This document shows positions 1-64,000 of a DNA stretch of 64,000 bases, piece by piece. The stretch is taken from the NCBI GenBank assembly GCA_010405405.1, contig MU004230.1, positions 3,955,119 through 4,019,118 of the forward strand, in the 5' to 3' direction. Made by a program: the position numbers and the translations under genes. Source of the stretch: Microthyrium microscopicum (taxonomy: Eukaryota). The first letter of the stretch is position 1, and every line of letters begins with the position of its first letter. The notes beneath the pieces were generated by a model. The model did not search any database, had not been told where the DNA came from, and worked only from the letters and a program-made list of their open reading frames with translations.

Positions 1-517
1 GGCGCTAGCCTTTTCAGGACTAGACAGGAGGCTCTTCAGATCTCAACAAGCTTAACTACGACATAAGATCTTGCATTTCTTGATCTGCATAGTAATTTGT
101 AATTTCTGCTATTCAATAGCTTCTGAATTGCCTTTTGTCCTCTTTACTCCTCAAGCGACTCATCTTCCAGCGCCCATCCCATCACAGACCATGAGTTCGT
201 CAACTTATGCTGAGCCGCAGTCATCTGGCTTTACTGGCGCTTATGGCTGATGATTTGACCTTGGACTTTGGTATCAGCTCGGCATGGCTAACCTGTATGC
301 GTTACTGGTAGCATTTCCTAGGCTATTCTGCAGCCAAAGAATAGGACATTCATGGAGTAATACAGGAATTACACCCGCGCTCGATTGATTTCATCAGACC
401 CAGGCCTGTGCAAGTCACGTATAAAAGGTCACCACGTCTTCATGGTACGGACTCTCACAATGATCTTTGACAAAAGCCATCTCTGCTTCACTTTGTAAGG
501 TACGGTTCAGATCTATC

Positions 518-2379
518 ATGTCTCCTGCGTGTTACGTTTACTACGCCTTCATTGGCGGGGCCGTTGCTGCTGCCGGGTGCTCCAGTGGTTCAACCAGCAT
601 CCCAGCAAAGGCATCAATAAGTGGTTTACCTGTGGTGGATTTGGGATATGGCCTTTGGCAAGGCACGATCAATGTATGCTATAGATCAAACAATCATCCT
701 CAATACTGACAGCGAAAGGAAACTGGTGGTTATTACAATTTTTCCAACGTGAGATACGCGCAACCACCGGTTGGACAACTACGGTAAGTTTCTTTCTAAA
801 CGTAGTATACTTCAATGGCCATTGCTTACCCTCGATCAGCTTTGCTGCCCCCAAACCTCCTCGCACCAATCGAAGTGTTATTCATGACGGACAACACGGC
901 CGAGTGTGCCCTCAGGGTTATCCCGCATGGACAAAGGAGAGGAACATGTTCGTTGATGCCTACCTGGCTGATCCAAAAAACATCAGTAGCTTCACGAAGA
1001 AGCCAGCACCCGGTATAGACCCAACGGCAACACCACCACCACAGGACAATGGCTGGGCAACAGAGGACTGCCTATTTCTCGACGTTATTTCTCCAGTTAA
1101 TGTTTACGATAGCGGGTCTCTCAACAACTCGGGTGGTGCTCCAGTCCATGTCTGGCTGTTTGGTGGTGGATTCTATTCTGGTGACAAAAATGACAACAAC
1201 CCATCAGGATTTGTTGTCGAGTCAATGAAGAATCCCCAAACACAACCTGGTGTCATCTGGGTAGCGATCAACTATCGAATTGGAGCTCTCGGCTGGCTTG
1301 CCGGAAGCAACTTTACGGCAAGCGGTGGTATACCAAACGCAGGTCTTCACGATCAAAGATTGGCTCTGCATTGGATTCAACGAAACATTCACCTCTTCGG
1401 TGGCGATCCCAACAAGATTACTCTCATGGGCGCTTCTGCCGGTGCTTCATCAACATTACATCAAATCACTGCTTATGGTGGCAGCAAAGGTAACGCGCCA
1501 TTTCAGAAAGCTGTTCCTGAATCGCCTGCGTTCGCTCCTTCCCCTTCAGATGCCTTTCAAAACTCTATTTACCAACGATTCTTGGCCTCCGCAAATCTCA
1601 CAAGCTTGGCTGATCTACGGAAACTCTCATCAGAAGACGCGATCAAACTCAATAGTTTAACCATATTCAACGCTCTATATGGTAATGATGGCGGGCTTGG
1701 TCCGGCTGTAGATGGAACATTCGTACCTAATCTATTAACAATCCTTCTCAAGCAAGGCAACTTTTCCAAGAACGTTCAAGGAGTTTTCGCGGGCCACAAT
1801 ACCGACGAAGGTCTTATCTTCACCGATCCATCCATTCAAAACACAACTGCGTTCAACGCATTCATTCGACAAGTACTCCTCGCGGGAACAACAAATCAAA
1901 CTTACGAGTACATCGAGAACACACTGTATCCTGCAGTCTTCAACAACCTTACTGGTCTAGGCTACAACGATACCACGTCAAGATTAGCGACTTTGATTGC
2001 TGATTACACCCTCAATTGTAACGTTCGAGCCGTACTTGAAGCCTTCAATGTCAACAAAACCCATGGATATCTCTTCACCGAAGGTGCAGCACTGCATAGC
2101 GAAGAGACTCCATACATGTTCTACAGTGCATCTCCCACCGTCGATGAATGGAAAATAGGGGTCGTCAATGGAACGGTCGCTCAGACGCTGCAGAACTGGA
2201 TTTTGAACTTTGGTGCTACTGGAAACCCCAATGGTGAAGGGTCTCCATCAATTCCAACCTATGGTCCAGATTTCACGATGGGGGTTCTTTCGCAGAAAGG
2301 TGTTGGCAATCCCGTCAAGGATCCAGCTGGTAAAGAGAGGTGCGAGTTTTGGCAGTCCGGCGCATACGCTAAGCAATAA
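518..2379 (+). CDS. Secreted carboxylesterase type B (alpha/beta hydrolase)
   Basis: Hydrophobic N-terminus; VVDLGYG, then YNFSNVRYAQPPVGQLRFA after splicing introns ~674-718 and ~784-839; EDCLFLDV, oxyanion GGG, NYRIG, GLHDQRLALHW, FGGDPNKIT and nucleophile GASAG. Confidence 0.93.
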
Positions 2380-2649
2380 AGATTGTGACTTCGCCTGGAG
2401 ACATCTGTGCGCTTTTGGAAATGGGAGGGCCTTAATAGACGTTGAAGCATCTTGATAGGTTCTTGTTGGCTGCTGTGACTCTACTTCTAATAATTTACCA
2501 CTTCAATAAACATATTTGCTTCAAGTCCTACAGTTTGCTTCAAAGCCTGGGAGATGGATGATGATACACGGGCCCTCTCAGAAGGTAGATTGCCCTCTAA
2601 TTAGTAGATACGGATAACAAGGTATCTATGTATTGTTACAATTCGTGTC

Positions 2650-3608
2650 TTATCCTGAGGCACCTATCAAAGGTGCAATCTCATCAACTGTTGAGTGGTC
2701 GAAATGGTTCTTGTCCATGTACTTCTCAATCGCATCCTGTGCACATGTTAGTCAAAAAGATCTTATAAGTAAGAATGGGGTTACTTACCCAATCTTTGCA
2801 CTCGTGTGGGATACCCCAACCATCAACGGCAAACCGCTGACCGTTTGGCTCCGTTCGTGGCCACTCCATGGCCATATCTCCGCCACACTGTATAGTTTGT
2901 CGTAGATAGTCAAAGCAATGCAACATATGCTCGGCATGATCATTCTTTACGAACATACGATCAATCTCTCTTTGCATGACCGTATCGTTCTTATGGATCG
3001 AATCGAGGAACATGTAGCTGAAGCGGCGGATTTGGCCTAGGCAATGCATTTGATGGAAGACTGCGGTGCTATAGATCATGCCGTACGAGGTATTCTGTCC
3101 AGGTGGAAGCTCATACTTTTCCCAGTCCTTGATATACACGAAGCCGCGGCCATCCTAAGCTTGTTAGCCGATGTTCTACCTAGCAAATGTGAAAACTTAC
3201 AGGTAGCAGTTTATTCCAAGCTTCGTCGCTAACTGGATTTGGGCGCTGACCGTAGATGGGATGCTTCTCGAAGGTCATCTTGGTTTTGGCGAGGGGCGGT
3301 ACTGGCGTTTTTATCAGAGGCTCGTCGTCGCATTTGGCGGACTTGACTATTCTACGCATAGTGTCTGGCACATTGATGGAGAGAATGGCAAGCAGGCATA
3401 CGCAGAGCATGCCAATAATAATCTTGAGAAATAGGTTCGTCCGCCGTAATGATCGGCTCATAGCGTAGAGCTCTGGATGTATACCGGACATCTCATCGCC
3501 GGCATGATGTTCGTGTTGCTCTCTGAGTGGCTTTGCCTCATCGCCAGCCACTGCAGAATAGTCCTCTCTCGAATCGTTCGAACGTGACCCGGAACTGAAT
3601 AGCGCCAT
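2650..3608 (-). CDS. DUF3328 / UstYa-like oxidase, single TM anchor
   Basis: N-terminal TM helix; two HxxHC motifs (VFHQMHCL, HMLHCFDYLRQTIQCGGD) and GWG..HECKDW; introns 3155-3200 and 2737-2788 join in frame; stop at 2650. Confidence 0.92.
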
Positions 3609-4704
3609 CTTGAAAGTCGGAAGTCAAGGAAGGAGGGAAGAGGAAATGCTGGATGATGTCGATGAGCAGTCCGTCAGTGGTTCTGGAGTAGATGGGGCTT
3701 CAACGAAAGGGCTGGTATGCTGAGTTAGTTTTCTTGTACTCTTCTGGAGCTTTTAAGAGCTAAGATCCTTCAAACTTCTAGAAAGAAATAGCGACCAAGA
3801 GATTTGGAAGAGGCCAGGTGTGGCGAGAGCATGGTTCGAGACAAATGCTGTTAGAGGGCCTAAAGGGTCGGGCAGGGGTAAACATCTTCATGAGCACCAT
3901 AGTTGCCCCAATATATATTGCTCTTGGCGCTTGTCAAGTAGTCTGAACATTTGTTATTGGATGCCTTTGCTCACAATATGACTAGAGGGGAGTATAGTGG
4001 TTTGAGAATGAGGGTACGTTATGACCCCCTGGAAGCCATGGGATCTCCATCACAATTACTAACCATAAAACAATATAAGACCCGCGTGATATTTCCATCT
4101 AGCAGATCATGATTGGACGAGAACTTCATTTGTTTTAAGGCTATCACGACTGTGTCCAAACAAGTTCAGCTGTTTCAATGCTCTTATAAAACTGTAAAAA
4201 ACTTCAAAATACAATTCGAAACCGATAATGTTCATATGGTCAAGACTCTTAGCTCCCATCAATACCATCATTCAAAGAATCAAGAATTGATAGTGAAGCA
4301 TATGCCCGAATCCTGCAAACTGGTAGGTCCCCGATCAAATGTTCAGAGAAGTGGACAACTAATCGAACACAATACGAAGTTGATTTTGATACCAATTTTG
4401 TACCGAATTGTACCGAATTGTATCTTTTGTACCCACTGTACCCACAAGATCATATCTCTAGAATCCCAGACAAGCCACTACACCAGACTGTGAGTTGACG
4501 TCTGCGTCTTTCCGACAAACACCATCCGGAAACACTTCTCAATCACACTGGCCCTTACCCATCAGCACCCCATTCGTGGAATACGATCCATCTTTTCCGC
4601 CCAAAAAGCTGTGGTTTTCCAGGAGATCGGAACTCGAGGTTTAAGGCCGCATGTGCTGGACATCCCCATTGTAATCTGTCGCGGCGGAATCGTCTACTCC
4701 ATTT

Positions 4705-5549
4705 TCAAGTTAGCAAAAGAATTACGTGGCCAGTGAGATGCATCGGAAGCCACTTGCCTGGCATAGCGTCAGGTCGCGCTTGAAGCGCAAGACTAGTACC
4801 AACAGCACCTTGACCTTCGCTAGCGACCAGTCCCTGATCCAATGCATATTGTTTCTGTTCCACCAAATAGAGTATTCGTGATTCGAGCATTTTGGCGTGC
4901 ACTAAGGAGATGATTTTGAGGTGTTCGATGGTTTCGAGGTCTGCGGCCTCCATCAATTCGGGGAACCCGAAGAATCGTGGGTTTGCTTCTTGATTCCGCT
5001 GGAAAAGTTCGGCATGTTTTGGGTCGCGCAAATGAAGGCTGATTTGAACCAGATTTGGGGCCGGCACTAGCGCAAAGGTGTTTTTGAACCCTTCGATGTC
5101 CGAAACCATGCGAAAGGTTTTTTGGCCAAATGTATAACGTAGGAACTTCAAGAAGCGGCCCAAACAACTCGACAGATAATTCTGTCTGGCTTAGTGGGCT
5201 GAGATAATGGCCAGGGCCAGCATTAGGTCGACCTGGTAAAAGTCGGTGCATAAATCTTTGGGCGAGACGTCACATCAGTGTTATGGGAGCCAGTCGCAGA
5301 ATGTGAAGGAGACACCTCTGGAGATGGGCTGAACAAGAAGATGATCTTACCAAATGTATCTAAGCTATCATCTTGACGACGCAAGGCAGCGTCAAAGCTA
5401 AGAGCTTTCTGGTCGTCGACGGCGGCATCATTGGCGATAGTATTGTTTTGGTTCTACGAGGAAGGAGTGTCGTGGTTCAGTTGCTGGATGTCAGAGTCTT
5501 CTTGACTTTCAGTGGTAGGTGTGGCTTCTTGAAAAAGGGTATGCGCCAT
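4705..5549 (-). pseudogene. Orphan spliced ORF interrupted by in-frame stops (probable pseudogene)
   Basis: ATG 5549; the frame continues past TAG 5454-5456 to a GTAAG donor (5350); phase-matched acceptor at 5256; TAA at 5191-5193; then the 152-aa ORF. No family recognised and the 3' end is uncertain. Confidence 0.45.
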
Positions 5550-6246
5550 GCTGAAGAGCAGGTAGGACAAGCTTTGAAAAAATGATGTGCGCAGGTCTTG
5601 TATAGAAATTTGGGTACGGAATGAAGTTGGAGGGATGGCGAGAGATGGAAATGCTATCGAGGAAAGGTAAAGAGTGTTGCTGGTGGAACAAACTAGGATT
5701 GTCACCGGTAGCAAGTGTTCCAATCCATCATTCGTTCAGGTTCATCATGCTGCTACCTCAATGCTCGCTCATTTTAAGTTGACATTTCTGAACGTTTTGA
5801 TCTCAGGATCTGACTCTTCCTCTGTGATCTATCAGAGGAGACATATCCAGCGTCTAGATCAACCGATACCAACCGCCCCTGAGACTAGCCGTCGGTAACC
5901 ATTTGTCAAGGGAGCCTATAGTGCGAACAAAATCAGCAAGTCTAAAGGCCCATAGTATGGATTGGAAATTGATGGATAATGGAGATCCTTGATGATGATG
6001 ATAGTAACTATTATTATTGGAGATGAAGCTAATACTGTATTTTATACTTCAGAAAATTGCAGCCATAAGGCTGGATTCACAGCCTTATAGAGTTCTGACG
6101 CCTCGTCGGATCTTAGCGCCACAAAAACTTTTTGGCTAGCAATTTGAATTCGAATTGATTTTTTGAGACGCCATGAAAGAGGTAATGGCATCACGGGATG
6201 TTTCGAGTCTCCAGAAGGAAAGCTAGTACAAGGAACAGACCAACTC

Positions 6247-7131
6247 TTAGCGGATGGCAAGAACAAAGGTTCCAGACGACTGAGAACCCTCGGTTGGATT
6301 TGCATTTGGATCAATTGCAACTTTATCCAACCATCGGACCAGATTCTCACCGCCTTGTTCTTCAATTCGAGTAAAGGGAAACGACAAAGCTTGCCGAAGA
6401 GGATATCGCGGGTTCGTCAATTCGCGCAGGAGCTGAGGGTGATTCCAGAAGCCCACCGGCTGCGTGGCATGCCAGTGGAGTCGAAATGGCTGGCTGTTTT
6501 TCCAGTTGCCTTGGTACCACTTTGGGCGAGGATTCTGAGCAGATGCTGGCGCCGGAGCCGTTTCAACACGTGCCTAAACAGCTACTCAGCGAGCTGTGAC
6601 TTTCTTATCAAGAGAATTAAACACTTACATATCCCCTGAACAATCCGTTGATCTGTTCATATCCTCCATTAGACTCTGTCTTGTAAAACACAAGGTAGAC
6701 GTTATCATGTGTGGCGAAGGCGCGTTTGATTTGACGCTGAGGTGTATGCGATACTACATAAATGCCGTCCGTCATAGATTCAGTCATGAATTCCATGTCT
6801 AGGGGTTCATGGAGGAAATATGTGCTCGATCGCGCGCGTGCAGACAGAGGAGATCCTGCTCCATTGCGGATGCGCTGGTTCGACGGGAAATCCGACCTTC
6901 GACGAGGTAATCCGATATCGTGTCCAGAAACCTTACTATGGTTGGGGGAAACTACAACGGTTAACAAAGCTTAGCTTCAGAGACAGACTCTCGGAGCTTA
7001 CAAGATAGAGTTCTAGCAGAGCTTCTTAGCTCAACGTATTCCTCAGCGGATTGCCCAGAATTTGGCGGATGATTTGCTTGACTCGTCGAACCACTGAAGT
7101 CAAGCGGATCAACCTCCATTTCTGTGTCCAT
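6247..7131 (-). CDS. Divergent YTH-like domain protein (copy A)
   Basis: Introns 6952-7001 and 6574-6628 give TYFLHEP..ESMTDGIYVV..QIKRAFATHDNVYLVF..FRGY|ARV..PKWY..PFRLHWHATQPVGF..LTNP..TRIEEQGGENLV, colinear with the YTH consensus (YFIIKS..S..GIW..KLN.AF..VYLIFS..F.GYARM..PF.VEW..LPF..NP..E.E..G..L). Confidence 0.75.
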
Positions 7132-9201
7132 CGCTTGAGCAGATTGCGAGGTTACACTCAAGATCTTCGAAGCTCCGGTTGACAGTGTGAGACCCTTTGA
7201 AGGCTTTGGTGGAATCGGATAGATCAAAGGTAATGTTGTGGGCAAAACAATGAAGTGGGAGGTGTAGGAGCTTCAGGCAGCCACAGTCAACCTGAGCAAT
7301 TCCGCGCGGTAGAGCTGGACCTTTTCACCTGGATCAATAGAGCTGCCAATGCTAATTCGATATTACTTGAACAAGTACCTGGGATTGCTTTCGCTCGCAA
7401 CAGATTGCTATACAGACAGCAGCGCTCCATAGGCGTTGTCTTCTCGGGATTATTTGTCGTCTGATAGGCTTTTAAAGGTTCATTGTATCAATTTTAGAAC
7501 CAATGAAATTCATTGGCAATCAAGTTATAGACTAAATTGGCAGTTTTTAAGAATTATATGCTCCTCTCTTAGAGTTGAGATATGCTCATATATTTGTTGA
7601 AAATGGTGAGAACCTCTTCAACGTAACTCATAACATTTTGTGCAGACACAAGAGATATCTTGATTTCCTATAGTATTATCTCCAGCTTTTTTCCTTTAGC
7701 CGTATAAAAAACTTATTGGATCATTGGGGTTTGAGGTCTGTCATGTAGAAGCATTGTGTCTGTAAACCGTCCGGAACGTATTTACAATCTTGATTGAGAG
7801 ATTGTCAATAGCCTCCAAATAGTCTTATAGGCTGGAGCGCTGTAATGGACGGTGGATCTACTAAGTATGAGTCCTTCGCGTTGCATGTCAGGGATTCTGT
7901 CCGAGATACCTTTTTTCCAATGCTATAAGTTCAAAGAATCGAATAAGATGACTTGTAAATGTACTGTTCTAGGAAATGGGATGGCTTGGTAATTCCATAC
8001 GATGAGGTCTACGACAACTAATTTGCTGGAGCTCTAGCTATTAGCTCTATATTTATTGCTTCTGGTAATTTGTCTTTAAAATCTTGTCCAATTCACTTTG
8101 AAATCGCTGGAGTTCTCTCCCGAGCTAAAAAAAGCTCTAGCCCAATTAAGCCTTACTTTCTTGGAGCTAAAAATAAATAACCGAGCATTCTTGCGGCATG
8201 CTATGTCTCGGAGAGTACCACTGGATCGGTACTGCAAAATAGTAAAAAATAATCGAGCGTCAATGTGCTGCCAACGTCTCGAAGGGTATCACTGGATCGA
8301 TACCCAAAAGAAATCTCAAAATCTAACACAGCGAGGACCTTTTTTTTTAATTGCCTATTTTTTCTGGACTCCTTAACTAATCTTTTGTGGGGCATTCTGT
8401 TTTTTGTCTTGCTTGAGGGCATGGTACGTTCTATTCGCAAAGATATATCAAGAATATTACTGCTCGCTCATCCCGTGTTGGAATTGAACGAGGGTCAACA
8501 ATCTAAACAAATGCAGTTGACATTGGTTGTGTCCACAACCCTGAGCAATGGAGGCTTTTGATTGGTAAGATCGCTCATGCACTAGCGCAAGGCTGCCAAG
8601 ATAAGGCTGAAAGTTAACCACACCTCATGCATTGCATCAGGAGAGCTTGTTGGATATTAAGAAACTGTACCTGAAAAATTGGCAAAGGCCATACCTACAG
8701 TTTGAAAAGGCTTCTAACAAATGGAACTCTAGAAATGAGCCCATTTGTGTCAGGTTATTCCTGGTCAATGAAGAAAGTTGGAGTGTTGGACCAATACTGT
8801 AAGGAAGGCGGATTTCCAATTTTTTGGCTAACAAGTTTAGTAACCGAGTCTTTTCATATGAAGCGTATAGGCAAACTGTCCTGCACATCTGGCAGAGTAG
8901 TCAATTTAACCTCTCAACACCTTTGAGCCACATACTTAGGTAGTATTTCGGGATTTGAGAAAAGGACCAGATCTCAGTCAGGTGTTTCTACTTGCCTTAG
9001 GTACCTAGGTACTCAAGAGAAGTGTGTGCCCCACGGGCCGTCTAGTTTCTATACCTCTAATGATCTCAATCTTGCCACTTTTGGTTAGCTTTACCTTTTT
9101 CACCCCTCCATGTCATCTCTGCCTCAACAACAACCACCTTTGAAATCTACAAACCCAATCCAGACTTTGTGCGACTTGATCATAGCGCACCGGCAACCTT
9201 C

Positions 9202-11019
9202 ATGGCGGACGGTGAGACTGACGACATATCGTCTCTCCAGTCAGTAACCATCATGACACCAACAAATAGCGAACTTTCCTCTTTGCAATCACCAGAAAGC
9301 CTTGACAACAGCACAGATCACACTACGACAGAGCCTACGTCGGCTGACTTTACTGCGATATCAGCAAACTCATTCAACCACATGCCTCAAGGCAGTACTG
9401 TTATCGATTCTCTTGATACTCAAGAGGATGGTGTCTCTAAAAAGCGTTTGGAGGATTTCGACGTAACAAGAAGATCTATAAACGCGGCATTAGTGAGACT
9501 GGAAGAAGAAGGTCGTCAAGATTCAGCCAAAAATGAGCACAGCCTCACAATAAAATTGAGAGAGATTGACTATGAGTATTGGCCGAAAATACTGCCTCTA
9601 CTCGAAGAGCTCGAGGCGAAACGGGACGAACTGCGGGAAGCGCACCATAAGAAACAACTAGACCTGGAGGCAAAGCAAGCTACAGCCAAGGAAAAGCTTC
9701 TGCTCGCGAAAGCCGACAATAAAAAGAAAAGAAAAAAATGCTTACTATCCCCGAGCAGACGAGCAAAGCGTAGGCAGGAGTTGGAGGAGTTTGAACAACG
9801 AAAAGTTGCTGGAGCCCGTAAGTAACCTTCGCATTTGGAGACCAACGTGGATTAACGTCTATAGACACAACTCACAACCCTATTGGCTCCATTGATCCTT
9901 CTCACCAACGTCATCCCGTCAACTCTACAAATATCGACAATAAGCGCATGCGTCTCGATCAACCTACGACCTCGGAAACATCTCATTCCAATACCGGGCT
10001 TGAACAGCAACTCTTACGATTTGAGCGGACAATCTCTCCGGCGGGCGATATGGTAGGTTTTTTCTTTTCACAAACACCTTCCTCTCCATTTCTCCATGAA
10101 TGTGATCATATTTCACGCATCAAAAGGCCTCCATCCGTCCTGATCGACATACTTCAGTAATCTGACTGAAACTTATCTTCCAAGTTTGATCATTTCGATT
10201 CGACCAATCTTGTCATCATATTCAATTCGTCCCCATCGCAGTTGATGATTCGGATCGCATCCGATGGTCGTTCTAGCGTATCATCCGACTTTGTCCCAGC
10301 GGACAGATCATATATTGACGCGCGCTGGTTTTGACATCTTGCTAGGTAGTATGCTGACAGACTCCAGATCTCAGAACAGCCAAACACATTGTCTTCCTTG
10401 CGTAAGTCGTATTCCTTGATCCTGATTGGCATTTCGTGGACTAATACTCAATAAAAGCCCGGGCATCAACTATTTACTTTCTGGTCAAGCCACAACCAGG
10501 AGTGACAATGGCGGAAATGATGATGGAGGACTTTCTGATTGTACCAGAAGGGCTCCATACGAAGATAGACAATCTGTGGTGGTGTTACAAGAAAGGCATT
10601 TGTATCATATTTCTTGAGCAAGAGCGGGGTCGTAAGAAATTTCATGGATGCGTAAGTATTGCCACAGATCGTAGGAATGCTTATCTAGTTGAGAGCTGAC
10701 GGGATCTTAGGCAAGAGTTACTCTGGTTCCAGAGGTTACGAGCTTCTTACTGCCATTCCCAAGCTGGTCTCGCAAAGCCAATCTTGAGAATAGCAAACCA
10801 TTTGCTGTGAAATGGGAGAGTACGCAGTGGGCGCTCTTCCGCGACGTAGGCCAAGTGCAGCGGAAACTTCCAGACAATTTGTACGATACCGACTTGAAAT
10901 CGTTCCCGTCTTACTATCAGCTGCCAGATTCTGAGATCGGAGAAGAATTGGTGATGGGAATAGAAGAGGCAGCTGCACGCGCTATCAACAAAGCCTCTGC
11001 CGGGCGTCGTGCCTGGTAG
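9202..11019 (+). CDS. Coiled-coil + basic (NLS-like) + divergent YTH-like domain protein (copy B)
   Basis: Phase-compatible exons 9202-9817, 9865-10052, 10368-10401, 10458-10651 and 10711-11019. The domain reads IYFLVKP..EDFLIV..ICIIFLE..FHGC|ARV..PSWS..KPFAVKWEST..EIGEELV. The link to the upstream coiled-coil exon is predicted only. Confidence 0.65.
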
Positions 11020-11761
11020 CCAGTCGCGAGATTCAACGACTGGAGTGTTCAACAGAAAAACGGAATATTGAACCATCGAGGTGGGCAAACTCAGACATGT
11101 TAGCGATGCCTGGGATCCATTTCAACGGTACCGATAAGTTGATTGAAATCAAATAAGCATGCTACTCCGTCAAAAGACTGGACGACTGGGTTATGGAAGG
11201 TGCAAATGGCGACAGTACAGTAAAACAATGTCTCCGGGGTGGGAGAATCAAATTGCTGCTACAGACAGAATGAGTGCGAAGCGACAGGGCAAGATAATGA
11301 ACTGAACCCCGGCCAACTTAGCCAAACTTCACTTTGTCTGTCAACCCAGTTCCTGAATTTGATACATATATAGCACTCAATATAGCGCGAGAAAGTTCTT
11401 TAACAAAGTACCATCGACGCTTTTGATGGAGATGCGTCAATGAGCAATGCCATCGTTTTGAACTGGGTGCTAATTTGAAGCAATTGTCAAGTCACGAGTC
11501 GATTAACTGCACAGAAGTGATTCTTCTTATTTAATTGGCTGAAAATGAGGCCCATGCAGACATTTGTTGCATTCTATTGGCTCAAAACGATCAGGCTGCA
11601 GCCTCACCTCATTGCTCCGCTGTTACTTTCACACCTTGCTTCGCCTTTAACACTCCATCCTTCCCCACTCTCTATCTAGTGCTCCTTATCCTTGCTTTTC
11701 TGGCTGATTCAATATCCATCCATTCGCAGCTCACAAAATCGACCTCTCGAACATTTCATCA

Positions 11762-12696
11762 ATGTCTTTCTGGTATCCCGCCCCACCACACAACTTGTCC
11801 AGCGCACATGAAGCGCAAGATGCACCAAAGATTCATGAAACTCGGGCTGAAGACGAAGAAATGCGTGATGCTCTCACTGTCGAGGCTTGTAAGTTTTCAC
11901 CTGTCGTCTCCCATCGAATGCAATGGGGGACAGCGTGATTGATGGGAGAATACCCATTAATTACCCTTCTGCAGCGCACGATCTAGGAGCTCCTTATTTA
12001 CATGCGAGCGAGCAAAACATCGACACGAGGCTAACCAAAATGCGGGTAGTGCCAGAAAAAGAGATAATCGTTCCTATCATCTCTGATGATTCTGTTCCCA
12101 CTCCGACGATGTCTAGATTCTCTGGTGAATCTGTTGCTTATTTCATGCACCGACCCAGTCAGAAAAGCTACATAGCCGAATCAATCAAAGATTCAACCTA
12201 TTTGCTGTCAGAGAGACATCAGAAGAAATTGGCCCAGGCTTTTCTAGAGCATGATCGCGTTTTCATCATCTTCTTCGACATCGCTCCAGCGAAGGAGAAA
12301 AATGGCACGTTCGAGGGACTGGTGAGTTTCACGTCTTGATGCGACTTAGAAATGAAGAAAGTTAATCAGTTCCAGGCACAAGTCAAATCCGCACCAATCC
12401 GTTCCTCTGTTGTTCCTTATCCCCCTTGGCATCGCCATCAGCATAGAAAGAATTACCCATTTCGCCTGGAATGGCTAGCTACCGAACCTGTAGGATTTTG
12501 GGAAAATCCACCTCTACTCCGCGCGTTACAAGACTCCTTCTCGACAGCAAAACATTTCAAAGAATGGCCTTGGTTCCATTCAATTGATATGGGCTTGGGT
12601 CATGCGGTAGCGGAAGGACTATGTGCGAAGGCAGCTGCTGCAACTGATAACCGAGAAACTTCAACGCCATCAGAAGCCGCTCTAATTGAGGGATGA
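11762..12696 (+). CDS. Divergent YTH-like domain protein (copy C)
   Basis: ATG 11762 (MSFWYPAP); introns 11889-12049 and 12322-12375; VAYFMHRP..ESIKDSTYLLSERHQKKLAQAFLEHDRVFIIFF..NGTFEGL|AQV..PPWH..YPFRLEWLATEPVGFW. Confidence 0.75.
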
Positions 12697-13027
12697 AGCC
12701 GAGTAACTTGTACATTGCGGAGGCTAAACGCATAAAATTGATGTTGGCCCGGCTGATTTGTTACAAGTTTTGGTCAGAGGCTATGGAGAAGACGCTTGTC
12801 AAACGGGGTCGATTGAACGGGCGCGGCGAGTATTATGCTCAAATTGATGAGTAGTCGCATTTGACCAATGGAAATTCAAGTCTTTGAAGATGCGTTACTA
12901 TTCATGACATTATATAAGACTATATTACATGGGCCCATGATTCCTAAATCCAACCAATATCCCAACACCTGAACGTTAACAAAATATCAGACAAATCATC
13001 AAAATTTTGTATCAGACAAAAGAGATT

Positions 13028-16000
13028 TTACTTTCCACCCAACAATCCACCAACAAGCGGCAGACTACCCATTCCACCTCCCTTCTTCTTCTCCTTCTTG
13101 CCACCACCAAGCATATCTGTCACACTGCCTAGACCTAGTCCACCAAGGAGTTTGTCAATACCCAAGCCTCCAAGTAGGCCGTTCACTAGACCACCAAGAC
13201 CAAGAGCATTGAGGAGCTTGCCAACCAGTCCGAGAACACCAGATAGCAACAGACCGACGGCGGCGATGATCTGGAAGAGTGGCTCGGTGAGAAGAGCCCA
13301 CAATGGGTTGAGCTTCTTCTTTGCGTGTGGCATATCTTGAAGCTTCTTCTTGGCGTTGTCGATGGTAGTGACGACTGATGTTGTGAGCTCCTTGAGTAGA
13401 TCTGCAAGGCGATACTCTTCTGGTGTAGCTTCTCTTGTTGCAGCACGGCCCTTGGCTTGTTGTGCGATGCGACCATCGGGATCAAGACCACGGAGAGAGC
13501 CATTACACTCTTGGAGGATACGACTACCTTCCTCGATGAGGGGTTTGACATTGTTGACGAGCTCTTCTTCATCAAGCTCGTCCTTTGGTGTACGATCAGC
13601 TTGTTCGATGTACTAGAGACCTGTTAGTTGATTGTAAAGTGAATACAAAGTGATTAATCGTACCTCAGTGATCTGTTTCATGACTGGCTGCACACGCTCA
13701 AGTGTTTGTTGGCAGATATTGCCCATCTTGTCAGCGAGCTCAGCATCTTCCCGCTTGTGCTTCTCCTCTTCGCTCTCATCCTCATCCACTTCCTCTTCAA
13801 CGATGTTCTCGAGAAGAGTAGCTTCACCGACGCGGTTACCGTCATTGTCAACAACGTAACCGTTGTCGTCAATCTCAAGGCCGATGCAGCGACCAAGATC
13901 ACCAGCAGTGAGGCGGCCGATGACATCTCCGTTCTCATCACGGATTTCACCCTCCTTGTTGACGTGGCGGCCAGACATGGGGTTGATCTTGCGCTCCTTC
14001 TCTTCTGGCTCCCAACGTTCAGCCTTGCCAATGGAGTTGCCATTCTTGTCAGTGATGTCACCGTCTTCGTCGACCTTGTGACCAACAAGCTTCTTGACAT
14101 CACCTTCAATGACGCGGCCGATGATGGTACCGTCGGCGGTTTGGACTGTGCCGTCTTTGGCAACAGTGTTACTGTCGAAGCCTGCAAATGGACCTTCTGG
14201 AGATGTATCTTGTCCAGAGACCAATTCAGCCTTGCCGATAACATTTCCGGAGTTGTCCCAGATTTGTCCTTGGCCATCGACCTTTCGGCCAATCATGTTC
14301 TTGAGTTCGCCCTCAGATACACGACCAACGACGGCGCCAGAGCTGTCAACGACATTTCCAGCCTTGTTGACGGTGCAGCCTGCAAGAGCAGAGAGGTCGA
14401 CTTCTGGAGTATCTTCCTCCTCGTATGGCTCAGCATGGCCCTTGACGTTGCCGTACTTGTCGATGATGTCTCCATCTTCGTCAACGGCATGGCCTACAAG
14501 GCGCTTGGCATTACCTTCGGTGAGAACACCGACGACATTGCCATCTTCATCCTCGACCTTGCCATCCTTGACAACACGGAGACCTTCGTATCCAGCGAAT
14601 GGACCTTCAGCCTTGGCGACGCGCTCGTTCTCTGGGATGAGTTCGCAACGACCGACTTGCTTTCCAGTGTCGTTGAAAATGAGGCCGTTCTCGTCACAGC
14701 GGCGGCCAGCGAGGTCTTTGGCATTGCCTTCGACGAGGCGACCGATTGGTACACCTTCATCTCCGATGACGTTGCCTTGTTTGTTGAGGATCTTGCCAGC
14801 GAGGATTGAGAGATCAGCTTTCTCTTCCTCAGCTTCTGGAACTTCTTCCTCCTCGTAGCGCTCAGCGTGACCGACAACTGATCCGCGCTTGTCGATGATA
14901 TCTCCGTCTTCATCAACGGCTCGGCCAACGAGTTTCTTGGCATCACCCTCTGTGACCACACCAACAACGTTGCCGTTCTCATCTTCGACATATCCGTCCT
15001 TGTTGACGATGAGACCCTCGAGGCCAGCGAAAGCGCCCTCCTCATCAGGGTCTTCAGCCGCAACAGTCTTGGCGCGACCAATGACATGGCCCTTGTTATC
15101 CCAGAATTGGCCTTGGTCGTCGGCTTGGGTGCCGAGCTTGGATAGCTTCTTGGCATCGCCTTCGACGAGTTCACCCACAATGACACCGTCGCTGTTGATA
15201 AGCTTGCCTGCCTTGTTGACCTTGAGACCTTCGAGAATGGATAGAGGTGGAAGATCATCACCCTCCTCGCCTTCCTCAGCACCCTCTTCCTTGGCTTCTT
15301 CGCCTTCGACACCTTCAGCGCCTTCTTCAGCGCCCTCCTCTTCAGGGTTCTCTCCGGCTTGAGGAAGAGTCTTGACGCGGCCGATAACATTGCCTTTCTT
15401 GTCGAGGACTTCACCCTTCTCATTACATTTTTGGCCAGCACACTTCTCAATGTCACCATCAACAAGTTCGCCAATGACGTCGCCGTCCTCGTTGAGAATC
15501 TGGCCCTTCTTGTTGACCTTGAGGCCTTCAAGAACGTCGAGACCAGGTGTATATTGGTTGGCCTCTTCTTCGACATCGGCAAGCTCCTTCATAGCTTCGT
15601 CGGCGGCTTCACCAGGGATGACCTTGACGCGACCAATGACGTTGCCGCTCTTGTCGAGGACTTCGCCCTTCTCGTTGACCTTCTTGCCAGCGCACTCAGC
15701 AATGTCGCCGTCAACAAGTTCACCAAGTTCTTCACCGTCAGAGTTAAGAATCTTGCCCTTCTTGTTGACCTTGAGGCCGTCCAAGATGCGCAGGTCAGGT
15801 AGACCACGAGCGAGAATTTCTTGGGCGCCTTCAGCGAGTTCGACCTTGCCAATGACGTTGCCTTCTTCATCGAGGACTTCTCCTTGGTCGTTGATGGTCA
15901 TGCCCTTGACTTGGTCGATGTCACCTTCAGCAAGGTTGCCAATGACATTTCCTTCTTGGTCAAGAACATCTCCATCGCTGTTGATTTCGTGGCCCTCGAG

Positions 16001-17263
16001 GGCTTCAATGCCTGGGAGTTCGGCATCGATGGCTTCGCCTTGCTCGTCGACGGCATCTTCGGCACCGTCAACGGCTTCGCCAGCTTCGTCTTGGGCTCCT
16101 TCGGCACCATCTTCAAGGTCTTCGCCGGCGCCGTCGACTTCATCGCCAACATCTTCGCCAGCGTCTTCGGCGTCTTCTTCGAAGCCGTCAATGTATTGGC
16201 CGGCATCGGGGTGTACTTGAGCGCGACCAATGACGTTGCCGTCGTCATCGAGGAACTCGCCCTTCTCGTTGAGGGTACGGCCCATGAGTTCATGTGGGTC
16301 ACCTTCAGTCAATTGACCAATAGTGTCGCCATCGTCGTTGAGGATATTGCCAGTAGCGTCAACAGTGAGACCTTTGAGGACTTCAAGACCTGGGACATTT
16401 GATGCGGCGCCCTCAGCCTTGCTCTTGGCCTCGTCGAGGAGCTCTTTGGCCTTCTCGGGAAGAAGTTCGCAACGACCGACAAGATCGCCGTCATCGTCTA
16501 GGATTTCGCCGTCATCGCCAATAGTGTATCCAGCAAGATCTTCAGCGTCACCTTCGACTAAGTGGCCAATGGCATTGCCTTCACTGTCGTGAATGAGACC
16601 TTCGTCATCGACCTCGAGGCCAGTGAGAAGTTCGACGCCAGGTACATCAGGGAGTTCTTGGCCAGTAGCATCTTCAGCAGTGTCCTTGACACCTTCAGCA
16701 GCGTCGCCAGCAGTTTCGCCAGCATCGTCGACTGTGCCCGTAGCCTCTTCTTTGACGCCTTCGAGGTCACCTTTGCCGAGTTTGCCAGCAGCACCAGCTC
16801 CACGGCTCGCAAGGTTCTTTGCGCCGCCAGCGAGACTTGAGCCGGTCTTCTTCACGCCTTCGGTAGCGTCTTCTGTGTCGTCCGCGTCCTCGGAGATGGC
16901 AGTGTCGCCAGCCTTTTCGGTCGCATCGTCGTCTTCTTCATCCTCCTCGGGCTCTTCGTCTTCTCCTTCTGTGGCACCGCCAGTAGCCTCCTCTACATCT
17001 TCTTCTGGTTCGGGGGCCTTTTCTTCTAGATCCTTGGGAGCATTCGATACCTTGGATCCGACATTTGATGGTGCGTCCTCGGCTTGCTCCTTAGTGTCCT
17101 CGACATCGTCTTCGACGTCAGGTTTTTGGGTTTTGGGTGCTTGTGGTGTGGATGGTGTTTTTGATGATTGGCCTCTTGAGCCAGATGCTGCTTGCTGTGG
17201 CTTGCGAGCGAGCTTTGTGGGAGTTTTGGGGTTGGCCTTGCCAGCTGCGGGTGAGGGAGCCAT
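13028..17263 (-). CDS. Large acidic DUF3659-repeat protein (often annotated 'LEA domain protein')
   Basis: Many repeats of LEGLKVNKKGxIxxxDGxxIGELVEGD; intron 13613-13663 joins in frame to a helical, Gly/Leu-rich hydrophobic C-terminus ending at 13028. An alternative in-frame ATG lies at 17392. Confidence 0.85.
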
Positions 17264-19907
17264 GTTTGGATTTTTGCGTTTGCGGGAAGGGGGAGTAGGG
17301 GAAGCGTCTCTTTCAGCGCGAGATGATGAGGGAGTTGGAGAGATTCGAGATGGTGTAGGTGGGAATGAGTAGAACTGATACCGACTTGACATATAATGTT
17401 GGTCACAGTCGAGTTTTAGCGAACTGGAGATCCAATTGGCATTTACAGAGGTTTATGGTGTTGTGTTTTACAGAGAGTTGAGGTGTAAAAAGGGATAATG
17501 GATTGAAGAGATGTTAGTGGTAGAAGATATCTCCTAGATATATCTGGGCATCATGGTACATGAATCTAGAGAAATACTACGATTACATCATAACCCACAA
17601 GGCTGGCAAGGCCCGTCAGTGGCCAACATACATGTTCTTGCAAAGTTGCTAGGCTGGAAAAGTTGCGTCGACTGTGAGTCTGTGACACTGGATAAAGTTG
17701 GAAGAAGGCAGGATGTCACAGACCTGAGTGGAACCCCAGCACAACCATGATACATCAGCCTTGCGAGACAAGTTGTTGAGAAATTCTAGGCCAGAGCACG
17801 CAGAGTACTTGAAAAGCAGCCAGGGGTTTGATAGAGAATGATGTCGTCCTTTGGCCAGGTGGAAACAATGAGAGCGTTGGAACGCCTCTCTGGCAGTCTT
17901 CTGCGAGAAATCCTGGCCATAATCCTGGTATGCATCCTGGCATTGCGGCATTGTCTAGCATCTTGATCCTTGGAAAAACACCAACACCAAAAAGGGTCAA
18001 AGTGCTGATCCTATACGCAGCACTGCAGCTTGACGTCAGGAATGTTGCACTGGAACCAATAATTAACCGGAAAGTAAACACCAAGTTGCTCGTTTCGATT
18101 GAATCGACGGGGATAATTGAGTAAACTGGGGTAAACTCGACGTCTCAGACAAAGCCCATTCGTATGCGCCGCTTTGGGGCTGCTCTTGAAGGACCGAATC
18201 TGGTACCCCTGGTCAGGATGGGGCAAACTGGAACATACTCCGTAGTGACCTTGCTGCATGGAGAAGTGCAATCAGTGCAGGCACATCTGGTGTTCGATAA
18301 GTCGATATAAAATAGTTGGCATTCTCGCGAACATGTCGTTGACTAGTAGCTTTACCCCATATTTGGGAATGGACTGCAAGTACCTATCAGTCAACTGGCA
18401 GCAGCTCTACAAGCCAACGGTCGCGGCCGCTTGTCATGCCCACGTTGACGGAGGACTAGTGTCAGTGGCCACGAGGAAACGTCGGAAACTTGGCAATTCA
18501 TTTGTCGGGAAAGTAGCAGAAAGTACCGACTGACGCAAAGCTAAGGGATATTTAGCAGTGGTCACTGGTGGGAGGGGCTGGTGGTGGACTGGTGGACTGG
18601 TGGAGGAGAAATGGTTGGAGCTCTGCCAGCTTCGAGCTCGTGAGCTCAATCTTGGTGGAGATCAGCGGTGACATCATCAAGATCAGCCAAAAGTGTTGTG
18701 CCTCGCGAACGTGCTGATCGACGATGCCACTCTGCCCATCCAGCATCTGGACATCGCCAAGTACTTCTCCTCTTTCTCATTTAAAAAATCTCATGCGATT
18801 TCCTGCTGCTTAATTTCTGGTCTTGTCATTCATTGGTTTTCAGGAACGGTAGATTCACTGCTGCTTGGTGGAAAATCCACACTAGTTTTCAGCCTTGCAC
18901 GCTGTCATTGGTCAATTGAGAACAAGATAGCCTCAGCTGCTAGAAATTAGAACCATTTTCAGGAACCGAAGTACTAGTATCCGCTTCGGGGATTGAGGAG
19001 GGCATATTTGGTCCCTCAAATTATATTTAGACTCTGCGTGAGCATGTGGTTACAGGCTTTCAAAAGCTGCTGACAGCCTCCGTAAACTTCCTATATACCT
19101 TACCTACATGCTCCCGCGGGTAGTACACTCTTTCATTTCTATTCTAAGTTTCCATCTTAGATATTTCCCTTTTAACTAAATCTTTGGCCTTGATCCTTGG
19201 CTTGCACACCCTGATGAAGATCGAGAAATTGGACAGTTCCACTATGATTTTGTTGGCGAGGTCCACTGTTCCCCAGATTGGTACACCATGAAAGTACAGC
19301 TTTATCTGCCCAAAGAATCCAAGTCAAGAAAATCATAATCTTCTTTTCTTTCAAGATCATTCAAGAAGTTCTCTTCACGCAGGCATTCTTTATAGCGTAT
19401 TTCTAGTTGTGGAATCAGAGATAAATGGCAGTCATCACCGCGTACCTTGATCTCGAAGAGCCCGACGAATACGGCAAATACACATGCCTTTGGGGAATTG
19501 CGGTTGCCCAGCTGTGAATACAATAGAACATGAGGCTATCAGGCTCCATTTACCCACCCATTGGTTTGGACTATCGTTTATCGACCCAAACCTCCCCAGA
19601 CCCCGCTTCAGCTATGTAGATATATCTCTCTCTTCCGTCCTGTGCGTCCATTTCTCTGTCCTCTTTCTTCTTTGGCGCCATCTCCAACATGTTGGGACTT
19701 TTCTCTTCCTCGAAGGAGCTTCCTTATAACCACCCTTCAAGACAGGTTAGGTCTTTTGCCGTTTATGGCAAAGACCTTGAGTTTCCTGCCTTCACAACTT
19801 ATCCTCAGCAAGATCATCGTGAGTCTGAAGAGAGAATCAGAATCGCATCAGTAATTGATATTCGTGCTACGCCATGGAATAATGTGATCCGGGCCAATCT
19901 TCACAAA

Positions 19908-20600
19908 ATGGAAGCTACCAGTCTTCCTTCTCTAGCGTGAGTTTCCCTTCTGCTTGACATACTTCCAGGTCTTTCTTGATTGAGGACCGTCATCTACCCA
20001 TCACGGTGAACTCTCTGCCTACTATATCGCTGCCACTATTGTCCACAACCTAAACCTGTACACTAACAACAAGCCAGTGCGTCACCCCAAGAAGTGCGCG
20101 AGTTCCTCTACTTCATTCTCGCCAACCAAACATGGTCCAAGATCCCTGATGACATTCCCCAAGAAATCTGCTCCACCCTCATGGTCTGGAAATGGAACGG
20201 CAAGAAACTTCGTCAACTCGATACCATTCGCAAAGGCCGCCTTTGCCCACCCAAGTGGACCGATGTATATGGTTATGTTCACAACATCTCCAGCTGGAAC
20301 CGAGCACGCATTGAAAGCCGCATCAGAACAGTTGTGGGTAAGCTCGTTAAATTAGAAGAGATAGCTCAGGCCAGAACGATAGTGTGCGAGAAGGAGGGTG
20401 CGGGAGCCAAGGTCAAGGTAAGTCGTTGATGGTTGCTGGTGTATGGAGCGGAGTGCTAATATGATCTTCAGAGTAAGGGCTGGAAACGGTTCTTCTGCTT
20501 TGGTGATGAGTTTGATGTCATTGAGGATACGGCGAGTGCTAGCTCTTGCTCTGTTAGGACTTCATCCTTGTGTGATGAGAAGAGAGCGCTTTACACTTAG
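19908..20600 (+). CDS. Hypothetical protein
   Basis: Three phase-compatible exons (introns ~19937-20077 and 20418-20471 with GTGAGT/GTAAGT donors and CTAAC/CTAAT branch points): MEATSLPSLAASPQEVREFLYFIL...ALYT*. Confidence 0.6.
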
Positions 20601-20815
20601 TAAGTTTGGGCTTGAGAAAGCAGCAACTTGCTCAGCGCACCTCACATGGAAAGTATCAACCTGAGCTGATTGTGGGGGAAGCCACTACGGGGTGAGAGGT
20701 CTTCTTTCGAACATTATTACAAATTAATGCCTACTACTGTCTGTAATAATCTAGCAATGCCTCATCTCAGCCTTATCGTACATTACTCCTCAGTCTCACG
20801 GGACCATGAAAGCAT

Positions 20816-21363
20816 CTAGCTTCTCGACGGTAGCTTTCTCCATTTTAATCCACCCGCGGGCTTCTTAACGACGTTTCGTGCAGGTGCTCCAACGATTGTT
20901 GGAGCCACACAATCCATCTCCGTCAGATATCCAAATCCCTTCCCATATTCTTCGATCAAGTTAACAATCCCTGCCGGCGCAGATGCTGAGATGCCACTAT
21001 CGTCTGTTAGCGGGGTGCCCATTCAAAAGAAACGAAATATCGATCTTACCGAAAGCTTGTTGACGGTACAGTCAGATTACTCCTAATCACTCCACCCGAG
21101 CCCTGTATAGCGCCCAGAACCATAGACATGACCAGCGGCGGAGTCGTAGCCGGCGTACTCGTCCAAAAAATAAACGGCTTCAAGTCCAGACCGCCCGTTG
21201 AAGTAGCATTGAAAACAGCCGCCTTCCCACCGCTGCTGCAGGAGGCTATTGACGGGCCAGTCGCTATTGACGGCAAAGTAGCAGGTTTGGCCGGTTCCAA
21301 GGGCATACCGATGGCCGATGCCAGTGCTGTAGAAGCAAATAAAAACATCGATAGTGACTTCAT
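20816..21363 (-). CDS. Small secreted hypothetical protein
   Basis: Signal-peptide-like MKSLSMFLFASTALASAIG; canonical intron 20997-21049 joins the two ORFs in frame; two Cys. Confidence 0.7.
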
Positions 21364-22136
21364 GGCGATATGTTTGGGGATGTGCAGATTGGTCGGAATT
21401 ATTTTTGAGTAGAAGATCGGCCAGATGTATGTACAGCTGTGCAGCTACCTTATATTAATCGAATTTACCCATTACTCGGAAGGACATGGTATCGGAAAAT
21501 ATTTAAAGTTCCCACGATATCGTTTGACGTGTGCATCCCCTGTTTCGATGGTTCAAGTAATTGTGCTGTTTTGAAACTTGTTGAAACATTAACCTGCGCC
21601 AAACCAACAGACTCGCAGATCATACTTACTCGGAGAGACCTCGTTAAATAGAAGCCCGTGGCACTCGATAAGAAACTTTGAGAACTTCTGGATGATAATC
21701 TGATCAAACCGTTTCAAACTCCAAGACGGAGGATTTCGGACGGCTTGGCCATGCAAAACCCTAGATCTGATTTTCAGGAGTTCTCGTGATGTGGTATCTT
21801 GCCAGCCGGATGATTCTCTAATAGTAAAAACCGACGCGACTAGGAAGTCTGAGAAATATCTTGATTGCCCATCCCAAGAATCACTATGCTCCAATCACTA
21901 AATATAAATACAAAGCAAAGAAACCCAGAGAACCACCACCAGCTCTCCTTCCAAGAATTAAGGGCATGACAATCTCGATAGAACGCAAGAGAAATCGTTT
22001 GTCGTCAGTCGTGAAAAATCATATGCAACCGAAGAAGCAAAATCGCAGCAATAGAAAACAATAAGCCCCGTTGCCGAAAAACCTTCCCAATGCTCGCATT
22101 ATTATCAGCCTAGTCAAGAGCAACTTTTTCACCTCA

Positions 22137-24481
22137 TCACAACCACTGTTCCACCTTAGCACTTCTACTCATCGGCTTATGTAGCTCGTCAAAGCCAAGC
22201 TTGAGGTCGAAGTTGGGAGCGTCTAGGACGGGTGGTGCCTCCTGCTTTTTCATCGGGCTTCTCTTTGGACTGGCATACGTCTCCATTCGCGGGCCCATAC
22301 GGACATCACGAACTGGCCAGCCGTCGGCCACGGCGGCGGCCACCCAAGTCCGTAGTCCATCATGGACGCAATCGTAGAATTTCTCTTTGCAGGTTCGTAG
22401 AGTAGATCCCATGACTTTCTCCCATCCACTAGCTTGCATCTCGCGCCGAAGTTCATTGCGCTCCTGCTTTGTAGGTAGCGCAGCAATCAGGCCATTCATC
22501 AGGTCCAGATGACCAGCCACATAGTTAGTCGCGTCCCACTCAACACCACCAACGTATGGAGCCGCAGGCACAGGTGGTCGCGGTCGAGGGAAGTACAAGT
22601 CCAGATATTCTTGCGCAGATAGATCAGTCTCTAGCTTGGACACATCGAAATCCTTGGTCGCTCCCTTGACATGAGCTGGAAGTGCAACCACGTTGAGATT
22701 GTGGAGGAAAATCCAGAATACCTCTTTGGTGACATTTGACACTTCCCGATGCCAAACCTTGTAAGGCCTAGCTTGGTGCATTTCGAGAATGAATGGGACC
22801 GGTCGTTTGTCTTCTGGAGGCATGGGATCGGACACGTAGGACAAGATGTCTTTGGCGCGAGCGTACAAGGCTTTTTGGTCTTTGGAGCATGCATTGAGAT
22901 GTGCGACGAGAATGTTGATAACTATTCCGCGGGTGGTGAATTCGCTGGGTCCCTTGTGTTCTGGATCGAAGAGCATGCTAAGAAGAGCTGGGAACAGTGT
23001 CTTTTCGATGTCACATAGTTTTTGTAAGGCGCTGTCGGTGGTGCATAAGGCCTTTAAGCAGAGAAGAGTCTCGTGCAGCAGCTGGTCTTCGTGGTCCTCC
23101 CTGTATGAAGTCAATTTTGATGTACAATAGAGATGAGTGTGTGTAGCTTACCGCCATTCCACCTCCATAATGCGATGGAGGAGGTCCACAATTTCCATCA
23201 TACCACCCATTTTAACGAAGGATTCAACCCAAGTGACCGTCTCATTGCGAAGAAGTTGTCGGAGTTTGTGCACTTTTCCGACCAGAACCTTTTGAGGCTT
23301 TTGTTCGGAACGAAGATACGTCACGAACTCTTCGGGCGTAGCAGATTTTCCACCATCCATAGAAGGTCGACTCAGCGACACAGTTGAGGAGGACTTGGGC
23401 AACCAGACATTCTTGCCGGAAACATGTGTGTCACTGGGGGTTTCTCCCTTTGCCTTCTTTGTCCCAGACTTGCTGAATGTAAATGTCTTGCTTCGCGCTC
23501 GTGATCGTTTTGTAAACTTCTTTTGTTCTGAAGTTTGAGTCTTCGTATCAAGGGATTCGTCTGAAACATGGCCGCTAGCCACCGGCTTATCTTTTGTTGA
23601 ACCTGGAGCAGATTTGGACTTGCTCATAGCAGCGAAATCGATGTCGTTAGATTTGATGAGCTCGGCCTTGACACTTGGCTTCAGGGAACGTAAATTGCTT
23701 CGCATGTTGGCAGGAATGTTTCGAGATTGCTGTTAAGCTGTTAGCTTGGTTATGAGATCCGAGTGATTCAAGTTACCAATAGAGCTTCAAAAGCACTCTC
23801 AATCTGCTTTGGATCCAAGGCTTTCTCGGAATTATCGTCACTTTTGCCATTAAATGCAGCGACCAGTCCCATGACTCTAGAGCCCTTCTTGGCCATGGTG
23901 AACAAGTCTCTTGATGCAGATCGAGTGGCTTTTGCGACCTTTTCAGCGCCTCCTTCTGGCTTGAGTGGTACTTTGGAAGTATTTGTCGTTGGGTGAACAG
24001 CCTGCGTCGACTTTGACCTCTCTTGCACATTTTCACCAGTAGCCTTACGATTCAAAGCCTCAAACACAGTCATACTCGATTGACTACGCTCAAGTACAGA
24101 TGATTTTGGGCGTTCTCGTCGACCCAAGGTCGGTCGTTCGGTGTCAAAGGTACGTTGTTTAGAGGGCGAATAGTCTCGTGGGGTGTATAAGTTGATTTCC
24201 TGCTCAACTGTTCGGTCATTGAGGGGAATTTTCGATGCCGGAATGAGTTGTGATTTTGGACGTTGATTCGCTGGACGTATTGCGGTGCTCAATTCTGACC
24301 AAATTGGCGTGCTTAATGGAGGAGTGGAAGAATTCGCAGTAGAAGGTGGGGTAGTGTTTTCCTTGCCCTTAACTGGGGCCTTGGAGCTCGAGTTTGGGAT
24401 GATAGATTTGAAGATAGATGTGGAGGACTTGTTCCGCTTGTGACCTTGAGGTCGAAAGCCGGCCTTGGAGGCAAAGTCCAT
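22137..24481 (-). CDS. Formin GTPase-binding/FH3 armadillo domain protein without FH2 (Rid1-like)
   Basis: IESAFEALL..NIPANMRSNLRSL, KLRQLLRNETVTWVESF, EWREDHEDQLLHETLLCLKALCTT and PYVGGVEWDATNY; introns 23730-23776 and 23101-23151. Confidence 0.82.
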
Positions 24482-25215
24482 TTTGTAAACAGTTCAATAT
24501 AGATGATTAATGCTGCAGGTTCAAGGATAGAAGGACAAAACAGAGTTGAAACACCAGAGCCTGACAATACAAAGTACTGGAGCAAGATAATGGTGGGAGA
24601 CAGTGGCAACAAGCTTGAAATTAAGGCAATCGTGATAATCTCAAAGTCGAGATTGTTTGAATCTGGTTGCATAGCAACGGGAGGCAGGAGCAACGCACTA
24701 AAATGCAGGTGGGGTGGGGAAGCGCCACGTTGTCCCTTGTTCCAAACTAGCAAAATAGCTTGCCCTTTACTCTCAACTCTTCAACTGTTGCTTACGGTCC
24801 ATCTACAGTGATCTCGTTTGAGTAATTCGACTAGCCTCAACTTGTACTCAAGCGGATAGTAAGACAGCAATAAAAGCCAGAATGCGTATTATAATCTCAA
24901 GAGGCAGCTATCAATAGTCGCTCTGTCTTCTGTTCGCTTGAGGACGGTTACTTTGCGAATGTCTCACCCACGTGTGCCAAGAAACGCCACGCGGAACGGG
25001 CCGTGGTAGCATCTCAACGTTCACGCGAAGCTCAACAACAGTTCGTCTTGCATGAGCTCTCCCATGATCTTCTCGAACGTTTGGCTCGTGATTTTGCCCA
25101 TTTGTCCCTATATTCATCTTCTTATTACTCGTCTATAAGAGAGCTCACTTGCTCTGCCTCATTTCGCTCTCTGTTGTTTTGTATTCGCTAGTTACCACCC
25201 AGTCTCCTGTTGACC

Positions 25216-26255
25216 ATGAGATCTCTTGGAAGCTTCCTCCTGAACACCGGGCAGGTTTTGCTCGGTTTCAAGAACTCCACCTCCACATCCACGACTCAGC
25301 TAGGAACAGGCCGGGCTCAAAGCTGTCCAGCTAACCCTCCTCTAAGTTGTTCGACGGGCTTGTCTGCTCTCGAAGATGACTCTTGCTGTCTGAATTATCC
25401 TGGCGGTCAGTTTGCGCAGACACAATTCTGGAACTCAGATCCGCATAGAGGAACACCTGGCTACCTTGGCCCCGAGAAGAGCTGGACCATCCATGGTCTA
25501 TGGTAATGCCGCAGCTCCAGTTTATTATTGCCCAGGCTCACCTATCTTAGGCCTGATCACTGCAACGGTCGATATGATTCCGTCTGCGATTGTGACCGCA
25601 GCGGCGATTGCAGCAGCCGGAATTACAAATGTCGTGGAGACGCATGTAATCGCGACTATTCGAGTATTTCAGCCATTATGGAGAAGTTCGAGCAACAAGA
25701 ACTACATCAATTCATGCAACAGTATTGGAAAGGCAATCAGGGCGATGAGAGCCTGCATCAACATGAGGTAATAGGGACATGTTTCTCCAAATAAATTTAC
25801 TAATCAAAGCATAGTGGAGCAAGCACGGAACCTGCATCAATACTCTAGAGCCGAAATGCTATGATGGCTATGTTGCGGCACAAGAAGTCGTCGATTATTT
25901 TAGAGTTGCTGTAGATTTATTCAAGCAGCTTCCAACTTACGAGGCAAGTCTCACATTTCTCATTGGAAAGTTTCTGACTAACAGCAAACAGTGGCTGGCC
26001 AAGGCGGACATTGTTCCCACGCTTGCTAGAACATATAATCGAGATGAGATCCTAGCAGCTTTGCATCTACCACGCGGCGTAAGTGCTGTCATTGGATGTC
26101 AAGGGGCAGAATTACGTGAAGTTTGGTACTTCTTTAACGTTCGTGGCTCACTCCAAAATGGCCAATTCGTGGCATCGAGACCAGACTTTTCTGGAACCAA
26201 CGGACCAGGGAAGTCCTGTCCGCTGCAAGTGAGATACTTGCCCAAAGATATCTAG
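25216..26255 (+). CDS. Ribonuclease T2 family
   Basis: CAS I WTIHGLW|PD and CAS II HE|WSKHGTC; introns 25503-25550, 25768-25814 and 25944-25991 (GC-AG). Confidence 0.95.
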
Positions 26256-26664
26256 CTTACATTTCATCGTGTATATGCTGTTTGTACTATTAGGCACTTG
26301 CTAGAAGAATGCAAAGTCCTACCATAAATAAGGAGAAGAACTCTTCAATTGTTCGAGTAAATGTTCGTCTTTGAAAATTGCAGATACCTAGGGAATATAC
26401 TCAGCTTCTCCACCAACATCGCAGCCGAACCTAGGTATATAAAGAAGCCAAGACCATCTCGTCCTTTTCTTGGCTCATATCTCAGCAATGGGTTAAATTG
26501 TATGACACCATTCAGAAAAGTCAAAAATCAAAAGCCCATCTATCCAGCAAGGTATACAGCGATGACAGGTATACAGTGATGATACACTGACCCAGATGAA
26601 ACATGTGCGCCAAAAAAAAAAGCGATTGCCATGTGCCCCAAAGCAAACCATAAATCATAAACTC

Positions 26665-28136
26665 CTAATCTGTTCTCCGCTTCTTCGAATCCTTGGTGTC
26701 CTCTTCACTGCTTGGGCTGATTCTCTTTCGTGCCAAGGCCTTCTCATTTCCTTTCTTCACCTGGATGTTGCATCCCTGTAGCTTAAGTGCCCGTGTAAGA
26801 GCACTGCTTGGCCGCATACCTGGGAAATCCTTGGCGGTGTAGACCTGGAAGGGTTCGGACAAGACCTCAGTTAGGATCGGGGATGATCCACCAACACGCA
26901 AGTTCTTGTGGTCGATCCGCATAAGCACAAACCGTAGGCGATACTTGCCATGTGTTCGGCAAGACAGATCGGGGAAGCAGAAGAAGCAACCTTCGACATC
27001 ATGTTCATCTTTAGCAACGCTGGGAGATGCCACCAATTGGCCCATGAGTCGCCGCGTAGTCCGTCTATCGGGTTGGATGAGAGCAGTTTCTTCGCCAGTT
27101 CCATCGGCGTTCCAAAGGGTGCAGTGAACTACGTTCAAGGAGAATCCCAGCTCGTCTAGGTTCTCAATCTCGCCAGTGTCCTGGTGGCTGACGACTAGCT
27201 GGATGATTGGGGGTGGGTCTATCACCCGGCGGTCTCGCTCGCCAAATCCACATGCTCTTGCGGCAATCGGTTGTTGTCTAACTTTGAGCTCGTAGTTCCA
27301 TGGACTAGAATAAGGTTAGCATTTAGATGCAGAGCTTGGCGGGACATGTATTACTTTTCAGGTTCTGCCACCGGCACAGGCGCCGGAATTGGAACTGGCA
27401 TCAAGCTCTGTGGATGTGCATGGGGATGTGCGTGCGGATGATCTGCATATTGAGGTGGTGCATATGAATGAGGAGGTGGAGGAGGCGGTGGTGCAGATAT
27501 AGCCGTTTGAGGGATGGCAGGGCGATAGTGGGAAGGCGGTTGACTATATGATGGAGGATAACTTGGAGCTGGATGATAAGTGGGTGCTGGTGATGGAATT
27601 GAGTGGTATGAAGGACGTGTTTGCTCTACTGGTGACATGTAGGACTGCTCAGGATGATATGCTCTTGGCTCGTCAGCATATTTGTGAGTAGTGGGCCTGG
27701 AAGTGTGTGGTGGAGGCGGCGGTGGCGGTCTTGAATCTATGCTAGATCGTGGTGGAGACCTTTGTGGTGGTGAATATGGTTTAACTTCTGATCGGGGAGG
27801 GGTGTATGAATGTGGTGATAGAAGCTTTTCTAATGGAGCTGCCTGGCTAGAATATGAACGAGGCTGAGATCTTGGAGCCTGTGCTGGAGGTGGAGGTGGA
27901 GGGTTAGCATGAATTGAGGGTAGTTGTTGAGTTGGTGACTGTTGATATTCTGATCTCGGGCTATGCTGTGGCGGTATTGCTAATGGTGGAAGCTGTATAG
28001 GCTGAGGAAGCCTTCGATTTGGATAGTCCATGAATGATGGTCCTGCAAAACTTGGGGCGTTTTGAGTTTCCGCCATGGTTGGAGAGCCAGATGTATATGA
28101 ATGAGCGGACGAAGCCACTGGGTGAGGACGGGACAT
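26665..28136 (-). CDS. velC: Velvet-domain regulator, VelC type
   Basis: Pro-rich N-terminus; intron 27305-27354; C-terminal velvet domain YELKVRQQPIAARACGFGERDRRVIDPPPIIQL..FCFPDLSCRTHGKYRLRF..SEPFQVYTAKDFPGM. Confidence 0.88.
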
Positions 28137-31100
28137 TCGAGGTATTGTCCTTGGGATGTATGTTGACTTATTTCATTTGGACTATGGTAGCATGTGGTGA
28201 TGTTTCAGAGTAACCAGTCGATATATGGTGACAAACTATGTATGAACAAACCAAAGGAATGAAAGAAATCCCAAAGGAGGAACGAGGCGAAAGTCGCTTG
28301 CTTATAGAGTACTTTACCCTCCCTGGTCTTTGGATCGACGGGTGTGGGGTTTTCCTTCTCAGTTAAGCATTTGCCCTGATGGCCCACGTCTGTGAAAGTG
28401 TGCTGGTTTACGAACTTGTCAACAGGTTATGGAGGCTACTCTGGGATTGTATCCAGGATCTGGGAAGCGGCTGCCGAACACTGCAAGGAGCCAACGACAG
28501 ACCGTTGTCAGATTAGGTCTTGTAACAACTTACCTACATGGATTGGTGTGTTCAGGCCATGGATGCTGTGCCCGTGGTCGTTGATATTACCGCGGGATAA
28601 CCAAGGTAGACCCTCGTCGACCATGAGTGTGGAATGAGAGTTAGATGGGTCTAGGATGAGGGTCTGTGTAGTCTTTCTAATATAGCAAGGAAGTACGAGC
28701 TAATGCGCAAGACAGTAGGACAGTACCGCTGAAAGACCTATTGCAACCAGGCGGCAGGTCAAGCAGCCCGTGAGCGTTTCTGTTCTGAACCCACTCATCC
28801 CCTCCCTGTGCTGCCTTCCCACGAAGTTATGGTGTAGCCAATTGTCAATTCATCGGCAAACAAGCCTAAAGAAATTGCCCGGAAGGTATGACCATCCAAC
28901 TTCTCGTGCTCGACATGGTCAGTAAACTTGGTTGCAAAGAGGTGGGAAACAAGTTTCCCACTCTTAACTTGCTGGACCGAACAGTGAGAGCAGGCAACGC
29001 AGACCGCACACCTGGAACTGGTGCATCGGACTTTTTCAAGCTCGCAATGTACCATTGCACAGCAGGGACAAATGGATAGCAACATGCATTCAACTTCATC
29101 CTTGTCTCTTGCTTTCAATGGTTAAGATACGGGCCAGTTCTCATAGCCAGTCGGAGAGGTGTGAAAAGTTGCTGGGCATCTAGATGCTTGCCAGTCTACC
29201 AGGAAGGAAACGAGAAGGATGATTAGTGGAGGCGAGGGTTGAACCTGTGAACGAGCATATTCGCCTTGTCTATGCCTACCCACGGATTGGAGAGTGCATC
29301 TGGATCAGCAGAACTACCACCACATGGCTGCATTCGCGTGGTAGGGTTTGGCCTCGCGCCAGCGCCCGTTGGTGCCGTAGACTTGCCGTTCAGGAGTTCC
29401 AAAGTTGTCCTAGACAGATCCTCTTTGGTTCCAAAAGGAAGATGATAAAGGGAAGGGTGGAGCTAAGCGGCCTCGACTCTACCAAGTAGGGATGTCACAA
29501 CTGGCAGCGGTGCCAGCCATTCAAGTGCCTGATGCAAGCCCCATTATCAGACATGCTGAACCTCAGGCCCGCCAGTTCTGGTTAAGAGGTACATGAAAGC
29601 AGTGCGGCCCCTCGGCCGTGGCGCACACTATGCTGCGTAGGGTTTTGATGCACATGGCGGACAGGGTTTTGCGACTTGTCAATCTGCAAGTTGTGTGAAT
29701 CTGCAATTTGGCGTGCAGCAGCCCTGTCCGGTTGCTGACAGTTGAATTGGTGGTCTATGGTCCATGGATGGTGAAGCCCGTCACGTTGGATGAAGTAAAA
29801 GATGCGGATTGGGCCAAGACGAGATTTTTGGCAGCACATGCATGCAGCTTGGCTTGAGCAGACGTTGCAGCCGGGTCGGTCCAGGATCTCTACCAGCCAT
29901 TTGTGCAACAAATAAATGAATAAAGTGCATTTTCTGGTTGAGTGAAGTGGAGAATGACACCTCAATTGGCCCATGTAAAGTTACTTTGGTTACAGTCAAC
30001 ATCGCTCTTTTCTAGCGATTTGAACCACCAATACCTGCAAGGAAGGTTGGTTCACAGCCAGTTCGGAGGTACAGGTGGATCAACCGTAGCGCAGAGGAGC
30101 TTTTGCTGCACAAACCGAAACAAATTCTGCGTGCAAGACCCTTGTGCTGCATTCGGAGATACTCCTAGTGGCGAGATTGCCAGCAGCAGTAGTCCTCGCA
30201 ATTGTCACATCAGTCCGCCGGTAGACGTCTAGACATGGTTTAGCATGACGACCGAGTTACAGCCTCTATGCATCTCCTGCTGCTCCATAAAAGCCACTTT
30301 CGCGTGGCTCCAGGATTTTGTTCCTTCTTCAGCAACACAGCATGTTCCATTGTTCAGCATGGGCAGTTGAGCATGGCATGGCGCTGGGCCGCTGGCCAAG
30401 CACCCCTATCCTATTTATCAGAAGCTAGATTGAGGTACAACAGCTATGGATGTCATGGTTCAGCACTAACGATTTGGGCAGTCGTATAAGCCCTCAAATA
30501 AATCGGGTAATGGCTGCGTGGGTGTGACGAACCAGATATTTGGATGAATACTCGCTGGGACTCATCCAATGCTTTGCGAGCATCGTCACGCGCCCGAAAA
30601 TCGCAGAATGGCAGTGGTCAAGCAGATGGCGTGTTTGAGGTACAGAAGCAATAGCCAATCTGTACATCGTTAAGCAGCAGGCACAGAAATGGCTGTCTAG
30701 GGTTCGTTGCTGGTACTGTGTGCTGCTGTTCTCCAACTTGGTCAGCGTCCATGTGCACAAGCGTCTTTGTACAGCGCCCAAGACTGTCTCCACTGCCTGC
30801 CCTGGTGGGAGAATAAGGTAACTGTCACTAATTTGGTGACACAAGGCGCTCTGGAATCCAACATGGACAGTTGCAGAAACGACATATAAGCCAGAAAGGG
30901 TAGTCAGAGGAGGCGGAGCAATGGAGCCGTGGAACCGATGTTGACCAAAGTTCCAAACTCAGATCAACCGCTCCGTGGATGGCCGATGGAGAATCATAAT
31001 TGATCCACCAGTTTGCGCGGCTGCGCTAGAACCGTCGAGAAGAAGGTAATTTGTCCTGACACGCTCGTCTTGAGCTGTGAGTGGACGGAGGCGCTTGGTC

Positions 31101-34100
31101 AGTCCTGCCCTGCTTCGATACTTAATGTATTATGGCTCCGGCTTCCCGCCCGTGCTTCAGCTTCGACCCCAAATCTTGGGGATGGTAAAGTCGTTTTAAT
31201 TGCAAAGCAATATTTGATTTCCCAGGCCAGGTCAAGGCGGTCATAGAGCAAAGTACCCACTATAGAACCAAAAGCTGGATTGGAAGTCTTGGTTGCGATG
31301 CCGACGGCCAAATGACAGCGAGCTTTCCATCTGCTGTCCATCTCAGCAATCAATTCCTCATAGTTATCAAACCTGCTATCTTGGCTGCATCAGCCTGAGA
31401 GTATCGTCAGACAATCCTACATCGGTTGAACGTCGCAATCGATTGGGAAGCTGAAGGATTGATGACCAACACAAGATCTAGAATATGGATAAGACATCTG
31501 CCCAGCCACCCAATTATCCCCGATGTGGGTTTGTCTTATCATTTCCCGATCTGTCGACTGCAAGCCCAGTTCTAACTTCACTTCTTCCTCTGACTTGCTT
31601 ACTGCTTCATTCTCTATGCTCTGTCCATATCTCAATGCCACTTAGAAACACTGTCAGAGTCTTACCGACTGGTACCTACCTGTTCTGCAGGAGCAGGCTT
31701 ACCTTGCCATCATCTTCAAGGTGGAGATTTCCGCTGCCTGAGTCAGGAGTCAGAGCCGGTTTCTGGATCGTCTTCAATAGATTAACTCACCCAGGCTGAT
31801 GGAAAGCAACCAACTACTTACCACCGCGATTTGGTCACCATCCAATAGCATTTCTATGACAAACCCTTCTCTCACACCTCCCTGCCTCCATCGATCCTGG
31901 GTTTTGTCTACTTGTCCGAGCTCTCAATACCTTGTCAATATCCAGTCCGAAGCCCCGTCGCGAATACCAATCTTTTGGATGTTCAATTTCGATCCTTGTC
32001 GAACAGTGGTCAATCTCTTAATCTAAACCTGAGTCGTTTGTTCGCCATTCCCCGGATACTGGGGCCCGCTTGCAACGTCTACTGAGTGAGTATCAAGCCC
32101 TTGCTTTCCTCTTTAAATCCCCGGAGCCTGGTGAGTAGTAAAATCTATCCACTTTGCGTCCTCGCTCGTGACTGAAGTTTGACTCCGCACCGCTCATATT
32201 TACAAATGAACCCGCCCCGGATGTTTTCATAGCGTCACTTTCTTACGAGCGAGGACGTCATTGATGCTTTGGATTGAATACTACTGACCAAGGCCTGGCT
32301 CGTTTCAACAAGTTCGGGAACTATAGTCAAGACTCTGTGATGTTTGAAAGAAAGAGATCAGATAGAGCGAAAACTTTACAGAGATACAAAGGTGGGCACA
32401 CTGCTCGAGTGAATTTCGACAATCAGTGGTATCATCACTTCTTTGATTGTTGGTTTCCGCATATTGAGGCTGATATAAGAGGCTCTGTGGGCTGATTCGA
32501 GAGAACCATTTCGTGTTTGAATGACGATCCTTATCGGTTTCCAATGTCACCGATTCTTATTTCCCTCGAAATGCAGATAGAAACCCTCGAATTACCGCAC
32601 TGCGAGGTCAATCCCCGCACTCCGTCTTCTTCCTGGCGTCGATCTCGAATTTGTCTACAAGAACTACTCTACAATTATTGGGAGAAATCGTTCTAGAAAC
32701 CTTCCTGTTTGGGCTCATATTGGGGTTACATCTTCGAGGAGCGTGCTCATATTAATGATCGTGGAATATCTTGGTTTGCAATTTGGTCCAGCAGCCAGTA
32801 AATACCTTGAGCCCTCTCAAATCCCTACACTTATTAGATCCAAGACCCTTGTATTGACCCGGTGTGGCAGGTCGATACATCAAGCTCTCCTTCCCTGTAC
32901 ACATCTATCGGGGTTATGAATATTTCAGCCAGAGAATGTTTCCTTTCACTGGTAGCACGCTCATTTCCACTTGTCGGTTAGTGCATACCTGTATTCGGGT
33001 CCAACGATGGGCAGTACGGCAGTCCACGAGGATTACATTCTTTATCTTCGAGTGGAGGGTAAGCTCGATAAAGGATTGGGTTTCCGTCCTGAGTCTATCT
33101 CTCTACTCACTTAGGCACCGATCGCGGCAAGATTTGTAGTCCAACGCAATCTTCTCAATATGCACTATCACAAGTTATTGTGTTTTATGGGGCTCTAGGT
33201 AACTTCAATGTCATGTCGGTCTGGCGATCATCAAAGCAAATTAGTGGCTTATACACTGATTTAATAAAATGCGCCAAATACAGAGATGAACGAGCCTATC
33301 AGCCTTCTGCAGATATTTCATATATCTTCCATATCTTCCATTAACCACATAGAATATAATGTGTAGAATGACTTGAGAAGAGCGATCTCCTACGATCCTG
33401 GCGTGATTATCTCACGCCATCCACACCTCAACCCAACCTTGCACTTATGCATGGTCGAGCCAGCGTGGCAAACGAAAAATCTCCGAGCCTGATCAACAGC
33501 CCGGTATGTGGTTGGTGTTGTTACCTTGCTTTCCTCTACCCTTGCAGATGCAGCAGGCAGCTTCACTTGCAGCTGTCAGTTGCAAGGAACCACGCGAGCC
33601 AGGGGATCGTTCATCGTATGAGAACTTGTGACGTGAGGTGCCAGACCTTCGCTTGGGAGGTTGGTTGAGATATCCACACCTTCTTGCTAGGCCTCCTAGT
33701 ATCTTGCTTTACACGTATCTTGACCTGCCAGGTTCTCGGTCCTGGGATCATCTCTAGCTTCTTGTATCCTGGCTTTTTACCATGAGCTTTTCGGGGAGGC
33801 GGTATGTCGCTTGGAGGGCCCTTGAACTCAGCTGGGGTGCAATATCTTTTATGCAGCCTTTGAAAAGCGATGCAGTCGCTTAGGATTGATGATATCTGCC
33901 GATCGCCAATCCTCGCTTTGCGTATCGCCATTAGCGGGAAGAATGAGAAGAGGTGTGCATCTTCCCCATGCTCAATTCTCTGATAATCCTTTCACTCGGG
34001 AGAGTTCTCCTATCGAAGGATAGTCTAATGCATCTTGGACTGCTCATGAACATAATCAGCGCTTTATCCGCCAAATCATTAAATTGATAGCAAGCATCAT

Positions 34101-36598
34101 CATACATTAGACACACTTGTGAAAAATGTTCCGGCAAGCGGTAGATCAGGGAGATGGCAATGTTTTCAATCAGCTGTCATTATTGCTACCGTCCAGCCGC
34201 CATATCCAATTACCCGGGTTACTGGTGAAATCAATTATTCCTGATCTACGAACAAAGGAAGTGATGACTGCTTTGGTAGCATTATTAATGCTCAGCCAGG
34301 TTTACGGAAATAGGCGTTCTCATATAGGCTGAGGTGATCTTATATAGTATTATAGTATAGGTACGCGTATAGAGCATGTCAGATTGATGTTCTTTGTGTG
34401 TTTTACCAGGTTCGACAGCATATTCTCAGCTCAGCAGCCGAAACCCAGTGTTCCCCTTTTCAAAGCCAGTATTCTCCTGTCCATATTTGGTGTTGTGATA
34501 ATGTAGATCTTACTGTGAAGTTAGAGATCGCATATATGATAATTGTCCTTGCCCCCAAATCTTGCGCCGATAGTAGTTCATGATTCGGAAATCGGTAGCA
34601 CCTACCGACGATCTTTTCTTCATATAGGTACGGACGCGGAGCCCCGTTGTGCGTATTTTTGGTAGTGTTTAATCAGCTTCAGGGATAGAATATGGTAGAT
34701 ACGAAGGATAGTATATGGAGGATGTTTATTGTGGTTAGGGGAATATCTACAGACCAAAGCGCGAGCACACGGAGACTTTCATCTTACTATACTATGGGTC
34801 TCCCTAACGTAATTGATTAAGAAGTTCTCGTGCTTTCAAGCTCAAGCCCAATGCCAATGTGCGAGGTTCAAAGTAAAAGAGATCATGCTCGTCGGGAATA
34901 AGAATGTACTCTACGCGAAAATTGAGGACCGGAAGACGGGAACCTGCTCATATATCGCTGGTTATAAAGCTTGGAGGGCAATTACAATATTCAGCGCCAT
35001 TCGACAGATTTTGAATGAGAAACCAGGTGAGCTGAGCAAGTTCTTCGTATTGAAGAACCCGATTGATCCGATATAGGGAAAAGACTCGATGGTTAAAGGT
35101 GCGCACTCGTATGGTAAGTCAATAGGAGGAGAGAAACCAGTTTAGGATCACATTTCCATGACGATTTTCACAATGGGGCTCGGAACTTGCCATTTACCTT
35201 GAATGTTCAATGTTTGATGAGTGCCGGATTTGTTGTCTCAATCCGTGACAGGACTGCGGAGCTGTCAGCGCTAAGATCACGCACTGCTTCGGCGACTTTA
35301 TGCATTCCTGGTTCTACGGCGTCCCGGCGAATTTTTTGGTGACATTCCCAGACAACGCAGATGGGACAGGATGGTATTTGCAAAGGTTTGCGGACCTGAG
35401 GTTGGAGCGAAGATTGAATGCAGGACTTGGCCGTGTGATGATTGGGGGAGGTTTTGACGGTCGGCTGTGCCGTTGCCTCCCACCAAGAACGACGCGTCTC
35501 TTCAGAAGTTCAGCTTGATCTTTGGTCTTGGCCACCATCTCTTCATGCCTGAACTTTGCTTCAACTCTGTTGTTTTCCTCGTCGGGGCCAAAATGTATTG
35601 CTATCGCGCAGATAGCCCGGTACTGAGTGGCAATAGTCGCGATGATCAGAAGCCAGTCTTGACCAGTGCCACGACTTACCGCCCGGACGCCCCATTTGGA
35701 GTTGTGAGGAAACGGCTTTTGGAGTTGCAAGCCCAATTCGCCCTCATTGCGAACAAACCAACAATATGTTGCAGGCCTGTCTGCACAAGGTAAGGTTCCA
35801 TGGGCGTCAAACGACGCTCAAGGAGAGAGTAGACTGACCAACAGTGCCACGTTGAGGGTGCAGATTGTTGGTTTATGAATGCTCGCTTTCTGTGTGGATG
35901 CTTGAACTTTGAACGGTCTATCGACTACAACGGAGTATCGCTGAGAGAGACAACGACGCAGCAGCGACGAGGCAACCAACAGTTGATAGTTCCAATCGCA
36001 CCGTCGAAGCCTTTGCCCATTTCTCTCTTCTGGGCTCAACTATCTGCAGCCCTTCGGAAGAAGGAGCGAGAGGCGTCAAGCTCTTAGCGGACGTGCGACA
36101 AAAAATTGCCTTGGTTGGCGCGTGAGCGGCCTTAGTGCGATACCTTTTCAGCTGTGCAATGCTGCTTTTGAGCCACGAGTACACGACTTGTGCTCTTATG
36201 AGACACGAATCTAGATTGTTTAGGACTGAACAAGTAACCCAAGTATATATACTGCTTAAGCCCACCTGAAATATGAGGATTGCTATTAATCCAAACACCA
36301 CCACGATAGAGTAGTAACAGAAGAAAATACAACACGCATCCCTATCGTCTCCGCTCGTAAGCTGCCAGATTGTTCATGTCCTTACTCTCAAAACTAATCG
36401 TTATTTCCAGTTTGGGTAATTATAGACGAACAGCATCGGCCCATCGCCGAATATCCATGAGCAATCGAGTTTGCCCAGTTTGTGTGCGACCTTGATCGTG
36501 TGAGACGATCGCCTTTTGTCGCTAAAACTCCTCCCTGGCGAAACCATCTTGATGACCTGCTCCTCCATACCAAATCGCCACCCGAACGGAAACCAACT

Positions 36599-37300
36599 AT
36601 GCGACGTCGAGGCCCTGTCATTGACTATTGCTTGAGTGGGATCAACGTTCCTGTGGAAAGAATTCCTCGACACAATGATTCTTTTACACTAGCAGCCCAG
36701 CCACGGACTGATCTCTGGCGCAAATCTCCTGGACAAGACACTTCTACGGCCCCAGCACTCTTTGCTTCGCTGCGTTTTCCGTTTGCGTCGGCCGAAGTCA
36801 CGGTTGACGCGAAATGGGCGCTGGAATGGGACCAAGCAGGTCTCGTTATCTTTACAGGAGCACCACCGGGGCGCATCGTGGATTGCAATAATCAGGTGCA
36901 GGATGAGCAGCCGCCGCCATATACAGCACCACCCAAATGGGCCAAGGTCGGCCTGGAATTGAACAACAACATTCTGCACGCATCTTCGGCTGTGGCGAAT
37001 GCCGAAGGGACGGATTGGTGTCTGACAGCGCTTCCCAGTCACCTTTCGCAACGAGGTTTCCTTCGGATCAGATTAGAGCGTATCGGCCGGGCGCTTTGGA
37101 TGTACTACGAGGACGACTTTACTGGATGGAGAAAGTTTCGAGAGTTGACCGGCTTTTTCTGTGGAGTAGAAGACAAATTTGTCAAAGTCGGAGTTTATGC
37201 GTCACGACCAGCGAGTGTTACGACTTCCTACAGCGGACGAGAGCTTGACGAAATGGATCGAAGTTTGGTTGTGGAGTTTGAGGATCTTCTCATTTTTTGA
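36599..37300 (+). CDS. DUF1349 (Ree1-like) concanavalin-fold protein
   Basis: TDLWR, WDQAGLVIF, WAKVGLE and VGVYASRP motifs; first in-frame ATG at 36599. Confidence 0.82.
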   Translation: MRRRGPVIDYCLSGINVPVERIPRHNDSFTLAAQPRTDLWRKSPGQDTSTAPALFASLRFPFASAEVTVDAKWALEWDQAGLVIFTGAPPGRIVDCNNQVQDEQPPPYTAPPKWAKVGLELNNNILHASSAVANAEGTDWCLTALPSHLSQRGFLRIRLERIGRALWMYYEDDFTGWRKFRELTGFFCGVEDKFVKVGVYASRPASVTTSYSGRELDEMDRSLVVEFEDLLIF

Positions 37301-37748
37301 AAATGCCTGGTTATTTTAGCGAACCATTACGCCTGAACGACCTGACGTATTGTTGCAAGCGGCTGAACAACAGCAAGCCGGTTGCTATACCTTAAGCTTG
37401 AACTATTAATTTTAAGTTGATGTGGTAGATTTACTTTCTTGGAGGGTAGGACCACAAATATACAGTCCTGGGAGAATGATTACGGACATATGCGGTATTT
37501 GCAATCTCGGGTGAAAGAGGTCCTCTTCAATTCGAAATATGAAGATTATCATTTATCATTTGGATATTGATGTTGATGTACACTATTGAACATAACCCAA
37601 AATCAGAAACAGAGATGATTTCCCCCAACGCATTTCACTCTACGCTACAGGCGTATATCGCACTGATTCCTCCATGTTCTGAGCTGGGTATATACATTGA
37701 AAAGCTCCAGAATCGTTGAACGCCCGAAAACTCCAAAAAAAGATGCAA

Positions 37749-39940
37749 TCATCGCAGACCGCCAACGGTAACGGCCTTGGTCGCTAGTATTTCAATACGA
37801 TCCATATACATGGCCATGGTATGACAGGCTGGATCGCCAAAAACAACTTCTCTCAAGATCTCATCGCTAACGGTAACGGCTTCAATATCATCAGGTCCGT
37901 ACCCTTGGAATTTTGGCCTGAGTAGAATGACACGACCCCCAAGGCTGAGGGTCGCGTTTGGTATTGGCCATACTGGTTGACTCGGTGTATATGAGTCCGG
38001 AGACCAAGTCGATGGTTTCGTCCACTTGAAATGGGATTTTGATTGTGAACGTAGATCCGAATTCGATGGAGCAGGAGTGGCATAGAGCTTGAGCAGACTA
38101 GTGACGATCTGCTTGTCTGCACGCGCGACTGGGTCTCCTTCATTGACGAACGTGAAAAAGAGACTCTTCCTGTTTTGCCTCGAACGAGGAGTTGTGAGAG
38201 GCAGTAGAGACACTGGTGGTGTGCCAAAAGTGACACAATGTACTCTCTTGAAGAATCCAGTAAGATATGTAAGCTCACTTTCTTTCTTAGAAAGCATGTG
38301 AGCATATAAAAGCTGAGCAACAGCTCCTCCAGCCGAATGTCCGGTAATGAGAAGACTGGAGGCACTCCTGCCCGGATTTTCTGCTAGCAAGGTGCGTAAT
38401 CGAGCCGCGACTGATTTGACCATTCCTTTGGCAATGCTTAGGAAGCCCTTGTACGATGTTAGAAGAGGTTTTTTTGGAAGCGAAATAACATACCGCATGA
38501 CATAGATTTCCAGGATCATCAAGGAAACCTTCGGGGGATGATGGAGCGGGTCTAAAATTGACTGCCCAGTCTAAGAAAGAGGATGAGCCGCGGATGGCGA
38601 ACACAATTGTGTTCATGTCATCAATTGGTAGAGATTTAAGGGTCATGGCCTTGGTTCTATGCCAGATAGAAGCCTTGATATGATCTTGCCGTTCTGAGGA
38701 TGATGGTTTATCGTAAACCTGGAACGAGTATCTCGCAGCCAGGCAAAGAAGAGGATATGTTGCCATGTACACCTTCAATGGAGGAAGATATGGCGGTAAT
38801 CTCGAGTTGGCGTAGAGCCATACTTTAGAAAACGAAGTTGATTGAACTCCGTGTCCACCGGCAGCCTTTACAAGGTTCCTCGTCGCAACGCATGGTCCAG
38901 TAGTTCTTTGCAGACCACTTGCTTGTTGATTCGGATCTATTCAGTATATTAGCGGATGATATGAAGATAGAGCTTCGGCTCTGAGTGTGTTTGAGCCAAT
39001 CATTGCATATATCGAAGCTTGCTAAGAAGGGCGATACATCTGCGGATGCGCCGGAGCTAGATCCCGCGGAACGCATCCATTGTATGAGGCAAGCTAGAGC
39101 TGAAAGCTTGTTCCACTCTGTATAATCAACAAATCTGATGTAGTTTGCATGGAAATTCAATATCAAATTAGGGATATTGTTGACATGCCAACGTGTTTGG
39201 GACCGGGCTGTAATCTTAATTTCAAGGTACGTACCGATGACTTGTTCTCCACCAAATATTTCGCAGTCAATCTCATTGATCACATCATTTAAGCGTGTTG
39301 AGATTCGGTCATAAAATACACCATTCTGGCTGGCAATTGTATCCAGATTTGTAACGGAATCGGCGGCCGCGTGGAGTTGGCCCACAAGGGACGAGGCTCC
39401 CACATTATTTCTCGAAGCTGCCGCAACTCGAGAGTACCTGGTAGTCGGATATCCAGGGCTTAGGAGATCTGTATTCGACCGCCACGGCTCGTTCGCCGCC
39501 ATTTCGTACGCATAAGGTGGTGGAGAACCCGATGAAGAGAGAGCTGAAGACGAGTATACTGGAGGAGTAGGTGCTGGGCAGCTGTTTGTTCTGGTGGTAT
39601 TTACAGCGAGTGGAGTGACAGAAGTAGGGAGAGAAGCGCGTTGAGGGCGCTGGGGCCTGGATGACGAGCGAATTCTGGGGCTTGGTCTGTGGGATTGTCT
39701 GTGCTGAGATGAGGCGCGAGGCTGTCGAGTGGTAGTATTTATGTTAGGCTGAAGCTGTTGCATCTGCGGTTGAATATCTGGAAGAAGAGGGATGGGATAG
39801 TAGGCGACGCTTGGAGGATAGTACTGGTGGCTTGGTGGTAAGGTTGGCCTCGTGGCTTCAGGGTGTCCATCTGGACTCCATAATCGCAGTCCGTACCCAG
39901 AAGAGCCGGACCATCTTTTTCTCTTTCCTGCACCACCCAT
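37749..39940 (-). CDS. Lipase class 3 family protein with low-complexity N-terminus
   Basis: WLYANSRLPP, IVFAIRGS, HA|GFL, ITGHSAGGAVA, CVTFGTPP and NEGDPV; predicted introns 38937-39234 and ~38449-38493. Confidence 0.88.
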
Positions 39941-42900
39941 TTGAAGGCACATCAAAACATGAATAGTCGCGGGAAGTTGTTTTCATAGCCTTTCATGTGT
40001 TCATATGCCCAAGAGTACGTCAATTGACTCCCTATTCTTGCTTCTTGTTCTGCTGATTCTTGGTTCCAATTCGACAAGGCTGACGTTGTATGAGGCTGTG
40101 TCAAGACGACCACGAGCGAGTTGCTATCAGCCAGATGGTTGGATAGATCCAGCGGCAAGAACCGTCAATCAAAGGTCGAGAAAGCCAAAAATTAATTTAT
40201 CTCTCTGCAGAGTAGTCCAGGGGTGGATAAAGAGAAATAGGAGGACAACAGGCCAGTATATCAATCACGCCAGCACTAGAAAATGCAACCTGGGGGTCAT
40301 TGAATTCATCAGTCTAACTAAGAGTACTGCTCCTTCTACAGGCTTCCAGCTCATCTCCCTGGCGCCATGTTTGGAGCTTCGGAGAGCTGCCAGCCCACTT
40401 TACTACTCCCTGGCTTCGTTTTTCCCACCCATGCTGCGGGTGGTGATGGCAGTGGTGATCCTACACTTGCCAAGAGTTGTCATTGTGAGTGAAAGAAAAT
40501 ACCTCCTACAGCGGCTACTACTAACTGAAGGCTACAACTAGTGGTACATTAAAGGTTGCATGAGCCTGTTGAAACAATCACCCAACCGGATTCATGACTG
40601 GACGTTGACATTACCAGGGCCCATGCGAAAAGTCTCTGTTGGCAGCTTTGGCATCTTTCGATGCTTGCTCCGCCACGAAAGGCATGATAGAATTGGGCCT
40701 ATGACAAGGACAAGGCAAACTCAACGGGGCTAGTGCCACCTACGAGTCGACATAACTGGCGTGAACTGTCCATGCAGCCGCATGGCAGGCTTGCTTCCGC
40801 TTCAACTTCCCGAGCCTGGTTTCCTCAAGTCTCTCAGTAATCAGCCAGTGAAGTTGAAGATTTTTGGATTGCGGAATAAGTGGAGTACTTTTTCGGAACT
40901 TCGGTGGTATTTTTCCAAAATCTCGATATCCAAATACTACCACTGCTGCCAAGAGCATTCATGCGATATGCAGTTAGTTTGGGTATTTATTTGCAGTATT
41001 CGAAAGAAAAAGAAAAGTCTCTCATTCTGGATGGCTGATCAAGTCTAGACCGACATGATGCAGATATTCCTCTTTGCATATGCTGTATCCAATAGCAAGT
41101 CATTAAAAATCCAATTACCAGGCTGATACAATTCTTCCACGATCACCGTCCATGTTATCGAATCGATCTTTCCAAGTCTTGGAAAAAAAAGCGACTTTGA
41201 ACCGTGGTAGATGTCCTGATCCCCCGAAACATCAGTTTCTGCAAACACGATCTTCTCCTAGGACATGACAATCAGTTCCACGATTACCAAAACTCTTCAT
41301 CAACCAACAGCCTATCAGATACTCACTTTCCACTCAGTATTCCGCATTCCGCATTCCATATCTACAAGTAAAGATGTACCAGTACTGACGCTACCAGTCC
41401 AGTTATGAACTAGGCGCACAAGTTCTCCAATTTGTAAACAAGCTTTTCGCGACCCATCTGACAAGTGACAACCCAGGTATCCGCTGTATGGACATCAACC
41501 CGTATCTTGGCCCACCAGCCACGAATAGTTTCAACAATCATCCACCTTCATGGCGACAACTTGCATACTGCGGAAGCGCATCTGCCTGATACCGTAGAAC
41601 AGAAGCGTCATATCGCAGTACAACGCCACATCATGAACTGACAGCATGCCATAGAAGGAGCAATACTAGCACGTATAGCCTCATGGTTTAGCCAACCACC
41701 TTTCTCTTGGCTCAAATCCACCCAGTGGGGAAATTCACCCAATCCCCATCCCCTGAGTCGTGCGAAAAAATCGTCGTGTTCATACTAAGCCCTTGAGTAG
41801 GATCAGGGGAAATATGTTTCGACCTCAAAAGTCAGTTACAGTATAACCAGCCTTACAACATGCTTTTTTTCGCAAGCCATTGCGTCCCGTCGCAATTTCA
41901 GGAGTTACGAGAGATTGATTTTCGCGCAACGCCGAGTCGGTGAGCCCATGTTATGCGGTTGGAAAGGAATATTTAGGAGTTGGGAAAGTGGTGACGTTGG
42001 TGCATCAAATGAACCAGCATCCCATGCCCTGCAAAGTTGTGCGGAGAGAGCCGATGGGTCATCATTCTCATCCTTTAGACACTCTTCTAAGCATGCATGG
42101 CATGTAGCTGTGCCTCTTTGATATATCCACAGGGCTATGAACTGGGTGGCATAAGATAGACTAGCAATGAAAAGGGAAGTACGTAGTAGAAAAAGTGCTT
42201 AAGAAACCCCTCTTATTGACCCCTCAATCTGCTTTCGTGGCTTGCTAAAAATACTGCGTGGCGTGTTTGGGTGTGTTGTGATTGGCGTGAGAGATTAAAC
42301 TTCTGGGTGGGTCCGAGATTCAACTGTGATCGATTTGTGGATTTTCTGCCTCGTGGCGTAAGGGCAGGATAAGGCTGGAAAAGACGGTATGATACTGTAT
42401 CTTGCTTTTACATGCTTTAGTAGGTACGTACTCCTTTCTGAATGTTTCGATGGCTTTACATTCCGAGTCGTGTCGGGGAACTATCGGAAATTGGGAAACG
42501 ATATCCATCTGTATCTATTGCGATTAGAAAGGCTTTGCGTGGTTGGTTTTGCAAATTGTGTGCAGAGATGAGCTAGCTGTAGATTCCTTTTCATACAATT
42601 TGATCACCAGTATTTTATCTGTGAGATATTGAGAGAGTATGAGCAACGGATGTGACAACGAATTGGTTGATGAGTTCCGCATGCCGTAGACGACAAGCCA
42701 CACAATGAGTGATGTCTTTTGCAACATGAGTTTAATTCGATCTATGCGCTAGAAACCTGAACAGAATAAAGCAACCAAAACATCAATCCTTACACAGATT
42801 ACTCCTTAAACCCCCATGGAACGATCCCCAGTTGAAGCGCAAAGCATGATTCGCTTACAGGGCAAAGTCCAACCAGAGCTCTTTTGTGCAATTCTCATCA

Positions 42901-42945
42901 AAAAGAGCCGCCATATTGATTCGCAGCTATACTGACTTGCAAAGC

Positions 42946-45900
42946 TTATAGAGGCTTGCCGCCAATAAACTCGCTCCAGCGACGAACTTCAGATGGGATG
43001 CTGCCTTCTTGTCGGGGCAGCTTTTGGTTCATACATGTCGCAAAGAGGACAGCAGTCTAGACACAATTGTTAGTATAAATTACAGTGAAGGTTGAGGTGG
43101 AGGATATCATACCTTTGGTTCCAAAAAGAGTGGCACACCGAAATCAACAGCATTTCGACGCATAACATAATCTTCATCAACGAGCGACTTTGCGCGGCTG
43201 TGCGCAAGGTTGAAGACACCACGAATATCGTTCTTTGCAAACACTTCGCGCAGAGCTTTCTTGTCTTCCACAGGGAAGTCAATGACTTCGACTGACGCAC
43301 CCTCTACCGCGCTCTCCAAGGCAGCCTTGGTTGTCTCATTGGCAGCAAACAATTTGTACTTGAGTGGCGCTAGTTGTCGGACAATTTCAGAAAGCTCGTC
43401 GGTGAACTCACCACCGAAGAGCAGACCCTCACCAGGTTCGGGCATGCGGAAATTCATAGTGCTTTGCATGGCGGCCCAGTAAGCTTCGATCTTGTCGCGA
43501 CCGAAGCAGGCCATTTCTCCGGTTGAGCTCATTTCGACGCCGAGATATGGATCGGCACCGGCGAGACGGGTCCAGGAGAATTGAGGGACCTTGATGGCGA
43601 GGTAGTCGCGCTTGACGGCCATGGGGTCGACAGGCTCAGGGACCTCTTTGCCGACTAGAGCTTTGGTTGCTACGTCGATGAAGTTGGTGCCGAGAACTTT
43701 GGAGGAGAATGGAAAGGAACGAGACGCGCGGAGATTACATTCGATAACTTTCAGAGCGGGTTCACCACCGTTGGGATTCTCGGCTTTAATGATTTGCATG
43801 TTGAAGGGACCGGTAATTTTCCAAGCCTTAGCAACACGTTCGGCAATGTCCTTGATGCGGTCCATGGTGGTTTGGTCGAGGTCAACGGGAGGTAGGATGA
43901 GTGTGGCATCACCAGAGTGGACACCAGCGTTCTCGACATGCTCCGATACAGCGTGAATGAGAAGCTGCCCATTGCTGCCGACAGCGTCAACATCGATTTC
44001 CTTGGCTCCTTCAATGTACTGTGAGATGACAACTGGATGGTCTGGTGATACGTTGGCAGCGGCGGTCAGTTTCTCAGCGAGCTCAGCTTGGCTCTTGATG
44101 ACTGTCATAGCAGCACCCGATAGAACGTAACTTGGGCGGACAAGAACAGGGTAACCAACAGAGTCAGCAAACTCTTCAGCCTCCTTGAGGGAGGTAAGTT
44201 CCTTCCAGGCTGGCTGATCGACTCCAATGTCATCAAGAATAGAAGAGAACTTGTGACGATCTTCGGCTTTGTCGATGTCATGTGGATCCGTTCCGAGTAC
44301 CTTGGCCTTTCCGGTTTCTTGAAGCTTGAGGGCGATATTTTGGGGAAGCTGTCCTCCAACGGAAACAACGACACCGGAGGCAGATTCGAGATCATAGATA
44401 TCCATGACACGCTCGTAGCTGAGCTCTTCAAAGTAGAGTCGGTCGGCAACATCAAAATCGGTGGAATAAGTCTCTGGGTTGTAGTTGATCATGACGGTTT
44501 TCTTTCCAAGCTTGTTGAGCGACAAGGTAGCGTTCACAGCACACCAATCGAACTCGACAGAGCTTCCAATACGGTAAACACCGCTTCCAAGAACAAGCAC
44601 ACCATGGTCGTCAAATGTGACATCGTGGGTGCTGGCGTTATAGGTAGTGTAAAGGTAGTTGGTATCGGCAGGGAACTCAGCAGCAAGGGTATCGATCTTC
44701 TTGACCCAGGGCCTGATGCCAAAGCTCAGTCTCCTGGCTCGAACCTCATCCTCAGTGCTGTTTACTGCAGCGGCAATTTGCTTATCCGAGAAACCCATCT
44801 TCTTGGCGCTGGTAATGAGCTCTTTCTTGAGCCCAAAGAGGCTGCCAATTTCTTGCATTTCTTTGGTGCAGTCGACAATGTTCTTGAGCTTGTAGAGGAA
44901 CCACTTGTCGATTTTGGTTAGATCGTGGAGCTTGTCAACTGAGTAGCCTTCATGGAACATGGCCTGGCCAACAGCAAGCCATCGACGATCGGTCGGGTTC
45001 TTGAGGGTGTCGTCGAGGTCGTCGAATTGATCTCCTTGGAAACCGTTCCACTTGGGATCAACCATACGGGCAGCTTTCTGGAAGGATTCTTCAAAGGTAC
45101 GTCCAATAGCCATAACTTCACCGACCGACTTCATGGAACTTCCAATATCACGCTTGACGTTTTGAAACTTGGCAAGATCCCATCGGGGCATCTTTGTGAC
45201 AATATAATCCAGAGAAGGCTCGAAGTTTGCAGTGGTAGTCTTGGTGACAGCATTAGGTAATTCGGGAAGGGTATGACCTAGACCAATCTTTGCGGCGGTA
45301 TAAGCGAGGGGATATCCGGTGGCTTTCGAAGCGAGAGCAGAGGATCGAGATAGACGAGCGTTGACCTCGATAACCCGATAGTCGAGACCATCAGGCTGTA
45401 GGGCGTACTGAACGTTGCATTCGCCCACAACTCCTAAGTGACGAACAATCTTGATAGCAGCGGATCGGAGCATATGATATTCCTCGTCAGAGAATGTTTG
45501 ACTGGGAGATACGACGATACTGTCACCAGTGTGGACTCCGAGGGGATCAAAATTCTCCATGTTGCAGACGGTAATGCAGTTGTCGGAGGCATCACGGACG
45601 ACTTCATACTCGGCTTCCTTCCAACCCTTGAGCGATTTCTCGACCAAGATCTGAGGCGACAGTGTCAAAGATTTGGAAGCTAGATTCTGAAGTTCCTCGG
45701 GGTTGTTGGCGAAGCCGGATCCAAGACCTCCAAGTGCGAATGCAGCGCGAACAATGATGGGATATCCAATCTGATCAGCAGCTGCGAGAGCATCATCCAA
45801 GGTCGTCACTGCAATAGACTCTGCAACAGGAATATTGATATCTTTCAAGGCATTGGCGAACAGCTCGCGATCTTCGGAAAGCTCCAATGTTCGGACACTA

Positions 45901-46698
45901 GTTCCAAGGACTCGTACACCGTATTTCTCGAAAATACCCATATGCTGCATCTTGACACCCAGATTGAGAGCCGTTTGGCCACCAAAGCTGAGGAAAATGC
46001 CATCTGGCTTCTCTCGTTGGATAACATATTCGACGTATTCTGGAGTGACTGGGAGATAGTAGATCTCATCGGCAAGGACGTGGGAGGTTTGGATAGTCGC
46101 GATATTAGGATTGATCAAAACGGAGGCAACGCCGGCTTCTTTGAGGGCCTTGAGAGCTTGCGAGCCTATTTTGAATACGAGTTAGCGACTGTAGTCTGCA
46201 ATAGCAAGTAGAACTCTTGGCAGGTACATGCTCCTGCCGCTCTCGCGAAGGCGGTGAGTCACAACCAAAGTACAGAAGGACATGTAAACAACAATAAAAA
46301 GACGTGGAAATGCAGGAAATTGGGTAATTGATCGTACCAGAGTAATCAAATTCACCAGCTTGGCCAATTGCCAGACCACCAGAGCCGATAACTAGCACTT
46401 TCTTGACATCGATCAAGTCGCGTGCTCCAGCGATAGCCCCGCTGTTCAGATAAGCCTGAGCATTGGGTGCTTCCTGGGTAGCGTTTTGCTTGGAAGCAGA
46501 GGCAGAGAGAAGGCGGATTTGGCGATTTGAAGCCTGGATTGGCTGTTTGGCAGCAATTGAGGCTCTAAGGGGAGCGCGATTGGCTGTTGTGAAGCTCCGA
46601 ATGGAGCTCTGCTGCCATCGAGTGCACTGCGGGGAGGAGCATGACGAGAGACGGGTGCGGGAGAGAAGATGTCGAGGCAGGCGCATAGAGGATGCCAT
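42946..46698 (-). CDS. CPA2: Carbamoyl-phosphate synthase, arginine-specific large chain (mitochondrial presequence)
   Basis: KKVLVIGSGGLAIGQAGEFDYSG, duplicated ATP-grasp halves, GSGVYRIGSSVEFDW and a C-terminal MGS domain; Arg/Ser-rich presequence; introns 46166-46337 and 43057-43112. Confidence 0.97.
46255..46261. promoter_or_regulatory. Candidate Gcn4/CpcA/Cpc-1 site (TGAGTCA) in CPA2 intron 1
   Basis: Perfect TGASTCA in the 172-nt first intron of an arginine-biosynthesis gene; a 7-mer can occur by chance. Confidence 0.4.
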
Positions 46699-47510
46699 TG
46701 CCAGAGGAATAGTACGAGAAGAAAAAGAAAGGAGCCCTTTGGCTCAATGGGTGTGTTTGAAGCTCAGATTGAAGAGCTGGTGGAGAGTAGCGACTTTAGA
46801 TAATTTTGAAGCTGGGAGGGGTGCGTCAATGGTCAATCAATGGTCAATGGCGGAGACCGAGGAGAGACGATGAATGTTTTTTGGGACCCCTTCACAACAC
46901 AACAGAAATAAAAGAGAGGTAAGATACAAAATTAAGAGGAGAAGAGGAGTCGGTAGAAAGATGGGCAATGATAGTCATTAATTGGAGAAGATTTGCTGTT
47001 TCGTCATTCTCTGAAATTTCTGGACGGGAAAATTCTAACTGGAATGAGACGTCAAAAAAAATTCCTGCAGCTCAACTTTCTCTCCTCCAGAGTGGGGTTA
47101 ACTCCAACCCTGCCGCATCTCAACCATTTCTTCTACAACTCGGAATTGACTTTGAATTAGTATTAACTACTAGCCGTTTGGTTGGCTGCTTGGGCTACTT
47201 TGGTCCACGGCTGTTTTAAACGTGGAAATTTGCGCGCTCACGCAATACACCTGGCCTTGAGCCCTTCAGTCTCTGCTCTTGCGTGACTGATGCCGTGTCT
47301 CTCCATATTTTTATGTCCCTCTTTTGTGTACAAGTAAACAAACAATATTGGGGTATCCATACAGTAGGTATTATGTTTGTACAATCGTGGCCCGTTCTTC
47401 AATGCGCGCCTCTCAGGTAAGGTTTGATGATGCTTTGGTCGTCAACACCATTGTGATATCGTACATCCGTCTTTGACATCTGGTCTGGCTGTCGTATCTT
47501 GATCCTCTCT

Positions 47511-48364
47511 TCATACCTTATCCCCTATATCTTTCGTCCTCGTCTTATACTCCCTCGGACTCTCCAACTTCTTCGCTCCCATCAATCTCCTCCACACACT
47601 CTCTTCCACCCACATCCCCACCCTTCCCTTCCTCGCCTTCTCCTCCGCTTCCTTATACATATTCTCCCTCCCACCAAACTCTGCTCCAAACTTGGCCTCA
47701 TACATCCCCGCCATACCCGCCTTCAACATCTCCAAACCCACATCCTTCCTCATCAACCACCCCAGCACTCCCCGCCGAATAAACACCGTACCCACGACCC
47801 GTGAATACTGATCTTTCCGCCACAACTGAACCCTCACGCGCCGACCAAGCACATACGCCGACAGCCAATCCAGCGCCTCCCTTCCATAAGGTTGCGCCGG
47901 TTTCCCAAAATGCGCCAACTCAGGCGCATCAATTCCCGCCAACCGCACATGTATCTAACAACCCCATCAGCACTCCCCTTCCCACTCCCCTTACGTTCGC
48001 TGTCATCACTCACCGTATTATCCCGCAATTCCTCCCTCGTCGCAGGGACCTTCCGTCCAGGCATCCAACCCCAGCCCGCGAGCCGTCCACCCGGCGTATG
48101 AAAGACTCGAAAGTTATCACCATCGCCTACACTCGTAACCTGTCCAAAGACAGTGCGCTCACGCAGCCAATGCGGAGGTATATGATCGGCGGTAGGAATG
48201 CGGCGTAAGTTACGTTTGTAGAAGCGGATTGCGCCGAGGGAGGCGGCGGTTAGGAGGACGGAGGAGGCGAGGACTTCAGGGCGGGAGAAGGTTGTTGTTA
48301 GACGCGTGCGCCAATCGTCGGCGGTTTGGTCATCTGTTTGGGCGCGTGAGAGGGGCCATGGCAT
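47511..48364 (-). CDS. LCL3: Staphylococcal-nuclease-like endonuclease
   Basis: TM segment, [30 protein letters not shown] and DQYSRVVG; intron 47955-48013. Confidence 0.92.
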
Positions 48365-48630
48365 TGTTGTAAGCCGGGCGTTGAGGTGATTGAGTGGAGA
48401 GAGGGGGGAAGGTTGTGTGTAGTTGAGGATTGATGGGGGAAGGAGATTTAAGTGTTTATTCTTTTTTTGGGTAAAGGGATGGGGACAGATTCTTGGGGGT
48501 TGTGGTCTGTGCTTTTTTTGGGGGATTGTGCATCTGGCATTTGATGCAAGATATCTGGTCAATTTAAGCTTGCCATTCTACACTTACATTTCCTTCTACT
48601 TTTCCTGCGCGTGAAGTGATTACGACCATC

Positions 48631-49069
48631 ATGTTCTTCGGCTTTGGAAATATAATACTCGGTATGCTACTTTTATTCACAGAGCGACTTGCGCGCGTGT
48701 GCTAACATTGCCTTAGTTGGCCTTCTCCTGGTGAATGCCATCGCCGTACTCTCAGAAGACCGCTTCCTGGCGCGCAGTAAGTCCTCCTACAGACAAAACC
48801 CATGCGATACGAACTGATGAGACATTAGTTGGATGGTCGACGACAGTGCAAGAATCTAGCTTTGGCGGCGCGCAAGATAACCAGAGTGTCAAGGCCAAAC
48901 TCGTCAACCTAATCGCTTCCGTCCGCACACTACTACGAAGTACGTCGCCCGAATATCCTTACTATCCACACATATACATCCGAACGTCTTTGCTAATGTG
49001 TTGTGGAAAACAGTACCGCTGATCATATTAAACACCGTTGTGGTCATCTACCTTATAATCCTGGGTTAA
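48631..49069 (+). CDS. YOS1: Yos1 ER-Golgi transport membrane protein (4 exons; not in ORF track)
   Basis: Spliced product MFFGFGNIILVGLLLVNAIAVLSEDRFLARIGW...SVKAKLVNLIASVRTLLRIPLIILNTVVVIYLIILG*. Confidence 0.92.
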
Positions 49070-49674
49070 CGAGCTTGGGAATTGCATTGCAGGTGTATAG
49101 GAGTCTGGGATTCCCTGTGGGACGGCGTTTTGAACGAAACCATGTACGAATAATACAACAGGGGTGTAGACAAGAGCTTGTTGACGGAAGAACGTTGGCG
49201 CATAATCTGGCTGAGGGATCTACATCTACAAATATCTTCACCAGCACATCAAGGGGGTGAGCGGCATCACGAGGCTGGTATCAACAAAGTGAGAAAAGAT
49301 AGTGCCGAGACTCACACCGAGTCGGCTTGAATTGGATGTCACTCCATCAAACATACATGTACAAAAGCTGGCTCCAAGCCATATCAAAGCGTCCACCATT
49401 TGCCAAATGAATCGGGCATTTCATTTCGTCCTTCATTTCCAGTCATCGAATGTCAAGCCCCCAGAGCAGCGGTTTCCTGCGGGTGACAACTAGTTCTATA
49501 CAAAGACCAAGAAAGTTTCGCGTTAAGTCTGTGATAAGCCACCTTTCGTGCAGAATGATCGCAAATGATGCTAGTCTTTTGTTATGTACAATGCCAGGCG
49601 AGAGAATATAGACAATCGAGCAAAAGAAGCATAATGCATGTGCCGCCAAACAGTGCAAAATAGAAATAATGGTA

Positions 49675-52511
49675 TCATATGCCTGCGACGCTCTTTTTAC
49701 GTCCAAGGCCGAAAAATCCGCGCTTTTCCTTCTTTCGACCGCTTTGCTGCTCTATTGGAGGTAGCGCGGTCGGAGTCGGCGTGCGAGCCATCGTCTCTCT
49801 CGTATCCGGCGTCAGAGATCTATTGTGATTCGGTATTTGATGATCGGGTGTCTGTCGGCCAGGAGTATGATTCTGAGGTGTGTGATTTTGGGGTGTATCA
49901 ATGGGCGTGGGTATGGCGTGGAACATCGGAGGTGGTAGGCCTGGTGTGGGAGGTAGAGGCGGGAGATTGGGTGGCTCGGCGGGTTCATGTTGGGACATCG
50001 AGGGAATGGAAGGAAGAGACGGTGAGGAGGCGAGTGAGTACTGAGAGTCAGAGGGTGGCGACATTATATGCGGTATTGGCGGTATTATGAGTGAGGGCTG
50101 CTCAGGAGCTTCAGCTACAGGCTGAACTGATGGTGGATTATGGGACAATTCTCCTTTGCTTTTAGTCGAGCCCCAAAGTTTCGGTTTGCCTTTCATGCTC
50201 TTGGTCTTGAAGCGGTTCATACTCGAGCTGAAGAAACCATTCGTCGCCGAATCCTTGTGAGGTTCTGCCAGGGGCGTGGGTGTTGTATCTTCTTGTACCG
50301 GTGTAACTACTGATTCCTGAGCTGCTGGTAGTTGTAAAGTGGCTGGCATTTCTTCCTGTGTTTGGCTGTTTCGACTCCCACCTTCTGATATTGACGTCCT
50401 GGATACTACTGGAGATGGAGCGACGTCTTCTTTCAGAACGTCTCTCTTACTCTGCCACCTATGCAGCATATTAGGCTCCCTTTTCTTCTCCTTGGGCAAT
50501 TTGGGCAAGTCTTTTTCATGGGCTTTGGCATCCGCTTCTTGATCGACGGCTTTCTTGAGTACAGTGCTCTTCTTTCGATTAAGGAATGGTAAAATTGGAC
50601 TGCTGGTAACATGCTCTAGGGCGTTGGAAAACGGGGGCGCGCCATTTGGCGGCGCTGCGGAAGGACTAAGTGGTGCCGTGAATGATCGATCTAGGCTTGG
50701 AAATTCGGTTTCTTCGTGAGTAGGTGATGGAGGTGAGAATGATCCGTTTGCATTTACGTATGGTCCGTTTGCCTTGCCGTTGGGTTGGAGGCCTGGTTCT
50801 TTGGATCCCATGGTAAATGGCTGTGATATCGCCATTCGATCTTCCTCATCCATATCCTTCTCCGCTGCCTCAAATGTGGTCTCCTGGTAGAACAGGACGT
50901 ATGCGCAAGCCAGTCCTTGTTCGCTGCCAAAGTACTGACGCACAAATCCCTTCTCAACGGGTTCCACATTCTCGTCGTCGAAAAGCAGCCAACCCCATTC
51001 TTGAGTTTTTATTATAGACACGTAATGACCCTGATAAGGGCTCATTCCGATGTGAACCACAACCGCATAAAGTTCGTAGAGCTTGTCCTGGTCCTCGGCA
51101 TCGTCTGTCAAATTAAAAAGACGTAAGTAGTAAGGATATGCTACACGATGGTGTAATTTCTGAAGCCGTTGGAGATCCTCGGTATAAGTAAAGCGCTTCA
51201 AATGCAATGCAAGGATTTTTGGTAGCCTTTTGATCTTCATCCGTTTTTCCGCCTCTTGCAGGCCATTACAGCTGTCGCAATGAAATTTGTTGCGTTCGTT
51301 CAGCATTTCTTCTTCTGAGAATTTCAACAGGCATGATGTAACGGACGAAAACAGTCCAAGGTCCACCGAAAGATCCAGATAGGCCTCTTCTCGAGCTGAT
51401 GTGTTTTGGCACGTCAAGCATTTCGTTTCCGATGTCAGCGTTCCTTCAAACAGTTCATGAACCCATTTGGTGTTGGGAATGACCTGATGCAGAGAATCTA
51501 TCGATGAACCGTCTGATCTAGCATGGCTTCCGCTTTCCGAGTTTTGCTTGGACATTTGTTTTGCGTATTTTTCCATGTCCTCAACAATTTCATTCAGCAC
51601 AAAATTTAAGCACTCGTGTGCATCCTGATGCATAGGAACCGAGAATACACTATTCAATGATCTGACAAGATCTGTTCCTCGTCTCGGGCTGACCACGCCT
51701 ATCCTGGATTCGTGTTCTATTATGTTCTCAAAAATATCTTTCAGACTTGTAAACATGCTCTCAGGCATGTCATATCTCGACCCGCTGGCCTGGTCCATTT
51801 GTAGTATTGGGCCGGTAGCAAGAGCCAATTTCTTCTTATACTCGGACGAGTCTTTGTTTTCCTCCTTTCCGGGTGGTGGTGGTGGCACTACGACGGGAGT
51901 ATTCGATTTCTTGACGGGTGAGGCAGGCGAGGCATTGTTAATCTTGAGCCGTAACGGGGATAACGGAGCCATGATACCAAGACCATTGGTGTTAACAGGC
52001 GACGTCTCGGCGCCATTGGTTTCTATGGGTGTGGAATCGAGGTTCGTCGCGTGCGGTGCGCTTAATTGCGATCGGTTCGGAAAATTAAGGATGTGTTCCC
52101 GGAATGGAGGCGAGTGGTATAGGCACTGTATTATGGAGTTGTAATAGCTGCAAATTGCGTTAGCGAATTCACAATGAAAGAGGTAGAAGTAGTACCATGT
52201 GCTCCCAAACTGCTTCATCGTTAGCATGGATCTTTGCAGGAATATCAGGCCAGACTCACATTTTCCATTCCAAACAATTTATCACTTCCATCATCTCTGT
52301 TCGGCCCAGCATCGGCCAGGAGCTTCTCGAGGGGTGAAAGTTGCGGCGCATTTGGATCTTTCTTGGTCGCAGCGTGGCCATTCGCAGTCGTGGCGTTGCC
52401 CTACGCGAGATCTGGTGTTAGCCGGAACAATACGAGGAGTAGTGCAACCGAGGGTGATCGCAGAGAGATACATACTGAGCTTCCTTTGAACTTGCTCAGA
52501 AACGAGGACAT
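49675..52511 (-). CDS. creB: Ubiquitin C-terminal hydrolase, CreB/USP12-46 type
   Basis: GMEN|FGSTC|YYNS Cys box (Cys codon split by an intron), HQDAHE, LHLKRF and His box GHYVSIIK..WLLFDD; long Pro-rich tail. Confidence 0.88.
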
Positions 52512-55500
52512 GCTGGCTGGGGTTTATGCGGGAGGTATGTGCCAGGCGGACAAAGGTCGTGGTTGAGCGCGGTGCAGCAACTCAACTGTGCGACGGGGAG
52601 GGTCCACGAGTATGGAGAGCGGCGCGCAGGTCAAACACATGGGAGGCGGCCAACAGATGTGGTGTCAGTGAAGGAGTGATGGCTTTAATGGGCGTTGGAG
52701 GAACGTAGGAGGGATTTGGGGCTGAGTTGTTGGTATGGAGTCGGGCGCGGTTGGAGGTTGGTTGGTGGAAGAAGCATTGAGTGCGGCAGTGTAGTGGAAG
52801 CTGACGATGATGTGTAAGGCGGAGACGGGATTATTGCGGAGTAACAGGTAGCAGCGGCGGAAGGCTAGTGGAAAAGTACAAGAGGAGAGAGACGAGTTTG
52901 GGTGATAACTGCATGTGTTGTAGGAGAGTGGAGTTGTAGTATGGACATACAGTAACAGGTGGTAGCAGTCTCCGGGCCAGAGGCGGCGTTCCTTCCCAGG
53001 ATTTGGTTAAGAGCAGCAAGCGCCCATTCGTGAATGAAATGGCGATTGGATCCGTAGATTGTACCGGTAGTAGCCTTCTCTAGTACTCTACCAGCTCGTA
53101 CATGCGTGAAAGCTAGCAGTTAGCAGGTACTAAAGACACCGTAGCAATGGGCCGGAGTGGGCTGCTGCAGTAGTGCAAGTTGGAGTTGGGAGCGGAAGCG
53201 AGAATTGATGCAATGATGCGAGGGCCGACTTTGTGGGATTGAAGTCTAAGCGACTCAAAGGTCGACTATTGGATGTATTTGCCCGAGAGAACGATTCTGC
53301 GACTTTATGAGTTACCAATCAAATGCAGCCCATCCGCATGTCAGTCTTGGTAAAAAGCTCGGAGGCGTAGAAGCGTAAAAGCGTTGATCTTCTCTCGTCT
53401 ACACTCTGCAACATTGGCTGTGTGAGTAAGTACTTTTGATACCACTATTCAACGTTCCATTATTATCTTTTGATGGCCTACGCCGCTTCAAATCTCTAGA
53501 ATTGAAGTTCAACTGTACATGGTACCGAGCTCTAACTGCCAATGATTTCATCACCCAAAAACTGGACACCAGCGCTTCCGCAGGTCCTACATCCTACGCG
53601 GCGTGGTAACTGGCAATTAAATGTATCTTACACAGGCAGTTACCAATAAACGACATATCCCGCCAAGCATTTCTTGCCATCTACTCTAACTCTCTCTATC
53701 TTATTGCCATGTCTACATGGTACTCATCTAGAACACCCGCTACTTTGCGCTGTTGATACTGATCTCTCACCTGACTCTAACTTGACATCAAGCCGGTTGA
53801 AGTGAGTCGCTGAGTCCATTCATGATTCCGACCGAACAACCAATCCTTTACTCGGTACTACCCAGTCGGCAAATCCGTAATGCTTCTCAACCTGTCCACC
53901 AGGGCCCTGTCTTTCATTCAACCCGGATAAATTTCCAATGTTCCATCTCCAGACTTCCCTCGCCATCCCAGGACCCAGCCTGCCCAGGTCTTTCCCTGCG
54001 CAAAGGAGCCCGAGAACCACTTCCCGACACCCGCTGCATCCCGTCACGCCCGTCGTTACGTCTTTCCTCCCAAAAAAACAGTAATTCTTGCAGTTCCACC
54101 CCCATCCCACCTGCTTGGATCTGACATGTCTTTTTCCCACGTTTGCCCATCCCCTCACGTTTCTCCTGCAATGTGACGACATCTTCATGCCACAACAACG
54201 AACCACTCGTATTATCGCCTTTAACTCTGCAACCTTCTCCTTTGCACTCAGTACTCTGCAGTTGCTGTCTGCCTAGACCCTTATCATACCTCCTAACGCC
54301 GCATCATTCTATCGTCTAGGCTCACAGACAATGCCTTTACTTTTTCTTAACTTCTTGGCATGAAGCTTTAGGATCGGTGGTATGTGGGCAATCGAGTATC
54401 GGTGCGCATTGCTATGATAGGCTCTCAGCGGCACGGCTGCGATACATCATCCATGCTACAATTGTACAATAATGAGCGCGGTATAGCAAATGTACCAACG
54501 ATGACTGTGGGTGACAGTCGGAAATAATTGCCCCGAAGGGCCCGGAGGTTGCAGCACATGGCCATCTTCGGCTCTTCAACGTGACGCGAGTTAGTTGCGG
54601 GCCTAGATCTTACTCCTCACGCTAGTGCAAGTAACTTTACTTTACTTCATGTTGAAAGTTTGGAGGCAAGATGTCTTCCATGGCTTTGATGTTGAGCGAA
54701 ATACATCCTCATTGGTTCATATTCTTATTGAATTCGGTGGAAACAGTATACATCAGCCTTGGTACGAAAACATCATACTGGATAGATGAGAGCAGACATA
54801 GTGACACAGGGAGGCGGTGCTCCGGATCGCCGTCACAGGAGTTGATGACCTCTGAACGCTCACCATACTGAAGTGCCAATAATTAACTGTTGGAAGGACT
54901 GGACATGAAGAAGGACGAGACCCACAAAATCACGATGGTTTCAGGACTACTCATGAATGGCTATCGTCGAATGAACAGTTACCAATTGAACACGGTTCTT
55001 AAAGGTCTATTGGCAGTCAATGTGGCAGTCCTGTGGCAGATGAATATAGATGTAAATTCAGAAAGCACTCCTACTGTACATGCAAGTAGATCATGAAATA
55101 CTCCGGAAATAAATCTTTAGATCCTTCTCAAATTTCTTTTATCTTACCACGAAATGTTTTGGTCGAGAAAACGTTGACAGCCAAAGGCTGGGTGCAATAA
55201 TGCAGCTGCTCACTATCAATTCAAATTGGAGGTATCTTAATATCAAGTTCCTGATTTTTGAAAATATGATCTCGGCATCTGGATGAAAGAAAAGGCCGGT
55301 TACACGTAACTCGGAGAGATGTTATTGAAGCCTGATTAGTCGGCAGAGAGCATAGTGCTCGTCTTATATGTGCTTATAGATTATGGACGACAGGAAAAAT
55401 ATGTAAAGACTGCAGGACATAATAATCATTTCGGTTTAGGGCCTAGAATTACTTTGTTTGAAATGCTCGGTGCTTCTCTTAGAGAATGCCAGTACTCAAC

Positions 55501-57197
55501 TCAATATTGAACTTTTGCAAGATATAAAATTGCTTCAATAACCAATATTGAACAATGCCGAAATAAGTGGCAAGATATTTCCTGTAGAACGAAAGATATA
55601 ATCTGATGTCAAGCGAAGAGGAATTCAAGTTTGGAAGAGGAAAGATGCTAATCGTGCGCTATATATTGCTTGGGGTGTGAATTCCTAATAATGATTAAGC
55701 CTATTCCTCGTTCACGAGTTGAAGAAGAACTTAAGTTGACAAAATTTCAGGCTAGCCTTAATAGGTTACCTGAAACTCTCACATAGCCCCTTATGCCCAA
55801 AAAATGTCACTGTAATCCCCTATGCCCATATGCAACATGGTTCTGAGGGTTCAAATCCCTCTATCGGCTTACCAGACTTCAAACTGGGTCATGGTTTTTT
55901 TTGCATCTTTTCACCCCTTTTATGCTTGTAGACATCGAATTTCATGTCAATCCTTTCTTTGCACCTAATTTTCGACTTCCCTTAGAGTTCCTATGTCTTT
56001 TCATTTTGCATCTAATGTTAATGTGCCGTAGCCTAGAGTTGAAAGCATGTCATTACCTACCTCTAGCCCTTTTGATTATGGTCAGATCCAAACGATATAT
56101 CCAGAATCTACGGTCTACTGCAAACTATTTTCGACTCCGAGCCCATGAGCTGACGCAGAAAAATCTTCCTTTTCAAAAGATTTATATACCATACCTATGG
56201 CGGCGATATAGCGAATCTGTCCACATTCTTTGAAGCTCTTCGCTTCCAAGTATCTCAAGGCTTTCAGATTATCCGAACCATAGAATGGGCTCAATCAATC
56301 ATCCCTCCAAAGTTGTTAAATTCCTTCGACGAAGATCGATAACGATAGGGTTCTGAGAAAGAGAAATCAAGAAGATAAAGTACAGTACTTGGTCAAGGGC
56401 TAAGGCTGAACCACGTTTTTATTGGCTTCAACAAACAGGGTTCAGCAGGGTCTGGGATCAGATCTTTGACATGCCGTCTTTTCAATTGGTTGAGACCCAT
56501 GTGCAAGCCGCAAGGCTGCCAAGATAAGGCTGAATGGCCAACCTCACTTCTTGTTTTGCGAGAGACAAAGTAATTGACAAATCTGAATGGGGAAATGGTT
56601 AGTGAGTAGTAATAACCGGTCTTCAACCAGTAGGAGAAGGGGCCTCGGACCGAATCAATTTGTGGTGATGAGGCTCACGATTTGATCATGGGCATGAAGT
56701 GTACTTAAATCTCCTTTAAGTCTGAAGATAGCTCCGCATTGCTTCAAGTGTACGAAGCTGAAATATTCGGGGTGTGATGGAAATCGAAGGCGGTGCTTTA
56801 GATAGGAACATTGTACGAGATAATACAAATTTTCATAGATTATAGAAAACTGGCTGAGGTTGCAATTCATTTCTACCTCACGAACTACTTATAATCCGAC
56901 TAGGCTGATGCAGAATAGCTATACCACCTCGAACAGAGGCACATTTTTCTCAGTCAGCCCGCCACTGACCTCGTTACCCTCCTCATTTCCCATTCATCTC
57001 ATTTGAGACTCCCAAATTCTCCCTCGTACACCATCGTCACACAAAATTTGCAGCCACTCTATTTACAATAAAAACCTACTAGCGATTACTCTTCAAACTC
57101 TGATTCAAGGGGGGACCACTACCTACTAGTAGCACCACTGAAAAGCGCCATTATGGACGACAATGCGCAACTCTAGGACCTCTCCATCCTGCAAAAG

Positions 57198-57770
57198 ATG
57201 TACCAAGGTCGTGTTCCTACAAACCAAGAGATGAAGGACCTCGCGAACGAATGGCATACGCAAGAACAGCGATTCGATCTTCTAGAAGAACGGATACCCC
57301 AAATCCACCGCCAAGGAGTCGAAGACGCTTGGAAAGACCTCGAAATGGCACAAAAAACATTCGCCAATAGCCTGTCAGAAAATGACGACGACTGCGCCGA
57401 GCTTTATAAAGAGCTTAGGGAAGAGAAGCAATCCACCAAGATCGAGTACGAGAACACCGCAAAGGTTCTACTGGAGCAAATGGAAGCAGGAGAGCAGGTC
57501 TTGGAGGGACCATTCGAGCAAATGGCGAAGCGACATCTCGCCGTCTTGAAAGAATATCGGGACCTGCAAATGGACTTGGAACAGATGATTGGGCCTGATG
57601 ATTTGACTGACGTTCTCGACCATCTCGCACCTTACCTAGGCTTCTTTCGCAAGGGCCAGGGCGAGGGAAAAGATTTGAGAGGAAACTGGTCCATTAGATA
57701 CGACAAAGCGCAGGAGGCCTTGTGCAAAGTATCCAATGTATTCAAACCGTATCAGTCTGATGCTGCTTGA
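57198..57770 (+). CDS. Orphan acidic helical/coiled-coil protein
   Basis: 190-codon ORF rich in E/Q/K/L; an upstream in-frame ATG at 57153 is cut off by TAG 57174-57176. Confidence 0.6.
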   Translation: MYQGRVPTNQEMKDLANEWHTQEQRFDLLEERIPQIHRQGVEDAWKDLEMAQKTFANSLSENDDDCAELYKELREEKQSTKIEYENTAKVLLEQMEAGEQVLEGPFEQMAKRHLAVLKEYRDLQMDLEQMIGPDDLTDVLDHLAPYLGFFRKGQGEGKDLRGNWSIRYDKAQEALCKVSNVFKPYQSDAA

Positions 57771-58302
57771 TTAATGCTTGGGGTGATCGTATGTCTACTC
57801 TTCACTCTCGGCCCTTCTTCTGCTAATCTAAGACAGGACTCACTTGGGTTGTGTGGAGACTTAAGAGAACTGGGTCATGCAGCACTTTGATTGCGGCGCT
57901 GTTGGTGGAAAGTTCTTTTCAGCTTTCTCTTCAGCTGATCGTTTGCTTAGTAGCAAAGGACGCTTTACTTGGACTTGTACAAAACTCTCGGCGTAATTTG
58001 ATGAGATAGGCAGAGTTCTTTCTGATGGTGTCTGCCGCTGACGGCTTGATATTGGTCCTCAGTCTAGGTCGGAAATGTAATTGGGGCTGCCAAAAAAGTG
58101 AAGAAGACTTATAATTCTACACTTGCTTTGCTTGCAGCACACCGTGATACATTCTAAGGTTGTACCATGACGTCTCTCCGCCCATTTAGCTCTGACCAGC
58201 AGTCTACTCCTCTAATATGAGTTACAGTTTATCGTTCAACTTCCCATATTTCTCCCAACCCATGCTCATCTCGTTCGCTGCACTTTGACTGAAGTAGTGT
58301 AC

Positions 58303-60857
58303 CTAATGATTGTCAATCAAGTAGTCGATGTTCTTAGAATCCCAGCGTTTGCTAGCATTGAAGGTCTGGTTGTGTTTTTCGCGTAGTATGTTGTGGATAC
58401 GTTCGTGGGCTGATGTGCTGATGGAGTTCTGGATAGGTTGAGCAGCAGAGCGAGTGACAGTGACGGCCGAACTTTTGTCGTTTTTGATGGCTTCTCCAGT
58501 AGATGGATGCATGGCCTCGCTCAAGTTCTTTCTCACCATCGGATCTAGAATCTGATAGAATGGCGGAAATAGAATCCAGTCCTCATCGAAAAGACGCTGC
58601 TCTTTGAGTAGAATCTCTCCAACTTCAGTGAAGAATACAGATCGCTTACTCATCCACTGTACAACAAATGCCTTACTTTCTTTGGCCTCTGTCTTGTCAT
58701 GCCAGGCGGGAAGCGGAATTGGAAACTGAGACCCGAGCTGGACTCGCTTGACTTCGGCCTAATTTTTGATCAGCTCTCGTTTCAAATTTGGAAGTTTTCT
58801 TGAACCCTTGCAGCGAATACTCACATATCCATGAAACATCCTATACTCCCGATTCTCTTCATGAAAGATCAAGAAAACTCGTTGCTTTGACCGATACAGC
58901 TGGCATAGCAAGTTCTCGGCCGACTTCGTCACAACCAGATAGTTCTCGCTCATCATGTCCTCCATTGTCACTCCAGGTGGAATCTTGACCAAGCAAACGT
59001 GGCTGAGAATTGCTGTGTTCTTCTCGCTATGCTTTTGTAACATAACTTCGGGCTTACTTGTAGAGTTCTGTGGTGTTGGCTGAATTTGAACCTAGCATTC
59101 GTTAGTGGGATACAGAAGACCAATGTAATGTTAACTCTGAAAGATTCTTCTGTCTCCTCGTTGAGCAATCCCATTCAGCGCTATGAGGATCATGCAGTGG
59201 CATATGGGCCATCGAGTGCGGAGAGGTTAATTCGAAAATCATGATGTGGGGAAAAGCGCGATTTCAGAGACATCTTGCAAGTTGTGATCGCATGCTATGG
59301 GTTCCATCGCATTCGGTGGGAGCCATAGCATGCGATGCAGCCACCATGTTGTCCGGTGTTATCGAGTGTACGTCAAAAAGGTAATTCCGCAAAGAGGCAA
59401 CTTACCATAGAAGATGTTTTCCGAGCAGCCATAGGTTGATCAGCTTGAACAGACCCCTCGCCATTGTCGATAGAATCCGGATGCTGAAGATTTTGCAAAA
59501 GGTCTGATGACTGATTCGTGACATCTGATGCCGCCGCTTTTGTGTATAGTGCTTCTGCAATCGAATAGCCCAAGTTGGTGTCAATTTTATGTAGCCATGG
59601 CCATTTCTTGAAAGCACATGAGGGCGAGAAAGAGTTTTCTATAGCACGCAGCAGCTTAGGATCTTCCCAAAAGCCAACCGGTTTTGTAGCTGCCCAATTC
59701 ACTGGAAACGGCTCATATCTTGTACGATGTAGTGGATGCCAGGTAGGATAAGGGTTCACGTCAGACTGCGGCATTGGTGGTCTCTCGACTCGTGCCTTGT
59801 GAATGATTAGCCGCCGTATCCATTTATCAACAGCTCTGAAAATGAGCACTTACTAGTCCCTTAAAACTACCATTGTTCTCTCCCTTAGGCGCAACCGTGT
59901 AGAAAATGATGAAAACGTGATCATGGTCTGTGAAGGCTTGATTCACTTGTTTCTGTGTCTTTTCTGATAGAATGTAGATCGATTCGGCCATTGATAGTGC
60001 TATGACACCACTTTGAGCGGGCCGGTGGATAAAGTAAGCAACTGACTGGCCATTGGATTTGAATGCAGTCGGAGTGCAATCGAAATGATCATTATTAGTC
60101 AGGGCGATTGAGAGATAATGTGGCACTGTTGGGCTTATAGTTAGTTCGGCCTTTCTCCGTGGTCCGCCAATCCAGATTATTGGCAGAAGAATTGTAGAAC
60201 TTACAGGCCTCTACATCAGTGTCTTCTCGTAGTCTGATTGGAAGATCTTCATTTTCATCCAGATCTTCAGCGCTCTTTTGCTTCTTTCGAGATTGCAAGC
60301 CTCTCGTCCAGCCTTCCATTTTCGCTTGAGCAACTTGAAGTCTTACCATTCGAAGTTGTGCAGGTGTTAGTTCTTCTTCAAGCGTGTCCATATTGGAAGC
60401 TTTCCGTTTTCCGGAAGACATGGATGGCGTCGAGATTGAGGGTGCGGGTTTGAGTTTTGTAACGTCAACGTTCTTTTGGGCCAATTCTTGAGTATATTCA
60501 GGTACCAGAAGATGCAGGTAGAATTCGAGTTCAGCGTCATGAGCGTTCTGGGTCAGGCCCCTAGAGAGATACTGCTCTACTTCAGCAGATGGTGCTTCTA
60601 TAGTGTTAGTGTTATGTAAGAGATGAATGAATTGGTAATTTTGAGAATAGAATCTGATAGCACTATTTATCATTAGAGTACCACAGAAACTATCCTACGA
60701 TAAGATGTTTCCCAGTGCTTTGATGTTGCCAAATAACGTGGGTGGATGAGAGTCCTGCGATAAAAGATTTACCTTGAAGTAGTGCTTTGCTAGACCAGAA
60801 CGCTTCGTGCTCAGCGTCCGAAGCATCGCTCGATGGAGCGTGGTGCCAGAAAGGCAT
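58303..60857 (-). CDS. Tandem double YTH-like domain protein (C-type + B-type domains)
   Basis: Start MPFWHHAP (60857) resembles copy C's MSFWYPAP; the first acceptor is uncertain. Introns 60126-60204, 59796-59853, 59092-59405 and 58759-58824 are all phase-compatible. Domain 1: VAYFIHRP..SIYILSEK..VNQAFTDHDHVFIIF..FKGL|ARV..PTWH..PFPVNW. Domain 2: VCLVKIPPGVTMEDMM..VFLIF..FHGY|AEV..PAWH..AFVVQW. Confidence 0.7.
59287..59336. repeat. Inverted repeat / hairpin inside predicted intron
   Basis: ATCGCATGCTATGG (59287-59300) and its exact reverse complement CCATAGCATGCGAT (59323-59336), with further imperfect inner pairing. Confidence 0.85.
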
Positions 60858-61953
60858 GAATGTTGCGAGGTGTGGATGAATGAGGGTGATGGTTGAGAGA
60901 CTCCTAAAACTTAGAGGGTGACCAACAGAAGCAGAGTGCGACAGCAAATCTGCGTCCAAAACCGATGGCAAGGGAATGAGACAAGCTTGACTGGTTGGAC
61001 AGGCACTAGTAACCTGTGGAAGACGTAAAGAAAATTGAAACTGCAAGTGCCTCCATGGAGGCGTCTAGAAGCGGCAAGATCATTTTTGAACTCGTCTTAT
61101 GCACCTCGTCCATTCAGACTTTGTTGGAGGTGGCTTCAAGGTCTTAGCACGGTAACCAATTATCCTTGAGTTACCACCCATGAACAGTAGAACTACTGAC
61201 TTTCCAATCTATTATCAGTCCTTAGAGCACTTTCAGACAGGCCTTGAATTTTTTCTGATAGCTTTCTGCACAGAAATTTGAGCATTGGGCGAACCTAATT
61301 ATACATCATAATCATTGACAGCTGACAGATTGCAGGGCAAGCTCTCAGCACCAAGAATTGTTATCATTATCTCTTAGTTCTTTGAGGCGAGTAGAAAATA
61401 TAAAGATAGTATCAATTGCGGACAAGTATGGGAAAATTCCGAGTTGTGTTCGTCACCAGATCGAAAGTGAAATGCTGCTTCTACCAAGAATGGAGGTTTC
61501 ACAGGTGACATTCATTTTGTTTTCTAGATTGCATGGTTAAAATACTATATGATCTCTCAAGCTTTTCTCGTGGTGGGTATGCCTGTTTGCTTTAGAAAGT
61601 CGGGCCCCTCTACTCCAGTATACTGATGAAGTGAAGTTGTCTCTACACGCTGCATAAGGCTGAAGCCTCATGTCCGCAGCCAATAGAACGCTAGAAAATC
61701 TATGAAGCGCGTTCGTTCTAGCCAATCATCGTAAGAGATGGTTCGCCTAGCGCGACTTAGACGCCACAGTGCAAACACCTCAACCCATCTTATCACCACC
61801 ACCTACAATTCACACGATAAAAGTTGTGTTTGTTCATCTATAGCCTGACAATAACCTTCGCAACGAACTAAAAAAAACCCCGGATAACTCGGTTCAATAG
61901 CCTGACTGTGATTAATTCCATGAAACATCAAAAAAGAAAATCCAAAAAAAAAA

Positions 61954-62125
61954 GATTTCTTGTCGAGAATTGAACTCGACCAATTGCCCTGTTTTGTTGT
62001 AGCCGTAACTTCGAATTGAATGGGAACGAGCCTGACTAAGGTCTGGCGTCGCTCAATTCGGTCTAGCGACCATGAAGCAGGAGGACAACAACATAAGCAT
62101 TGTGCACCACTACACCAATGAAACC
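61954..62125 (-). tRNA. tRNA-like Pol III gene with ~100-nt insert; isotype unresolved (pseudo-tRNA or tRNA-derived element possible)
   Basis: A box TGGTGTAGTGG; T-arm GTCGAG-TTCAATT-CTCGAC; 5' GGTTTCAT pairs with 3' AAGAAATC (one mismatch); a T10 terminator follows directly. Confidence 0.6.
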
Positions 62126-62354
62126 CAAAGTTTTATAAACCAACAGCATAAAATAGTATATATCACTGAATTCTTCGGCCACCAAAAATTCAAGTCTTCT
62201 GGTCCCAGCCCTCAGCCACTTGATTCCACATTTCCTATTTTACTCTTTTTGACTATTGCTGTATTGCCAATTGGGTTCGTCAATTGATGACTTACTTGCA
62301 CTATATTATGGCTGGTCACAATCATAGTACTCCGCCAGTCATATGCAACTGGGT

Positions 62355-63896
62355 TTATTCAATCCAATCTTGATGTCCACCGCATGCACTTCCTCTAAGT
62401 TCTATTAAAGAATCTACAGCTCTGTTCCTTCCAATCGTAGTGTTTGTGATTACCTTGGGAATGCGCTTCTCTCCTTCCATGGCCAGAATAGAAATCACTT
62501 GAGCTGTTATCTACGGCAAAGTTCAGCGAACACATTACTTCAAATGAATCTTCTGTGTACTCACCTGAGCGTTCGTGGTCAGAACTTGGGCATTGATATT
62601 GTCCACGGTATCACATTTCCTATGATAGCAAGGATCCTGTGCATAACCAGAACCGGTATGAAGTCCTCCACTTGGCTTGTTCAGCCGTCCAATGAAGGAT
62701 CCGTAATCACTGTTGCCAGCAAACTTCTCTGGGACTGTGGAGTTGATGCCTTTATTGATGAACGCATCAAGGAAGAGTTTGTGCAGGATCTCTGAGCCTG
62801 GAGGTCCTCCCATGCCTGGTCTTGCACCAGAGCCATCAAAAATTCCAAAATATCCTCTGGCTATCATGTCGAAGTTGAGATAGGCAAGAATGTTATCAGA
62901 CTCTGTCTTAGCCAAATGACCGGTGTAGAAATTGCTTCCCAAGAGACCGCTCTCTTCCGCTCCCCACCATGCGAAACGAATTTTGTTCTTAAAGTCGTAT
63001 TTCTGTAGAGATTTGAAGATCTCAAGTAGAAGAGTCACGCCGGATCCATCGTCGTTTATTCCGGGGCCAGCTTGAACACTGTCAAGATGTGCGCCTAGCA
63101 TGATCACGTTGGCTGGATCACCAGTCTTTGTTTCGGCAAACACATTCTGTGATATCCTGGGCTCGTTGATCTGGGTTGTCTGGAATAGTGCATTCTGTGC
63201 AGTCCCGTCACTGAGCTGGTCCGCAAGTGCTTTTCCATCAGTCTGGGATATGAGACCTGCAGGAATCAGCTTTTGGTTCGCGGAAGTTCTACCGCGCAGT
63301 GTTCCCATTCCCATAAAAGGCGAGTCGTTGTAGATGATCACTCCAGCGGCACCAGCTTCAGCGGCGGCATGAACAAGACCGGCAAATGTAGTACCGTCTG
63401 GACAGGCGCGTCTCCCAACAAGGACAATGTTCTTCTCCACATCAAGATTTTCGTACCCATCCCTAGAGCATGCCTCAGTTCCCTCTGGTCCAAGAATGAG
63501 AGAAGCTGAGATGCCGGTCTCGGAAGTCGATGGTGAGTGTTGAAGGAAGTTAATCTTGTAGTCCTTACTACCGACCCGGAGACCAATCGACTTGAATTGA
63601 CTGAAAGCCTCCGTGAAGTTTTGAGTCCAGACTTTAGCATTCTCCAGTTTTGCTGTTTGCGAAACAACATAGTCGACGGACGCTGCAAAACCTGGTAGAC
63701 CAAAAGCTCGATTGCCGCCATTGGCTTTACCAATATCGTCGAGAGATCGAAGATTACTCATGAGTCCCTCAGAAGTGATATCAAGTTCAAGTGGGAAGTT
63801 GACGTTGTCGTGCGACCATAGTTGAGGCTTCTTCGCATTGGCGCTCAGGGAAAGACACAAGATCTGACACCATACTTTAGACCTGAAGACATACAT
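62355..63896 (-). CDS. Secreted M28 aminopeptidase with PA domain (aminopeptidase Y-like)
   Basis: Signal peptide, GGNRAFG, PA domain, GAHLDSV, GPGINDDGSG, WWGAEESGLLGS, YLNFDM, SDY and DPCYH; the last intron starts ~62564 and the final exon ends at TAA 62355. Confidence 0.93.
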
Positions 63897-64000
63897 TCTT
63901 CGAATTAATACAGCTCTGAAAGATACAAGGTGATTCTTTGTATTGCCAAACAGCCTGCAACAGGTATCGAAAGATCTTCACTGTTGGACTTGAATCAAAC

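Follow-up and report, generated by a model that had tools for sequence, protein, structure and literature searches.

The best matches to the domains described here, among solved structures, are YTH domains of the DC type (TgCPSF4, AtCPSF30-L, YTHDC1 and YTHDC2). The m6A pocket of YTHDC1, as described in PMC6112328, has a cage made of W377, W428 and L439, while N363 and N367 provide hydrogen bonds to the base; loop 519-526 is equivalent to 428-439 (PMC8313237). S. pombe Mmi1, with an Ala at the N367 position, does not bind m6A; it uses another surface to bind unmethylated RNA (PMC6112328). A fungus normally has one or two YTH genes, which are conserved. A fungal survey that left out proteins <300 aa counted 868 YTH proteins in 695 species, about 1.2 per species (PMC10826363), in agreement with the earlier statement that ascomycetes carry few such genes; given these numbers, four extra YTH genes in one species are unusual. 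The canonical fungal proteins, of the Pho92 and YTH1 clades of PMC10826363, show good conservation between species. A lineage-specific rise in the number of YTH genes is known from land plants, where the ECT (YTHDF) family grew from one to eleven members (PMC10617740).

We analyzed 64,000 nucleotides of contig MU004230.1 of Microthyrium microscopicum, a Dothideomycete living in leaf litter; this whole stretch is called the window below. It contains five YTH-type domains, which are parts of four deposited gene models (KAF2675393, KAF2675394, KAF2675395 and KAF2675413). The four genes belong to the same domain family as the canonical fungal ones, but they form clusters and are either short or of a different build, and no orthologues were detected for them in searches of limited reach. 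We estimate at about 0.6 the probability that four genuine genes, spliced and coding for protein, contain the five stretches as YTH domains, and that these recognize RNA with a changed and probably m6A-independent specificity. A set of four extra, clustered and deeply diverged YTH genes is a natural experiment in ligand change by this fold.

Five paralogous domains in four gene models

The four deposited proteins map exactly, letter for letter, onto the window:

6247..7131, minus strand: gene A (P0003, KAF2675393), 259 aa; exons 7002-7131, 6629-6951 and 6247-6573; YTH domain at residues about 86-238
9382..11019, plus strand: gene B (P0005, KAF2675394), 386 aa; N-terminal coiled coil, then YTH domain; exons about 9382-9818, about 9865-10052, 10368-10401, 10458-10651 and 10711-11019
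11762..12696, plus strand: gene C (P0001, KAF2675395), 264 aa; exons about 11762-11888, about 11976-12321 and 12376-12696
58303..60857, minus strand: gene model C'+B' (P0002, KAF2675413), 619 aa, with C' and B' in tandem; C' YTH exons 59854-60123 and 59406-59795; B' YTH exons 58825-59091 and 58303-58758

Each YTH domain is encoded by a pair of exons:

6250-6573 + 6629-6951, minus strand: YTH exon pair of A; phase-0 intron 6574-6628
10458-10651 + 10711-11016, plus strand: YTH exon pair of B; phase-0 intron 10652-10710
11977-12321 + 12376-12693, plus strand: YTH exon pair of C; phase-0 intron 12322-12375
59406-59795 + 59854-60123, minus strand: YTH exon pair of C'; phase-0 intron 59796-59853
58306-58758 + 58825-59091, minus strand: YTH exon pair of B'; phase-0 intron 58759-58824

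The sequence-only reading had presented the family as hidden and undescribed, which does not hold, since all four models are deposited and all four proteins already bear the UniRef name "YTH domain-containing protein". Its last position, 60857, falls on the start codon of the model for C'+B'. In this model C' and B' are joined by a predicted 314-nt intron (59092-59405, reading GTAAGT...ACTAAC...TAG). The reading frames are open in all five copies and the splice sites are consensus. Structure prediction places helices over residues 14-144 of gene B.

The proposal of five related domains at 6.2-7.1, 10.4-11.0, 11.8-12.7 and 58.3-60.1 kb was borne out by tblastn and by a family HMM: these loci hold five paralogous domains, and the rest of the window holds none. 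When the 10 exon translations were searched against the window with tblastn, A, C and C' were connected through both halves of the domain (E 8e-27 to 2e-10), as were B and B' (E 1.6e-9 to 1.5e-11), and the two types were joined through the C-terminal half (C-terminal half of A to B, 1.8e-6; C-terminal half of B to C, 4.7e-5). Just four matches fell outside the five loci, with E 0.45-0.72. A family HMM, trained on the five copies and applied to all six-frame ORFs of at least 25 aa, recovered the 10 exons alone (E 5e-40 to 1e-21, next best E 1.1). This search is circular for its five source copies and is informative on the absence of a sixth, which was not found among these ORFs. Of the motifs first named for the family, F.G[YLC]A[RQE]V and P.W are present in all copies, and the other three are found in fewer. 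YF..xP occurs in four of the five, PF.[LV].W also in four (B' reads AF), and AF..D.V[FY][LI][IV]F is limited to A, C and C'.

All five domains share a phase-0 intron at one homologous position, with exon 2 beginning in every copy with the equivalent Ala of the "A[RQE]V" motif. Among these intradomain introns, an RNA joint confirms that of A only. Both introns of gene A are confirmed by RNA contigs joining 6951>7002 and 6572>6628 (CT..AC ends), and two introns of gene B by contigs joining 10051>10367 and 10401>10458 (GT..AG ends); one contig spans 10753-11391. The introns are thus used in A and B, at low contig depth. This depth, a poor measure of expression, is 1-5 over A and B vs 119-640 over neighbouring genes.

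Family membership, fold and the m6A pocket

The assignment to the YTH family holds. Pfam PF04146 (YTH; gathering cut-off of 22.1 bits) matched C with 45.7 bits (E 7e-12), A with 44.7 bits (E 1.4e-11) and the C'+B' protein with 74.9 bits in two stretches (E 6.9e-21), B' by itself reaching 35.0 bits. Four of the five domains thus pass the cut-off; B, with just 15.8 bits, lies under it. A phmmer search of the PDB with gene C matched the YTH domain of Toxoplasma CPSF4 (7ng2) with E 0.0027. The family profile, run against the PDB, gave TgCPSF4 (7ng2, 2.5e-8), AtCPSF30 (5zuu, 5.4e-5) and YTHDC2 (1.6e-3), and 32 of 32 rows among the matches listed were YTH-domain entries.

Structures were predicted for A and B with AF2, from alignments of paralogues only (7 rows); pLDDT per 10-residue block across the domain is 66-93 (A) and 50-88 (B). 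Foldseek returned 154 matches at E<=0.001 for model A, all YTH among the matches listed (E 3.6e-9 to 7ng2; TM by target 0.62-0.79, with YTHDC2 at the top), and 138 for model B, all YTHDC1 among the matches listed (E 2.4e-6). VIA-align superposed model B with Z 12.7-14.1 over 131-149 residues (rmsd 2.8-4.5); Mmi1 has the highest Z (14.1), tied with YTHDC1 (13.5). The ESM Atlas's own models matched YTH clusters with TM 0.75 (A) and 0.64-0.70 (B). Because both predicted structures, A and B, can be superposed on YTH domains of known structure, at 13-24% identity, the structural test that the sequence-only reading had set for itself, a failure to superpose on YTH, EVE or PUA folds, does not refute it. 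The core of the YTH fold is invariant across the copies.

The copies share with the DC-type proteins the Pfam family and the fold, as well as the F-x-G-x-A strand, the second cage Trp and the F-x-x-x-W strand. Unlike them, they carry neither zinc fingers nor a helicase nor any other known domain, and their pockets differ. We mapped the pocket on HMMER alignments to 7ng2, at 15-25% identity, using the positions that we take to be YTHDC1 N363, N367 and W377, counted on the YTHDC1 sequence. The m6A pocket appears half kept in these alignments. The equivalent of W428 is Trp in all five copies, and the first cage Trp (W377) is replaced by Tyr in A, C and C' and by Phe or Tyr one alignment column earlier in B and B'. 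In A, C, C', B and B', respectively, the N363 equivalent reads L, S, A, Q and P and the N367 equivalent F, Y, V, T and T, i.e., both base-contacting Asn are replaced in every copy of these low-identity alignments. This makes doubtful the earlier suggestion that the copies read modified bases. The third wall of the cage (L439), placed by its distance to the next Phe, reads N, K, R, N and E, polar or charged in all copies. Plant ECTs are of the DF type and have kept the full aromatic cage, whereas the M. microscopicum copies are DC-like with a degenerate pocket. Copy A has another Trp five residues past the invariant one and two before the L439 equivalent. YTHDF proteins show the same spacing, two Trp five residues apart. 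Copy A could thus retain m6A reading through a complete Tyr/Trp/Trp cage.

In an alternative reading, the copies are genuine m6A readers, whose Tyr/Trp cage (Tyr/Trp/Trp in A) would clamp the methyl group and whose expansion would diversify the fates of methylated mRNAs, as in the plant ECT family. The second cage Trp and an aromatic residue at or beside the first cage position, both found in all copies, are in line with this, as are the additional Trp of A, the basic A, C and C' domains, and the finding that, among solved structures, YTH domains of the m6A-binding CPSF30 type come closest by profile. However, the equivalents of N363 and N367 are replaced throughout and that of L439 is N, K, R, N or E. 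The loss of N367 is one of the reasons given for the lack of m6A binding by Mmi1 (PMC6112328). We consider m6A reading rather unlikely. In our preferred reading, the copies most likely bind RNA and have probably lost the reading of m6A. They resemble Mmi1 in having a fungal YTH fold and a pocket without an N367-type Asn, although they show no specific sequence affinity to it (profile E 0.25), and Mmi1 is a single gene whereas the copies form a cluster. The likeness is one of fold and pocket; DSR-motif binding, exosome recruitment and the meiotic role are those of Mmi1.

By domain pI the copies fall in two types, basic (A, C and C', about 9) and acidic (B and B', about 6). The acidic pI of B and B' sits poorly with RNA binding.

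Age of the copies, genomic setting and relatives

The paralogues are 19-54% identical, and 7 of their 10 pairs are saturated at synonymous sites. The three computable pairs gave dN/dS of 0.25 (C-C'), 0.34 (C-B') and 0.37 (B-B'), values that are rough because dS is near or beyond saturation, and pN is smaller than pS in all 10 pairs. The copies are old duplicates under constraint. The recent, fast-evolving burst that had been proposed for them is at odds with the saturation of dS in 7 of 10 pairs and with dN/dS of 0.25-0.37 in the other three.

These results also bear on whether the copies, all or in part, lack a function, as duplicates in decay or as over-predicted models. The low depth of RNA contigs over A and B, the status of each of the four proteins as a singleton for which no orthologue was found, and the Pfam score of B would all fit such decay. 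Yet no frame is interrupted and the splice sites fit the consensus, RNA contigs show introns of A and B in use, the core of the fold does not vary, and pN remains below pS in all pairs despite saturated divergence. We regard decay as very improbable.

Nor does the locus look like accessory DNA, as had been suggested: the neighbours are core genes (carbamoyl-phosphate synthase, UCH deubiquitinase, velvet factor and RNase T2) on a contig of 4.5 Mb, and none of the 29 long ORFs scanned has a transposon domain. In another scenario, the copies would read a ligand other than m6A in RNA, such as a modified DNA base or a small ligand, in the manner of prokaryotic EVE/ASCH domains and possibly for genome defence. 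The pocket is remodelled rather than erased, and EVE clusters are among the hits of the Atlas structure search, but with lower TM than the YTH clusters (0.62 vs 0.75 for A, 0.52 vs 0.64-0.70 for B). The top Pfam, PDB-profile and fold matches are all YTH and none is EVE; Pfam gave no EVE or ASCH match at E<=10. The copies are neither fused to nor next to a nuclease or another effector domain. With no transposon domain in the ORFs scanned either, we find this scenario improbable.

Searches of limited reach (a half-domain phmmer query and word- or pattern-limited searches) found no relatives outside M. microscopicum, which is consistent with the claim of lineage specificity. The canonical YTH gene of the species (A0A6A6UIJ6, 657 aa) lies elsewhere in the genome (PMC10826363 supplement). 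The four window proteins were not found in the part of that supplement examined; the survey could not have retained the two shortest, as it excluded proteins <300 aa (PMC10826363).

A possible Mmi1-like function

In the reading we prefer, these old paralogues are products of DNA duplication, all five domains sharing the intradomain intron, and the four genes add to the canonical 657-aa one. The copies keep the YTH fold and core with, apparently, half of the m6A pocket, and may recognize RNA with a changed specificity that probably does not depend on m6A, like fission-yeast Mmi1. Their N-terminal parts, disordered or coiled-coil, might recruit partners. Should RNA binding by the copies not require m6A, this would be a second, independent example after Mmi1. 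If the C'+B' model is right, one polypeptide can work with two unlike YTH domains. Annotation calls for caution, as a protein named "YTH domain-containing" need not be an m6A reader.

A bolder version of this reading, which we put forward tentatively, is that a lineage-restricted clade with the YTH fold dropped m6A reading for a new ligand, either an RNA motif or another modified base. The clade would include the first tandem of two different YTH domains and might form an Mmi1-like nuclear RNA-surveillance module of independent Dothideomycete origin. Basic clusters were read by eye in P0005 and P0002, and on this basis the two proteins may be nuclear.

Five related YTH domains in four deposited genes

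The translations of the ten YTH exons were searched against the window with tblastn. We recovered five related two-exon domains, at the places where the sequence-only reading had put them. Three make up a first cluster (A, B, and C) and two a second one (B' and C'):

6250-6573 and 6629-6951 (-): copy A
10458-10651 and 10711-11016 (+): copy B
11977-12321 and 12376-12693 (+): copy C
58306-58758 and 58825-59091 (-): copy B'
59406-59795 and 59854-60123 (-): copy C'

Both halves match among copies A, C, and C' (E from 8e-27 to 2e-10), and likewise between B and B' (E from 1.6e-9 to 1.5e-11). Across the two types, it is the C-terminal half that provides the link, e.g., from A to B (1.8e-6) and from B to C (4.7e-5). 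Beyond the five loci, tblastn gave only four hits in the window (E 0.45-0.72), and an HMM of the five copies, run on all its six-frame ORFs, found the ten exons only, the next ORF having an E of 1.1. The motif order originally proposed for the family is found in the copies. In every copy, the second exon starts at the homologous Ala of 'A[RQE]V', and all five have this phase-0 intron in common, which points to the DNA duplication of a single ancestral gene.

Four database proteins align letter for letter with the window and carry the five copies.

Deposited proteins carrying the YTH domain copies (protein; length; copies; accession)
P0003; 259 aa; copy A; KAF2675393
P0005; 386 aa; copy B; KAF2675394
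P0001; 264 aa; copy C; KAF2675395
P0002; 619 aa; C' then B'; KAF2675413

Their genes sit on a contig of 4,545,044 bases. NCBI labels all four as hypothetical proteins of Microthyrium microscopicum, and UniRef as 'YTH domain-containing protein', each being a singleton cluster at 90% identity. The sequence-only reading had called the family hidden; since its proteins are deposited and named by UniRef, it is not hidden from the databases. In gene B, the open frame extends beyond the deposited start on its upstream side (9202-9381, +), with an in-frame ATG at 9202-9204, so the protein may be 60 residues longer than P0005. Some RNA contig depth (0.36) is found in the bin 8672-9338.

Fold, m6A pocket, and functional reading

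Against the Pfam YTH profile (cut-off of 22.1 bits), C scores 45.7 bits, A 44.7, P0002 74.9 over two stretches, and B' alone 35.0, while B, at 15.8 bits, is under the cut-off. Searched against the PDB, the family profile gave 32 rows, all of them YTH-domain entries. The best are Toxoplasma CPSF4 (2.5e-8), Arabidopsis CPSF30 (5.4e-5), and YTHDC2 (1.6e-3), and weaker matches include YTHDF1 (about 0.08) and Mmi1 (0.25). We modelled A and B with AF2 from a shallow alignment of the paralogues alone, and obtained 10-residue block means of pLDDT across the domain of 66-93 for A and 50-88 for B; helices cover residues 14-144 in the latter model. Both models superpose on solved YTH domains, with Foldseek E of 3.6e-9 for A (TM by target up to 0.79) and 2.4e-6 for B. 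In VIA-align, model B has a Z of 14.1 with Mmi1 and 13.5 with YTHDC1, effectively a tie. The ESM Atlas's own models match YTH clusters with a TM of 0.75 for A and 0.64-0.70 for B, and EVE clusters rank below these for both copies. The sequence-only reading had made such superposition a test of its YTH claim. As the models of A and B do superpose, the attempt at refutation fails and the fold assignment stands. The copies are members of the YTH domain family. In the ESM Atlas, the nearest feature cluster of A and B (scores of 0.91 and 0.92) has 79 members, 'YT521-B-like domain-containing' proteins that are short (174 aa) and come mostly from Ascomycota. These short YTH-only proteins might be distant kin of the family.

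To locate the m6A pocket, we mapped its positions via HMMER alignments to the Toxoplasma domain, and the chain positions that we take to be equivalent to N363, N367, and W377 of YTHDC1 were counted on the sequence of that protein. The equivalence of the pocket loop was taken from PMC8313237. In YTHDC1, the m6A cage is made of W377, W428, and L439, with hydrogen bonds from N363, N367, and S378, and the fact that Mmi1 does not bind m6A is partly credited to an Ala at the N367 position (PMC6112328).

Residues of the copies at the equivalents of YTHDC1 pocket positions
W428; Trp in 5/5 copies
W377; Tyr in A, C, C'; Phe or Tyr in the preceding column in B, B'
N363; L, S, A, Q, P in A, C, C', B, B'
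N367; F, Y, V, T, T in A, C, C', B, B'
L439; polar or charged in 5/5 copies

Judged from these residues, the copies lack one defining feature of m6A readers, the hydrogen-bonding Asn pair at N363 and N367, and the family is probably outside the m6A-reading class. In copy A, a Trp stands two residues ahead of the L439 position and five after the invariant Trp, the latter being the spacing of YTHDF proteins; this copy may still be an m6A reader. The domains also differ in predicted charge, A, C, and C' being basic (pI of about 9) and B and B' acidic (about 6).

We infer that the four YTH proteins of M. microscopicum most likely bind RNA, like Mmi1, with an altered specificity that does not depend on m6A. 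The N-terminal coiled-coil or disordered parts would act as adaptors.

Transcription and constraint

RNA contigs were available from one run bearing the same species label; they carry GT..AG joints and are therefore derived from RNA. These contigs show the splicing of the two introns in A (6952-7001 and 6574-6628) and of two introns in B (10053-10367, of 315 nt, and 10402-10457), and one of them covers the 3' end of B. Over A and B the contigs have a depth of 1-6, versus 119-640 over neighbouring genes; such depth is a poor measure of expression. The contigs on 1-20000 leave 12007-12673 (the domain of C) uncovered and the share of the run index for the second cluster is 0.00, blanks that say nothing about expression. 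The intron predicted to connect the two domains of P0002, C' and B' (59092-59405), carries GTAAGT, ACTAAC, and TAG signals.

This 314-nt intron and the 315-nt one of B are unusually long for a fungus and occupy equivalent positions, directly 5' of a B-type domain. We rejected the presence of a decayed YTH domain in the long intron of B or in the stretch ahead of B' (roughly 314 nt, offset about 3 nt from the intron), where HMM scores are negative. Homology between this intron and this stretch was also rejected: their local DNA alignment scores 18.0, while shuffling gives 18.1 on average and attains the observed score in 170 of 300 cases.

Reading frames are open in all copies and pN is lower than pS in all ten pairs. 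The dS is saturated in seven of these, and where dN/dS could be computed it is 0.25 (C-C'), 0.37 (B-B'), and 0.34 (C-B'). By these sequence comparisons, the five copies are old duplicates under constraint and not the product of a recent burst.

Relatives and genomic setting

We searched the N-terminal half of C' with phmmer against 1.84 billion representatives and obtained four hits with E<=0.001, three of which are the window's own proteins. The fourth, P0004 (861 aa, E 3.8e-5), is a bacterial-type repeat protein matched in seven repeated stretches, which we rejected by eye as a repeat-driven false positive. Word-indexed protein searches returned the window's own proteins only (1 of 134, 1 of 384, and 2 of 8000 scored candidates), and none of 135 matches to a three-sequence pattern in metagenomes was confirmed as a relative. 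These searches are limited in reach and are hence weak evidence of absence. In the literature on fungal YTH proteins or M. microscopicum, we found no paper describing the family; among the papers listed for the species, none concerns YTH by its title. At the level of titles and abstracts, none of the papers found on two or dual YTH domains has a tandem-YTH protein as its subject, and no paper on YTH proteins in Dothideomycetes was found. A survey of fungal YTH proteins left out those under 300 aa, and in the part of its supplement covered here the only M. microscopicum gene is a different one, the 657-aa A0A6A6UIJ6 (PMC10826363).

The window is ascomycete DNA with 43-54% G+C. The copies have ordinary chromosomal neighbours, i.e., a carboxylesterase, a UstYa-like protein, a large DUF3659/DUF6987 protein, a formin-like GBD protein, a velvet factor, an RNase T2, a lipase, the carbamoyl-phosphate synthase large chain, and UCH and M28 peptidases. 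A transposon domain was found in none of the 29 long ORFs scanned. This setting does not support the accessory DNA of the sequence-only reading.

Some neighbours deserve mention. The large gene at 13031-17452 (-) encodes 12 DUF3659 repeats and DUF6987 (Pfam E of 3e-257 and 2e-82). Within the window, both G+C content (53-54%) and RNA contig depth (343-641) peak in this stretch, whose 51-nt intron (13613-13663) is RNA-confirmed. An RNase T2 fragment (25815-26252, +) adjoins the velvet-factor gene (26668-27315, -), both lying between the YTH clusters. Finally, within 685-3623, the carboxylesterase gene (685-2376, +) adjoins the UstYa-family gene (2729-3154, -; E 1.3e-20), and introns in both are RNA-confirmed. 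The UstYa family is one of mycotoxin and RiPP biosynthesis, and the pair may be part of a RiPP cluster.
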